Shown: in pieces, positions 1 through 40,000 of the stretch
Numbering within the stretch: position 1 is the stretch's first letter
How the letters are laid out: each line of letters begins with the position of its first letter
Source of the DNA: Mesorhizobium sp.
Lineage (GTDB): Bacteria > Pseudomonadota > Alphaproteobacteria > Rhizobiales > Rhizobiaceae
DNA: 40,000 nucleotides
Reading direction: 5' to 3'
Assembly: GCA_004020645.1 (NCBI GenBank)
Contig: SAQL01000025.1
Span: forward strand, 45,274 to 85,273
Position numbers and translations under genes: made by a program
Notes under the pieces: generated by a model
What the model was told of the DNA's origin: nothing
Databases searched by the model: none
Seen by the model: only the letters and a program-made list of their open reading frames with translations

Positions 1-654
1 GCCGGCCTTGAGGTGGAAGTGATATCCAAACCACCGACCACTCTATCGGATTCGCAGCTCATCGATCTCGTGACGACGGTCATAAGCGGCTTCGGAATCG
101 AGGGCAGCGTCCGCGTGATCGGCGCCGGGGAGATCGCGATAACAGGATATGGGCCAAGCGATGCGGAGGTCGAAGCAGCGCTTCATCACCTGCGGCAGGA
201 CATTCCGGGGCTAACCGAAGTTGAAAACGCGATCGTGACACCCGACGGCGCTCGCGTTTTTCTAGAGAGCGCGATGACGGCCCAACTGCGGCGCTCCATT
301 CACATCTTGAAGAAGGCAGATGGCGTGCTCGTTTCGGGAGCCCTGGCTCCGATTGCTTTTGAAGCGTGGCAGAAGGTCGCTGCTCGCTTTCGGGAGAAGT
401 TCGCACCCTACATCCGGCTTGAGACGCAGTTCACGCCGGTCATATTGCCGGTGCCCAGAGGTGTACACCTTGGCCAAACGCCGTTCATCGTTGTTGAGAA
501 TGGAACGCGCCTGAAGATCGGCGACAGTCTCGAGAGCTTGGGCCAGATCGTTGACATAGACCGAAGCGGAATTTCTGTGCGCATCGGCGCGGATGCGATG
601 CATCTTCCTTATCCGAGCAAGCCGAAATGGATGGTGGAGGAGGAAAAAGGGTGA
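1..654 (+). CDS. T3SS inner-membrane ring protein SctD (YscD/HrpQ-like), C-terminal part; 5' end lies outside the window
   Basis: Frame 1 is open from base 1 with no stop before 652-654, so the gene is truncated by the window edge. I recognise no catalytic motif. The call rests on position directly upstream of YscE-like and YscF-like genes (Yersinia order yscD-E-F) and on GTGA coupling to the next gene. Confidence 0.4.
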   Translation, partial: AGLEVEVISKPPTTLSDSQLIDLVTTVISGFGIEGSVRVIGAGEIAITGYGPSDAEVEAALHHLRQDIPGLTEVENAIVTPDGARVFLESAMTAQLRRSIHILKKADGVLVSGALAPIAFEAWQKVAARFREKFAPYIRLETQFTPVILPVPRGVHLGQTPFIVVENGTRLKIGDSLESLGQIVDIDRSGISVRIGADAMHLPYPSKPKWMVEEEKG

Positions 655-905
655 GCGAAGTCATAGTCATGTTTGAGTTGCAGAGACAGCTGCTAGGGGA
701 TTTCGACGGTGCAAAGAGATCCGCCCTAGAGAGGGAATTCGATACCTGCCGGCAATCATTGAAACGTGAAATGGATGCTGGCGTTTCGAGGCAGGAATTC
801 GAAGTTTTGGCGGCCATAGCGGACGCGATACGCGCTGCGACAGAGGTGATCAATACAATATCGATGGCTTATCGTGATAAAGAAATACCGCAACCTTGGA
901 GATGA
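651..905 (+). CDS. Small helical T3SS protein, YscE/PscE-like needle co-chaperone candidate
   Basis: A GGAGGAGG Shine-Dalgarno at 637-644 precedes GTG 651, which overlaps the upstream stop (GTGA). ATG 627 is an alternative start. The product is about 84 aa, charged and helical. It sits between the sctD-like and sctF genes, and its stop overlaps the sctF ATG (ATGA at 902-905). Confidence 0.4.
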   Translation: MSEVIVMFELQRQLLGDFDGAKRSALEREFDTCRQSLKREMDAGVSRQEFEVLAAIADAIRAATEVINTISMAYRDKEIPQPWR

Positions 906-1150
906 CTATGTCACCTATTTCTGGCGACAACCTTACCGTCAGCAGTATCAGTAGCAGCCTCGGCAATGCCACTGTTGAAGCAGAAAGAAATCTTAACAGC
1001 TTCATGGCATCCATGGAACCGGACAAACCGACCGATCTTATTAGAATTCAATCCCTCGCTCAGCAATGGAGCCTGAGCCTGAATTTGGAATCCGGAATTA
1101 TCAAATTGCTTTACGACGCCCTGAAGGGAGTGTCCCAGAAAATCGGCTGA
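902..1150 (+). CDS. sctF: Type III secretion needle filament protein SctF (YscF/PrgI/MxiH family)
   Basis: 82 aa. The C-terminal half, EPDKPTDLIRIQSLAQQWSLSLNLESGIIKLLYDALKGVSQKIG, aligns by eye with the YscF C-terminus as I recall it (KPDNPALLADLQHSINKWSVIYNINSTIVRSMKDLMQGILQKFP). Size and hairpin-type layout are typical. ATG 908 is an alternative start. Confidence 0.75.
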   Translation: MTMSPISGDNLTVSSISSSLGNATVEAERNLNSFMASMEPDKPTDLIRIQSLAQQWSLSLNLESGIIKLLYDALKGVSQKIG

Positions 1151-1262
1151 CCATTTGGTCAGATTACACGATCTTGCCACTTTTCTGGCCTGGCTTGCAG
1201 CAGTACTTCCATGCGTTCTCAGGTTGGTGCCGGATTACGCGGATCGTCTTGTGCTAGACCGG

Positions 1263-1499
1263 CTACGCCTGCGCCGATCCGCTAGAGGACTTTCCACGCG
1301 CTATCTCATGGAGCGTATGCCGGATCGAGCTCGTGTCGTCGTAGACTGCGTTGAGGCACGCTATAATGACAATGACCTCTTCCTTTGAGAGACATTGCTG
1401 TCCGCTCATTAAGCGCGCATGGTTGATGCAGGCGACGGCGTTGGCGCATGAACGAGTCACCGAGGCCTGAGCTATCCTCGAATCCGTTGCCTTTCTCAT
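1263..1499 (-). CDS. Hypothetical small protein (78 aa)
   Basis: Its ATG overlaps the stop of the upstream 134-aa ORF (ATGA at 1496-1499). No recognisable motif. The competing plus-strand ORF 1155-1388 cannot be excluded. Confidence 0.3.
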   Translation of the reverse strand: MRKATDSRIAQASVTRSCANAVACINHARLMSGQQCLSKEEVIVIIACLNAVYDDTSSIRHTLHEIARGKSSSGSAQA

Positions 1500-1900
1500 T
1501 CAATTTGAAGTGAGCGATGGGCAGGTTTTTCATGTCTTCGATTTCCCTGCGAATTCAGGTCCTCGATGACCGCGGGATGGTAACCTGATAGCCTCTCCTG
1601 ACGCCGGGTGTCGAGTTTATGCAGCCACGGCCGCACCAAGCTGGTGTTGCGCTTCAGCTTGTTTTTATGCGGATCCTCGAACATCAGAGACGCGTCCAGC
1701 TTCTCGGTTTCCGCCAGTGACAGAAAACCATGTTCGGCGAGGGTTTTCATCACGACCTTCTCGGCATTTCCCCAGTGCGCTTTAGAAGCATAGACTTGCC
1801 TGAAGTTTAGGATGGCCTGGCCGGCCGCGAACTGGGCCTCTTCGCCAAGTGCACGATCCTGATCGAGCAGCGACTCGAGCGTCTCGGTGGGTGTTGTCAC
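1496..1900 (-). CDS. Hypothetical protein (134 aa)
   Basis: Clean ORF coupled to the downstream 78-aa ORF. No recognisable motif. Confidence 0.4.
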   Translation of the reverse strand: MTTPTETLESLLDQDRALGEEAQFAAGQAILNFRQVYASKAHWGNAEKVVMKTLAEHGFLSLAETEKLDASLMFEDPHKNKLKRNTSLVRPWLHKLDTRRQERLSGYHPAVIEDLNSQGNRRHEKPAHRSLQIE

Positions 1901-1948
1901 GTAAACCGTGCGTCAGCATTTGCGGCATAGGGACGGCGGCATGATAGC

Positions 1949-2463
1949 ATGATAATGCCTGCCATCAGCTACAAGCGCCATCGTTTCCCGCCGCAGATCA
2001 TCGCCCATGCGGTCTGGCTCTACTGCCGGTTCCCCTTGAGCCTGCGTCTGGTCGCGGAATGCTGCTGGAGCGCGCCATCGTGGTCTCCTACGAAACGATC
2101 CGCCGCTGGGGCAAGAAGTTCGGGCCCGATTATGCTCGCCGCTTGCGCCGCAAGCAGCCGAGCCGCGATGACATCTGGCACCTGGACGAAGTCGTCATCA
2201 CTATTGCTGGCCGAAAACACTGGCTATGCCGCGCCGTCGATCAGGACGGCTATGTCCTCGACGAGATCGTCCAGAACCGCCGCAACACCAAGGCGGCCAA
2301 GCGATTGCTGACGCGCCTGTTGAAGAAACAGGGCGTCGCACCGAAGCGCATGATCACTGACAAGCTGCGCTCGTATGGAGCGGCCAAGCGTCAGGTGATG
2401 CCGGACGTCGAGCACCGGTCACACAAAGGATTGAACAACCGCGCCGAGAATTCCCATGTGCCG
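1949..2463 (+). pseudogene. IS6-family (IS26/IS6100-like) transposase remnant, frameshifted and 3'-truncated
   Basis: MPAISYKRHRFPPQIIAHAVWLYCRFPLSLRLV in frame 2 continues as MLLERAIVVSYETIRRWGKKFGPDYARRLRRKQP...WHLDEVVITIAGRKHWLCRAVDQDGYVLDEIVQNRRNTKAAKRLL...DKLRSYGAAK...HRSHKGLNNRAENSHVP in frame 1. This is the typical IS6 Tnp, including the DDE region. A 1-nt frame slip occurs near 2055-2058. Similarity ends after NSHVP at 2463, so the last roughly 60-70 aa are missing. No terminal inverted repeats recognised. Confidence 0.85.
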
Positions 2464-3232
2464 CCCAGTGATCGGCTCCCGCGGCATAGAAAGTGAGTTC
2501 GGCACGAGCGCTATCGCGACCTTTCAAGACCTTGTAGCGAAGGTTATGGCTCATCAGACAACGGGGCTCGGCCAGAAAGGGCCTGTCCCGAATAAGCCAG
2601 CAGCTGCGCTCCATATTACCAATATCGTACGAGGATCCTTCGGTTTCTTGCTCGAGGAAATGCACCCGCAACAACCGATACTAGAGAGCGCGTTGAAGCT
2701 TGCGGTTGATCAGGCGACTGGATTGCTTGATGCATTTGGTGAGCCCGATGAGGAAGGGTTTCAAGCAGCGATAGAGAGGATTGATGATCGAATCCTGGCG
2801 ACGGCTGGAGCATTTTTCGAGCACATGAACGCCAATGGGGCAACCATCAAGGTGGTAAGCGGCGGGCATGAGTTCAGTTTTGGTGCCGAAGCTATTGCGC
2901 GGGCAGCCGAGAGGGCTCGGGTCACGAGCGTGGATGAGGGGGAGGACTTGATCCTTGGGAGATTGTCGGGTGTGCTGCCTGATGCCCACCAATTTGAATT
3001 TGTCCCTGCAGATGGTCGAACAGCGATCAGAGGTAAAGTCGATCCATCTTGGCCAACAGAGCAATTGCCTGATCTCAACAAACAATGGGTCGGAGTTGAT
3101 GCTGAAGCCGTAACCTCCGTGAAGCGGGTGATACGAAACGGCGACGTTGTGCGAGAAAGCTTCACGCTTCGCGGTCTCCGGCGCAGAGACGACCAGCAGA
3201 ACGTGGTTCAAGTCCCCCTTGTTCCCGCCTGA
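2456..3232 (+). CDS. Hypothetical protein (5' end uncertain, begins at the IS6 truncation junction)
   Basis: 258-aa ORF with plausible composition and no motif recognised. Its first codons are chimeric with the truncated IS6 gene. The protein may therefore be N-terminally truncated, or may start at an internal ATG (about 2545). Confidence 0.4.
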   Translation: MCRPVIGSRGIESEFGTSAIATFQDLVAKVMAHQTTGLGQKGPVPNKPAAALHITNIVRGSFGFLLEEMHPQQPILESALKLAVDQATGLLDAFGEPDEEGFQAAIERIDDRILATAGAFFEHMNANGATIKVVSGGHEFSFGAEAIARAAERARVTSVDEGEDLILGRLSGVLPDAHQFEFVPADGRTAIRGKVDPSWPTEQLPDLNKQWVGVDAEAVTSVKRVIRNGDVVRESFTLRGLRRRDDQQNVVQVPLVPA

Positions 3233-3559
3233 TGGCATCTGCTCTCGGCGCTTTCGGTTTTGATAGGGCGAGTTCCCAGCGCTCAAGTTTATTGGCCCGC
3301 CTGCGGAGCCGCACGCCCGCGGGGTTGAAAATACTGAATGACGCTTGTGTTGCGCTACGATTTGTAGGTGGCGGGGATGGACTGAACGACTTGTCGGTTG
3401 CTTCCATTTTCGGGCGTCTTCGGTCAGGTCGATCGGTAGCTTGGGATACAGCTCGCGCAGGGTGAGCAATTTAGAGGGTCGATTTGAACTTGGGCCAGAC
3501 TCTCGTCGTAAAAGCGTATTTGCAGAAACATGATACAGGGCATTTGCACGGAGGAGGCC

Positions 3560-4018
3560 ATGAACGAGCATTTTGCGACGGCAACGGCCGCAATCCCTGC
3601 CCTGTTCGCCGAGCTTCACGTATCGTCACCGTTTCCCGCCAAGGGCGTGGCGGCACACCTGGGCAGGGCAGGGGTCTACGTGTTTTTTGAAGATAGCGTC
3701 CCCGTCCACGTCGGGCGGACGCGAAATCTGCAAGGTCGCCTTCGCGGCCATACCGCCAAAAGCCACTACTCCGCATCCTTTGCCTTCAAGCGCGCGCGCC
3801 GCCTCCTCGAGCGGACCGCAACCTATACAGCGGAGGGGTCACGTCTCGCCCTTTCGAGAGAGGACGTGTTCCGGGCAGAGTTCTATCGACAGATCGAGCT
3901 GGTGAAATTGATGAACGTCCGTTTCGTGGATGTTGCCGATCCGGTGGCCCAGTATCTGCTCGAACTCTACGCCCACCTGGAGTATGGCCTACTGTTGGAT
4001 GAGTTCGATACCCATTAG
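3560..4018 (+). CDS. GIY-YIG nuclease-domain protein
   Basis: GGAGGAGG at 3550-3557 precedes ATG 3560. The motif GVYVFFEDSVPVHVGRTRNLQGRLRGH matches the GIY...YxGxT.NL..R...H pattern, with a downstream conserved Glu candidate in LLELY. Confidence 0.6.
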   Translation: MNEHFATATAAIPALFAELHVSSPFPAKGVAAHLGRAGVYVFFEDSVPVHVGRTRNLQGRLRGHTAKSHYSASFAFKRARRLLERTATYTAEGSRLALSREDVFRAEFYRQIELVKLMNVRFVDVADPVAQYLLELYAHLEYGLLLDEFDTH

Positions 4019-4310
4019 ACCCGTGAAGGTCCACTATGGAGCCGATTCGGCGAGGTAATTGTGAAATCGTCTCAGGAAGCAGAAATATGGATATCTTCAA
4101 ATTTCGCGGCGGACTCCGCAGGGCACTGCTGGAGCAGGTCGACGAAATCCAGAATGCCAACGGCTGGTACAGATGGGATACGACTAGGCGCGGCAGATTC
4201 TATTGCCTATCGCTGCTGTTGTAGTTGCTTTTTCAAATAATCGTCGCGAGACTGTCGGCTTTTCAGGGCGAGGGGTCCCGCTCTTGGGGGGTGGTAATCT
4301 GTTCAGAGGG

Positions 4311-7300
4311 ATGCTTGTTGGCTTGCCTAGTCGAAAAGGAATAGGAAAGCTTGTGGCAGCGGCCGACGGGCGGTGCAAGATCTCGATTTTCTATTCCATT
4401 CAACGCACAGAGGAAGTCGAATATGATGTCGGCCAAGTCGAACGGGCTTTCCTCAGTCCGCAGACCCGTGCCTATGTTTTTAGTGAAGATCGGATGCGCG
4501 TCGGCCGTGTCACCGACTTTCTTCACAATGAGAACGGACTCATCACCTATGAAGTGAGCTTTCCGAATGGGAAACGCCAGGACTTCAGCGAAATAGATCT
4601 TTTCGTGCGGCCGTGGAACGCGCCGGAGGATCCCGCAGAAATCTTAGCCGCAGGCGGAGCCGAAAGTCAGTTTCTACATGATAGGCGTCAGTCTGCGATC
4701 GGCCCGCTTCGTGCCCTCACCAGCGCGTCGCAGGGTCTGACATCTCTTTTGTCCGCCGGAATTGACTTCGTGCCACATCAGGTGGCGGCCGTGCGACGCG
4801 TGCTGAGTGATCCTATCCAGCGCTATTTGCTCGCCGATGAGGTTGGCCTCGGCAAGACGATCGAGGCGGGCCTCATCATCCGTCAGCACCTCATTGATAA
4901 CGCCGAAACTAGAGTTCTAATCGCGGCGCCGGCGAAGCTGTGCGAGCAATGGCGCCGTGAGTTGAGCAAAAAGCTTCGCCTGGATCAGTTCGGTGCACCC
5001 TTTGAATGCTGCTCGCATGAAGATCTTGCGCGCGTCAGCCGGACACCAGACGTCTTGGTGGTCGATGAAGCCCACCATCTGGTCGGGTTTGAAGACGGCC
5101 CAATGGCCCAATCGGCCGCGCGCCTTCGTGAGCTCGCCCAGGATGCGCCGGTGCTGTTGCTGCTGTCGGCAACGCCGCCACTTGGCGATGAAGCAAAGTT
5201 CCTCGCGCTGCTCAATCTGCTCGATCCACTGACCCATCCCTTGGAGGACCTGGCCGGCTTTCGCATCAAGCTGGAACAGCGCCGTTCGATCGGGCGTGTC
5301 CTCCTAAGTCTCAATCATGACGCCCCCGGGCTTGTCCTTCGCCAGCGGGGCGCCGAACTTGTGAGATCCTTCCCGGACGATCCGATCATCCAAGTTCTTG
5401 CGCCGCAAATGATAGCCGCCACCCGCGACGCGCCGGGTGACCTGGCCGGGCTGTGTGGCGCGCTCAAGGAGCATATTGCTGACAGCTACCGCATTCATCA
5501 GCGGTTGATCCGGTCGCGGCGCGCCGATGCGCAGGGCTGGGAATTCAGGCCGCGCGGACCTGAGGTAGGGGACGAAACGAATCTGAGCCACGTTCGGACC
5601 GAGAGCGATCCCGCGGATCAAATGGAGACGCTGCTCGCGACATTGGAGGATTGGCGCTTCGCAGCTGTCGAGTCTCTTGCCGGCGACGATGGCGCACGCA
5701 CGCGCCTTTCTGAGCGCTACCGTGCGCTCCTGAGCGTAGTTGGAACGGACGCAACCGAGTTTCGCAACTGGCTCGCGCGCGCAGAGGTGTCGTTCGCTGG
5801 CGAAGGCGAAATTCTTTCCGCGCTTGCGGCTCAGGCCGAGGATTATGATGATGACGAACGTATCGATACCATGGTCGAAAGCAGCCGCCGGCTGTTGAAG
5901 ACGCTTGGGGAGGAGATTGCCGATCCTAGGATCGTGGTGTTTGCAACATCGGAACGCATAGCCGAGAATTTTCATGCTGCGGCGTCCGAGACGCTCGCCC
6001 TGGTGACGTGCCTTCTTCTTGCCGGGCCGGAGGACGACGATGTGGCCGAGCACTTTCGATGCGCCCCTGGGCCGACCATAATGGTGGCGGACAGGTCGGC
6101 GGAAGAAGGGCTTAATCTCAGCTTCGCTGATGCCATAGTCCATCTTGATCTGCCGCTTTCTGCTGCCCGTATCGAGCAGCGCATTGGGCGGCTCGACCGC
6201 TATGGCCGCCGCCAGGGCATGATCCGGCACCGCATCCTTGTGCCGTCTGATGATGACATTAGCCCATGGGCGGCGTGGTATGCGTTGCTCACGCAAGGGT
6301 TTCGTATCTTCAATCGGTCGATCAGCGACGTCCAATTCCTGCTTGACGACTTCGAGCACCAAGTTTTCGAGACGCTGCTGATGAGCGGACCGGAGGGGTT
6401 GGTCGGTCTCGCCAACGACATACGGGCGCGCATCGATGACGAGCGAAAGTCGCAGGACGAGCAATATGCGCTCGATCGCATCGCGCTTGCCGAGGAGCCG
6501 GTCGAGAGCTTCATCCAGACACTGGAAGACGCAGAGGCGGATGAGACGGCTCTCGAGAAGGATGTTGATCAGTGGCTCCTTGGGATTTTGCAACTGAAGA
6601 AGCGCCCCTTTGTCTGGCCCAGCGAGGATTCGTTCAAGCTTGCCGTGACCCCCCAAACACTAATCCCGAGACTGCCCTGGCAAGCCGAACTCAAACTGGA
6701 CGACAGCCAGCCGCTGACCTGGAAGCGGCGTATCGCGACCAGTCGCGCCGACGTCACACTGCTCCGGCCGGGAACCCCACTCGTCAATGTAATTGAGCGC
6801 TTCACCCGGTGGGACGATCGCGGCACCGCATTCATCACCTACCGCATTGTGCCCGACTGGCAGGGGGAGCCCTGGATTGGATTCAAGCTCTGCTTCACGA
6901 TCGAGCCCGCCCTCGATATTGCTGACTTGCTGGCGCCGACCCGTGGAGAACTCGCCGCCTCTCGCTGCGCACAACGCTATTTCGCAGCCAGCGCTCAGAC
7001 GGTCATCATCGACGTCAATGGCGACGACGTCTTCGATCCCGCCCTTCTGGGCATACTGGAGCATCCCTATCGGAGCGAGGGCAGGGGGTCCGACATCAAC
7101 CTGGGCAGCCGGCCACACTTGCTTGCGGAGATCATCGACCCGGGGACGTTCCCAAGAATCTGTCGCGATGCCCGTGACGGCGTCCGACAGCGGCTGGCGC
7201 GTCAACCCGAGGTCGCGGAGAGGATCGCGGAGGCCGCACGATCGGCGGAGATCGATCTGCAGCGACGGCAGAGCCGCCTGCAGCGCCGGCAATCCGCAGG

Positions 7301-7436
7301 CGATGCCATGGCTAGGGCCGATATCGCATTGATCGAAGCCATACTTCTCAGCATTCGCAAGCCTGCCATCCGGCTCGATGCGATGGGCTGCTTTGTCGTG
7401 GGCGCTAAAACAGCAGGAGCGCATTTCATTGGTTGA
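4311..7436 (+). CDS. dpdE: SNF2-family helicase, DpdE-like
   Basis: SNF2 motifs are present: I LLADEVGLGKTIEAG, II VLVVDEAHHL, III LLLSATPP, VI IEQRIGRLDRYGR. The N-terminus is Tudor/RapA-like. The start is taken at ATG 4311; the ORF is open from TTG 4203. It is the first gene of a dpdE-K-ordered operon. Confidence 0.8.
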   Translation: MLVGLPSRKGIGKLVAAADGRCKISIFYSIQRTEEVEYDVGQVERAFLSPQTRAYVFSEDRMRVGRVTDFLHNENGLITYEVSFPNGKRQDFSEIDLFVRPWNAPEDPAEILAAGGAESQFLHDRRQSAIGPLRALTSASQGLTSLLSAGIDFVPHQVAAVRRVLSDPIQRYLLADEVGLGKTIEAGLIIRQHLIDNAETRVLIAAPAKLCEQWRRELSKKLRLDQFGAPFECCSHEDLARVSRTPDVLVVDEAHHLVGFEDGPMAQSAARLRELAQDAPVLLLLSATPPLGDEAKFLALLNLLDPLTHPLEDLAGFRIKLEQRRSIGRVLLSLNHDAPGLVLRQRGAELVRSFPDDPIIQVLAPQMIAATRDAPGDLAGLCGALKEHIADSYRIHQRLIRSRRADAQGWEFRPRGPEVGDETNLSHVRTESDPADQMETLLATLEDWRFAAVESLAGDDGARTRLSERYRALLSVVGTDATEFRNWLARAEVSFAGEGEILSALAAQAEDYDDDERIDTMVESSRRLLKTLGEEIADPRIVVFATSERIAENFHAAASETLALVTCLLLAGPEDDDVAEHFRCAPGPTIMVADRSAEEGLNLSFADAIVHLDLPLSAARIEQRIGRLDRYGRRQGMIRHRILVPSDDDISPWAAWYALLTQGFRIFNRSISDVQFLLDDFEHQVFETLLMSGPEGLVGLANDIRARIDDERKSQDEQYALDRIALAEEPVESFIQTLEDAEADETALEKDVDQWLLGILQLKKRPFVWPSEDSFKLAVTPQTLIPRLPWQAELKLDDSQPLTWKRRIATSRADVTLLRPGTPLVNVIERFTRWDDRGTAFITYRIVPDWQGEPWIGFKLCFTIEPALDIADLLAPTRGELAASRCAQRYFAASAQTVIIDVNGDDVFDPALLGILEHPYRSEGRGSDINLGSRPHLLAEIIDPGTFPRICRDARDGVRQRLARQPEVAERIAEAARSAEIDLQRRQSRLQRRQSAGDAMARADIALIEAILLSIRKPAIRLDAMGCFVVGAKTAGAHFIG

Positions 7437-9915
7437 ACTGGACGGCCATGACGCCTTCAAGGCCTTGGCCAGGCTGCTCGAGTGCGCCGACGATGGGACG
7501 GCGTGGCGGGCAAAGTCGCCCTCTGTCGAGCGCCTGCGCATTGCGCTGACCGAACTGCCACAGCATGCCAGTGCCCTCGATCTGGCGGTGTTGTTGCGCC
7601 AAGCCATAAACCATGAGCGCACCCGGCGCGGCACGGCGGTGCCCGTCATCCCGGTATCGCATGCGCGCTTTTCCGATTTCCGGCACTGGAACAAGGTTGG
7701 GCTGAGAATGACGATCGCCGGGGAGGCCCGGTTGGTTTCTATCGAACCGTGGCACCCGGAGTGGCTGAGCGTAGAGGGCAACGAAGTCGACGCGTTTGCC
7801 GCCTCGGAAACAATACGCCGGGAGTTCAATGCCGCGGGCTGTGAGGGCGACCCGTTTCTGGCGTCAGTGCGGCGCACATCCTATCGCAGCCGGGGCCAGC
7901 GCGCCGCTGTACGTGCGGCGCTCTCCACCCCGGCGGGAGGAAGCCTCGTCGTCGCGCTGCCGACGGGCGAAGGCAAAAGCATGATCTTCCAGCTCATCCA
8001 GACCGTCGGATTCGTCGGCGCCGATCAACAGGAGAATCAGGGCACCACCTTGGTGATCGTGCCGACCGTGGCGCTGGGCGTAAATCACGAGCAGGAGGCG
8101 GTCGAGGTCTGCGGTCTTGCAAAGCCGCTCGCCTTTCAGGGCGGCAACGATGCCCAGAATGCCATCATAGCGGAGCGGATTGCCGCCGGAACCCAGGGAC
8201 TATGCTTCGCATCGCCCGAGGCCGCATGCGGGCGACTGCGCGATCCGCTTCGCCGGGCGGCTGAAGCGGGTTTGTTGCGAGCGCTGGTGATCGACGAGGC
8301 CCATCTGGTCGATCAATGGGGAACAGGATTTCGCACCGAGTTCCAGGAACTGAGCGGGTTGCGGCGCGAACTTCTCGGTGCTGCCCCGTCAGGCCAGGCA
8401 ATGCGCACGATCATGCTCTCGGCGACACTGACGGATTCCTCGCTGGAGACTCTGCGCGCGCTGTTCGGCGCCGAAAGCGATTTCGAAAGTCTGGCCGCGG
8501 TTCAACTGCGCCCCGAGCCCGATTATTGGATCGCGCCCGTCGCAAGCGAGGCAGCGCGGATCGATCAGGTTATGGAAGCTTTGCACCACGCGCCGCGTCC
8601 AGCAGTGCTCTATGTGACCGAGGTTGCCGCTGCAAATGCTTGGCATGCCCGCCTAGCCGCGGCGGGATTTCGGCGCATCAGCAAGTTGCACGGCAAGACG
8701 GCCCGGGCAGAGCGTGAGGAGATCGTTGGCGAATGGCGCGCCGGGGCCATCGACATTGTCGTCGGCACATCGGCATTCGGTCTGGGGATCGACTATGCCT
8801 ATGCACGGAGCATCATCCATGCCTGCATCCCCGAAACACTAGACCGATTTTACCAGGAGGTTGGCCGTGGCGGTCGCGACGGTAGGGCCGCGCTGTCGTT
8901 GATAGTCCCCACCGCGAAGGATTTCACTATAGCGAAGAAAATCAACGCCCAGCAGGTGATCAGCATCGATCGCGGCTTTGAGCGCTGGTCGACCCTGTTC
9001 GCGCGCAAAATCCGCTTTGGTGAGGGGCGCTTCGCCGTGCGCATCGACGGCCGGCCGGGCGCCGGCGAGCGCGATATCGACATGTTCGGGGAAACCAATA
9101 CGGACTGGAATCTGCGCACCGTCGCCTTGATGGCGCGGGCGGGGCTCGTGCGTCTGCTAGGGTCTCCTTATCCCCGCATCGCGGAGGAGGGCGACTGGCT
9201 TGAGGTCGAGATCATCGACGACCACCATCTCGACAAGGCGGTGTGGCTAAAGCGAGTCGAACCGGTTCGGCGCATTGGTTGGCTCGCGTCGATCCGCAAT
9301 CTCGATCTTATGCGGAAATTCCTCAGCGATGCGCATTGTCCCGCCTCCATATTGGAGGAACTGTATGGCAAAGTCGGCCGTACATGTAGTCGATGCAGCA
9401 TTTGCCGTTCGGACCCCGACCGCCGTCTCGCTACCCGGCCGGTTGGAGAGCCACGCGCTCCCTGGATCAAGCCACTCGATCCTTTGCTCGCGGACCTGTT
9501 CGACAAGGATTTGCGCCTACTCGTCACCTATGATCCCAACACTCTCCCGCGCACGGCTTCGCGCCGCCTGGGGGAAACCTTCCTTCGGCTGCAACAGGCG
9601 CGCCTTGCCAAGCTCATTCAAATGGGGGCACAGCCCTTCGACATGACAAGGGTCCTCAAATTCGCGGAGAAATCGGCGTTTTTTGTCAGCGACCTCAATT
9701 CGCTGGCGCTGTCGCGCCTCCCCAAGGGGCCCGAACTGGTCCTGGTGGGCGCCGGACAGACCCTCGAAACGCAAAATCTAAATCCGCGTCAAGATAATCC
9801 ACGCATCTTCATCGCCTCCCAGGAACAGTTGGCGCCGGACGGCCGGCGGCTCCGCGACGTCTTTGGTGGACGCGTGCTGACGCTCGATGAATTTAATGCA
9901 AGAGTAGCCCAATGA
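7378..9915 (+). CDS. dpdF: RecQ-like DEAH helicase, DpdF-like
   Basis: Motifs: ALPTGEGKS (I), LVIDEAHLVDQWG (II), MLSATL (III), YQEVGRGGRDG (VI). There is a Cys cluster, CPASILEELYGKVGRTCSRCSIC. ATG 7378 overlaps the dpdE end; TTG 7429 is an alternative start. Confidence 0.75.
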   Translation: MRWAALSWALKQQERISLVELDGHDAFKALARLLECADDGTAWRAKSPSVERLRIALTELPQHASALDLAVLLRQAINHERTRRGTAVPVIPVSHARFSDFRHWNKVGLRMTIAGEARLVSIEPWHPEWLSVEGNEVDAFAASETIRREFNAAGCEGDPFLASVRRTSYRSRGQRAAVRAALSTPAGGSLVVALPTGEGKSMIFQLIQTVGFVGADQQENQGTTLVIVPTVALGVNHEQEAVEVCGLAKPLAFQGGNDAQNAIIAERIAAGTQGLCFASPEAACGRLRDPLRRAAEAGLLRALVIDEAHLVDQWGTGFRTEFQELSGLRRELLGAAPSGQAMRTIMLSATLTDSSLETLRALFGAESDFESLAAVQLRPEPDYWIAPVASEAARIDQVMEALHHAPRPAVLYVTEVAAANAWHARLAAAGFRRISKLHGKTARAEREEIVGEWRAGAIDIVVGTSAFGLGIDYAYARSIIHACIPETLDRFYQEVGRGGRDGRAALSLIVPTAKDFTIAKKINAQQVISIDRGFERWSTLFARKIRFGEGRFAVRIDGRPGAGERDIDMFGETNTDWNLRTVALMARAGLVRLLGSPYPRIAEEGDWLEVEIIDDHHLDKAVWLKRVEPVRRIGWLASIRNLDLMRKFLSDAHCPASILEELYGKVGRTCSRCSICRSDPDRRLATRPVGEPRAPWIKPLDPLLADLFDKDLRLLVTYDPNTLPRTASRRLGETFLRLQQARLAKLIQMGAQPFDMTRVLKFAEKSAFFVSDLNSLALSRLPKGPELVLVGAGQTLETQNLNPRQDNPRIFIASQEQLAPDGRRLRDVFGGRVLTLDEFNARVAQ

Positions 9916-10820
9916 GTATTGTCACCACCGCACAGGCTGTCCCAAGTCGACTGTTCGCTATCTATGCGTCTCTTTTCGAGAGTGACGCTGGCGAGATCAA
10001 GGATCGAATCGAAGCCTGGGCGACGCCGCCGTCCCTGAGCGGTCGGGGGGCTGATGACGACGGCGAGTCCACCACGACCCTGTTCAGCAATACGCTGCTG
10101 GAGGCCCGGCGTCTCGGATTGGTCGAAGACATGGATGACAAGCTGCGCTTGACGGCGGACGCGCGTGGTGGCGGGAAGAGGGGCAGCGATAGTGAAGTCT
10201 ACTTTCTCGATTATATGTACCGCACCCTGTTCGATCCTGCGCGCGCAATCGAGACAAAGCATGCCGGCTTCATGATCGCGCTGGCCTGGTTCCTCAGTTC
10301 CAATCCGCTGCACCCGATGAATTTTTCCGTCCCGCCTCAGCGGACTTTGCAAGCCGAAATTGGCGAACATGCGTCGAAAACCGAAGTCACCTCGCTCAAC
10401 ACATATCAAAATTTTCTCTACTGGGCGCGCTATCTAGGTTTCGCGACAATCGTCGGCGGCCGTGATGCCGACGACCAAAATGCGCGCCGCGTCATCCCCG
10501 ATCCGGTTCGGGCGATCGAGGGCGCACTCCCTGCAATTTTTGCGGAAAGCAATGAACTGCCTATAGAGCAATTCCTGACGCGTCTCTCTGGCATCTTCCC
10601 GGTATTCGAGACGGGAAGCGTGCGCGAAGACTATGAGGCGATGCGCCGGATTCCCGTTCCCGATCGCGGGCAGCGCCTGTCGGTTACGACGAGCGTCGCC
10701 CTCCAGCGGTTGGCGGACCGGCAGCGGATCGTTCTCGCCAGCGTGGCGGACGCTCCCGCGCGGATCCTTGATTTCGGGATGCGTGAGGGCGGGGTGAGCC
10801 ATGTCGCGCTGAGGACCTAA
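9912..10820 (+). CDS. dpdG: Hypothetical protein in the DpdG position
   Basis: ATGA overlap with the dpdF stop (9912-9915). No motif recognised. The name is assigned only by synteny between the two helicases and the P-loop protein. Confidence 0.5.
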   Translation: MSIVTTAQAVPSRLFAIYASLFESDAGEIKDRIEAWATPPSLSGRGADDDGESTTTLFSNTLLEARRLGLVEDMDDKLRLTADARGGGKRGSDSEVYFLDYMYRTLFDPARAIETKHAGFMIALAWFLSSNPLHPMNFSVPPQRTLQAEIGEHASKTEVTSLNTYQNFLYWARYLGFATIVGGRDADDQNARRVIPDPVRAIEGALPAIFAESNELPIEQFLTRLSGIFPVFETGSVREDYEAMRRIPVPDRGQRLSVTTSVALQRLADRQRIVLASVADAPARILDFGMREGGVSHVALRT

Positions 10821-10825
10821 GCACG

Positions 10826-13800
10826 ATGAAAAACTATCTATGCTGGGAGCCCGGTGCCGTTCGTCAGGTCATAAACCCCTTTGCCGAACACATCAGCGAC
10901 GGCCTGTTCCGGGCCGTACACAGCGACTGGGATCTTAAGGTTAGCCCGCAGGTGGGCAAACGCTTTCAAGACATCGGCGAGGCAAATTGGGTGGACATGA
11001 CGCCCGCCGCTTTTCTGGGCGATTTCCTGCTCGAAAATCGTCCCCACGCCCTGGCCGCGATCCTTGGCACGACGGGTTCGGGAAAATCGCATCTGGTCCA
11101 CTGGATGCGGCTCAACATTAAGCCGGACGCCAGCCGTTTAGTGCTTGTCGTGCGAAAGTCGGGCACGAGCCTGCGTGCGATCGTCAAGATGATCATTGCC
11201 GAATTGCCAGATGACCAACAGGCGAGCTTCCTCGAGACCCTGCAGTCTGCCGGCGACGGCACGCAGAGCCGGGACGACCAGAAGCAGCAATTGCTCAACG
11301 ATCTCGCGCAGGTGATCCGTGAGGACAAGTTGGCGCCAGATGCCGACGAGGTCGAACAAGCCCTGATCGGGAGCCTGCCGAACCTGTTTCAGGACCCGCA
11401 TATGCGCAAGGCGCATTTCCTGGGCGACGACACCGTCATTGCAGAGATCGTCGATCATATTTTTGCGCCCTCCAATGCGCAGGACCGGCCTGATCGGCGC
11501 CGCAGCTTTTCGGAAAGCGATCTGCCGCTCGGCGGCATGGACTTTGCCCACGCCTCGAGGCTGGCGCAGGACGCCATCCAGATCATCGAACTTGATCCGC
11601 CGACCTATCTTCCGCTGGCGATCAAAATCATCAATCGCAACCTGGACCGCGCGGTAGCGCGGACGCTCAGCTTTTCCGGCGACCGTGTCGAGGAGCTGAT
11701 GACGCGCTTGCGCACGTATCTCAAATCCCAGGGCAAGGAACTGGTCCTCCTGGTCGAGGAGTTTGCCCGATTGCAGGGCATTGATCGCGCGCTCCTGCAG
11801 GCAATCACCTCGCAAGGGGACGAACGCCAATGCAAGATGCGCACGGCCATTGCTGTTACAACGGGTTTCTTTCAAAGCGTCGCCGAAACGGCCTATATGC
11901 GCACGACCCACATTGTCGACATGGACCGTTCCGCCGGGCGTGCGGACGGCGATACCGTTACACAGGCATCGCTGAGCCAGTTCACGTCGCGCTATCTGAA
12001 CGCCGTCCGCCTAGGTCGCGACGGCATAACTCGATGGAACGCTTCGGCGAACGCCGGCGACAGCCCGCCGTCACGATGTGATACCTGCCCGCACCAAGCG
12101 GAATGCCACCCCATTTTCGGCGCTGTCGATGGATATGGGCTCTACCCCTTTACGCCCCAGGCGCTCTGGAACGCCGCGCTACGCGCCGATCATTCCATGC
12201 CGCGAAGCCTCAATCCGCGAATCTTGCAGAACGATCTTCTAGTCGAAGTGTTGGACAATTTCGGCCCATCGATCGCTACCGGTACTTTCCCCGAGTTCAG
12301 GTTACTCGAAAAGCTTAATGGGATTAAAGCCCTGCCGGCCGTGGCGCAGGCGGACCTCCAGAGCCGTAACCCTCAGAATTTCAAGCGCTGGGCCGCCTTT
12401 CTGGAACTGTATGACGGTAGCGGAACAATCGCCAACCTCGACGAACGGCTGCGTGCAGCGTTCGACGTCCCGGAGATCCCGGGTGCAGGTGACAAAACAA
12501 CTGATCCGGTTGATGAATCGTTCGTCGATAACAAGCCACAGCGGGCCACGGCGAGCCGGGAGGATCTGCTCATCGAGAAGTGGATCGCGGGATCCGGCCT
12601 CGATCAAACCGTCGCCACCAATCTGAGGCTGCTCGTGTTCTCGGCGGTTTCCCATGCGATCGATTGGGACATGCTCGGTCTCGCCAAGACAAGCTTCGTC
12701 GGCAAGACCGGACGCCCGTTCCAGACCGCCAGCATTAGTTTCGAAAACCAAACCACGTTGGCCCGGCAAGATCTGCAGGTAAAGCTGCTCATTCCTGCCG
12801 ACGCGACCACCGCCGCAGCACTCCAGGGAGTGTTGCGCGCGAGCAAGGAACAGTTTCGTTGGGATTTCGAGAATGGCGAAAAGATGCTCGGCGCCTTTCT
12901 CGACTGCGTCGACCTCTGGGCGCGCAGTGTCGAGACCCAGTTGAAATCACTCTGCGCGCCAAGCCCAGATTGGCACCAGGCTGCCGCAGCCATCGAAGTG
13001 CTGTGCGTCGGCGCCGCGATTGGCGGGAAGATCAAGCCCGATGCGACGGTCGCTGACATGATCGACGCCGCATTCAGCACAACTTGGCCCAGTGAGTGCG
13101 CCAGCACGGCTCCTGAGATGCGCGCATTGTACGACAAGATCGCGGGCGCCCGCGATAGGATTGCGAGCATCGCGCACGCCCAGATTGCGAGTATGAAAGG
13201 CGGCAGGGCAGGTCCCATGCTGAATCCCGGCAAGATCGTTGGACCGGTTCGTGATCTCCGTCAGGCCAAATGGCGCCTCCGATTCATCCCGCCTAATGAT
13301 GATCGAAACGAGCCTGCCAAGACCTATCGCGAGGTGAAGGCCATGTTGGGGGCGGCCGCGGACGCGGAGATGGGCGTGCGCCAGGTTTGGCTCAACGCTA
13401 TGGAAGGGGCATTTGGAGAGGCCGCGACTCGTGCCTCCATCTTGTCGACGCTAGACGCAGCGCGAGCGGCTGTTGCCGATGCCGGCATCGGGGCCAACAA
13501 CAGTTCGAAGCAACTCGCCGAAGCACTTGACCGTCTGCGGCTTGTCCAGTTCGACGAGTCGCTGACTGCCGCGCGGACTCTCGCCAAGCAGGAAGACGGC
13601 GTAGCGGCACTTCCCTACTATGGTCGGGGACGGCGGAATGCGGTTGAGGCCGGAACCGCGCTCGTCGCAGCAACACAAGCATTTCTCGATGCGGTCGACC
13701 AGAACCTAGGGACCAATAGCCAAAGCCTTGATGCAAAGCATGCCGCGCTCGACGAGAGTCTCGCCCGTATCGATACATCGCTCGCTGCGATCGAGAACGA

Positions 13801-13849
13801 CCTTCTCGAAATGACGGCGCCGAAGGGGGCGCATGCCGATGCTGCTTGA
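10826..13849 (+). CDS. dpdH: Large P-loop NTPase in the DpdH position
   Basis: 1007 aa. Walker A is GTTGSGKSH and a Walker B-like stretch is ELVLLVEEF. There is a Cys/His cluster, RCDTCPHQAECH. A 5-nt gap follows dpdG. Confidence 0.55.
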   Translation: MKNYLCWEPGAVRQVINPFAEHISDGLFRAVHSDWDLKVSPQVGKRFQDIGEANWVDMTPAAFLGDFLLENRPHALAAILGTTGSGKSHLVHWMRLNIKPDASRLVLVVRKSGTSLRAIVKMIIAELPDDQQASFLETLQSAGDGTQSRDDQKQQLLNDLAQVIREDKLAPDADEVEQALIGSLPNLFQDPHMRKAHFLGDDTVIAEIVDHIFAPSNAQDRPDRRRSFSESDLPLGGMDFAHASRLAQDAIQIIELDPPTYLPLAIKIINRNLDRAVARTLSFSGDRVEELMTRLRTYLKSQGKELVLLVEEFARLQGIDRALLQAITSQGDERQCKMRTAIAVTTGFFQSVAETAYMRTTHIVDMDRSAGRADGDTVTQASLSQFTSRYLNAVRLGRDGITRWNASANAGDSPPSRCDTCPHQAECHPIFGAVDGYGLYPFTPQALWNAALRADHSMPRSLNPRILQNDLLVEVLDNFGPSIATGTFPEFRLLEKLNGIKALPAVAQADLQSRNPQNFKRWAAFLELYDGSGTIANLDERLRAAFDVPEIPGAGDKTTDPVDESFVDNKPQRATASREDLLIEKWIAGSGLDQTVATNLRLLVFSAVSHAIDWDMLGLAKTSFVGKTGRPFQTASISFENQTTLARQDLQVKLLIPADATTAAALQGVLRASKEQFRWDFENGEKMLGAFLDCVDLWARSVETQLKSLCAPSPDWHQAAAAIEVLCVGAAIGGKIKPDATVADMIDAAFSTTWPSECASTAPEMRALYDKIAGARDRIASIAHAQIASMKGGRAGPMLNPGKIVGPVRDLRQAKWRLRFIPPNDDRNEPAKTYREVKAMLGAAADAEMGVRQVWLNAMEGAFGEAATRASILSTLDAARAAVADAGIGANNSSKQLAEALDRLRLVQFDESLTAARTLAKQEDGVAALPYYGRGRRNAVEAGTALVAATQAFLDAVDQNLGTNSQSLDAKHAALDESLARIDTSLAAIENDLLEMTAPKGAHADAA

Positions 13850-14552
13850 GCGTGCGGGCGCGTTGTCCTCCAAGATTGGCAGCTACAATAAGCTCAAGAA
13901 CACGGCTGACGAAGCCGAGCAGTTCCTGACGCGCGCCACCCAGTTTACGACACTTTCGGAGAAAGTGGCCCGTGCTCGCGCGAACCTGGCGAAGCTCGCG
14001 GCGGCGGGCGTCGAAACCGGTTTCGCGGCGAACGACGGTTCGGGTTATGCGGCTAAGGCTCGCACCCTACGCGAAGCCGTGCATGCCAACCCAGCCGCGA
14101 TAAACGACCCACCATTCGACTTGAAGCACGAATTTGCAGACCGAGTGTCAGCTATTGCAGTCGCAGCCGAGAAGGCGTCGCTTGTAGCGTGGCAAACCTA
14201 TGTCGCAAAGCGCGCCGCTTTCGGTGCCGATGATGTGCTGAACGCACTCGGTAAGATCCCACAGTTCCGATTAAGTATAAGTCGCATCAGCCAAATACGA
14301 ACTAATGTCGCCGGGTTCGGTGCGATGCTGCCTGACGATCCCAAGGGAGCTATCTCCAGATTGGACGCGCTGATCGACGAACACGAGGCGGCATGGAAAG
14401 CGCTCGCTGCCGACGATATCCCTTCCAGCGTGGTCGCGTTCATCCGCGCGGCGGCAAGTTCGGAGGCGCTTTTGAGCGCTTTTACGCAAGATGTGCGCAC
14501 ATGGCTCGAGAGTCGCAATCTCCTCGACGCCTTCCGTATCAAATTGCGGTAG
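13833..14552 (+). CDS. dpdI: Hypothetical helical protein in the DpdI position
   Basis: 239 aa, Ala/Lys-rich and helical. It overlaps the dpdH end by 17 nt. The name is by synteny only. Confidence 0.5.
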   Translation: MPMLLERAGALSSKIGSYNKLKNTADEAEQFLTRATQFTTLSEKVARARANLAKLAAAGVETGFAANDGSGYAAKARTLREAVHANPAAINDPPFDLKHEFADRVSAIAVAAEKASLVAWQTYVAKRAAFGADDVLNALGKIPQFRLSISRISQIRTNVAGFGAMLPDDPKGAISRLDALIDEHEAAWKALAADDIPSSVVAFIRAAASSEALLSAFTQDVRTWLESRNLLDAFRIKLR

Positions 14553-14560
14553 CCTCAGCG

Positions 14561-17500
14561 ATGCCCTTATCAGTTCAAGCTCTAGCGGTTCTCGACCGCA
14601 TCGAAGCGATCGAAATGCGTTCTTTGGAATGGGGGTTCACCGACGGCTCCCTCAGTGAGGACGAGGCCTATGCTCTTGGAGACACCGTTGTCGTCGGTGC
14701 GCCTGCGGGCGGGGCCGACGGTCAAGACCTTGTCGAAGAGCTGATCGAAGCAAGGCTGATCTTCGAGATGCCGGACATGGGTGGCGATGTCCGCATCCGC
14801 TCGCGGTTCGCGGAAATGATGCGACTGCTCGCCGCTAACCGGCAGTTGTTTCCCAATCGCCCATGGCAGGGCGCGCCATCGCTGGTCGCAGACTTTCGTG
14901 TCGATCGCCGGCCGCGCCGCTTTCCCCGCCGCGACCGCGCGCCAAATGTCATTCTCCAAGACAATCCAAATATTATCGGCACATCGCCGCTGCGCCGGGA
15001 CCTCTGGCAGTCTCTCACCGCCCGTTCCAGTCTACGCTTCTCCGCGTTTCAGGAGCGCGCCGCTGTGCGTCTTTCGTCCGCGACAGACGACGGCGGCACG
15101 ATCGTCACGGCGGGAACGGGTAGCGGCAAGACGATCGCCTTCTACCTGCCGGGCATGATCCGTATCGGCGAGGCGATCGATGCCAATTACTGGGTGAAGG
15201 CGATCGCGATCTATCCCCGGATCGAACTTCTCAAGGACCAATTCGCGGAAGCCTTCCGGATGGCCCGCGAGATCGACGCTCCGTTGAGAGCGCATGGTCG
15301 TCGCGCTCTCATGATCGGCGCCCTGTTCGGCGCGACGCCGCGCCGCGCCAGTCGGCAGGAACTGAGCGACCGCAACTGGCAACGGCGCGGACAGGATTTT
15401 GTGTGCCCCTGGATGCGCTGCCCGTCCTGTGACGCCGAGCTTTTTTGGCGCGGTAGCGATATCGACTCCGGGACCGAACAGCTCGTTTGTGCCGAGCCGG
15501 GATGCCAGGGCCATGTTAGCGAAGACCAGATCGTCCTGACCCGCGGGCGGCTTCAGCGCCATCCCCCAGACATTCTGTTCACGACGACCGAAATTCTCAA
15601 CCAGCGCCTATCGGACCAATGGATGCGCGGCCTGTTCGGCGTGGGGTTGCCAGCGGGTCGGAAGCCAATGCTCGCGCTGCTCGACGAGGTTCACACCTAT
15701 GCGGGCGCGACCGGGGCGCAGGCCGCACTCACGCTGCGACGCTGGCGTCATTTGCTCGGTGCGCCGATCGGTTGGGTCGGATTGTCGGCCACGCTTGGAG
15801 ATGCTGCCCGTTTCTTTGCGGATTTGACGGGCGCCCATCCCGACCGGGTCGTCGAGATCACGCCGACGGTCGAGGAGTATGCCGAGGAAGGCGCTGAGTA
15901 TCAGATCCTGCTACGCGGTGACCCAGGCTCACGGACCTCGCTCCTTTCGACAACGATCCAGACGGCGATGCTGCTACCTCGCCTACTTGACCCTCCCGGC
16001 GCGACCGACACGTCAGGATCGTTTGGACGGCGTGCCTTTCTGTTCACCGATGATCTCGACGTCACCAACCGGCTCTATGACGATCTACGCGATGCGGAAG
16101 CCTACACTATCTTCGGCAGGCCTGACGCCCAGCGGCTGCCGCTCGCCAATATTCGTCGCGCCGGTCCTGATGCGGCAGTACGTGACGTCGAGGGTCAGCG
16201 CTGGCGGATCTGTGAAGATATCGGTCATCCCCTCGACCGCCGGCTGATCGTCGGGCGGACAACATCGCAGGACGCCGGGGTCAATCAGGCGGCCAATATC
16301 GTCGTTGCGACCGCGGCGCTCGAGGTAGGGTTTAACGACCCCCTCGTGGGCGCGGTCATTCAGCACAAGGCGCCGCGCGGGATGGCGTCCTTTCTGCAGC
16401 GTAAAGGGCGCGCCGGCCGCGGTCGGGCGATGCGACCGATTACGTTGACGGTCCTGTCGGATTATGGCCGGGATCGCGCCTTCTATCAGGCATTCGAGCA
16501 TTTGTTCGACCCGACGCTCGAGCCACAACATCTGCCGATCCGCAATCCCTATGTGCTGAAAATTCAGGCAGTCTTCGCCCTGTTTGATTGGCTCGCCGCT
16601 AACACGGGCGGGTATGAAAAGGCGTGGCAATGGGACATTCTCAGTCGGCCTCATCCTCAGCCATCGTCCGCCGTGCGCGCCGTCATCGATCTCACTCGAA
16701 CCAAGCTCACCCAGTTGGTGCAGGGCGATCCAGCGACAATCGAGAGCCTCCGAATTTATCTCGCTAGCGCCCTGGGTGTGAGCCGCGATGTTGTGGATAC
16801 GCTATTGTGGGAGGCGCCGCGCTCGCTTCTACTCGAAGCGGTCCCAACGCTAGTGAGGCGGCTCTTTCGGAATTGGGAGTTGGCCTTCCCAACGGCGGTC
16901 GGGTCACTCGACCTTCAGGATAATTTCCACCCTCTGCCCGACTTCGTGCCTCGCAGCCTGTTTAGCGATCTCAGCCTGCCCGAGGTTCGGGTAATCATCC
17001 CGCCTGCGAGCGTCAATCATGAGGAGCGGATCGAGGCAATGCCGATCCTACAGGCGCTAAACCAGTTCGTGCCCGGTCGCGTTACTCGACGCTTCGCGCA
17101 CGAGCGGGGCGCACTGTCGCACTGGATACCCGTGGATCCCGCCTTTCCCGAACAGCAACGACGGATCGGCGACTATGCCGAAAGCCATGAATATGTCGGC
17201 ACCTTCAGCGGGAGCCTGAATGATCACACAGGCGGACCACCACTTTTGGTCTTCAGGCCCTGGGCGGTTCGGCTCGAGCGGGCGGCGAGAAGCGATGCGT
17301 TGCCGAGCAGCAATGCTCGTCTCGTGTGGCACTCCGACATCATGGCGAACGGCGATCCGCTCACGATACCTGTTCCGCTCCGCTCAGAATGGCGCCGATA
17401 TGTGCGGACCATCGATTTTCACCTGCACCGTTTCCGCTCAAGCGTCAGCGTGCGGCGGTTCGCGCCCATGGCCCACGCCAATGTCCGCACATTGCAGGAT

Positions 17501-19141
17501 GATTTCCCGATCACGCTGCACTTCACCAGTGATGACGATCGAGCTGCGGCGATCGGATTTGCACTCGAGGTCGACGGCTTCCGACTGGATCTGGCATTAC
17601 CCGAACCACATGCCCTTGCAGCCAGTATCCTACCCCCCAATCTCATTGCCACCAGCACGCTCGCCTACCTACGCGATACATTCCTGTCCGACTCAGAGCT
17701 TCCTAACGACCTGAACTCGTTCCAGCGCGAATGGCTTTTTCAGTTTCTCGTCTCAGTGGTGATGGCGGATGCGGCTGTAAACGATCGTGCGATTGCGGCG
17801 TCTATCGCAGACCTGCTCGACGACGATCGCATCACGGGTGTTTTCCGGGGCGTAATGGAAGAAACATTTGGCGCGATCCCGCCGATCACACCAGACGATG
17901 ATGACGCCGATGACGCTGATGCGGAGGACGAGGACGACGCGACGGCAATAGATATTAGTGCAGGCCCAGCCCGGGCAGCACGCGGTCCCGGCCGCTTACA
18001 GCAAGGCCTGTTGCTTCAACTGGGTCGCCCCATCGTTCGCGAGCGGCTTCGTGCCATTGCCGCTCAACTTCAGTCGGTCAATGCCGAGGCTTTCAACGTT
18101 TGGTTACGCCGTCTGGTGCTGGAGACGCTTGGCGAAGCAATGCTGCAGGCGTGCATCGCCGCTGCGCCGCGGCAGGCGACGGTCGATACGCTCCTGGTCG
18201 ATGTTCGTGACGATGTACAAGGCGGCATCGCGAGCGTCTGGATTACTGAGTCGACGCTTGGTGGAGCAGGTGTACTCGAAGCCTTTGCCGAACGCTTTGC
18301 GGCCGAACCGCGCCTTTTCTTCACCGCCCTCGAGGCGGCCCTTGCGCCGACAGACCTGGAACTTGTCGATGACGGGTTGCGCGAGATCGTGGCTTTAGGC
18401 CTCGCAAATCAAGATGTTGGCGATCAGATTGCGCGATTGCGATCGACCAATTCCCACGGCGAACGCGAAGCTCTGTGGCAATCGCTTTCGCACCGCCTGG
18501 CTCAGAGAGGAGGGATCGACCTCAGCCACGCTTTGTCGGTCTCGCTCAACAACCGCTTGCTGCGCACAGGATCGGGCCCACAACTCGACCGGCTGTTGCT
18601 CGACCTCCAGGCCCATTGGGATGCTCTCGAAAGCCGGTTCGGCCTAGCCATCGAATTGCGCGAACTTGCTTATATCTGCAGCAAGGACGTAACCCTTTCC
18701 GCCGCGATCCGAGCCTACCTCTCAGCGACCCTACCGCCGGGTGCAATTGGGCATGTCACCGTCCTTGCGGCTATCACGAGCCTGTTATGGCCGCGCGCCA
18801 ATGAAGTGCGCAAGCGCGTACTCCAATCTCACAATCCCTTCCGCCGGACTCGGAGCACCGATCCGGCCATCGTCCGCCACCTGATGCTTAGCCGGTCGAT
18901 CGCGACGATCGAACTCTCAGACCCAGACTGGCAGGCAGCGCTAAACGCGGCGTTCGACGCGCAGGGCTCGGTGCGGCTGGCCGCGGATGCCAGTGACGCG
19001 CCCGCGTTGCGTCGCGCACTTGTCAGGTTGGTCGTAACGCCGGTCAGCATTGGTGTGCTTCAGTTCTTCCCCACCGTTGAACGCGTCGAACGCTCTCATA
19101 GCCGGATCTTCGTGAGCCTTACGCTGCGGGAGCAAGTCTGA
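14561..19141 (+). CDS. dpdJ: Large DEAD/DEAH-box (DEVH) helicase, DpdJ-like
   Basis: ATG 14561 lies 8 nt after the dpdI stop. The ORF track's 14393 start lies inside dpdI in another frame. Motifs: TAGTGSGKTIAFYLPG (I), LLDEVHTY (II), LSATLG (III), QRKGRAGRG (VI). A Zn-ribbon-like insert is CPWMRCPSCD...CAEPGCQGH. An acidic linker is PDDDDADDADAEDEDD. Confidence 0.8.
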   Translation: MPLSVQALAVLDRIEAIEMRSLEWGFTDGSLSEDEAYALGDTVVVGAPAGGADGQDLVEELIEARLIFEMPDMGGDVRIRSRFAEMMRLLAANRQLFPNRPWQGAPSLVADFRVDRRPRRFPRRDRAPNVILQDNPNIIGTSPLRRDLWQSLTARSSLRFSAFQERAAVRLSSATDDGGTIVTAGTGSGKTIAFYLPGMIRIGEAIDANYWVKAIAIYPRIELLKDQFAEAFRMAREIDAPLRAHGRRALMIGALFGATPRRASRQELSDRNWQRRGQDFVCPWMRCPSCDAELFWRGSDIDSGTEQLVCAEPGCQGHVSEDQIVLTRGRLQRHPPDILFTTTEILNQRLSDQWMRGLFGVGLPAGRKPMLALLDEVHTYAGATGAQAALTLRRWRHLLGAPIGWVGLSATLGDAARFFADLTGAHPDRVVEITPTVEEYAEEGAEYQILLRGDPGSRTSLLSTTIQTAMLLPRLLDPPGATDTSGSFGRRAFLFTDDLDVTNRLYDDLRDAEAYTIFGRPDAQRLPLANIRRAGPDAAVRDVEGQRWRICEDIGHPLDRRLIVGRTTSQDAGVNQAANIVVATAALEVGFNDPLVGAVIQHKAPRGMASFLQRKGRAGRGRAMRPITLTVLSDYGRDRAFYQAFEHLFDPTLEPQHLPIRNPYVLKIQAVFALFDWLAANTGGYEKAWQWDILSRPHPQPSSAVRAVIDLTRTKLTQLVQGDPATIESLRIYLASALGVSRDVVDTLLWEAPRSLLLEAVPTLVRRLFRNWELAFPTAVGSLDLQDNFHPLPDFVPRSLFSDLSLPEVRVIIPPASVNHEERIEAMPILQALNQFVPGRVTRRFAHERGALSHWIPVDPAFPEQQRRIGDYAESHEYVGTFSGSLNDHTGGPPLLVFRPWAVRLERAARSDALPSSNARLVWHSDIMANGDPLTIPVPLRSEWRRYVRTIDFHLHRFRSSVSVRRFAPMAHANVRTLQDDFPITLHFTSDDDRAAAIGFALEVDGFRLDLALPEPHALAASILPPNLIATSTLAYLRDTFLSDSELPNDLNSFQREWLFQFLVSVVMADAAVNDRAIAASIADLLDDDRITGVFRGVMEETFGAIPPITPDDDDADDADAEDEDDATAIDISAGPARAARGPGRLQQGLLLQLGRPIVRERLRAIAAQLQSVNAEAFNVWLRRLVLETLGEAMLQACIAAAPRQATVDTLLVDVRDDVQGGIASVWITESTLGGAGVLEAFAERFAAEPRLFFTALEAALAPTDLELVDDGLREIVALGLANQDVGDQIARLRSTNSHGEREALWQSLSHRLAQRGGIDLSHALSVSLNNRLLRTGSGPQLDRLLLDLQAHWDALESRFGLAIELRELAYICSKDVTLSAAIRAYLSATLPPGAIGHVTVLAAITSLLWPRANEVRKRVLQSHNPFRRTRSTDPAIVRHLMLSRSIATIELSDPDWQAALNAAFDAQGSVRLAADASDAPALRRALVRLVVTPVSIGVLQFFPTVERVERSHSRIFVSLTLREQV

Positions 19142-19668
19142 TGGCCGCTGATTCCCGAGATTTGCACGGCCCAGCCCAGTCGCGGGCCGTGCGCGACCTG
19201 TTCCAGGGGCTTTTCATCGCCGAATTGATTAATCCGAGCCCCAAACTTTGGCTGTTCTTCGCGTGGATTTCGGATGTCGAGATCATCGACAATTCGGCAC
19301 GCCAGTTCGCAGCACTCGAACCCGATTGGCCTGCGACGCCCATCCAGCTGTCACAGGTGTTGCGCGCATTGTTGTCGCGCGGAGTCCATATCCGGCTGAT
19401 CATTCGTGAAGACGGCCACAACGACTATTTCATTGCCCGACTTCGGACGCTGAAGGCCCGATATGGCGACTTGTTGAAATGGACGATCGAGAAGAGCTTT
19501 CACGCCAAGGGACTGCTCGGCGCCGACTATTTCCTCGCCGGATCTATGAACCTGACCTTGAGCGGGATTTCAGTCAACGACGAACATCTCGTCCTGCGGA
19601 CCGATCCGGCAGTGGTCGCCGAGCAATCGATCGAACTTGAGGAAAAATGGGAGGGCCGCGTCGTATGA
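19141..19668 (+). CDS. dpdK: Phospholipase D-family (HKD) nuclease-like protein, DpdK-like
   Basis: Single HKD motif HAKGLLGADYFLAGSMNLT (HxK-x4-D-x6-GSxN). The ATG shares one base with the dpdJ TGA (TGATG at 19139-19143). Confidence 0.8.
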   Translation: MAADSRDLHGPAQSRAVRDLFQGLFIAELINPSPKLWLFFAWISDVEIIDNSARQFAALEPDWPATPIQLSQVLRALLSRGVHIRLIIREDGHNDYFIARLRTLKARYGDLLKWTIEKSFHAKGLLGADYFLAGSMNLTLSGISVNDEHLVLRTDPAVVAEQSIELEEKWEGRVV

Positions 19669-21806
19669 TCGGCACCGATGGCGACGCGTCCCGACAAGCG
19701 CTTGCCGATATCCTGGCGATCAATGCCTTTGGTGCCCTGGATGCCGAGTTGGCCGCGCTGTGCTCTGCAGTTTCCGACAGCATTGCCGATCCCAATTTTC
19801 CGGGTGCGCTAATCCCCACGCTCGATGCAACTGGCGACATTCAGGTGATGATAGTCGCACCGACGGTGGCTTCCTGGCGGCGCCTGAAGCCCGTCTTGGT
19901 TGCTTTTGCCGGACCGACTTTGACCTCGTTCGACGGCATTCCGGAAGCGCTTATTTCCGGTCAAGCCCTGTCCGACAGAGTGGCGCAGACCCAGCCGGCC
20001 GTCACAGGCATTATGCGGCTCCCCGCAGATCGGCGCGCGCGCATGACGGCGCTGCGCGCATTGATCCGAGCGCGCGATACATTGGCACGGGCTCCCGAAT
20101 TGCAGCGTACTGCGCCGGTCCCGACAAGCTGGTTGCTCGCGCGCTACCAGGATTATCTGAATGTCGGCCGGCGCGCCGCGGCGGCAGAAATTCTCGGGCG
20201 TTTGCGGTCCGAACTGCGGCTCGACTCTCTGAATATCAAATTCCTTGAAGTCCAATTGCACGCGACTTTTGCCGAATGGCAGGCGATCGTTGAACTCGGT
20301 GGTTTCTCCAGCCTGTGCGTCGCGCGGCGTACACCCGCGATCACCGGCCTTCTCCTTGAGGCGCTCTACCACACCCATCTCGCCCAGCCATTCGATGCGC
20401 AGGATGTAGCCGAAACCCGCCGACGATATGAAAATCTGGTGCGGCCTCTCGCGCAGCCAATGTTGACGGCGCCGGCGCCTGCCGCGCTCACCGCCCATGG
20501 ATGGCGGATCTACGGCCTTGAAGCCTTGCAGGCCCCGGATCGAACCGACATTGCCGATCTGCTGGTGCAAAGGTCCGACGACCTTGGATGGATTGGCGGC
20601 TTGCTGCCGGTCTCGTCTGCCCATCTGGAAAGCGCGATCGCCGCCGAAGCACCGCTCGACATAGCGCGCGAAGCGCTTATGCGCGTCGATGCCGTCGACA
20701 GCAACGACCTGCTTGCGGATGCCCGCGCCGCGCTTGCCCGTCTTGCGCCTGAGGAACGCGCGCTTTTGAGAGAGGCCGACCCCTTCCGGCCCCCCATGCA
20801 GATTGCCGAGCTTTTAGAGGCGACTGTGCCGCCCACTTCCTGGGTTGATTGGCTCGACCGTGCAGCTGACGTGAGTTTCGTTAGCGCGCTTGATGTGGCC
20901 AGGCAAGCAAACAATGAATGGCCGATCAACGCGACTGCGGGCGATCCGGTCGCGGTCCAAGCGCTCGCTGCCGCGCTCGATAGGGCGCAGGTGAGCGATG
21001 TCGCAGCCGAGCGAACCGCCCAGGCTTTGCCATACCTCGTGGCGTGGCTGCAGCGGGTTCCGGATTTCCCCCGCGCAGCAATGACACCAATCTACGCGAG
21101 CCTCTTGACCCTGTTCGCGCTTAGCAGGGCGCGCGGCGCGACGACCTATGATTCAAGCCAGGTTCTGATTGGTGCTCTGCTGACCAGCGGCCTTGATAGC
21201 AAAGCCTATAAAGCTCTGATCGCCGACATTAACGAGATCGCAGGCGACGGCTTCGGGATCGACATGATCTATTGGATCCTGGAAATAGTGGAAGACTTCA
21301 TGAAAGCGAGTGCGCCTGATGCCAGCGCTCGCGAAGATTTCTTCCACGGCGTATTGGCGCGTGTCGCGCCTATTTATGCACGCCTCTCCAGCCTACAGCG
21401 GTCTGCGATCGGACAATTGGCAGCCGAACTGGGGTGGAAGCTGCAAACGTTCGGCGTCAGCCCAGGTCGCGATACCCCTGACAGCTTCTCCGCTCGTATC
21501 CAGGGTATGCGCATCGCAATATACTCACTGACTGAATCCTCGAGCCGGCAGGCTAAGGCCGCCTTGGAACAAGTTGCTTCGACCATTATCGTCGATACCA
21601 ATGCCGATTATGGTGGAACTGCGCGGTTGCGTGCACTGGCCGAAAATGCCGATCTGTTTGTAATGACTTGGTTGTCGGCAAAGCACGCTGCGACCGACTT
21701 CATACGAGAACACCGGGGCAGCCGGCCACTGATTTACGCCCAAGGTAAAGGCTTCTCGAGCATATTGCGCGCAATTGAAGACCACATCCGAAGCCTTTCG
21801 ATGTAG
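19665..21806 (+). CDS. Hypothetical 713-aa protein coupled to dpdK; C-terminal DUF2325-like Rossmann-type tail (possible DpdD equivalent, unverified)
   Basis: ATGA overlap with the dpdK stop (19665-19668). The body is Ala/Leu-rich and helical. The C-terminus, IAIYSL...NADLFVMTWLSAKHAATDFIREHRGSRPLIYAQGKGFSSILRAIE, resembles the DUF2325 pattern as I recall it (D.vv..t..vsH.....k......p.........s). Confidence 0.55.
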   Translation: MIGTDGDASRQALADILAINAFGALDAELAALCSAVSDSIADPNFPGALIPTLDATGDIQVMIVAPTVASWRRLKPVLVAFAGPTLTSFDGIPEALISGQALSDRVAQTQPAVTGIMRLPADRRARMTALRALIRARDTLARAPELQRTAPVPTSWLLARYQDYLNVGRRAAAAEILGRLRSELRLDSLNIKFLEVQLHATFAEWQAIVELGGFSSLCVARRTPAITGLLLEALYHTHLAQPFDAQDVAETRRRYENLVRPLAQPMLTAPAPAALTAHGWRIYGLEALQAPDRTDIADLLVQRSDDLGWIGGLLPVSSAHLESAIAAEAPLDIAREALMRVDAVDSNDLLADARAALARLAPEERALLREADPFRPPMQIAELLEATVPPTSWVDWLDRAADVSFVSALDVARQANNEWPINATAGDPVAVQALAAALDRAQVSDVAAERTAQALPYLVAWLQRVPDFPRAAMTPIYASLLTLFALSRARGATTYDSSQVLIGALLTSGLDSKAYKALIADINEIAGDGFGIDMIYWILEIVEDFMKASAPDASAREDFFHGVLARVAPIYARLSSLQRSAIGQLAAELGWKLQTFGVSPGRDTPDSFSARIQGMRIAIYSLTESSSRQAKAALEQVASTIIVDTNADYGGTARLRALAENADLFVMTWLSAKHAATDFIREHRGSRPLIYAQGKGFSSILRAIEDHIRSLSM

Positions 21807-21974
21807 ATGACTTACGGGAACTGTTAGCTAGATCAGCGGCTCTTTGGGCGAATTGCGCTGTCGATATCAGATTCACAGGCGCGCAGACGTCTCACCGGAG
21901 ACGATTGCGGCGCCACGCGCGACAGTGAAGCCACGACTTCGCATCAGGAGCGTTGCGCCGCGCGAGAGCGAGCT

Positions 21975-22781
21975 TCATTGGGGTTGGCTGTGGAATTTGT
22001 TGGATTTCTGCGGAGGGTGACTTGCCTTCAGCACGATCGCCGGCACTTCGGCAAAGGACGAAACTGTGAAGTCCGGTTGAACCAGCTGGGGATCCGCCTC
22101 CCATCGCGGCTTGAAACCACCAGGATAGTAGATCGTTATCAACCCAGCCTCCTTAGCCGGACGGATATCCCGCTCGAGTTGGTCGCCGATCATATATCCG
22201 GGGGATGAAACACCCGGCAGCAATTGGACGCGCTTGTAGAGGCCCAAATGCTTGGGCGCCTCGATAATCCGATCGATATAATGGCCGATCCCCTGCGAGC
22301 GTGCTGTCCGCGCTGCCTTTTCCCGGGATCCCTCGGTGACAACAGTAATCAGACAACCAGCCGTATGCAGGGCATGAATACCTTCAGCCACTCCGTCACG
22401 GAGATCAGGCAAACGTTGAACGGCAGCGAGGAACGTTCTTTCGGCGGTTTCTGCTTCCAGGTCCCCAATCACTTGCCGCTCGGTCGCGCTCGTCCACGCC
22501 AATCTGGCCGCCTCCTGAGCGCGGACTCCAGTGAGCGCTAGTGCAATTGCCTTAGCCAAGTGGCGTGGTGGATAACGAAGGCCGGCGTGATGTCGCTCTG
22601 CGAGCATCTGATCCAGAGACCGAACGTACGCAAGCCTATCCTCGGGGATCGCTTCCCTCTTTAGAGCCCTTTCTACCAACCCTAGCAGTTCGAGTTGGGC
22701 AGACGCAAAGACGCGATCTGTATCCCACAATGTGTTGTCGGCATCGGTGAGTACGTTCGTTTTGACAACTGCTCCCCTCAC
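21975..22781 (-). CDS. HAD-superfamily hydrolase/phosphatase
   Basis: Motif I LTDADNTLWDT (DxDxT), motif II ITVVTEGS, motif IV GDQLERDI. The GTG start overlaps the stop of the upstream membrane-protein gene (GTGA at 22778-22781). Confidence 0.75.
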   Translation of the reverse strand: MRGAVVKTNVLTDADNTLWDTDRVFASAQLELLGLVERALKREAIPEDRLAYVRSLDQMLAERHHAGLRYPPRHLAKAIALALTGVRAQEAARLAWTSATERQVIGDLEAETAERTFLAAVQRLPDLRDGVAEGIHALHTAGCLITVVTEGSREKAARTARSQGIGHYIDRIIEAPKHLGLYKRVQLLPGVSSPGYMIGDQLERDIRPAKEAGLITIYYPGGFKPRWEADPQLVQPDFTVSSFAEVPAIVLKASHPPQKSNKFHSQPQ

Positions 22782-23800
22782 TGCGGAGCTACCTTGTCGT
22801 TTTGAATCGGCTTAGTCGCTGAAGGATCCTCGTTCGATCGATTGGTAGAATCCGGCTTTGGCTCGACCGCTTCTGCGCCGGTTCCAGTTGGGTGCACGTT
22901 CTCGACGACCTGGGCACTTTTCTCCATTGGCGTTGGCCCAACAAGGATGTTTACAAGTCCAAGAAGCGCCAACCAGACAAGGAGGCACCGAAGTCCGAAC
23001 GCAAGTGTGTTCTGCGCCGGTTCGAGATATCGTACCTTGTCTGCGACTTTTGCCGCTACCAGATAGCTCTCGCCAAGGTAGTTGCGCAGGTATCGAATAG
23101 AAAGATCTGGACGTAGGTGAACGGAATCTGACGTGGGCGCCGCTGTAACAAACGACGCAGCCCAAGCTGATGGGCGCACAGCAATAATTGCCGGGAAGAA
23201 AAGATGCGACTTTGGCTCGGCCAGTTCGCGTTGGAGATTATTGGGATCGGTTGTCGGAAATTTGAACCGCGTACGTGTGGCATGAAAAATGACCAATGCC
23301 CCACTAACTGCGCTCACCAGGAATATGGCGAAAACGAGATAAGTCAGCCCGATAAGAAATCCCTTGTATGACAAAAGCATGTTCATTGAGGGAAGTGGAT
23401 ATGCTTCATTGAAGCGCGCGAACAATACACCGGAGAGTGCGCTTAAGAACGTGGCGATTGTCAGGAGACGGAACGCTTTTTGATCTTGATATTCGGTAAG
23501 GTCCTTGACCTCGTCGAGTGACTCCCTGCCTCGCTGCAGAGCAGCCTTGAGGATCTCGCTTGGCGGTTGAATTCCCGAGCTACTTTTGTCAATTTCGCTG
23601 CCAGATGTGGTGTCAATGAGTTTTTCCGTTTCAGCTGCTATTTCCATTAGTATCTGCTCACTGGTGAGCGATACAGTACTTCGCGACTCGGTTAAGCGAG
23701 GAAAATGCTCGATGTCTGTCGACCAAAAGGCATTCCAAACGGCTCTCCAAGATGAAAGACTTTCCCCATTCTTGGCCATCTTGATTTGCATCCTCTTCAC
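22778..23800 (-). CDS. Multi-pass membrane protein, Pycsar-effector-like (PycTM/DUF5706-like) candidate
   Basis: At least three hydrophobic helices: FRLLTIATFLSALSGVLFARF, FLIGLTYLVFAIFLVSAVSGALVIF and LAFGLRCLLVWLALLGLVNILVG. YQDQKAFRLL before TM1 and SHLFFPAIIAV after TM2 resemble the DUF5706 pattern as I recall it (faDtKA...; s.iFF..ia). The gene is visibly AT-richer than its neighbours. Confidence 0.45.
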   Translation of the reverse strand: MKRMQIKMAKNGESLSSWRAVWNAFWSTDIEHFPRLTESRSTVSLTSEQILMEIAAETEKLIDTTSGSEIDKSSSGIQPPSEILKAALQRGRESLDEVKDLTEYQDQKAFRLLTIATFLSALSGVLFARFNEAYPLPSMNMLLSYKGFLIGLTYLVFAIFLVSAVSGALVIFHATRTRFKFPTTDPNNLQRELAEPKSHLFFPAIIAVRPSAWAASFVTAAPTSDSVHLRPDLSIRYLRNYLGESYLVAAKVADKVRYLEPAQNTLAFGLRCLLVWLALLGLVNILVGPTPMEKSAQVVENVHPTGTGAEAVEPKPDSTNRSNEDPSATKPIQNDKVAPQ

Positions 23801-23841
23801 GCAGCGGCTTTATGCGGGTACCGATCGCAGGTTTCCAGATT

Positions 23842-24408
23842 TCAAGCCGGCATAAGGCCCAGTCGACGATCTCGCGCGCGCAGCAATGCCAGGAATGGAA
23901 GGGCGGCCAACACCATCCAGGTCTTACCCACGACTTGTCCTGCCAAAAATTCAACGGAACCGAAAGCAAGGCCGAGAAACACGATGCTGTCGATAACAAG
24001 CCCCACCATACTGCTTGCGACGGCGGCACGGATGAATCCGCGACGCTGCAGCGGAGTGTAAACCGCTAAGTCTGCGATTTCCGACAACAGAAAAGCGACA
24101 GTGGAGGCGACGACCAGCGCTGGCGGCGCAAAACTCGCCGACAACAAGGCGCCGATCGCAATTGCGGCAGCCGTCCAACTTAAGCCAAGTCGCCGCTGCA
24201 CAAGGTCGCGCAGCACCAAGGCGAGACCTACCGCCAACACCCCGCTGGGAGCGTCAATTCCGGGCGCCACGGGGATCAGGCATGGACCATTTGGTACACA
24301 GGTTGTCCCAACATTCCCGATGAGCCAGTTCGCAAGCGGGATGCATCCAGCAAAGCACAAAGCGAACACGATTCCTTCCGTCCTACGGAGGCGATCGATC
24401 TCAGCCAT
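23842..24408 (-). CDS. VUT-family / YhhQ-like queuosine-precursor transporter candidate
   Basis: 188-aa polytopic membrane protein. It overlaps the queC stop by 8 nt. Composition and size fit the short COG1738/DUF165 proteins found in que clusters. Confidence 0.55.
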
Positions 24409-25162
24409 TGGACAACTCCTGCGTCAGCGGTAGCGTTGCAGTTCGCTTGGCGAACTGTCGATATCCCTTCGCGCGCAACTCGCATGCCGGGCACACGCCG
24501 CAGCCTCGTCCCCACTCATGGATGTTCCCGACTTCCCCATGGTAGCATGTCAAAGTGCTAGTGCGGATCAAGTTCACCAGGGCCGTCCCACCTAGTTCTT
24601 CGGCAAGGGTCCACGTCTGTGCCTTGTCTATCCACATAAGCGGAGTCTCGAGAACGAAACGACTCTCCATACCTAGGTTGAGGGCGACTTGAAGCGCTTT
24701 CACCGTATCGTCACGGCAGTCCGGATATCCGGAAAAATCGGTTTCGCAAACGCCAGTCACTATGTGCTTGAGACCTCGACGGTAGGCGACAGCAGCAGCA
24801 AATGTGAGGAAGATAATATTCCGCCCTGGCACGAAAGTGTTCGGCAAACCGGATTCTGTAGTCGCGATCTCAACGTCGCGCGTCAATGCCGTCTCGCTGA
24901 TTTCGCCGAGCACAGACAGATCGAGGACGCGGTCCTCGCCGAGTTTGGCGGCCCATTTGGGAAAATTGTGCTCCAAGCCAGCTCGGAATTCGCCCCTCGC
25001 GTCTAGCTCGGCGCGATGCCGCTGCCGATAATCGAATCCGATAGTCTCCACGCGCTCGAATCGATCGAGGGCCCAGGCAAGGCACGTCGCAGAGTCTTGG
25101 CCGCCGGAAAAAAGAACGAGCGCACTATCGGTTGCCTGTACTAGGTGTTGCGGGTCAGCCAT
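24401..25162 (-). CDS. queC: 7-cyano-7-deazaguanine (preQ0) synthase QueC
   Basis: PP-loop [17 protein letters not shown]-terminal Zn Cys cluster CYHGE...[10 protein letters not shown]. Start ATG 25162 overlaps the queD stop (ATGGCTGA). The ORF is also open from ATG 25198. Confidence 0.9.
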
Positions 25163-25505
25163 TGTACTCGGCCCAGCAGTTCGGGGTTTCGTAGACAACT
25201 ACCGCGGTCAGTGGCAAAAGCGGCCTAACCCGGTTCCAGATCCAAACCGCAATGTTCTCGGCCGTCGGATTGTTCAACCCCTCGACTTCGTTAAGGCAAT
25301 GATGGTCGAGTTGGGCGAGCAATGGATTAAACGCCGCCTCCACGTCGAAGAAGTCGACGACGAAGCCGGTATGAGAGTCGACAGGCCCCTCGAGGCGGAG
25401 TTCGATTCGATAGGAATGACCGTGCATACGGTGACAGCGGTGCGTCAACGGAACATGGGGCAACCTGTGCGCGGCCTCGAAGGTGAACGCCTGAGTTATT
25501 TTCAT
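25155..25505 (-). CDS. queD: 6-carboxy-5,6,7,8-tetrahydropterin synthase QueD
   Basis: [40 protein letters not shown] is the typical QueD/PTPS-like His/Cys motif set. ATG 25505 overlaps the queE stop (ATGA). The product is 116 aa. Confidence 0.9.
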
Positions 25506-26137
25506 CTGATTCCAAGTTGCTTGTGGGTTTGAAGGCTGAGTTGCCAACGAGGGTTCGCCAGGCAATAGGCGACTGCGTCCTGCGTATTAGATGCGCGATC
25601 AGGCCCATCCATTGGCTGGAGCAGGAAATGATCGAAGGCCAGCGCTTCAAAGCGCCGCGGTTCTGCGCCCACCTGCGGAAATACCAACTTGAGTTCGTTT
25701 CCGGTTTTAATCGCGATTTCAGTACCTGACTTTGGACTGACGCAAACCCAGTCGATCCCTGGAGGTGGCGTGAGCGTACCATTGGTTTCGACGGCGACCT
25801 CGAACCCTTTGGCATGCAAGGCGTCGATGAGAGGCGGGTCGATTTGGAGCAGCGGTTCGCCGCCTGTTAATACCACGAACCTGCGCTCAGAGAGTGACGG
25901 TGACCATTTCGCCTCAATGGCACTCGCCAGGTCATCGCATGTTGCAAAGCGACCACCGCCGTCGCCATCCGTGCCTACAAAATCCGTGTCGCAGAACTGG
26001 CACACGGCCTTCAGGCGATCGGCTTCCCTGCCGGACCAAAGATTGCACCCGGTGAACCGGCAAAAAACGGCCGCGCGTCCGGCCTGGCGGCCCTCACCTT
26101 GGAGAGTGTAAAACATTTCCTTAACTGCGTAACTCAT
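25502..26137 (-). CDS. queE: 7-carboxy-7-deazaguanine synthase QueE (radical SAM)
   Basis: The N-terminus is MFYTLQGEGRQAGRAAVFCRFTGCNLW. The cluster motif C-x14-C-x2-C (CNLWSGREADRLKAVCQFC) is of the Burkholderia-type QueE kind. Confidence 0.9.
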   Translation of the reverse strand: MSYAVKEMFYTLQGEGRQAGRAAVFCRFTGCNLWSGREADRLKAVCQFCDTDFVGTDGDGGGRFATCDDLASAIEAKWSPSLSERRFVVLTGGEPLLQIDPPLIDALHAKGFEVAVETNGTLTPPPGIDWVCVSPKSGTEIAIKTGNELKLVFPQVGAEPRRFEALAFDHFLLQPMDGPDRASNTQDAVAYCLANPRWQLSLQTHKQLGIR

Positions 26138-26143
26138 AGCTTT

Positions 26144-27232
26144 TCACGCTGCCCGTGCGGATTCGGCGAGGCGCCGCTTGAGGACCTGGACTAGGTGAAG
26201 TGATAGTTGGCGGACATCGGACGGAACGTTCTGGAGCCCATTCCAACGTCGGCGCTCAGCGCCGAACTCCCACTCGCCCTCGCTCCAAGCGGTCTTTCCC
26301 TGCAGTAGTCGCAAGCCACTCGCGAATTCGTCGCGTGTAGAAGCGCCTGTAACGCTGTTGAGAAAATCCATGACATAACCGAGGGCGATGATGCCCGTGC
26401 CATGGATCAACCGAGACGTTTTGGGCGTCTTACCGGACCAATCGTCTGCAAAGACGTGTTGGACTGCATGGTAGAACTCGCTCATCATTGTGACGCCCTG
26501 ATCAAGCAAAAGCTTGTCTTCGCCGGCGTAAAGGCGCAGAGCCCCGTCACTCAGCGAGTTCATGATAACCCGCTGCAGCACAGTGTCCCGGATGACCCCC
26601 TTTGGGTTGGTTTGCTGCTTGATCAAACCCCTTAGGGACGATCCCTTGCGATAGTTGAGCGCCTCTGTAGCCAGTGCCGCTTGTGATCGGCTTGACATGC
26701 GGTGCGGCAGATCTCCCACCTTTGGGAGCAGTTCGTACACTAGGGCCTTTGGCAACGGGCGCGTGTTATTCACAAGGATGAACTGTTTTTGCAATTCCTC
26801 CTCTGTCTCACAGAGGAAACCCGACACGAGCACTTCGAAGTCGCGGCCTCGCAGTTCCGAAAGCGCCGTAAAACGCTGTTGTCCATCAACGATCCAACCG
26901 GGCGGGCCCTTGGACGTATCTATGACCAGTTGGCAGAGGCGACTTTCCGGATTCGTCACTGGCTCTAACCAAGCTTGCCCCATGAAGGCGACCACGATGG
27001 CATTGGGCAAGATTGAGTTCGGCTTTTCGAGATAATCACGGATTTCGCGAATGTGGCCCGCGATCTGCGGCCGCTGGAAGCCCTGGAGCGCCCCCGCGTC
27101 ATCGCGACCCGCCCGTTCGATACGAGCAATGCGTGCGACTTCTGCAGCATTTGCAATGAAGGTGAAAACCGTCAGTTTCTCGCTTTGAACCGGTGCCAGC
27201 GCATCAAACCGAAGAAAATGTTGATTGTTCAT
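26144..27232 (-). CDS. DGQHR-domain (DndB/ParB-like) protein, DpdB/DpdC-type paralog 1
   Basis: Motifs GFQRPQIAGHIREIRDYL, ILPNAIVVAF, WIVDGQQRFTAL and QFILVNNTRPLP. ATGA overlap with the dpdA stop. Colinear with the 379-aa paralog. Confidence 0.75.
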   Translation of the reverse strand: MNNQHFLRFDALAPVQSEKLTVFTFIANAAEVARIARIERAGRDDAGALQGFQRPQIAGHIREIRDYLEKPNSILPNAIVVAFMGQAWLEPVTNPESRLCQLVIDTSKGPPGWIVDGQQRFTALSELRGRDFEVLVSGFLCETEEELQKQFILVNNTRPLPKALVYELLPKVGDLPHRMSSRSQAALATEALNYRKGSSLRGLIKQQTNPKGVIRDTVLQRVIMNSLSDGALRLYAGEDKLLLDQGVTMMSEFYHAVQHVFADDWSGKTPKTSRLIHGTGIIALGYVMDFLNSVTGASTRDEFASGLRLLQGKTAWSEGEWEFGAERRRWNGLQNVPSDVRQLSLHLVQVLKRRLAESARAA

Positions 27233-28518
27233 ATGCTCTCCTGCCGGAATTCGCTCAAGTGGGTGTGAAAGACGTGTAGGTTGTGGATTCCGCGTCGCTT
27301 GTTACGATTTGAGGTGCGGAAGATCACGGCCTCCACACCGCTCTCCCGACAAACTCGGCAGCTGCACCGCTCCCAGGGCCGATCGCCAAGGGTGTGGGCA
27401 TAGACCTTGCGCTGTCGGGTTGCGGCGTCCGCACGACGGCTCGGTGATGCCTCGTCGTGCCAGTTCAGGGCGGCCCAATAGTCCATCACGGCATCAAGGC
27501 TTTGGTCCAGGGTCGCGCCGCCGTCGGCATAAGCACGCACGCCGCGAAGCGCGGCATCTTCAAGACGCCTCGCGTCCTCCTGGTTGAGGCTGCCTTCCAG
27601 CGCCTTATGCTTGAGCTTGTTGTTCTGGGTAGCCTGCGGAATACGAATTGCGGTGTAGTATGAGAGATCGCCGTCGGCCGTCCGCACCCAGTAATTCTTC
27701 CGGGCGTCCTTGAAGGCACGCAAAAGCGGAGACGTCGTGTCGAAACTGGTGACGCCGTACTGTTCCAGCGCGGCCAGTTCCTCGATTTTGCCAAAGCCCA
27801 GGAGATGAAGTCGGATCCTGTCGGGGAGAGTCTCACGCAACGCTTGTAAGACACGGCGAATCTGATCGATCCTCAACGGCACAGTGCCGCCGATGGCTAA
27901 ATAGTCATATCCCATACTGGCCAGGTTGCGGGCAGCCTGCGCCATACTCTCAGCCGACCATCCCTGTATTACGCCCATTGGCGTGAAGCCTGGGCCTACG
28001 CCTGCGGCGGATTTGTAGAACTCGGTCGCATTCTGAAGAGTGATTTCGTAGCGACGACGCACATCCTCTGGCACGTCATCCATGGTCCGCGTCAAACCAA
28101 TGTCGTCAAAGTCAAAGATAAGGTGATCGGGCGAACAGCCGTGCGTGAAGCCGCCGTCAGCATAGAATTCCGCTGTGTCGTCGGCGCTATACGGCGGCTC
28201 CGGTAGATTCCGATAGGTGAAGGCGCCGCAGTCGCCCATCATCAGGCTTCCCGGAAATCGATCGAGCGGATAGCGCAGAAAGCGTCGGGCGCCCTCGCGA
28301 CGAAAGCGCATCGACTGTGCTTCCGAATATTTTCCTGGCTGCCGCGCATCGCCCACGATGGTGCGGGAAACCAAGATTCCGTCATACGGCGCCTGCTCTA
28401 GGAACTCGTGAGGGTACTGATCATCGCGGTGAACTGATCGGCCGGCGCCGTTGCGATCCGCGACGAAGTCATACTCAGGGTCGATCGTATCGACGCTGTC
28501 TGCGAACACGAACCGCAT
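27229..28518 (-). CDS. dpdA: DNA-guanine transglycosylase DpdA (TGT-like, tgtA5 family)
   Basis: 429 aa. The core is TGT TIM-barrel-like (MMGDCGAF, YLAIGGTVPL, LHLLGFG). The C-terminal signature is CSCRVC...IFRTSNRNKRRGIHNLHVF. It is embedded between DGQQR proteins and queCDE. Confidence 0.85.
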   Translation of the reverse strand: MRFVFADSVDTIDPEYDFVADRNGAGRSVHRDDQYPHEFLEQAPYDGILVSRTIVGDARQPGKYSEAQSMRFRREGARRFLRYPLDRFPGSLMMGDCGAFTYRNLPEPPYSADDTAEFYADGGFTHGCSPDHLIFDFDDIGLTRTMDDVPEDVRRRYEITLQNATEFYKSAAGVGPGFTPMGVIQGWSAESMAQAARNLASMGYDYLAIGGTVPLRIDQIRRVLQALRETLPDRIRLHLLGFGKIEELAALEQYGVTSFDTTSPLLRAFKDARKNYWVRTADGDLSYYTAIRIPQATQNNKLKHKALEGSLNQEDARRLEDAALRGVRAYADGGATLDQSLDAVMDYWAALNWHDEASPSRRADAATRQRKVYAHTLGDRPWERCSCRVCRESGVEAVIFRTSNRNKRRGIHNLHVFHTHLSEFRQESI

Positions 28519-29657
28519 CAGGCGACCTTTGCGAATGCGTGCATGTGATCGAGGCGCGCTAGGTGGCCAGACAACAGTTTGATGTCGCGTCCAACGTTCT
28601 GAATCTCATTCCAATCGCGCTGCAACTCCGCCCATCTGCCGTTGGTCCAGCGACAATATGGAGCGATCCGCGTCAGGGACTCCGTCGCGTGGAGTAGCAG
28701 GTCCGTCCCAGGCGCCGCTCGCGACATGATACGGTCCATCAAGAGGCTCATCGCCTCGACGCCCGCTGAGTGCATAAGCCGACTTTCGGTAGGTGGGCGA
28801 CCCCATGCCTCAGGAAAGACGCGACGGACAGCGGTCCAGTAAGCGACAAGTGCACGGTACATCGCATCCACGTCCGCGGGACACTCTGCTGTCGCCTTAT
28901 ACGGGGCGAGTGAGCCAAGGGCGCTATTGATGCTGTTGCGGATCGCCTTGATCAATGCCGAGTCAGTGACAACGGCGGTCGTGGAATCTTCAGAAAGCCG
29001 TTTGATAAGGCCTTGGAACGGAGAATCAGAAGAGGTTTGGAGCAGATTGACGAGTTCGCTTGGGATTTTCCGAGACGACAAGTCACGCGGAAAGGCTGTG
29101 TCTACTTCTGGAAGTAGTTCGTTGATCAGCCGAGGGTCGAGCGGTTTCGCCTTGTTGACCAAGATGAACTGTTCGCGATGGACGGACAATTCCTCTGACA
29201 CAAAGGCGACGACGGGAACGGGAAAGCTCTTGTTCTGAGCTTGAGACAGGGCAATCGAACGCTGTTGGCCATCGACAATCCAAGCCGCCTTTGGGCCGTC
29301 GTTTGGAAGTGGGATCCGCAATGTTCCCGCCTCACACGACCTTACGTCGCCGCCAGGCTTTTCGCCCCTTGTCTGGGTGAAACGTGCGCGCGGCGAGAGC
29401 GCGAGAATGATGGCGTTCGGGAAGAGCACGGGCCCCTGATCAAGGAACTCCGTGATCGCTTGGACGTGGCTCTTAATGCCCTTGCGCTGAAATCCGTGCA
29501 GAGACCCTTCGCCGTCCCGGTGAACGCGGCTGATCTCGGCAAACTTGAGAAGGTCGGCACCAGCGACAAAGAATGCATAGACAGCTTTATCAGCCTGTTC
29601 GGTGCGGACCGCGCGAACAGCGAGCGTTGCCTCCTTGGCCTTTCGCGGACGCGTCAT
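28518..29657 (-). CDS. DGQHR-domain (DndB/ParB-like) protein, DpdB/DpdC-type paralog 2
   Basis: Motifs GFQRKGIKSHVQAITEFL, LFPNAIILAL, WIVDGQQRSIAL and QFILVNKAKPL. Its stop shares one base with the dpdA ATG (TGATG). Its ATG overlaps the upstream stop (ATGA at 29654-29657). Confidence 0.75.
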   Translation of the reverse strand: MTRPRKAKEATLAVRAVRTEQADKAVYAFFVAGADLLKFAEISRVHRDGEGSLHGFQRKGIKSHVQAITEFLDQGPVLFPNAIILALSPRARFTQTRGEKPGGDVRSCEAGTLRIPLPNDGPKAAWIVDGQQRSIALSQAQNKSFPVPVVAFVSEELSVHREQFILVNKAKPLDPRLINELLPEVDTAFPRDLSSRKIPSELVNLLQTSSDSPFQGLIKRLSEDSTTAVVTDSALIKAIRNSINSALGSLAPYKATAECPADVDAMYRALVAYWTAVRRVFPEAWGRPPTESRLMHSAGVEAMSLLMDRIMSRAAPGTDLLLHATESLTRIAPYCRWTNGRWAELQRDWNEIQNVGRDIKLLSGHLARLDHMHAFAKVA

Positions 29658-30619
29658 GCGGCTCCCCTTTGCTCGATAGCGGCTCGGTAGAGACGACTAA
29701 ACCGCGATTGCTCGCATGCAACACCCTCTTCATCTCGAAGCGCACGGAGGATTCGTGCAATGCCTGATTGCGACCGAAGGCGCGCCAAAATTAGCTGAAC
29801 GATCTCCGCATCGTTGCGGCGTAGGCGGCGAGGGCGGTCAGGGGCCGCCACTCCTCCAATGGCAGCCTCTACGGCTGCATAATCGGCGTCTCGGTCATAA
29901 GCGTCGCGTTTGGTCGCCACCAACCGAACAAAGTGGAGCATGGCCCGCTGAGAAAAGTCGGCCCGGGTACCTGGAAGGATCGCATCCAACCGATCGTCGT
30001 AGGGCAGGACCGATGGCGCGAGTGTAACTGGTAAGGCCGATGCAAGAGATGCGCCGAAGATTCGCAGCCGCGCCAAGGCTTGAGGTCCCAGTTCACTCAA
30101 GCTCTTACCTACCATCTCGGCATATGGACGGGTAAGCGCGATGAGCACTCGCCCAGAACCTTGGCCGAATGCGTCGCCCCATTGATCCGAATACGCACCT
30201 GACATAAGGCTGGCAAACCAGGCGCCGGGATCGAACTCATCCGTTACCCGTGCCGCGACGGACTCAGCGTGCCCCCCGGACACAGTGAGCCCATAGAGTG
30301 GGACTTGCCGGTTTATATCCACCAGGCCCAACCCGGCAGAAAGGACGTAAAGCTTGGCCTCGGCGATATTTGCGGCCTGGGTCGCGAGTCCAAACCCTCG
30401 ACCAGCGTAGAGTGCGCCGGCGGAGGCCGCGAGCGGTAGCGCCCGCATCTTCGTGTTCCAAGCAGTCTGAATCACCTCCTGTGGACCCAGGCGCAAAGAA
30501 ACTGCTGTTGCCGCGAACGGCGCTCGCGCCATTTTTCGATGGGTGCAGATAGTAATCAGAGCTGCAATCGGCTTCGGGGTTGAGTGTTCGAGGGTTCGCG
30601 CAACTGCTGCCGGAGTCAT
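29654..30619 (-). CDS. Hypothetical protein, first gene of the dpdA/que operon; DUF6884/YaaA-like N-terminal pattern plus C-terminal HTH-like tail
   Basis: ALITICTHRK...ALYAGRGF...LYVLSAGLGLV...VPLYGLT resembles the DUF6884 pattern as I recall it (C..K...Y.G..F...ILSA..G...P.Y..T). The C-terminus, EIVQLILARLRSQSGIARILRALRDEEGVACEQSRFSRLY, looks like a resolvase-type HTH. Confidence 0.5.
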   Translation of the reverse strand: MTPAAVARTLEHSTPKPIAALITICTHRKMARAPFAATAVSLRLGPQEVIQTAWNTKMRALPLAASAGALYAGRGFGLATQAANIAEAKLYVLSAGLGLVDINRQVPLYGLTVSGGHAESVAARVTDEFDPGAWFASLMSGAYSDQWGDAFGQGSGRVLIALTRPYAEMVGKSLSELGPQALARLRIFGASLASALPVTLAPSVLPYDDRLDAILPGTRADFSQRAMLHFVRLVATKRDAYDRDADYAAVEAAIGGVAAPDRPRRLRRNDAEIVQLILARLRSQSGIARILRALRDEEGVACEQSRFSRLYRAAIEQRGAA

Positions 30620-31282
30620 CGATAACTGCGCCTCAAAAAGCCCGCTTGCCTATTTATTTTCATTGTCGAAACTACATCTGGTGTGTTTTGGGGCTTTCGC
30701 TACAAGCGGCGGTCCCCGGCACGGTGTTAGTCCAATAGCTACGGCAAACTGACGTCTTTTGCAATCGGTGGGCGCAATAAATGCAGGCCCTACTGAAACT
30801 TTGGTGTGAATGACTGCAGTTATTGGGCCTTTTGCGCACTTTCTGTTGAGCAAAGGCCCCGATTTCGAGGTGCGAGTCTCCCCCTGCCATGCTCGGAAGA
30901 GCGGTTCCCTGAGTCGGCAATCGGATCGCGAGATCGCTGTCCCTACCTGTGGGAATTCTTGGACGCTGCGTGATCAGTGGGGAATCTGCACGTGAGTTGA
31001 ATATCCGCTATTTTGTGATGTGTAGTTTGCGACTGATCGGGACCGAGTCTTTGTACAAGATGATCGAATGTTGGAGGATAGGGTGTAGGTTGCAGTTGCG
31101 GACAAAGCGAACATTCCCCCAAGTGAAAACGACATCGCCCGCTCTACGCTGGCTACGACTAGAGGATGTGTCTGCTCAAGAGTGGCAAGCAGGACAACAG
31201 GCTAAGATGCAACACAGATCTTCTCGCGGGTGTGACAGCTGCAATCTGTTCAGGGTGCAATGAAAATAGAGACGGATGTGAA

Positions 31283-31804
31283 ATGATGACCTTGCAGCGC
31301 AGATATCCGGTAGCCCTTGCGATCGCGGTGTTCCTCATTTGCGGTCCAGTGTTGGCCCAATCAGCTATGGAACATCACGTCTGGCAGGATAAGCGCAAAT
31401 TCGACCCGTATAGCCGCACCGCAAAGTCGATCACCGGTGCAATACGGCTCTCCGGAAATCCGGGTTTCGCCAGCCGCGGTAGCAAGTTGACGATCACATT
31501 CGAGAACGGCAAAAATGTCGAGCTGACGTCGGTGGGCGCATCATGGCGTCCGTGGGAGGAGGCGGACGACAGGATGGCGACCGCGGAAGTCTTCAAAATG
31601 TCACGGGATCCGGGCGCTCTCAAAAACGGCAACACGCTTTGCGGCGTTCCGAAATTTGATCCGGCCCGATACATTGTGTTTCTCGAAAAGTCGTCGTCCG
31701 GAAATTCTCCGCTGCTTGGGATGGCGGTCTTTGGATCAAAGAAAGCTCCGCACGACGTCAATAGCCAAGGCCTCTGCGGCACTTTCAACTATTCTACCGA
31801 CTGA
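31283..31804 (+). CDS. Secreted/periplasmic hypothetical protein
   Basis: From ATG 31283 the N-terminus MMTLQRRYPVALAIAVFLICGPVLAQS is a signal peptide with an AxA-like cleavage site. The ORF track start at 31166 is probably too far upstream. Confidence 0.55.
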   Translation: MMTLQRRYPVALAIAVFLICGPVLAQSAMEHHVWQDKRKFDPYSRTAKSITGAIRLSGNPGFASRGSKLTITFENGKNVELTSVGASWRPWEEADDRMATAEVFKMSRDPGALKNGNTLCGVPKFDPARYIVFLEKSSSGNSPLLGMAVFGSKKAPHDVNSQGLCGTFNYSTD

Positions 31805-31893
31805 AGGAGGGCCGTCTGCGCGATTCGGTCGCTGCGATAGGGCTTTCGGATATTCGCGTCGTCGCGGTATAAGGTCCGAGGGTCGGGGACTTC

Positions 31894-32706
31894 ATGGCAG
31901 TACCAATTTTTTTTGATCGTTATCGCGACGTCATCAATCGGCGTGGTGAAGCGGCAGCTCGAACACCAGAGACGCTCCTCGATGTCGATGGACGAGACGA
32001 ACTCTTTTATATTCCGTTCGAACACGTGAATTCGGCCGCTCGCCTGGTGGTCGTCGGGATCACTCCCGGCCCAGACCAGATCGCGCTCGCATACCGGACA
32101 GTCAGCAGTAAGATCAAGGTTGGGCTGACTAACGAGAAAATTCTCGCCGAAGCGAAGAAACATGGAGCATTCGGCGGTCCGACGATGCGACCCAAACTGC
32201 TGCAAATGATGCGACATTTCGGCTTCTCCGAACTCCTGGGAATTGAAAGAGAAGAGGATCTATGGGCGCATCGAAGTGATCTACTGCATGCAACCTCCAT
32301 AGTCCCCCATGCGGCATTCCGGAGGGGAAAGCCCTTTGCTGGCAGTTTTGACGACGTTCTGCGAACTCCGGTCTTCCGGGAGAGTTTCGAAAGAGATTTT
32401 GTGCCGTCGCTTTCGATGCTGAACCCTGATGCGCTTTATGTTGGCCTTGGTCCTACGCCTCTCGCCGCGCTTGATCGGTGCGCGGAGCAAGGATTGATCC
32501 GCCCCGATCAGGTGTTGGGCGCTTTTGCGCACTCGTCAACGAACGGGGGCAGCCAGGTCGACGTCTATCTTGGTCTCAAATCGATCGACGCTCTAAACGA
32601 AAAAGACCCCGTCCGGTATCGGAGCGATTTCTTGTTGCCTGCGTACGAACGCATGAAGGCGGTGACAGATCGCCTTCATGCCGCAATGAAGGCTGCGGCC
32701 GAATAG
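31894..32706 (+). CDS. Hypothetical protein with a uracil-DNA-glycosylase-superfamily-like motif layout
   Basis: The order of elements matches the UDG fold. A beta1 plus motif-A-like stretch is RLVVVGITPGPDQ. A mid strand is ATSIVPHAAF. Then comes ALYVGLGPTPLAAL, and a C-terminal motif-B-like stretch GAFAHSSTNGG (compare HPS). By-eye inference only. Confidence 0.4.
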   Translation: MAVPIFFDRYRDVINRRGEAAARTPETLLDVDGRDELFYIPFEHVNSAARLVVVGITPGPDQIALAYRTVSSKIKVGLTNEKILAEAKKHGAFGGPTMRPKLLQMMRHFGFSELLGIEREEDLWAHRSDLLHATSIVPHAAFRRGKPFAGSFDDVLRTPVFRESFERDFVPSLSMLNPDALYVGLGPTPLAALDRCAEQGLIRPDQVLGAFAHSSTNGGSQVDVYLGLKSIDALNEKDPVRYRSDFLLPAYERMKAVTDRLHAAMKAAAE

Positions 32707-32819
32707 GGCGACTGGGAAACAATGGGTTGGAGTGCATATCAGGCTTATATTATGCTGCCGCTTGCGCAGCATCAGGGAGGAAAGATGAGTCTTAGTGTGC
32801 CGCAGAACGGGGGTTCTGA

Positions 32820-33719
32820 TTGGAACCCTATCGGATAGATTTACCGCGTACTTACGCGTTTTGGGATGACGTTGACGGCAAGAAGGAGGACTGGGGTCCC
32901 CGCCTTTGGTCATTGATAAGCTCCGCAATCGACTTTGAGCCGCCCGTCGTTTTGGTCGATCGGGAGACTTATGGGTTCGTCAGGGACAGGATGATCAGCT
33001 ACATCCACGCCCGCTTGGTCACCCGAGCACGCCAGATTGATCTGGAGATGGCCACCTTCCCGGAGGATGCGAGGCAGGATCGACTGGCAGACACGGTCGA
33101 GGAAGTCCTCTCGCTCGGCGAGGAACAGCGGCAGGAGATTGCCTGGCTACTGTCGAGGATCAGCGCTCGGATTCGGAGAAAGGGGGCAGTCCTGACAACC
33201 ACGCAGCGGCGAGAGGTCGAGGACTTCGCCTCTGGCAACGGCCACCGATGCTATATCTGCGGTCGTGGTCTGCATTACGCGGATCGCCCGCACCCCGACG
33301 CCGAGATGAAGAACGCGAATTATCGTTCGTTCGAATTGGACCACATGTTCCCCCAGAAGCGGGGTGGCAGCAGGTCGCGGGCGAACCTCGCGGGGTGTTG
33401 TGAGTCCTGCAACAAGTTCAAGGATGTGAAGCTATCATTCGCTGATGAGGCGGTTGAAGCCTTCATCACGGCGTCGATGGATAGCGTGAAGGTGGCAAGA
33501 GCGTTCCACGCCAGAGCGCGTTTCCTAGTCCTGTGGCGACAGAAAGGCGAGTGTGCCCGATGCTCGATAAAATTCTATGATGCGCCCGACGAGCGTCTTT
33601 TCTTGTTCAGGAAGAACCAGGGCGACGTCTACCATTTCCTGAACGTCGAGATAGGCTGCGGCGCTTGCGGAGATCTGCACGCGGGAGCGGAGGAAGAGGG
33701 AATCAAGATACGTGATTAG
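32820..33719 (+). CDS. HNH endonuclease-domain protein
   Basis: CYICGRGL...FELDHMFPQKRGGSRSRANLAGCCESCNKFK is a CxxC...DH..P...GG...NL...C..CN..K HNH core. A second Cys pair is CARCS...CGACG. The start is TTG, directly after an in-frame stop. A 17-codon ORF with a strong SD sits just upstream in another frame (32785-32838). Confidence 0.7.
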   Translation: MEPYRIDLPRTYAFWDDVDGKKEDWGPRLWSLISSAIDFEPPVVLVDRETYGFVRDRMISYIHARLVTRARQIDLEMATFPEDARQDRLADTVEEVLSLGEEQRQEIAWLLSRISARIRRKGAVLTTTQRREVEDFASGNGHRCYICGRGLHYADRPHPDAEMKNANYRSFELDHMFPQKRGGSRSRANLAGCCESCNKFKDVKLSFADEAVEAFITASMDSVKVARAFHARARFLVLWRQKGECARCSIKFYDAPDERLFLFRKNQGDVYHFLNVEIGCGACGDLHAGAEEEGIKIRD

Positions 33720-34893
33720 CTATACTGGTATTCTCGTCGAGCAGCGCCCCGGTGCGCAGGTCAAGTTCCTCGTCTTCGTGGCAGATGCCAAGGAGGTGGT
33801 CGGTTGGGCAGAAGCCGACAACATCAAGCTTGACCGGGGCAACGTTCAGCGCGAGCTGGTGGAATCGCGCTGGAGGCAGATCCGCAAATTCTTCAACGCG
33901 TCGCCAAACAACGTGATCCCTACCAGCGTGACGATCGCGCTGGATGAATCCATCCCCCAAGCCGAATCGGTGGAGGACCTCGCAAACGCAGCCGGCTTTG
34001 TGCTCGAAGACACAGCGAACGGCATGACCAAGATCACCTTCGATCCAGAGCGGATCAAGGGGGCTGCGTTCCAGCATCGCCTCAAGGGCATGTCCATGCT
34101 CGACTATGATGTGAAAGTCCCAATCTGCCTTTTCTTGTCCTTGCCGAAGGTGGAGCGCGCCTTTCAGTTCGTGACTATCAACAACAAGTCACACAAGGTT
34201 CCGACTGGCAACCTGAAGGCGCTGCTGGCGAATTTCGAGCAGATCGAAGCGAATCTGCGGAGCCGGCTCACACAGGCATCCATTACCGCTCCGCATTATT
34301 CGACAGCAGTTGACGTGCTCAATGAAGATCCGGAGAGCCCATTCCACAAGCTGGTCGACTGGGTGAACAACCGCTTCGAAGACGCCGCCCTCCTCGTTCC
34401 GCCGACCGCGCTCGAGAACTCGCTGCGCGCCATCGTGCGTGCCTTTCCGGAAACCCGGGAGGACGAGTCCGATGCGCTCGCCGTACTCTATGCTATCTGG
34501 CGGGCGGTTTTCGGTCAGTACGGTATCACTGCCGCAACAGCTGCCGGCTTCCCAAACCTGATGCTCAAAGCGACCATCCAGACGATCTCCGAGATGGTCG
34601 TTGAAAAGCTGAAGTCGGATTATGACCCAGCATTCTCGAACGACCCCGTGATGGCAGACAATGGCGAGAAGGCGGGCGTCACTGCGGCTAACCTCGTGCA
34701 AGGCATACCGGCTGCCTTCTGGGAGCGGCCCTGGACAATGAAGAGCCTGGATACCTCTGCTGGCCGGGCGCTGATCCAGGAGGGCATTCGTGAACTCAAG
34801 CGAATTATCCATCAGAGCAATGGCGGAGATCTACCGGATCATTGGGAGCAGCGCCTGAGATTGTACCAATCCGGCACCGATTTGGAGGAATGA
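33712..34893 (+). CDS. Divergent DndB/DGQHR-family protein with a degenerate signature (AFQHR)
   Basis: GTG 33712 overlaps the HNH stop by 8 nt. VQRELVESRWRQIRKFFNASPNNVIPTSVTIAL and FQFVTINNKSHKVP are colinear with GFQRP...ILPNAIVVAF and QFILVNNTRPLP of the dpd paralogs. DGQQR is replaced by AAFQHR. Confidence 0.55.
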   Translation: MISYTGILVEQRPGAQVKFLVFVADAKEVVGWAEADNIKLDRGNVQRELVESRWRQIRKFFNASPNNVIPTSVTIALDESIPQAESVEDLANAAGFVLEDTANGMTKITFDPERIKGAAFQHRLKGMSMLDYDVKVPICLFLSLPKVERAFQFVTINNKSHKVPTGNLKALLANFEQIEANLRSRLTQASITAPHYSTAVDVLNEDPESPFHKLVDWVNNRFEDAALLVPPTALENSLRAIVRAFPETREDESDALAVLYAIWRAVFGQYGITAATAAGFPNLMLKATIQTISEMVVEKLKSDYDPAFSNDPVMADNGEKAGVTAANLVQGIPAAFWERPWTMKSLDTSAGRALIQEGIRELKRIIHQSNGGDLPDHWEQRLRLYQSGTDLEE

Positions 34894-35203
34894 AGTCAAT
34901 CGCAGCCGCGGCAAGGCCATCTCGACGCGCTGCATGCGTATTTGAGGGCACAGCGTCGAAAGTACGCTCAGCAACGATAAGGTCGAACGAACACGGAACG
35001 GGCCGCTCTCTTTAACATCCTTGAGGTGTCCGTCGCAGATCAGTGTGACGCCGGCTGGTCCTGTTCAGAAACATGAGCTGTATGGATGCCGCCGCTAACC
35101 TCTTGCATTCATTAGGCCTTTCACTTGGCGTTGTTTAGCGGGCTTTCAACGCGATGCGCTTTACATGGCGCAGGAGGTTCCACGCGGGCAAAGGGCGCGG
35201 CGC

Positions 35204-36317
35204 TCATGGTGCCCCGCCATTGGTAGTCGCGACGTTGAGATATTGCTCGAGCGCCTCGATGCTCGCCATGACTTCGGCGAAAGCTGGCGGCGTTCCGAAA
35301 ATCATCGCGGACATCCGCCGGTAGTCCGCTGCAAGCTTGGTTCGCATGTCTTCCGTCGGAATGAGGCGATAGCGGCCCGGTATCGCGCGATCGTAACGAT
35401 GATCGGGCGCGCGAAACATCAACTCCTTGTGCTGTCGGCACGCCTCGGCAAGTTCGCGCATGGATGCCGTTGCGACACCGTAGTCGGGGTGCGTCCAGAT
35501 CTGATGGACGTCGTAGTAGTGACGCGAGTACCGATTGAGATCGGGCACGGGCCGTTCCGGATTGGCATCGTGACGCCGCTTCTCCGTCATCTCGGTCATC
35601 GCATGCAAGATCAGCACCTTTTCCCAGAACGTGCGCTCAGGCCTCACCGTCGTCACGTTCTGAACGGTGAGGCTCGGCCCTTCCGGCATCTCGGCAGCGA
35701 TATAGGGCACGATCTCGCGCGGCTCGGCGGGTTCGGGATCGGGTCGCGCGCCGCCTTCGATGCGAACGGCCGCCTGCACATAGCTGCCTTCGGCCTCGAA
35801 GACGCTCTTTTAGCCAAGCACCAGGATGTCGAGCGCTTCTTTGTTGCGGTAAAGATCAAAGCCGAAGCCCAGCGAGAAATGACCAGGACGCTCGGCCGCC
35901 TGTTCCACGACGGCGAGCTCCTTCATCAGCAGTTCTCTGAGCGGTCCGGAGATATATTGCCGCGCGGCCTCGTCGACTTTCTCGGCGAGCGCGCGTTGCT
36001 GGCGATTGACGGAGGGCAGGGCGGCGATGTCGGCTTCAAGCGGGACGTTCAGATCGGCTTTGTAAATGCCGATGTCGATATCCTCTGAAAATCGGCGGAC
36101 CAGCCCATACGCCTTGCTCAGGCTGGTGCCGCCCTTGAAATACAGACCAACCGGATCGTTCGGCCGGCGGTTGAACAGAAAGTCGAGCACCCAGCAGACG
36201 TAAAGGTCCTTTTCGATATTTGCCGCCTTGGTGCCCAAGTGGGCGGCGACTGTCTCGAAGAGCGTACGGCGTTCCGTCGATGCTCGAGTGCAGGATCTCA
36301 ATGAACGTCTTCTGCAT
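35204..36317 (-). pseudogene. AbiEii/AbiGii-family nucleotidyltransferase toxin, disrupted by a frameshift and an in-frame TAA
   Basis: ATG 36317 overlaps the antitoxin end by 20 nt and reads MQKTFIEILHSSID. Family-like sequence then continues in another frame: ERRTLFETVAAHLGTKAANIEKDLYVCWVLDFLF...YFKGGTSLSKAYGLVRRFSEDIDI. The apparent lesion is an extra G at about 36274-36275. An in-frame TAA at 35810-35812 separates ...DILVLG from KSVFEAEGSYVQAAVRIE... in the same frame. Confidence 0.75.
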
Positions 36318-37038
36318 GATCGCCCTTCGCGCGTTCTGGCTCCGGCGCGCCTTCGGTTTGATCCTCGGCGATTCTGCGCGTGATTGTCTCGACCAGTGGA
36401 TACATCCACGCGGGGACCGCATGAATGTTGTCGCGGAGGTCCTGTGCGATCTTGTCCCGATCGGGATTGCGTGACAGATCCCGGACGATCCCGTTGATGG
36501 CCGCGTCGAAGCTCGATCGTTCGTCCCGAAACCATGTGAGCGCTTGGACCACGCGCATGGCCGGCCGGCCAGCCCAAAACGCCGTCTTGGCCGCGATGCG
36601 CTTGAAATCAAGCTTGTAGATGACAGGCCGGACCGCCTTCGGATCGCCGGCGCTTGCCTCGATCTCGATTGTTCGCGGATAGGTGTCGGCATAGATCGTT
36701 GAGCGCGCCGGGACGGCTGTCGTCAGGCCGAGGTCGTTCGCGGCGGTCATTCCGTCGACGAGGACGCGCAGCTTGTCGCGCCGGGCAATGGCGTCGACGA
36801 ACGAGGACCGGGGCGGAAACACCATCTTGCCGGTGAGCTTGCTGACGCTGGGCTTGTCATAGAGTCCGCGATGGGGCCGGCGAATGTCGCCCCGCAGGGT
36901 GAGCCGTTGCAGCGCCTTCTCAACGGCATTCGGTGTGCCGATGTCGAGAAAGTCGGCGCGCGACCATACGCCGGCCGGCGCCGCCTGGATGATCCGGTCG
37001 TGAATGCGATCGAGCGTGTCGGACGTCGGGTCTGGCAT
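36298..37038 (-). CDS. AbiEi-family type IV TA antitoxin / transcriptional regulator
   Basis: The N-terminal wHTH pattern is NAVEKALQRLTLRGDIRRPHRGLYDKP. It is 246 aa and lies immediately upstream of, and overlapping, the AbiEii-like gene. Confidence 0.75.
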   Translation of the reverse strand: MPDPTSDTLDRIHDRIIQAAPAGVWSRADFLDIGTPNAVEKALQRLTLRGDIRRPHRGLYDKPSVSKLTGKMVFPPRSSFVDAIARRDKLRVLVDGMTAANDLGLTTAVPARSTIYADTYPRTIEIEASAGDPKAVRPVIYKLDFKRIAAKTAFWAGRPAMRVVQALTWFRDERSSFDAAINGIVRDLSRNPDRDKIAQDLRDNIHAVPAWMYPLVETITRRIAEDQTEGAPEPERAKGDHAEDVH

Positions 37039-37051
37039 CTGGGCCGCCTTT

Positions 37052-37135
37052 CTGACCGAAGATTATATATAAAAATTGGTCAGTAGCAATCGACAACCTT
37101 GTTATGACCAGAATTTGTATTCAAACTTTGGTCAG
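37052..37135 (-). promoter_or_regulatory. abiE promoter with two tandem inverted-repeat operators (TGACC-N20-GGTCA, twice)
   Basis: IR1 has TGACC at 37053-37057 and GGTCA at 37078-37082. IR2 has TGACC at 37105-37109 and GGTCA at 37130-37134. Both have a 20-nt spacer, lie 52 bp apart, and the two 32-bp units match at 22/32 positions. On the minus strand, TTGCTA (37089-37084) -N16- TATAAT (37067-62) lies about 24 nt upstream of the abiEi ATG (37038) and overlaps IR1. Confidence 0.6.
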
Positions 37136-37169
37136 TGCTTAATCCCTCTTCGCGGGTATTCGTCGATGC

Positions 37170-37946
37170 TCAATCGAGATCGATCCATGCCGGTGCATGA
37201 TCGCTCGGCTTCTCCCACCCTCGCGTCTCAACATCCACCCCGGCATTGCGGAGGCGGGGCGACAACGAGGGACTGACAAGCAGATGGTCCATTCGCAAGC
37301 CAGAACTCCTGTCGTAGCCGCCGCCGAAGGAGAAATTCCAATAGGTGTAGACGCCCTTCTCCGGATGGATGCGCCGGACCGCATCGATCCACCCATCCTC
37401 AAGCATCCCGGCATAGGCTTGCCGGCTTTCGGGGAAGTAAACCGCATCCCCAAGCCATCGTCGCGGCGCGACCGCATCAATTGGAGTCGGAACGACATTG
37501 TAGTCTCCGCACAGCACAGTCGGCGCGCCCGCTTTGAGCAGGTCTTGGCCGTAGCTGATCAGTCGGTCGAACCAGCGCAGCTTATAGTCGAACTTGGGAC
37601 CAGGTGCTGGATTACCATTTGGCAGGTAAAGGCAGCCGACGACGAGCCCGTCCACGCCGGCCTCGATGTAGCGGCTGTGGCTATCATCTGGATCGCCTGG
37701 CAGACCGCGCCGGCGTTCGACCGGGTCCGTCCCGCGAGATAAAATGGCCACTCCGTTGTAGGATTTCTGGCCATGCCAGATCGCGCCGTATCCTGCCTCG
37801 CGAATGGCCTCGGCCGGAAACTTCTCATCGGACGTTTTCAGTTCCTGGAGGCAGACGATGTCGTACGTGGTCGCCGTGAGCCACTTGAGGAGCACGGGCA
37901 GCCGGCCATTGACGCCGTTCACATTGAAGGTGGCGATGCGGACCAT
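37170..37946 (-). CDS. xthA: Exodeoxyribonuclease III (AP endonuclease)
   Basis: MVRIATFNVNGVNGRLPVLLKWL...YDIVCLQELK near the N-terminus and a C-terminal SDHAPAWIDL. Size is typical at 258 aa. Confidence 0.9.
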   Translation of the reverse strand: MVRIATFNVNGVNGRLPVLLKWLTATTYDIVCLQELKTSDEKFPAEAIREAGYGAIWHGQKSYNGVAILSRGTDPVERRRGLPGDPDDSHSRYIEAGVDGLVVGCLYLPNGNPAPGPKFDYKLRWFDRLISYGQDLLKAGAPTVLCGDYNVVPTPIDAVAPRRWLGDAVYFPESRQAYAGMLEDGWIDAVRRIHPEKGVYTYWNFSFGGGYDRSSGLRMDHLLVSPSLSPRLRNAGVDVETRGWEKPSDHAPAWIDLD

Positions 37947-37964
37947 CTGCCCTGCGGCCGCGGC

Positions 37965-38147
37965 TCACTTCTTGCCGAGCTTGTCCTCAACCTTCTTGCG
38001 ACTGTTGCCGACCGATTTCACGGCCGACTTGACGTCCGCCTTGCTGGCGCCAGTCTTGCCCGCCTCGTACTTCACTTCGTGATCCTGCCCACCAGCGACC
38101 TTCGCGCGGTCCTGGCTGCGCCCGCGAGTTGTTTGAGTCGTAGCCAT
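37965..38147 (-). CDS. DUF3606-domain small protein
   Basis: ATG 38147 is preceded by a GGAGGA SD. The sequence VAGGQDHEVKYEAGKTGASKADVKSAVKSVGNSRKKVEDKL matches the DUF3606 pattern common in alphaproteobacteria. Confidence 0.65.
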   Translation of the reverse strand: MATTQTTRGRSQDRAKVAGGQDHEVKYEAGKTGASKADVKSAVKSVGNSRKKVEDKLGKK

Positions 38148-38279
38148 TTCTTCCTCCAAGGATTGCGTTTCAATTTCCCAACAACGCGGCCGGACTCTTC
38201 CGGTTCAATTCATCGGCGCGCAGTGTGGAACTGAAACCCAGGGCAGAGTATTGAATCGTACTATGTATTCGGGCTCTCC

Positions 38280-39434
38280 ATGTCGGCCGTAGAGGCTGGC
38301 CTCCCCAAAAAGCGCGCACGGCGCAGGGACTCAGAATCTACCCCGAAATACCCCCTACCGCAGTTTCGTCCGTTCCAACTCTGCACGCTGACCGACGACA
38401 TACCGGTCGGTGCCAATTGGCTCTTCGAAATGAAGTTCGACGGCTATCGCGCCCAGGTCGCCATCTCGGAATCTGAAGTCGTCGTCTACACGCGCAACGG
38501 CCACGACTGGACCCGCCAGTTCAAGGTGATCCTGCCGCCACTTCAGGCGCTCACCAAGGGCTCAGCTCTGATCGACGGCGAGATCGTGGCGATTGACAGC
38601 AAGGGCCGCACCAACTTCTCGATGCTGAAGACCGGCATCGCCGCGGGCATGCCACTCAAGTTCTATGCCTTCGACCTGCTGGAATTGAACGGCGAGGATC
38701 TGTCCAGCCGGCCCCTGCTCGAGCGCAAGGAACGGCTTGCGGAACTGCTGGGCGAGAGGGACCCTGACGACAGCCTGCAGTTTTCCAGCCATATCGCCGA
38801 CAACGGCAAGAAGATCTTCGACACCATGTGCGCCGGCGGCCACGAGGGTATCATCGCCAAGCGCGCGGACAGTCGCTATGTCGGCGACCGCACCGCCAGT
38901 TGGCTCAAGATCAAGTGCACGAAACGACAGGAATTCGTGGTCGGTGGCTACCGCCCAAGCGACACCGGCCGTGGCATGGCCTCGCTGATCCTAGGCACTT
39001 ACGAAAACGGCAAGCTGATCTACCGCGGCCGCGTCGGCACCGGGTTCACCGAGGCGATGCGCAAATCCATACTCGCGCAGTTGGAGAAGCGGCCTCTGGA
39101 TAAGCCCGCCTTCGCATCCGTGCCGCGCGACATCGCGCGCCGCGCCAGGTGGGTGAATCCCGAACTCGTCGCCGAAGTCACCTATTCCGAGGTGACACCG
39201 GACGGCAGCCTGCGTCACCCGAGCTTCCAAGGTATGCGCGAAGACAAGCGCGCCGACCAGGTGGTGATGGAAACGCCCAAGACCGTCGCATCCGCCGCCA
39301 CGGCCAATCTGGATCCCGCTATGGGCACATGCCCAAGGCCATCCATGACGGCCAGTTGGAGAAGATGTCCGGCAAGGAGAGCCGCATCCTGTGGGTCGAT
39401 GACCTGGCGGGCCTCATCGCCGGCGTCCAGATGA
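38280..39434 (+). CDS. ligD: ATP-dependent DNA ligase (LigD ligase domain); 3' tail reads out of frame
   Basis: Motif I is FEMKFDGYRAQV (KxDGxR). Further signatures are EGIIAKRADSRY and WLKIKC, with an OB domain through RHPSFQGMREDKRADQVV. After about 39300 the translation (GTCPRPSMTASWRRCPARRAAS...) looks like non-native sequence. Confidence 0.8.
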   Translation: MSAVEAGLPKKRARRRDSESTPKYPLPQFRPFQLCTLTDDIPVGANWLFEMKFDGYRAQVAISESEVVVYTRNGHDWTRQFKVILPPLQALTKGSALIDGEIVAIDSKGRTNFSMLKTGIAAGMPLKFYAFDLLELNGEDLSSRPLLERKERLAELLGERDPDDSLQFSSHIADNGKKIFDTMCAGGHEGIIAKRADSRYVGDRTASWLKIKCTKRQEFVVGGYRPSDTGRGMASLILGTYENGKLIYRGRVGTGFTEAMRKSILAQLEKRPLDKPAFASVPRDIARRARWVNPELVAEVTYSEVTPDGSLRHPSFQGMREDKRADQVVMETPKTVASAATANLDPAMGTCPRPSMTASWRRCPARRAASCGSMTWRASSPASR

Positions 39435-40000
39435 ACGTGCTTGAATTCCACGTCTGGGGAAGCCTTCGCCAGCAGCCAGACTTGCCGCACAGGATAATCT
39501 TCGACATCGACCCCGACGAGGCCCTGGGCTTTGGTGACGTCAAGCAGGCCGCGCTGGACATCCGCGGCGTTCTCGAGGCACTCGGCCTCCAATCCTGGCC
39601 GCTGTTATCAGGTGGCAAGGGCGTCCACGTGGTCGTGCCACTCGTTCCCGAGGCTGACTGGGAAATGGTCAAGGGCTTCTGCCAGGACTTCGCCGAACTG
39701 CTGGCCCGCACCGATCCGTCCCGCTTCGTCGCGAATATGAGCAAGGCGAGACGCAAGGGTCGCATGTTCATCGACTATCTGCGCAACGGACAGGGCGCCA
39801 CGGCAATTTGCCCGTGGTCGACACGCGCGCGGTCCGGTGCGTCGTGCGCCGTACCCGTCACTTGGGATGAGCTGCCGACATTCAAGAGTGCCAGCGCATT
39901 TGACGTTTTCACTGCCGCCGCCCGGGCTCAGGAGTCGGACGCGTGGAAGGGCTATTTCGATGTCGAACAAACGCTGACAGAGCGGATCCGAAAAGCAGTC
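39329..40000 (+). pseudogene. ligD: LigD polymerase/primase (PolDom) segment in a different frame from the ligase domain, N-terminally incomplete, running off the window
   Basis: Frame 2 from ATG 39329 reads MPKAIHDGQ...ILWVDDLAGLIAGVQMNVLEFHVWGS...PHRIIFDIDPDE...LLSGGKGVHVVVPL...RKGRMFIDYLRNGQGATAICPWSTRARSGASCAVPVTWDEL. This is the typical LigD PolDom core. The N-terminal roughly 60 aa (the (T/S)NxDKvl...FFxK part) are absent in every frame upstream. The ORF track does not list it because there is no stop before 40000. Confidence 0.7.

Follow-up and report, generated by a model that had tools for sequence, protein, structure and literature searches.

Sequence analysis points to a complete, apparently intact Dpd restriction-modification system in a mobile accessory region of Mesorhizobium, with an HNH/DGQHR gene pair nearby

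Introduction

The closest described counterpart of the locus considered here is the Dpd system of Salmonella Montevideo, encoded by dpdA-K (PMC10164549, PMC5699537). The roles of DpdA, DpdB and DpdC have been reconstituted in vitro, and in S. Montevideo DpdA the residues Asp95, Asp130 and Asp256 are catalytic, whilst Phe99 and Leu236 are base-stacking (PMC10164549). The restriction phenotype has been demonstrated genetically in Salmonella only. A published survey counted 2,335 unique dpd islands, with 801 extra dpdB copies, QueD in 78% and YhhQ in about 9%, and an earlier review had pointed out that dpd clusters can contain preQ0 genes and yhhQ. Here we describe a window of 40,000 nucleotides from Mesorhizobium sp. 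(SAQL01000025.1:45274-85273) and compare its gene content with these systems.

Results

Organization of the island

As judged from sequence, the region very probably encodes a Dpd restriction-modification system that is complete and apparently intact, within a mobile accessory region of the genome. Two densely packed, convergent gene arrays were identified (Table 1), in which most junctions overlap or span less than 10 bp, indicative of operons. The plus-strand order is dpdE-F-G-H-(I)-J-K-D (4311-21806) and the minus-strand order is dpdC-dpdB-dpdA-dpdB'-queE-queD-queC-yhhQ-like-PycTM-like-HAD (30619-21975). Every ORF of the island is full length, and all catalytic and NTP-binding motifs that were checked are intact. 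All Dpd families with NCBIfam models passed the curated cutoffs by wide margins, except DpdI, and PADLOC agreed with these assignments and supplied DpdC in addition. No methyltransferase domain was found in any of the ORFs scanned, and scans for promoters and terminators yielded no signal beyond chance level. No folE gene was found within the window; the host presumably carries it elsewhere.

These results uphold much of a first-pass annotation of this DNA, which had described a complete Dpd island in two convergent operons (curated models cover all eleven families, DpdI weakly), a TGT-like DpdA flanked by DGQQR proteins, queE, queD, queC and a YhhQ-like transporter in the minus-strand operon (TIGR04508, PTPS, TIGR00364 and Vut_1 all above cutoffs), no DNA methyltransferase and an alphaproteobacterial-type source; RefSeq lists identical proteins under unclassified Mesorhizobium. 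The motifs that it quoted are all present: DGQQR in both DpdB proteins, DEAH in DpdE and DpdF (together with GLGKT and GEGKS, respectively), DEVH in DpdJ (with GSGKT), Walker A in DpdH (GTTGSGKS) and HxK in DpdK (as HAK). Its dpdE-K order was borne out for E-F-G-H-J-K, but the PLD nuclease is the 175-aa DpdK rather than the last large ORF, and the DpdI slot yielded only a weak match. DpdC and DpdD had been left unnamed. The left edge had been set at 3560, taking in a 152-aa ORF (3560-4018) with only a sub-threshold GIY-YIG match (E 0.004); this ORF is confined to near-identical Mesorhizobium contigs, and nothing therefore ties it to Dpd.

Table 1. Features of the Dpd island and the adjacent gene pair, in window coordinates. 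Paired values are model score/cutoff.
Feature	Coordinates	Strand	Supporting match
dpdE, SNF2-type helicase	4311..7436	+	NCBIfam DpdE 941/500; PADLOC DpdE 1051 bits
dpdF, RecQ-like helicase	7378..9915	+	NCBIfam DpdF 802/550; PADLOC 836 bits
dpdG	9912..10820	+	NCBIfam DpdG 144/80; PF28110 DpdG precomputed for identical protein
dpdH, P-loop NTPase (BrxC-like)	10826..13849	+	NCBIfam DpdH 549/450; PADLOC 1828 bits
dpdI-like gene, divergent	13833..14552	+	NCBIfam DpdI 27.7/150, below cutoff, E 2.5e-6
dpdJ, YprA-like DEVH helicase	14393..19141	+	NCBIfam DpdJ 1773/800
dpdK, small PLD-family nuclease, 175 aa	19141..19668	+	NCBIfam DpdK 207/100; PADLOC DpdK 196 bits
dpdD, 719 aa	19647..21806	+	NCBIfam DpdD 521/300; PADLOC 966 bits; PF28109 DpdD precomputed
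HAD-family hydrolase, last gene of minus-strand operon	21975..22781	-	Pfam Hydrolase 44.5/26.4, HAD_2, Hydrolase_like
PycTM-like membrane protein	22778..23800	-	weak PADLOC PycTM match, E 1.6e-4
YhhQ-like (Vut_1) putative preQ0 transporter	23842..24408	-	Pfam Vut_1 41/27.2
queC, preQ0 synthase	24401..25198	-	TIGR00364 209/150; SGGQDS motif
queD, 6-carboxytetrahydropterin synthase	25155..25565	-	Pfam PTPS 127/22.4
queE, radical-SAM CDG synthase	25502..26137	-	TIGR04508 queE_Cx14CxxC 352/240
dpdB paralogue 2, downstream of dpdA	26144..27232	-	NCBIfam NF041060 DpdB 383/300; DGQHR 166/59
dpdA, DNA-guanine transglycosylase, 429 aa	27229..28518	-	NCBIfam NF041059 DpdA 540/200
dpdB paralogue 1, upstream of dpdA	28518..29657	-	NCBIfam NF041060 DpdB 451/300
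dpdC, predicted preQ0-DNA to ADG-DNA hydrolase, 321 aa	29654..30619	-	PADLOC DpdC 245 bits, E 2e-73
HNH endonuclease	32820..33719	+	Pfam HNH 24.2/21.4
Third DGQHR-domain protein, HNH partner	33712..34893	+	TIGR03187 DGQHR 71.3/58.85

Modification genes and preQ0 supply

The alignment of DpdA with 7UI4, the structure of its S. Montevideo counterpart, spans the entire protein (E 5e-90), and nine of the ten active-site residues checked are kept (D96, F100, D131, G186, G210/211, L240, D260 and F269). The exception is H181, replaced by Q185, a position at which Q likewise occurs in 43 of 47 relatives; D96, D131, D260, F100 and L240 are conserved in the present protein as well as in 45-47 of the 47. 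Within the indexed assembly collection, 88 blocks contain the identical DpdA sequence, and exact-sequence look-up returned 46 contigs.

The two DpdB paralogues are 32% identical to one another, and each keeps FQR and DGQQR motifs. They occur together in 34 of 48 related loci and are conserved across loci (63-96% and 68-96%) about as strongly as DpdA (68-95%), the second range being that of paralogue 2 orthologues in alphaproteobacterial loci. Most likely these old paralogues both serve DpdA; that they do so as a hetero-oligomeric ATPase is speculative. The first gene of the operon, dpdC, aligned over nearly its full length to the PADLOC model, which is without a curated cutoff; its Pfam DUF6884 match (22.9) lies below the cutoff of 30, and RefSeq lists the product as a hypothetical protein. 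The dpdC-dpdB-dpdA-dpdB-que order is kept in 34 of 48 species-level loci and extends to Pseudomonas, Stenotrophomonas and Bradyrhizobium.

Genes for preQ0 access (queC, queD, queE and a Vut_1/YhhQ-like permease) all lie within the same operon. The queE product carries its Cx14CxxC motif at residue 31. The true queD start is probably 25505, giving the 116 aa that are also called in sibling contigs. The YhhQ-like protein scored 36.1 with TIGR00697, below the cutoff of 50.95, and eight of the 48 related dpd loci carry orthologues with 70-79% identity. The operon closes with the PycTM-like and HAD genes, which overlap by 4 bp. PF18967 is precomputed for many of the more than 235 homologue clusters of the PycTM-like protein, and the HAD hydrolase matched CTE7 and YjjG nucleotidase models at sub-threshold level only. 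This pair recurs at dpd loci L017, L034, L042 and L067, lying inside the dpd operon in the last of these (Ensifer), and also occurs without dpdA in B. cosmicum (L066).

By homology, QueD, QueE and QueC would make preQ0 from the product of host FolE, and the YhhQ-like permease may import salvaged preQ0. DpdA is predicted to swap specific guanines in double-stranded DNA for preQ0. Asp260 would be the nucleophile and Asp96 the general acid/base if the enzyme works like that of S. Montevideo, in which mutating either aspartate abolishes the reaction and ATP hydrolysis by DpdB is required. DpdC would then hydrate the nitrile to an amide; its presence makes dADG the expected main mark, with a little dPreQ0.

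The restriction operon

The seven genes dpdD, E, F, G, H, J and K all exceed NCBIfam equivalog cutoffs and match the corresponding PADLOC Dpd models; DpdH also matched Pfam AAA_22. Some start sites merit comment. The longest dpdE ORF opens at TTG 4203, but 4311 is the more probable start according to both gene callers and the HMM alignment. The HMM match of DpdJ begins at residue 67, suggesting that translation probably starts at an ATG near 14561. Gene callers place the dpdD start at 19665, giving 713 aa. The DpdI-like protein has no PADLOC or Pfam match and a hypothetical protein label in RefSeq; its length equals that of the model (239), the alignment is colinear and full length (residues 3-236 against model positions 2-239 of 239), and its gene occupies the canonical position between dpdH and dpdJ. 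Homology suggests that DpdD-K would restrict DNA lacking the mark; the set comprises three helicases (SNF2, RecQ-like and YprA-like), one BrxC-like NTPase, one PLD nuclease and three proteins of unknown fold.

Genomic context, sibling strains and alternative readings

The left flank of the island carries an effector fragment and an IS6 remnant, together with T3SS genes 86% identical to those of Mesorhizobium symbiosis plasmids. The right flank carries an AbiE toxin-antitoxin pair and ligase/Xth genes common to conjugative rhizobial plasmids. Among sibling strains, DpdD is truncated to 598 aa in two (L003 and L005), and an IS element lies between HAD and dpdD in a third (L004). This truncation and insertion suggest that selection on the restriction arm is uneven across this population.

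The position of the island amid mobile-element cargo (T3SS, IS6, AbiE, ligase/Xth), and the presence of identical proteins in many Mesorhizobium assemblies (about 46 contigs), would suit an island that acts mainly as an addiction or exclusion module for the symbiosis-type mobile element carrying it, rather than as the cell's phage defence; were the element lost, modification would go while restriction activity persisted. We nevertheless consider this rather unlikely, as the same observations are compatible with a defence role, and the variable decay of dpdD in siblings argues against a strict addiction role. That decay could also be read as a sign that the modification arm works alone, with dpdD-K a non-functional remnant and the mark serving, for example, as protection against other nucleases. 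Islands with modification alone exist according to the published survey, and in Ensifer (L067) and S. maltophilia (L061) the modification module has no dpdD-K within 8-10 kb. For the window itself this seems quite improbable, however, given that its eight restriction genes are full length, retain helicase, Walker and PLD motifs and, DpdI apart, exceed curated cutoffs.

Finally, the notion that the helicase/PLD operon is DISARM or Druantia and the TGT-like gene an ordinary tRNA TGT in a queuosine salvage cluster, identities that the first-pass annotation had itself raised as rivals, is already refuted by model scores and has practically no chance of being correct: the systems share ancestry, with YprA-family helicases connecting Dpd, DISARM and Druantia, and the DrmD, BrxH, DrmC and DruE models give secondary matches, but Dpd models score several-fold to tens-fold higher per protein, DISARM cutoffs are never reached and the methyltransferase that DISARM combines with DrmA, DrmB, DrmC and DrmD (or DrmE) was not found in any ORF scanned. 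DpdE scored 941 against 173 for DrmD (cutoff 610), DpdK 207 against 30 for DrmC, DrmA and DrmC were weak secondary matches, and DruE gave at most 55 bits on the protein scoring 1773 to DpdJ. With 540 for DpdA, the 429-aa protein reached only 31-40 bits with tRNA TGT and ArcTGT models (TIGR00430, 31.3 vs a cutoff of 306.75; TIGR00432, 32.7 vs 350) and the general TGT model (TIGR00449, 39.6 vs 47.6). A Dpd restriction-modification system remains the preferred interpretation of the island.

An HNH/DGQHR gene pair beside the island

Beyond the interval covered by the first-pass annotation lies a plus-strand gene pair (32820-34893), in which an HNH gene overlaps a gene for the third DGQHR-domain protein of the window by 8 bp. 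The HNH protein scored 24.6 with HNH_5, below the cutoff of 27.5, and its CxxC, (D/E)H, N and CxxCN motifs are shared by a set of nine homologues. Its partner scored 50.9 with the DpdB model, against a cutoff of 300. The family consensus of this partner is FIIDGQHRLKG, but the copy in the window has lost I-I-D-G of IIDGQHR through a 12-bp in-frame deletion relative to sibling contigs. A fold search returned weak sulfiredoxin matches only.

The clade to which this DGQHR protein itself belongs (at least 40% identity) occurs with dpd rather than dnd genes. In four of six sampled loci, distant relatives of the pair (25-33% identity) neighbour DndB, DndA-like, DndC-like and DndD-like genes, a setting that fits the name of TIGR04172, 'DNA phosphorothioation-associated DGQHR protein 1'. 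The third DGQHR protein of the window was rejected as a member of that family (36.3 bits vs a cutoff of 450).

SspE reads a host DNA modification, phosphorothioate. The HNH/DGQHR pair may be an unnamed accessory nuclease module for DNA-modification islands generally, resembling a split SspE/GmrSD, with one clade coupled to Dpd and distant clades to Dnd; we put this forward tentatively, with doubt slightly outweighing conviction. In such a module the ParB-like DGQHR protein would sense modification status or bind DNA, thereby licensing the HNH nuclease. If so, the pair could be the actual restriction arm where the dpd modification module occurs without dpdD-K, as in S. maltophilia (L061) and Sphingomonas (L036/L039), and the minority IIDG-deleted allele of the window strain would be a natural loss-of-function variant.

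Discussion

The Dpd system described here is ordinary and adds little to a family that is already described, partly reconstituted in vitro and catalogued in thousands of genomes. Its novelty had been overstated in the first-pass annotation, as RefSeq already names DpdA, DpdB and DpdK for these exact sequences, and both the extra dpdB and the embedded que/yhhQ genes are published. Its practical value is modest. Having preQ0 synthesis, a transporter and eleven dpd genes (DpdI being a weak match), this version is self-sufficient; it is located in a culturable rhizobium and in a horizontally spreading region by symbiosis-type T3SS genes, and could be used for testing whether Dpd limits rhizobial gene flow. 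The only fresh point is the nearby HNH/DGQHR pair, which accompanies DNA-modification islands of this sort. Comparison across genomes provides the more useful lead, namely that this recurrent pair is found with both Dpd and Dnd islands. It offers a small and testable candidate for a modification-linked nuclease, for which natural intact and motif-deleted alleles exist among sibling strains.

Comparison with known systems

Counterparts of all eleven families of the S. Montevideo system occur here, that of DpdI only as a below-cutoff candidate, in a modification module that includes DpdC and a dpdD-K restriction module; DpdA matches 7UI4 over its whole length and retains the catalytic aspartates. 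The loci differ in several respects. Two DpdB proteins flank dpdA here, whereas a single DpdB was used in the Salmonella reconstitution; queE, queD, queC and the YhhQ-like, PycTM-like and HAD genes are part of the modification operon; dpdD follows dpdK and closes the restriction operon, and the two operons are convergent; His181 of DpdA is Gln; the HNH/DGQHR pair lies 2.2 kb from dpdC; and the setting is a T3SS-bearing mobile region of a rhizobial host rather than the leuX site. A Caulobacter sp. S6 plasmid (NZ_CP073079) shares the dpdC-dpdB-dpdA-dpdB-queE-queD-queC order, with 74% nucleotide identity over 3.7 kb, and PGAP already labels both of its DGQHR genes DpdB. In contrast to the window, this plasmid and many other loci carry a different helicase/AAA set, 25-35% identical to DpdF/DpdH; the plasmid has no canonical dpdD-K.

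DISARM and Druantia resemble the restriction operon in their SNF2-type (DrmD/DpdE) and YprA-type (DrmA, DruE, DpdJ) helicases and small PLD nuclease (DrmC/DpdK), but their models all score far below cutoff, no methyltransferase was found in the ORFs scanned, and the self mark here would be a transglycosylase-inserted 7-deazaguanine. The HNH/DGQHR pair recalls GmrSD, SspE and BrxU-type enzymes in domain logic only, as these likewise bring together an HNH nuclease and a DGQ(H/Q)R domain of the ParB/Srx fold. A motif of GmrS is known to resemble DGQHR domains (PMC4619093), and HNH fusions to a ParB-CTPase fold have been reported as uncharacterised (PMC12704722). Identity of the pair with such a fused enzyme was rejected, as DUF262 and DUF1524 were not found: its DGQHR protein is of the DndB type (TIGR03187) rather than DUF262, its HNH domain belongs to PF01844/PF14279 rather than DUF1524, and the two domains are encoded by separate, overlapping genes with HNH first, whereas GmrSD, SspE and BrxU combine an N-terminal DUF262 domain and a C-terminal DUF1524/HNH domain in a single polypeptide.

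Gene content and family assignment of the island

To judge from its sequence, the island belongs to a known and well-catalogued kind of Dpd system, in which a modification arm (dpdA, dpdB, dpdC) accompanies a restriction arm (dpdD-K). Its tightly packed genes form two convergent arrays in which most junctions overlap or are shorter than 10 bp. The plus-strand array runs DpdE, F, G, H, a DpdI-like protein, J, K and D, and PADLOC agreed with NCBIfam on these Dpd assignments. Read 5' to 3', the minus-strand array comprises DpdC, DpdB, DpdA, DpdB, QueE, QueD, QueC, a Vut_1/YhhQ-like permease, a PycTM-like membrane protein and a HAD hydrolase. The Dpd gene set that had been proposed was thus confirmed, with dpdC and dpdD, left unnamed at first pass, now added and the PLD nuclease identified as the 175-aa DpdK. 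The motifs quoted for it were all found (DGQQR in both DpdBs, DEVH in DpdJ, DEAH in DpdE and DpdF, Walker A in DpdH and HxK in DpdK), and no methyltransferase domain was detected in any ORF scanned, as had been reported.

Features of the window. Score pairs are bits/cutoff; plus-strand Dpd scores are NCBIfam equivalog scores.
Feature	Position	Strand	Evidence or remark
T3SS sctD 3' end and needle genes	within 1-2464		~86% identical to Mesorhizobium symbiosis plasmids
xopAG-like effector fragment	1294-1845		left flank
IS6 transposase remnant	~1960-2464		left flank
254-aa ORF	2468-3232	+	upstream of dpdE; found only in near-identical Mesorhizobium contigs
152-aa ORF	3560-4018	+	sub-threshold GIY-YIG and T5orf172 matches, E 0.004-0.02
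DpdE	start 4311	+	NCBIfam 941/500
DpdF		+	NCBIfam 802/550
DpdG		+	NCBIfam 144/80
DpdH		+	NCBIfam 549/450
DpdI-like, 239 aa		+	NCBIfam 27.7/150, under cutoff, whole model aligned
DpdJ		+	NCBIfam 1773/800
DpdK, 175 aa		+	NCBIfam 207/100
DpdD	19647-21806	+	NCBIfam 521/300
HAD hydrolase	21975-23800 (with PycTM-like)	-	last in 5'-to-3' order of array
PycTM-like membrane protein	21975-23800 (with HAD)	-	next to last in 5'-to-3' order of array
Vut_1/YhhQ-like permease		-	Pfam 41/27.2
QueC		-	209/150
QueD		-	Pfam PTPS 127 bits
QueE, Cx14CxxC type		-	352/240
DpdB, paralogue 2	26144-27232	-	383/300
DpdA		-	540/200
DpdB, paralogue 1	28518-29657	-	451/300
DpdC	29654-30619	-	PADLOC 245 bits, E 2e-73
UDG-like gene, 270 aa	31894-32706	+	no Pfam match of its own
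HNH endonuclease gene	32820-33719	+	~2.2 kb beyond dpdC, opposite strand
Third DGQHR-domain gene	33712-34893	+	TIGR03187 71.3/58.85; DpdB only 50.9/300
AbiEii toxin gene	35204-36316	-	DUF6088/AbiEii pair

Model scores decided in favour of the Dpd reading over the two alternatives against which it could be weighed. DISARM or Druantia, to which a helicase/PLD operon might belong, fitted poorly: DpdE reached 173 bits against DrmD (cutoff 610), DpdJ at most 55 against DruE and DpdK 30 against DrmC. DpdA might likewise have been a tRNA or archaeosine TGT, but against the TGT models (bacterial, archaeal and general) it scored only 31-40 bits, under cutoff each time. The left edge of the Dpd island had been placed at 3560; the 152-aa ORF beginning there has only sub-threshold GIY-YIG-type matches and was found only in near-identical contigs, so that its membership is unsupported. 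The DpdE start was set by gene callers and HMM coordinates, and a DpdJ start near 14561 is suggested.

When 21500-31400 and 2400-4400 were scanned for promoters and terminators, nothing rose over shuffle expectation, and the 168-bp gap between the converging operons showed no terminator. An Rfam scan of the whole window returned no match, hence no preQ1 riboswitch in it, and a tRNA scan found no tRNA gene and thus no tRNA integration site there. No direct repeats were found bounding the island, the repeat search giving short chance-level matches only.

Our analysis speaks to sequence membership and residue conservation, and the proposed mechanism follows work on S. Montevideo. QueD, QueE and QueC would make preQ0, possibly supplemented by salvage through the YhhQ-like permease; DpdA with DpdB would put preQ0 into DNA by ATP-dependent transglycosylation; DpdC would convert the inserted base to ADG, and unmarked DNA would be restricted by DpdD-K.

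Conservation of the DpdA active site

Over its whole length DpdA aligned with the crystal structure of S. Montevideo DpdA (7UI4; E 5e-90), in which the residues acting as nucleophile and general acid/base, and those for base pairing and stacking, have been assigned (PMC10164549). In an alignment of 48 sequences (window DpdA, 7UI4 and 46 relatives) the assigned catalytic and binding residues were almost all kept, with Asp95, Phe99, Asp130, Gly182, Gly206/207, Leu236, Asp256 and Phe265 of 7UI4 corresponding to D96, F100, D131, G186, G210/211, L240, D260 and F269 in the window. His181 of 7UI4 is Gln185 in the window protein. Gln occupies this position in 43 of 47 relatives and the equivalent one in bacterial tRNA TGT too, so Gln185 seems to be a trait of the clade, not a defect.

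Two DpdB paralogues and accessory genes

The DpdB paralogues on either side of dpdA are only 32% identical to one another. Positional orthologues of each were present in 34 of the 48 species-level loci recovered with DpdA, at identities of 63-96% and 68-96% vs 68-95% for DpdA itself, and the B-A-B order also occurs in P. putida, P. aeruginosa, S. maltophilia and Bradyrhizobium. Since orthologues of both are widespread and conserved about as well as DpdA, the comparison indicates that the duplication is old and maintained, and not peculiar to the window. Five Sphingomonas-type loci among the 48 keep the downstream paralogue alone. The second DpdB is already visible in literature and databases: PGAP gives both copies the name DpdB, on a Caulobacter plasmid as well as among RefSeq proteins of Mesorhizobium, and a GATOR-GC survey of 2,335 unique dpd islands counted 801 extra dpdB copies. 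A sequence search of the PDB found no relatives of DpdB.

The presence of preQ0 genes and yhhQ within dpd clusters is likewise known from the literature. The PycTM-like and HAD genes at the end of the modification operon are translationally coupled by a 4-bp overlap, and the pair recurs in three further dpd loci (L017, L034, L042) and in Ensifer (L067), there in exactly the same operon position. It is also found in an integrative element of Bradyrhizobium cosmicum (L066), adjoining a DndB-like gene and with no dpdA within 8 kb. Likeness of the HAD protein to YjjG-type nucleotidases was sub-threshold only.

Many double-DpdB modules have beside them, in place of dpdD-K, a different set of helicase, AAA and hypothetical genes, as in L001 (the Caulobacter sp. 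S6 plasmid) and in the loci L009-L012, L016, L020, L022, L024, L032 and L034. Identity of this set to DpdF and DpdH reaches only 23-36%, and such genes may form an alternative restriction arm.

Flanking regions and the UDG-like gene

Positions 1-20820 of the window are 100% identical to SAPI01000026.1 (assembly GCA_004020055.1), and RefSeq has the exact window proteins under unclassified Mesorhizobium, where DpdA, DpdK and both DpdB paralogues carry those names and DpdC and DpdI are entered as hypothetical proteins. To the right of the island come an AbiE pair and genes for an Xth-like nuclease and an ATP-dependent ligase, shared with conjugative rhizobial plasmids.

The 270-aa UDG-like gene belongs to a family of >240 clusters; of 36 members, 3 gave a match to the UDG model, the best at E 3e-4. 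Its AlphaFold model (pLDDT 95) drew its top 30 PDB fold matches entirely from the uracil-DNA-glycosylase superfamily (SMUG1, family 4 UDG and UdgX; best E 1.5e-3, TM-scores up to 0.47), and its invariant motifs, GxxPGP..Q and HPS, are similar to motifs A and B of UDGs; a PDB sequence search found no relatives of the family. We considered this gene as an island member and rejected it: homologues are widespread, none lay in the 48 dpd loci outside Mesorhizobium, and the single distant context sampled (Agrobacterium rubi) had no dpd genes.

An HNH/DGQHR pair beside modification islands

Beyond dpdC, the HNH gene overlaps the third DGQHR-domain gene by 8 bp. We examined the contexts of this pair around seven sampled protein homologues, in the 48 genome loci and in 80 loci from a metagenome profile scan. 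All seven homologues (30-60% identity) lay directly after an HNH gene, with dpdC-dpdB-dpdA-dpdB or a que module within a few kb. The pair was present in 7 of the 48 DpdA-seeded loci, and HNH was directly upstream in 72 of the 73 metagenome loci with enough upstream sequence. Among 13 close metagenome relatives (at least 42% identity), nine had dpd/que genes nearby; the other four, in which none were seen, lay on contigs of 2.5-5.5 kb. Thirteen more distant metagenome loci had dpd or que genes too. Distant pairs (25-33% identity) stood in some 19 long loci that had no dpd genes; six of these loci were sampled, and four had Dnd phosphorothioation genes as neighbours, namely DndB, a cysteine desulfurase, a DndC of the PAPS-reductase type and an SMC-like DndD. 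With dpd neighbours in relatives and Dnd neighbours of distant pairs, these contexts indicate that the pair accompanies two kinds of DNA-modification island whose chemistries are unrelated.

In S. maltophilia (L061) and Sphingomonas (L036/L039) the pair is the only nuclease-encoding unit seen adjoining the dpd modification module. The Stenotrophomonas maltophilia locus (LR134324.1) has two separate HNH/DGQHR pairs beside its dpdC-B-A-B-que module; it lacks dpdD-K within 10 kb, and downstream stands a Lit-like gene (Peptidase_U49).

PDB sequence searches found no relatives of the third DGQHR family and matched the HNH protein at the HNH motif only; a fold search with the AlphaFold model of the intact third DGQHR protein (pLDDT 84) gave weak sulfiredoxin matches only.

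Allelic decay in the window and sibling strains

The third DGQHR family has the consensus FIIDGQHRLKG, with IDG at least 90% conserved. At ~34071 the window copy carries a clean 12-bp in-frame deletion (atcatcgacggg) that removes I-I-D-G from the near-invariant IIDGQHR, which is kept in sibling contigs otherwise 99-100% identical. The deleted 393-aa allele was found on 6 contigs of sibling Mesorhizobium assemblies vs 40 with the intact 397-aa allele. AFQHR as a family trait was rejected on re-alignment, which gave IIDGQHR for the family and showed AFQHR to be an artefact of taking the window copy as reference. In the window an in-frame stop at ~codon 169 interrupts the AbiEii toxin gene; sibling contig L002 has an intact copy (370 aa).

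The Dpd island itself varies within the Mesorhizobium population: sibling contigs L003 and L005 encode a DpdD cut short at 598 aa, and L004 has an IS insertion (DDE transposase) between the HAD gene and dpdD.

Relation to known systems

The remaining value of this island lies in its second DpdB and its HNH/DGQHR companion pair. The literature searched gave no description of such a pair in a Dpd context, and ParB-fold/HNH fusions have recently been listed there as uncharacterised. Like GmrSD, the pair brings together a DGQ(H/Q)R domain of the ParB/Srx-like type and an HNH nuclease, a combination that also recalls SspE and BrxU.

Follow-up and report, generated by a model that had tools for sequence, protein, structure and literature searches.

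The 40,000-nucleotide stretch of Mesorhizobium DNA analysed here (the window) holds an entire Dpd island: PADLOC and NCBIfam equivalog models recognised DpdA, two DpdB proteins, DpdC and DpdD-K, and queCDE and a YhhQ-like gene are present as well. Few modification-restriction systems are as large, or as little understood, as Dpd, whose dpdA-K genes were reportedly the subject of work by Thiaville in 2016 and Yuan in 2018. The published set ends at dpdA-K and the que genes: the system is defined as dpdA-K (Gedara 2023, PMC10164549), and islands with embedded queCDE and yhhQ have been described (PMC5699537). At the end of one operon in the window lie two further genes, one for a membrane protein (here called 3TM) and one for a HAD phosphatase (here called HAD), and the question is what this pair does there. 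PADLOC and NCBIfam gave no Dpd model match for either product. Within the literature open to search, we found the pair in no published or database definition of Dpd and found no description of it. The features are as follows:

4203 to 21806, plus strand: convergent restriction operon, dpdE-K and dpdD (PADLOC, NCBIfam and ORF map)
14393 to 19141, plus strand: dpdJ (PADLOC)
19141 to 19668, plus strand: dpdK (PADLOC and NCBIfam)
19647 to 21806, plus strand: dpdD (PADLOC 3.7e-291, and NCBIfam)
21975 to 22781, minus strand: HAD phosphatase gene, 268 aa (ORF; PF00702)
22778 to 22781, minus strand: GTGA start/stop overlap of the 3TM and HAD genes (read from the sequence)
22778 to 23800 (from GTG) or 22778 to 23779 (from ATG), minus strand: 3TM gene (ORF with 235 homologues)
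23842 to 24408, minus strand: VUT / YhhQ-like preQ0 transporter gene, directly upstream of the 3TM gene (PF02592, E 3e-10)
24401 to 25198, minus strand: queC (PF06508, E 8e-70)
25155 to 25565, minus strand: queD (preQ0 synthesis)
25502 to 26137, minus strand: queE (preQ0 synthesis)
26144 to 27232, minus strand: dpdB paralogue 2 (DpdB models of PADLOC and NCBIfam)
27229 to 28518, minus strand: dpdA (DpdA, E 2.5e-162)
28518 to 29657, minus strand: dpdB paralogue 1 (DpdB models of PADLOC and NCBIfam)
29654 to 30619, minus strand: dpdC (DpdC, E 2.2e-73)

The two genes are the last of a 10-gene operon with the order dpdC-dpdB-dpdA-dpdB-queE-queD-queC-VUT-3TM-HAD, as the earlier note had said in placing them at the tail of a que/dpd operon. 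The head of the operon (dpdC, dpdB1, dpdA and dpdB2, 26144..30619) encodes the products for 7-deazaguanine DNA modification, the two DpdB paralogues matching the PADLOC and NCBIfam equivalog models with E values of 2.2e-135 and 1.4e-114. The queE-queD-queC order (24401..26137) is kept in related loci, and a VUT gene stands at the same position in about half of them; the VUT/YhhQ-like product here matched TIGR00697 below its cut-off. Between the end of the restriction operon and the HAD stop codon lie 168 nt. No riboswitch or other RNA was found in the window with Rfam, and promoter and terminator scans of the window scored no higher than shuffled controls.

Both open reading frames lie on the minus strand and share the 4-nt GTGA junction that had been noticed from the sequence. 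The 340-aa length first given for 3TM corresponds to the frame from GTG 23800, but ATG 23779 (333 aa) is the likelier start, because the 333-aa product equals database protein P0001 and a Shine-Dalgarno-like stretch, AAGAGGA, lies about 11 nt upstream. Counted from the GTG, the gap to the VUT gene is the 41 nt first given; counted from the ATG, it is 62 nt. Where at least three TM helices had been proposed, hydropathy gave three hydrophobic segments and no more, with centres near residues 112, 152 and 271, and three long helices in the AlphaFold (AF2) model (pLDDT 75.9) coincided with them. The charge distribution suggests an N-in/C-out topology. QDQKAF before TM1 and SHLFFPAII were both present as described.

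3TM has 235 homologues, and its core motifs are conserved. The two genes are not chance ORFs: the 3TM family comprised 417 clusters at 50% identity (E <= 1e-3), and the HAD family is similar in size. Strongly conserved, Lys/Arg-rich juxtamembrane segments were seen in an EYQDQKATRLL helix, in FHATRTRFKYP after TM2 and in AAKxADKLRYL before TM3. Scanned directly with Pfam, NCBIfam and PHROGs, 3TM gave nothing useful; Foldseek with its model found nothing in PDB or BFVD at E <= 0.001, and a PDB sequence-profile search gave a chance-level match only. No phage record searched encoded 3TM, and the pair showed no recognisable DNA-binding or protein-interaction domain (Pfam scan; Foldseek of the 3TM model).

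The likeness to PycTM/DUF5706 raised in the earlier note was borne out at profile level, as a distant one. The 3TM family profile aligned with that of 20 PF18967 proteins, all above the Pfam cut-off, at an hhalign probability of 96.2% (E 2.3e-9); the aligned region is 148 columns long, beginning at the helix ahead of TM1 and reaching TM3. The window 3TM itself did not match PF18967 at E <= 1 (gathering threshold 27.2 bits), nor did its relatives P0002, P0038 and P0061 match PF18967.5 at E <= 0.01; many other relatives carry only a weak precomputed PF18967.6 match. The PADLOC PycTM model PDLC02364 matched 3TM weakly (E 1.6e-4), and PADLOC gave no other system match for either gene of the pair. 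From these comparisons 3TM appears to be a distant homologue of the PycTM / pJV1-SpdB3-type 3TM family. To our knowledge, its studied relatives are nucleotide-activated, oligomeric membrane effectors in defence only, and we know of no PycTM-family member that acts as a transporter. PucTM is a hexameric channel (bioRxiv 10.64898/2026.08.12.744502), and the fold family takes its name from pJV1 SpdB3, a component of a DNA-translocation complex (PMC4447253). Several alphaproteobacterial PF18967 members sit in housekeeping-like contexts without cyclases, so that the fold does not prove a role in defence.

As had been stated for the window, no cyclase accompanies the pair. Class III cyclase domains (PF00211) were absent from the Dpd-island contigs of this genome (C146 and C243), the window contig included, and 35 such domains lie elsewhere in the genome. 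None turned up in about 100 related loci, where the probes were the window's genes and not a cyclase model, and none is listed at annotated plasmid loci with the pair. In neither island of this genome did 3TM lie next to PycC/PucC, the neighbour by which Pycsar and Pucsar are recognised. Gating of 3TM by a cyclic nucleotide seems unlikely.

HAD is, judged by its motifs, a cytoplasmic, C1-capped subfamily I small-molecule phosphatase with intact catalytic motifs. DADNT (motif I) and GDQLERD (motif IV) were present as reported, and PF00702 matched above its cut-off (E 3e-11), alongside PF13242 and PF13419. Among 26 homologues D13, D15, T17, K177, G199, D200 and D205 were invariant, as were many polar and aromatic cap residues, and the invariant cap positions imply one common substrate. 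Motifs I and II lie about 100 residues apart; HADs with small-molecule substrates typically have a large C1 cap between these motifs. The cap type was assigned from sequence only, the single-sequence AF2 model being unusable (pLDDT 38). Sub-threshold matches were to TIGR02253 and YjjG-type nucleotidase models, with the YjjG model TIGR02254 scoring 34.6 bits against a curated cut-off of 159.9. The nearest PDB relatives, all weak, were PH1655, NANP/HDHD4 and YfnB, and the PDB comparison found no characterised relative of the cap.

3TM and HAD are inherited together and, in most cases, translationally coupled. HAD adjoined 3TM in 30 of 31 genome loci and in all 38 testable metagenome loci, and the adjacency was kept in all three arrangements seen, with HAD downstream in the same or the convergent orientation, or upstream. 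Of 75 homologous pairs with both genes on one strand, 37 had the 4-nt overlap too, and most of the others overlapped by 8-47 nt; the GTGA overlap suggests translational coupling of the two genes. Their distance matrices correlated best with each other (r 0.88), then with QueE (0.85-0.86), and less with DpdA or DpdB1 (0.66-0.71). Two in-frame 3TM-HAD fusions were seen. They may be frameshift artefacts, and since a search with the fused ORF of locus L132 gave no more, we treat them as weak evidence.

Where at least 6 kb of flank was available, dpd or que genes accompanied the pair in 28 of the 30 loci from genomes and 30 of the 31 from metagenomes, and on these counts the suggestion that the pair is an unrelated hitchhiker was rejected. 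Dpd islands hold about 95% of the loci whose flanks are long enough, and these span Alphaproteobacteria, one Verrucomicrobiaceae MAG and many metagenomes, in several gene orders. The usual place is the tail of a dpdCBAB-queEDC(-VUT) operon; at several loci the pair stands beside restriction genes, 19-24 kb from dpdA, and this distance accounts for three apparent exceptions. In a 400-genome class sample the 3TM family occurred only in genomes, and at loci, with DpdA. The pair was missing from 13 of 17 DpdA plasmids and from all three sampled non-alphaproteobacterial Dpd islands. As many Dpd islands, some with que genes, do without it while about 95% of its loci are in Dpd, the pair is optional yet Dpd-dependent and no random hitchhiker. 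In the phylum sample, the three Dpd islands without que genes also lacked the pair. Strict tracking of the que genes was rejected, because the Caulobacter S6 island (DpdA 84% identical) and the Methylobacterium XJLW island have queEDC and no pair. The present genome holds two Dpd islands and the pair is also in the second, where, as on S. americanum plasmid B, there is no dpdD-K nearby. No dpd gene was in reach at L002 (between transposases), L023, L090 and L033 (next to a DndB-like gene in an integrative element); the exceptions to Dpd linkage are short or rearranged MAG contigs. Overall, the pair is an optional extra, for which we found no earlier description, that is nearly confined to islands for 7-deazaguanine DNA modification.

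The two-gene cassette had been called AT-richer. This holds for the 3TM gene (GC 0.49-0.54, surroundings 0.56-0.64) but not for the HAD gene, which at 0.56-0.58 is the same as the que genes. The pair evolves faster than its neighbours, with a mean p-distance of 0.51 vs 0.28-0.31 for the Que and DpdA proteins. Locus L004 is a mosaic, its DpdA and DpdB being 86% identical and its 3TM and HAD only 43-48%. The pair was found on plasmids and integrative elements.

We tentatively favour, at less than an even chance, a reading of the pair as a phosphatase-controlled, ligand-gated membrane effector that serves Dpd as a second line. 3TM would oligomerise into a gated pore, and its Lys/Arg-rich cytoplasmic juxtamembrane site would bind a small phosphorylated ligand. 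This ligand would be a phosphomonoester, not a cyclase-made cyclic nucleotide, and probably a nucleotide from Dpd activity or deazaguanine metabolism. HAD would hydrolyse it and so keep the pore shut in healthy cells; infection would raise the ligand or block HAD, the pore would open and the cell would be stopped, giving a membrane-acting second line for Dpd. The homology and architecture shared with PycTM, the obligate HAD partner and the Dpd dependence support the effector model, as do the accessory, conflict-like traits of the pair (patchy presence, fast evolution, lower GC of 3TM, plasmids and integrative elements). Backup effectors recruited to BREX-type systems provide a precedent (PMC12839542). 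Against it, the pair sits in the modification/preQ0 operon and not in the restriction operon, and since it is kept in islands without dpdD-K nearby, a metabolic role fits at least as well. The enzyme that would make the signal is also not present, and a phosphatase is unable to cleave cyclic nucleotides; for both reasons the ligand is wholly hypothetical. That a PycTM-type pore in alphaproteobacterial Dpd islands is gated by a phosphomonoester nucleotide from 7-deazaguanine DNA metabolism or Dpd restriction, with HAD as the off-switch, we consider unlikely; if true, it would be the first case of a PycTM-family effector that works with a restriction-modification-like system and answers to a non-cyclic ligand.

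A close rival, itself doubtful, is that the pair serves 7-deazaguanine metabolism by clean-up, salvage or efflux, with HAD as a 5'-nucleotidase for 7-deazaguanine (deoxy)nucleotides. Of the options in the earlier note, the abortive-infection backup and the nucleotide-processing module are about equally well supported. Candidate substrates would be preQ0-ribonucleotide, an adventitious product of purine phosphoribosyltransferases under preQ0 overproduction, or dPreQ0/dADG monophosphates from the turnover of modified DNA. With modified nucleotides cleared from the NTP/dNTP pools, modification would occur only after replication and phage DNA could not pick up the self mark; a 3TM channel near YhhQ would hold HAD to the membrane and offer the nucleoside or base a route out of the cell or back into use. 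In most loci the pair directly follows queC or VUT and is translationally coupled, and the closer distance tracking of QueE than of DpdA or DpdB1, retention in islands without restriction genes nearby and joint absence with que genes from the three que-less islands point the same way. So do the invariant HAD cap, the weak best family matches to YjjG- and YfnB-type nucleotidases, and the PF18967 proteins without a cyclase partner. PF00702 HAD phosphatases are, in addition, standard in toyocamycin-type 7-deazapurine clusters (bioRxiv 10.64898/2026.04.15.718813). Close relatives with a full dpdCBAB-queEDC(-VUT) operon nevertheless do without the pair, which is therefore not needed for modification. 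The islands hold no phosphoribosyltransferase or nucleoside hydrolase, and the loci with the pair beside restriction genes, the want of a known PycTM-family transporter and a cap without characterised relatives also tell against clean-up.

It is improbable that the pair is an independent module (toxin-antitoxin-like or a stand-alone defence) for which Dpd islands are merely the preferred landing site and which has no link in function to Dpd. Its variable presence among close Dpd relatives, the lower GC of 3TM, the mosaic identity at L004 and the few loci out of reach of dpd would fit, but a free-living defence pair is expected across many kinds of island, whereas this one keeps to Dpd islands across taxa and gene orders and was never without DpdA in the class sample, its exceptions being poor contigs. 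Just as improbable is a structural or regulatory Dpd accessory in which 3TM fastens Dpd proteins or DNA to the membrane, reminiscent of plasmid-spread SpdB, and HAD acts on a macromolecule, such as DNA 3'-phosphate ends from aborted base exchange or a phosphoprotein. The strict Dpd association, the SpdB3 name of the fold family and the hint of physical association in the two fusions speak for it; the small-molecule type of cap, the rarity and possible artefactual nature of the fusions and the lack of a recognised DNA-binding or protein-interaction domain speak against it.

As the pair requires Dpd and Dpd does not require the pair, it points to an unrecognised layer of the system, which could be a backup killing arm or a control on modified nucleotides that denies invaders the self mark of the host. 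That PycTM-type three-pass proteins are used without a cyclase is relevant to their ligands and their gating.

Among known systems, HAD shares its core fold and catalytic motifs with the house-cleaning nucleotidases YjjG and YfnB and with NANP/HDHD4 (subfamily IA). It scores far under their curated cut-offs, and because the matches cover mainly the core and miss the cap, substrate specificity is not transferable. Toyocamycin/sangivamycin clusters likewise have a PF00702 phosphatase beside queC/D/E-type preQ0 genes (a likeness in gene content; the ToyI sequence was not compared), but they encode a phosphoribosyltransferase and purine-salvage-like enzymes and no DpdA, whereas the window has no phosphoribosyltransferase and its product goes into DNA. 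PycTM/PucTM (PF18967, formerly DUF5706; 'pJV1-SpdB3 family 3TM') and 3TM have in common three TM helices, a cytoplasmic helix with (A/Q)DQKA leading into TM1, a Pro after TM2, LFF(G/Y), a soluble helical insert and K-x-R before TM3, and both occur in defence islands. The window protein is, however, only about 16% identical and about twice as long, with an extra N-terminal domain of about 75 residues, a longer insert and a Pro-rich tail; its partner is a HAD phosphatase, with no cyclase neighbour seen, and it is embedded in a DNA-modification operon. With known Dpd the window shares the dpdA-K set, queCDE and a YhhQ-like gene; to these it adds 3TM and HAD, which are outside the defined gene set and absent from most Dpd islands.

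Ten genes run unbroken along the minus strand from 30619 to 21975 in the ORF map of the window, their junctions mostly overlapping or separated by a few bases, and the Dpd proteins of the window score at equivalog level (PADLOC, NCBIfam). The features are:

4203-21806, plus strand, convergent: operon of dpdE-K and dpdD (PADLOC and NCBIfam)
21975-22781, minus strand: HAD hydrolase
22778-23800, minus strand: membrane protein
23842-24408, minus strand: VUT/YhhQ-like transporter
26137-24401, minus strand: queE, queD, queC
26144-27232, minus strand: dpdB paralogue 2
27229-28518, minus strand: dpdA
28518-29657, minus strand: dpdB paralogue 1
29654-30619, minus strand: dpdC

The two ORFs proposed in the earlier note for the end of this run, with their GTGA overlap and the cited motifs, were all found in the window sequence. 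The membrane-protein gene likely starts at ATG 23779, which is preceded by an AAGAGGA stretch and gives the 333-aa product present in the database (P0001). The description of the two genes as an AT-richer cassette holds for the membrane-protein gene (GC 0.49-0.54) but not clearly for the HAD gene, and the top database matches of both proteins are from Mesorhizobium, which makes a Mesorhizobium-like alphaproteobacterial host probable.

We surveyed one genome per GTDB species, where the membrane protein was encoded at 31 loci, as well as 65 metagenome loci. The HAD gene directly followed at 30/31 genome loci, and the order dpdC-dpdB-dpdA-dpdB-queE-queD-queC-(VUT)-3TM-HAD was kept in 25 of them; at three of the apparent exceptions DpdA lay 19-24 kb off with restriction genes between (on the same contig in two, with compatible coordinates in the third). 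All 38 metagenome loci with enough flank had an adjacent HAD gene (28 downstream on the same strand, seven downstream convergent and three upstream), and of the 31 metagenome loci flanked by 6 kb or more, 30 contained dpd or que genes. As adjacency persists through changed order and orientation, the membrane protein and the HAD most likely work together. Of 75 same-strand pairs, 37 had an overlap of exactly 4 nt between the genes, and for most of the rest it was 8-47 nt. The distance matrices of the membrane protein and the HAD correlated with each other at r 0.88, with QueE at 0.85-0.86 and with DpdA and DpdB1 at 0.66-0.71, and the pair evolves faster than these enzymes. All these values are descriptive only because the loci are related to one another and physically linked.

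Dependence is one-sided: the pair needs Dpd, and Dpd can do without it. Among 400 genomes sampled at class level, every genome and locus with DpdA also had the membrane-protein family, and vice versa. For three Dpd islands sampled in other classes of this phylum, the pair was missing from the entire genome, and of the DpdA-bearing plasmids only 4/17 carried it. Plasmids of Caulobacter sp. S6 (DpdA 84% identical) and Methylobacterium XJLW (DpdA 67% identical) have this dpdCBAB-queEDC(-VUT) operon but lack the pair. Given these islands and plasmids, close relatives among them, the pair is dispensable for modification. It is retained in some islands without dpdD-K genes nearby. A second copy of the whole ten-gene module, approximately 50% identical, lies in the same genome (contig C243, ~211,200-219,600; L064/L065) in the order dpdC-dpdB-dpdA-dpdB-queE-queD-queC-VUT-3TM-HAD, and tblastn detected no dpdD-K within 12-13 kb either side. 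On the survey figures, the suggestion that the pair is an unrelated hitchhiker was rejected.

In the C243 copy, the second dpdB seems frameshifted near 214,976 (two HSPs in different frames). The island L004/L076 (G555:C2) is a mosaic when compared with window 21975-30619: DpdA and both DpdB proteins are 86-87% identical, DpdC 66%, QueE and QueC 67%, and the 3TM and HAD proteins just 43-48%. It has two QueD-like genes and no VUT. This pattern implies that recombination broke the island between dpdB and queE. On an Agrobacterium vitis plasmid (L147, CP146243.1, 22018-25030), a DGQHR-domain gene and an HNH endonuclease gene lie between HAD and dpdD, split by one IS5 copy and flanked by another. 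The pair is convergent (3TM plus, HAD minus) in one metagenome lineage from peat or soil (L087:5393-13582), where it adjoins a Sipho_Gp157-like gene, a Y-family polymerase, a RES-domain toxin and a ThiF/E2-like pair, a setting that looks like a prophage or defence island. In Bradyrhizobium cosmicum (L033, AP012279.1, 530585-551508) it sits inside an integrase-bounded element, with a DndB-like (DGQHR) gene beside it on the opposite strand, prophage-like genes close by, and neither que genes nor dpdA within 10 kb.

The membrane-protein family is well conserved, with 235 matches in a word-indexed search and 417 clusters at 50% identity in an exhaustive search (E <= 1e-3). An alignment of 30 members showed a variable N-terminal region of ~75 residues, a near-invariant helix (SLDEVKxQTEYQDQKATRLLT) leading into TM1, TM2 and after it FHATRTRFKYP, an S-x-LF motif and then a soluble insert downstream, ETYLVAAKxADKLRYLEPAQ leading into TM3, and a Pro-rich tail. 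Hydropathy gave three segments, and AlphaFold2 with this alignment (mean pLDDT 75.9) three long helices at 75-126, 138-169 and 226-279. Charge distribution predicts a cytoplasmic location for the N-terminal region and for the TM2-TM3 loop of 90 residues. As the window protein went unrecognised by the PycTM model of Pfam and its PADLOC PycTM match was weak, we compared profiles with 20 proteins above the PF18967 cut-off, taken from a 400-genome sample of the phylum. The match (hhalign probability 96.2%, E 2.3e-9, 148 columns) pairs DQKA with DQKA, LF with LFFG and K-x-R with K-Y-R. The PycTM resemblance first noticed from motifs is thus borne out as distant homology: the protein represents a remote and enlarged offshoot of the PycTM 3TM fold. 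No similar structures were found in PDB or BFVD. One family member (P0276, 509 aa) has the 3TM unit duplicated in tandem within one polypeptide; since each unit has three helices, its second copy would sit inverted in the membrane.

The HAD protein was above the cut-offs of PF00702, PF13242 and PF13419, and far below those of the more specific NCBIfam models (TIGR02253, YjjG, PpaX, PGP). In 26 homologues its catalytic residues were invariant, as were W19, D20, Q29, R54, D57, Q58, H64, H65, Y70 and P71 of the cap, which suggests one specific small-molecule substrate. The closest solved structures (PH1655, NANP/HDHD4, YfnB) match chiefly the core domain and not the cap, and so give no basis for inferring that substrate. 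Two in-frame 3TM-HAD fusions (P0366 and L132:10001-11725) would, if true, support physical association; a close relative of the latter, L031, has a stop codon between the genes. They conflict with the N-in/C-out prediction, which would leave a HAD placed after TM3 outside the cell; the HAD encoded on its own lacks a signal peptide. As a search for more found none, both may be frameshift artefacts.

We tentatively rank first, by a narrow margin, an add-on membrane effector acted on by a ligand whose level the HAD phosphatase would set. Homology to pore-forming, nucleotide-activated effectors, a conserved basic cytoplasmic site, and the patchy distribution and fast evolution of the pair were counted for this. 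The remark that no cyclase lies in the window was correct: neither Dpd island of this genome contains a nucleotide cyclase, and none of its 35 class III cyclase domains is on the two Dpd contigs. No HAD phosphatase is known to open a cyclic phosphodiester, so the ligand, if there is one, has to be a phosphomonoester. Nearly as probable, and not separated from the effector by these data, is a role in the clean-up, salvage or efflux of deazaguanine nucleotides. It would fit the position in a preQ0 operon, the persistence in islands that have no restriction genes close by, a HAD cap that looks made for a single substrate, and the PF18967 proteins in housekeeping-like contexts without a cyclase. 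HAD phosphatases also have a precedent in 7-deazapurine nucleoside clusters (bioRxiv 10.64898/2026.04.15.718813).

A literature search found no paper or preprint linking Dpd to a HAD or PycTM-like protein, neither of which is among the common neighbour domains that the GATOR-GC survey lists for its 2,335 dpd windows. RefSeq names the two products 'hypothetical protein' and 'HAD family hydrolase'. By this search the pair is an accessory module not described before, optional yet dependent on Dpd. Three PF18967 members of another alphaproteobacterial family (L038, L039, L043), well above the PycTM Pfam cut-off, have MatE, aminotransferase or adenosine deaminase genes alongside and no cyclase, and L050 alone had a classic cyclase and AGS-C partner, so many proteins annotated as 'Pycsar effector' may belong to no Pycsar system. 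According to the earlier note, DUF5706 also occurs fused to HD phosphohydrolases. Distant homology supports the PycTM-like reading of the membrane protein. PucTM, a relative, is reported to form a hexameric channel (2026 preprint, bioRxiv 10.64898/2026.08.12.744502).

Follow-up and report, generated by a model that had tools for sequence, protein, structure and literature searches.

Next to the dpd island of a Mesorhizobium sp. lie three adjacent genes, here called A, B, and C, which we read as two independent units: a pair, B-C, that may act as a restriction effector, and an unrelated gene, A, from a branch of the uracil-DNA glycosylase (UDG) superfamily. We give this reading a probability of about one half. 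To our knowledge, the large DpdD-K machinery is uncharacterised, and the manner in which Dpd restricts unmodified DNA is not established. The B-C pair, which resembles the well-studied DndI and SspE, could provide a small and testable entry point to that question. Throughout, "the window" means the whole 40,000-nt stretch of DNA that was analysed, and coordinates are window positions.

31894..32706, plus strand: gene A, open reading frame of 270 aa with an ATG start
32820..33719, plus strand: gene B, open reading frame of 299 aa with a TTG start
33712..34893, plus strand: gene C, open reading frame of 393 aa with a GTG start
26144..30619, minus strand: Dpd modification arm (dpdC, dpdB, dpdA, and a second dpdB paralogue)
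29654-30619, minus strand: dpdC (PADLOC DpdC, 2e-73)
28518-29657, minus strand: dpdB (NCBIfam DpdB; the two dpdB genes score 451 and 383 bits)
27229-28518, minus strand: dpdA (NCBIfam DpdA, 540 bits)
26144-27232, minus strand: second dpdB paralogue (NCBIfam DpdB, scores as given for dpdB)
31847..31848, no strand: synteny breakpoint relative to Mesorhizobium sp. ISC15, from sequence comparison

Open reading frame calls bore out the predicted extents of the three genes and the 8-nt overlap of B and C (GTGATTAG). Gene A ends 113 nt before B, all three genes share a strand, and no plus-strand terminator was predicted between them. The trio had also been described as co-oriented with the dpd genes. 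However, the adjacent dpdC, dpdB, dpdA, and second dpdB are on the minus strand, so the trio is divergent from them and matches in orientation only the distant dpdE-J plus dpdD block (4203-21806). The Dpd set of the window consists of DpdA, two DpdB-type genes, DpdC-J, and a PLD-like DpdK candidate. B and C matched none of the Dpd equivalogs, and neither is a named dpd gene.

B and C form a conserved two-gene operon. An HNH (B-like) open reading frame lies directly upstream of the C-like gene, ending within about 100 nt of its start, in 43 of 50 species-level loci, and the identities of B and C to their window counterparts co-vary (r = 0.96, 10 loci). Dpd or Dnd genes occur within 10 kb of the C-family gene in 38/50 species; DpdA is found in that range at 15 of the 50 loci, and DndC or DndD at 23. 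No modification gene was found within 10 kb at 12 of the 50, several of which are short contigs or carry matches to DpdJ, DndB, DndE, or dnd_restrict_1. The initial look-ups of C homologues gave five loci from three proteins, and each of these loci adjoins dpdC-B-A. A plasmid of Agrobacterium vitis has the pair flanked by dpdD on one side and by the que/dpdA block on the other, and in Ensifer it sits between dpdE and queC. The original prediction's alternative, that the interval is an auxiliary arm of Dpd, thus gains support for the B-C pair but not for A. In the window and in other Proteobacteria, the partner system is Dpd; in cyanobacteria, Chloroflexota, and others, it is Dnd. The genes dnd_assoc_4 and dnd_restrict_1 neighbour the Dnd-linked HNH-DGQHR pairs. 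Because attachment to Dnd islands is even commoner than attachment to Dpd islands, the pair looks like an effector that is portable rather than peculiar to Dpd. In the available flanks of about half of the Dpd-linked loci, we found no DpdD-K homologue. We found no description of an HNH-DGQHR pair in the searchable literature.

Gene B is predicted to encode an intact HNH nuclease, in agreement with its first annotation. Two segments of the protein carry this assignment.

33249..33413, plus strand: HNH core of B (C144-x2-C147, H175, N189, C194-x2-C197, N198; invariant alignment columns)
33552..33668, plus strand: putative zinc ribbon of B (C245-x2-C248 ... C280-x2-C283; four invariant Cys)

B scored 24.2 bits against Pfam HNH (PF01844; cut-off, 21.4) and 24.6 bits against PF14279, and its catalytic His/Asn and Cys4 zinc-site residues are all intact in the window. 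When its profile was compared with the PDB, the matches were solely to the HNH motifs of Cas9-like and IscB-like chains. The TTG start is supported by full-length alignment, in which homologues start MEP.... We propose an architecture with a helical N-terminal domain, the HNH core, and a C-terminal segment whose cysteines suggest a zinc ribbon. Because AF2 modelled B poorly (pLDDT 57.7), the N-terminal domain offers no hint of its specificity.

Gene C, by its profile matches, encodes a DGQHR-domain protein of the ParB/Srx fold that is paralogous to DndB and DpdB, and is thus the third DGQHR paralogue of the window beside the two DpdB-type genes, as had been predicted. It scored 71.3 bits against TIGR03187 DGQHR (cut-off, 58.85) and aligned colinearly with positions 12-268 of the 370 in the DpdB profile (PADLOC DpdB, 1e-12). 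Matches to the more specific models fell below their cut-offs: 50.9 bits against 300 for the DpdB equivalog NF041060, 36.3 against 450 for TIGR04172, and 12.3 against 29.1 for DndB PF14072, and C did not qualify as DndB (PF14072/TIGR03233). In a phylogenetic tree, the C clade stands apart from DpdB, the second DpdB, and DndB, and Dpd-linked and Dnd-linked members are intermixed inside it. The clade that includes the window C lacks EHxxP. The family motif is DGQHR, as in DndB; DpdB has DGQQR.

34069..34074, plus strand: deletion junction in C, between F120 (34069-34071) and Q121 (34072-34074); D and G of DGQHR are gone

The window C reads AF-QHR at this motif, which had been taken for a degenerate signature replacing DGQQR. 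DGQHR is kept in 48 of 49 other C-family open reading frames, and GAAFIIDGQHR occurs in 15/15 C homologues aligned. The sister strains L063 and L064 (99.78% identical) contain 12 nt, ATCATCGACGGG (encoding IIDG), after window position 34071, and strain ISC15 (L066) also carries these 12 nt in C. Given these sister strains and homologues, the window C has a strain-specific 12-nt in-frame deletion of IIDG. Without these residues, C probably cannot bind or hydrolyse NTP here. The window C is thus probably NTPase-dead, and the B-C cassette is probably crippled in the window strain. Between the window and a sister strain, DpdB is unchanged and DpdC differs by I315M alone.

Other copies of the pair are also damaged. 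ISC15 has indels of -1, -2, and -2 in B-C, and its A is 100% identical (a single strain); in A. vitis, C is interrupted by an IS element and B is intact. Three further loci (L018, L020, and L022) are truncated or frameshifted; in L020 the frameshift is in C and B is intact, and L019 has C without B. B seems to depend on C for its activity, since genomes with a destroyed C still keep B undamaged. These natural C knock-outs are ready allele pairs: the 12-nt motif deletion in the window, the frameshifts in ISC15, and the IS insertion in A. vitis. Sequencing error could account for the frameshifts in MAG or long-read assemblies (L020, L022, and ISC15), but such errors do not typically take the form of 2-nt deletions or an IS insertion.

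The B-C pair shares several properties with known modification-linked effectors. DndI (of IscS-DndBCDE-DndI) combines a DGQQR ATPase with an HNH nickase; phosphorothioate (PT)-modified DNA stimulates its ATPase and releases DndI from self DNA (PMC11662687). DndI is toxic without PT, and the R87A substitution abolishes both ATPase activity and defence (PMC11662687). Like DndI and SspE, the B-C pair joins a ParB/Srx-fold DGQ(Q/H)R NTPase module to an HNH-type nuclease and lies beside modification genes, where it may serve as an optional arm for restriction that does not depend on the large DndFGH or DpdD-K machinery. By the same analogy, it may be prone to cause harm without modification (PMC11662687, PMC13251355). 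However, B and C are two polypeptides, nuclease then NTPase, and neither matches the DUF262 or DUF1524 domains of DndI, SspE, and GmrSD. Unlike the DUF262 module of DndI and SspE, C belongs to the DGQHR/DndB/DpdB branch (TIGR03187); unlike their DUF1524 nuclease, B is predicted to be a classical zinc-binding HNH protein (PF01844/PF14279) with a zinc ribbon. The comparison is therefore one of analogy, not orthology. Moreover, many members of the pair are tied to 7-deazaguanine and not to PT.

Based on this analogy, we propose that C would bind DNA and that its DGQHR nucleotide pocket would act as a switch reporting the presence of the host modification. C would then recruit or license B, which would nick unmarked DNA. 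The pair would thereby form a compact restriction effector that supplements or substitutes for DpdD-K or DndFGH. Other relatives of C frame this proposal. DpdB and DndB are of the same domain family (C is colinear with DpdB over about 260 residues, and shares the DGQHR motif with DndB) and occur in the same islands, but the partner of C is an HNH gene and not DpdA or DndCDE, and its clade is separate. DNA stimulates the ATPase activity of DpdB, and the C-terminal domain of DpdB is similar to the nuclease domain of SspE except that EHxxP is absent (PMC10164549). Partial phylogenetic profiling defined Dnd satellites (TIGR04172 DGQHR_dnd_1, TIGR04062 dnd_assoc_4, and TIGR04095) on the idea, which we share, of DGQHR proteins that strictly accompany a modification system (PMC3226654). 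Unlike TIGR04172 proteins, C and its Dnd-linked relatives score 36-39 bits against that model's 450, and the published description includes neither an HNH partner nor a link to Dpd (PMC3226654).

We put forward tentatively a more speculative idea: the HNH-DGQHR pair could be a plug-in restriction effector for two chemically unrelated DNA marks, one on the backbone (phosphorothioate) and one on the base (7-deazaguanine), having switched between them more than once and reading modification status directly or via the resident DpdB or DndB paralogue. If so, the simplest Dpd-type restriction-modification system would consist of dpdABC plus two small genes, and the pair would give the discrimination of self from non-self by 7-deazaguanine its first tractable nuclease. 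The parallel attachment to Dnd suggests that effectors built from a ParB-like switch and an HNH nuclease are exchangeable between modification chemistries, which bears on how new restriction-modification-like systems are assembled.

A is predicted, from sequence and from its modelled structure, to be a separately mobile member of a large, unannotated branch of the UDG superfamily that has no Pfam family of its own. Searches with A against Pfam, NCBIfam, and PADLOC gave no match, with nothing in Pfam, PF03167 included, at E ≤ 0.1; nor did its profile match the PDB, where sequence similarity to any chain was undetectable. The AF2 model (pLDDT 95.3) has an alpha/beta fold with a four-stranded parallel sheet, and its best 13 PDB matches in Foldseek were all SMUG1 or UdgX, at a probability of 0.99 and with modest scores (best E, 3e-3; TM, 0.36-0.44) that make the similarity remote. 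The best named BFVD matches were also UDG-like. The family comprises 1471 clusters at 50% identity. PF03167 was matched by 56 of 85 distant members, which were found by A's profile at E ≤ 1e-39 (best match, 4.7e-9), and the family member P0282 scored 25.1 bits against the PF03167 GA of 24.3. In about half of the homologues, the C terminus is extended by ~120-170 aa of uncharacterised sequence. The motifs from which a UDG-like fold had been predicted do lie on conserved columns (invariant or near-invariant: G55, I56, T57, P58, G59, T134, S135, P138, L185, G186, H213, S215, and G219), two of them at the expected places.

32056..32073, plus strand: motif G55-I-T-P-G-P60 of A, after strand 51-55; invariant or near-invariant columns
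32530..32553, plus strand: motif H213-S-S-T-N-G-G-S220 of A, after strand 207-211; corresponds to UDG motif B (HPSPxx)

UDG motif A has the form G-x-x-P-G after strand 1, and motif B the form H/N-P-S after strand 4. We take GITPGP in A to correspond to motif A (GMNPGP in SMUG1 and GINPG in MUG), with Thr replacing the catalytic Asn. This residue, Thr57, occupies the Asp/Asn position of motif A and is kept in at least 90% of members. Asp/Asn in motif A is catalytic in UDG families 1-3; families 4 and 5 also lack it, and Thr57 therefore does not exclude activity of A. In the second motif, H213 never varies among the 85 distant members, P214 and S215 hardly do, and the consensus of the wider family is PHPSGAN. 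With SMUG1 (UDG family 3), A thus shares the UDG alpha/beta fold of its model, the motif-A-like GITPGP, and motif-B-like H(P/S)S loops. In other genomes, five of which were examined, A occurs alone, in defence islands, Tn7-like cargo, and, as a moron, a prophage. By analogy with Brig1 and Brig2, A most likely acts on non-canonical bases, as a DNA glycosylase or by flipping them; such defence glycosylases have precedents (PMC11078745; bioRxiv 10.1101/2025.10.29.685425). The likeness to Brig1/Brig2 is one of context, a single gene in defence islands, transposon cargo, and prophage. The nearest fold neighbour is SMUG1 for A but family 4 for Brig1, and A has Thr for the catalytic Asn/Asp. A flags a large UDG-superfamily branch, with a conserved GITPG motif, as a candidate addition to the growing class of defence glycosylases.

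We considered other functions for the B-C pair. A Type IV restriction enzyme like GmrSD or BrxU, directed against foreign modified DNA and close to Dpd or Dnd by mere clustering of defence genes, would have the same architecture of ParB-like NTPase plus HNH (PMC4619093, PMC3632139), with DGQQR in the NTPase of GmrSD/BrxU, a His-Me finger nuclease, and GmrS and GmrD also found as separate genes; the islands that contain the pair also hold Mrr_cat, AbiE, and integrases. Yet GmrSD is untied to any host modification operon and belongs to different sequence families, whereas in at least 38/50 species the pair neighbours Dpd or Dnd modification genes in particular and not a random set of defence genes, the pair is embedded between dpd operons, and C is paralogous to the islands' own DpdB/DndB and not to DUF262. 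We consider this reading unlikely. A role on the modification or regulatory side, with C as an extra DpdB/DndB-like loader or repressor and B nicking or processing DNA for base or sulfur exchange, seems improbable as well. It draws on the homology of C to the regulator DndB (PMC5699537) and to DpdB, an ATPase on which preQ0 insertion depends (PMC10164549), and on the frequency of additional dpdB copies in dpd islands (n = 801; PMC12235509). But DpdA, DpdB, and DpdC alone sufficed to reconstitute Dpd modification (PMC10164549), the pair is missing from most dpd and dnd islands and is repeatedly inactivated while modification genes stay intact, as in the window, and a dedicated HNH nuclease is typical of effectors. 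We think it very unlikely that the pair is an addiction or toxin-antitoxin-like module, with an HNH toxin and a DGQHR antidote that stabilise islands. The tight overlap and the mobile islands would suit it, and a role in programmed cell death has been proposed for COG1479/ParB-nuclease fusions (PMC3632139), but B remains intact where C is destroyed or mutated (the window, the A. vitis IS insertion, and the L020 frameshift), which would be lethal were C the antidote, and C persists without B in L019.

Against the reading of B-C and A as two independent units stands the original prediction of a single modification-sensing defence module of glycosylase-fold protein, nuclease, and DndB-type sensor. 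The compact, terminator-free layout on one strand favours it, as does the A-B-C order in all four loci shown of this Mesorhizobium lineage, ISC15 included; Dnd-linked relatives of the pair also have a third upstream gene, dnd_assoc_4. That order, however, is limited to this lineage, A is missing from 50/50 C-family loci, B or C is near A in 0/5 other genomes, and A, for which NCBIfam gave no match, is not a relative of dnd_assoc_4. The co-occurrence data have already largely refuted the three-gene module, and it now seems barely tenable; A is not functionally connected with B-C. The comparison with ISC15 is in line with two units: to the right of the breakpoint, the window and ISC15 have A-B-C-abiE-xth-ligD in common at 99.2% identity, with A fully conserved while B and C decay, and to the left ISC15 has unrelated genes and no dpd island within the 6 kb covered. 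Finally, the GC content of the A region, 0.54-0.55 against about 0.60, suggests that A was acquired separately.

The three open reading frames of the original prediction, here genes A, B and C, are present exactly as it described them, all on the plus strand, and the remainder of the window is a complete island for Dpd (7-deazaguanine DNA modification):

4203-21806, plus strand: dpdE, F, G, H, I, J, a PLD-like DpdK candidate and dpdD
21975-30619, minus strand: HAD hydrolase, YhhQ-like transporter, queC, queE, second dpdB paralogue, dpdA, dpdB and dpdC
31894-32706, plus strand: gene A, UDG-like protein, 270 aa, ATG start
32820-33719, plus strand: gene B, HNH nuclease, 299 aa, TTG start
33712-34893, plus strand: gene C, DGQHR protein, 393 aa, GTG start

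Because the adjacent dpd modification genes are on the minus strand and A, B and C on the plus strand, the trio is divergent from these genes, not co-oriented with them as had been claimed. The reading frames of B and C share 8 nt (GTGATTAG). Homologues that start with MEP... at this place back the TTG start of B, as does a 75% identical relative that also uses this TTG. Downstream of the trio are an AbiEii/AbiEi pair, then xth and ligD. A promoter and terminator scan of 30.6-35.2 kb gave results at chance level. At 32786-32839, a 17-codon ORF (MSLSVPQNGGSDWNPIG) runs across the TTG start of B in a different frame; it has a strong Shine-Dalgarno sequence, GGAGGA, and may be a translational-coupling leader, or chance. 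Between dpdC and A, a small ORF at 31283-31804 with a signal-peptide-like N-terminus (MMTLQRRYPVALAIAVFLICGPVLAQS...), annotated as a 173-aa gene in sister assemblies, matched no family.

Genes B and C behave as a conserved pair. Looking up three C homologues led to five loci (Bradyrhizobium, Stenotrophomonas and metagenomes), and in each of them the C homologue overlaps at its start with an HNH gene, the two together adjoining dpdC-dpdB-dpdA-dpdB2-queE/D/C. A scan for the C family restricted to one genome per species yielded 50 loci; in 43 of them an HMM made from B homologues detected a B-like ORF that runs up to where the C-like ORF starts, and the identities of B and C co-vary (r = 0.96). 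The view of the HNH and DGQHR proteins as an auxiliary arm of Dpd gains support from their placement beside dpd in all five first loci and from the 15/50 species with DpdA at most 10 kb from C. DndC or DndD, of the phosphorothioation (PT) system Dnd, lies at most 10 kb away in a further 23 loci, and the other 12 are mostly on short contigs or have matches to DpdJ, DndB, DndE or dnd_restrict_1. About half of the Dpd-linked loci have no DpdD-K homologue within the analyzed flanks. Dnd neighbors matched in NCBIfam are DndA, B, C, D, E, dnd_assoc_4, dnd_restrict_1 and a dnd-related methyltransferase. A neighbor-joining tree groups the DGQHR proteins that have an HNH partner in one clade, apart from DpdB, second DpdB and DndB; Dpd-linked and Dnd-linked members are intermixed in that clade. 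The dnd_assoc_4 gene is often immediately upstream of the HNH gene in Dnd-linked loci (TIGR04062; 8410-9132 in locus L048, with equivalents in about 15 of these loci), so that dnd_assoc_4, HNH and DGQHR make up a three-gene operon in the Dnd-linked clade; dnd_assoc_4 is unrelated to A.

The place of the pair in dpd islands is variable:

Window: outside dpdC
Ensifer: between dpdE and queC
A. vitis plasmid CP146243.1 (L069, 8939-13013): between dpdD and the que/dpdA block, adjoining a Mrr_cat gene
S. maltophilia LR134324.1 (L009, 2605-4820 and 6091-8227): tandem duplicate beside dpd

A Leptolyngbya Dnd island also has two HNH-DGQHR pairs, about 9 kb apart (L036, 383-2475 and 9130-11152).

Gene A, predicted as the third member of a single defense module with B and C, is missing from all 50 C loci, and in five other genomes its homologues have no HNH or DGQHR neighbor. 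Each is on its own: one is in a defense island of Sinorhizobium fredii, one is in a Rhodobacter capsulatus prophage between tail and head genes on the opposite strand, one adjoins a Dnd/Ssp-like cluster in Methylorubrum, one is Tn7-like cargo in another Mesorhizobium, and one, in a fifth genome, is beside umuC. In Mesorhizobium sp. ISC15 (L066), A is 100% identical to that of the window while B and C are frameshifted, and in the window the region of A is a lower-GC stretch. A scan of viral contigs found A at two loci only, so it is not mainly a phage gene. We conclude that A is a separately acquired gene of the UDG superfamily and that A, B and C do not make up a three-gene module.

That A is UDG-like, as originally suggested, is borne out by structure and by its distant relatives. 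A itself has no Pfam, NCBIfam or PADLOC match, and because its single-sequence and profile searches against the PDB gave noise only, the link came from a fold search and transitive Pfam matches. For a confident AlphaFold2 model of A from 46 homologues (pLDDT 95.3, pTM 0.92), the top 13 PDB matches are all UDG-superfamily enzymes (SMUG1 of Geobacter, Xenopus and human; UdgX), with modest statistics (best E 3e-3, probability 0.99, TM 0.36-0.44), and its best named viral structure matches are also UDG-like. A profile search of 1.84 billion representatives returned 1,471 clusters; 56 of 85 distant family members (24-34% identity to A) individually match Pfam PF03167 (UDG), with homologue P0282 above the gathering cutoff. 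In the model and alignments, four conserved loops follow four parallel strands in UDG order:

G55-I-T-P-G-P: after strand 51-55
T134-S-x-x-P-H: after strand 131-135
L185-G-P-T-P: after strand 181-185
H213-(P/S)-S: after strand 207-211

Unlike UDG families 1-3, A has Thr at the position of their Asn/Asp. By likeness to Brig1/Brig2, a defense-glycosylase role would be the most plausible one for A. Roughly half the A-family proteins run to 380-440 aa and have C-terminal extensions of at least two kinds, in which Pfam scans found nothing; the homologues noted here are P0055, P0032, P0098, P0024 and P0312, the last a distant one with an N-terminal AIG2/GGACT domain.

Gene C of the window had been described as having a degenerate signature, AFQHR. 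Contig SAPI01000026.1 of GCA_004020055.1 is 100% identical to the window, and two sister assemblies (L063 and L064) are 99.78% identical to it. The one difference in C between these sister strains and the window is ATCATCGACGGG, which the sisters have in addition, following window position 34071; ISC15 has the same 12 nt. Sister assemblies GCA_004021415.1 and SRR7077503 encode the intact C, of 397 aa. The protein alignment has GAAFIIDGQHRLKG in 15/15 homologues against GAAF----QHRLKG in the window, and DGQHR is kept in 48 of the 49 other C-family ORFs from the 50 species, the lone exception being a truncated ORF. AFQHR is thus a strain-specific 12-nt in-frame deletion that removed the Asp and Gly of DGQHR. 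Inspection of the strain alignment revealed no microhomology at the deletion. In DndI and SspE, PT-sensing NTPase and HNH effectors, this motif, which corresponds to the ParB nucleotide-binding box, is needed for NTP hydrolysis and defense (PMC11662687; PMC10164549), and by analogy loss of IIDG would most likely abolish a nucleotide switch of C in the window strain. B retains all its HNH residues, and the Dpd modification genes are intact: DpdB is that of the sister strain, and DpdC differs by I315M alone. A second strain-specific lesion in a defense gene is found in the minus-strand AbiEii toxin gene, which is broken into two ORFs (35204-35779 and 35810-36577); compared with the window, L063 and L064 have one C fewer at 36274 and T>G at 35810, and encode an intact 370-aa AbiEii adjoining a DUF6088/AbiEi-like gene (36298-37038).

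The pair is also broken elsewhere. In ISC15, B has lost 1 nt at its end and C has lost 2 nt at each of two sites; an insertion sequence (DDE_Tnp_1) splits C of the A. vitis plasmid after about residue 39, with B intact; in L018, B is missing and C is without its first 56 residues; the copies in L020 and L022 are frameshifted; and in L019, C stands without a B gene. Inactivation as frequent as this is typical of defense effectors that carry a cost. That B stays intact next to broken copies of C speaks for B being harmless by itself, so that C would more likely be a subunit for activation or targeting than an antidote. Homology of ISC15 to the window starts 46 nt upstream of A (window 31847/31848), and the 6 kb of upstream sequence examined contain no dpd island. 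ISC15 shares A-B-C-abiE-xth-ligD with the window at 99.2% identity; directly upstream of A (L066 1-5954) it has unrelated HTH_19 and DUF982 genes, compared with a dpd island of about 28 kb in the window.

Published work on related proteins suggests how the pair might function. DpdB, an ATPase stimulated by DNA, has a C-terminal domain like the SspE nuclease domain minus EHxxP (PMC10164549). In DndI, PT-modified DNA stimulates the ATPase and frees the enzyme from self DNA, and unmodified DNA is nicked (PMC11662687). C would be a DNA-binding NTPase with the ParB/Srx fold, of the same type as DpdB and DndB, to which B would supply in trans a zinc-ribbon nickase of the classical HNH kind; by analogy with DndI, the pair would restrict DNA without the mark of the island. 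C had no match in the PDB by single sequence or profile, and an AlphaFold2 model of B from a 12-sequence alignment (pLDDT 57.7) was too poor for a fold search. We also considered C as an SspE-type nuclease and rejected this, since the EHxxP string occurs in only 4/50 family members, none in the clade of the window C.

Although we liken the putative working of B-C to that of DndI/SspE/GmrSD, the pair belongs to none of these families: neither DUF262 nor DUF1524 matches it, and it consists of two polypeptides. C is a DGQHR-domain protein scoring 51 bits against 300 for DpdB, and by profile score it is neither DndB nor TIGR04172. PADLOC has no model for the pair and returned only weak HNH-motif matches (PDC-M01B, PtuB, REases). 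It is already known that HNH endonucleases occur in some dpd islands lacking the restriction operon and that dpdB is commonly present in extra copies (PMC12235509). A DGQHR satellite of Dnd (PMC3226654) and ParB-fold/HNH fusions (PMC12704722) are known as well. The HNH-DGQHR pair itself is undescribed in the literature searched, that is, outside subscription-only papers.

The dpd island itself has two DpdB-type genes on the minus strand, either side of dpdA, both exceeding the DpdB equivalog cutoff (26144-27232, 383 bits; 28518-29657, 451 bits). The two are distinct clades in the tree, and the order dpdB-dpdA-dpdB2 recurs in most related islands. Within the dpd/que block, the HAD hydrolase and the YhhQ-like transporter have between them a 340-aa minus-strand ORF (22778-23800) without NCBIfam match; the A. 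vitis island has a similar ORF of about 304 aa at the equivalent place. At positions 13-654 the window starts with an SctD-like gene of type III secretion, of which it includes the 3' part, and the dpd island thus borders a T3SS region.
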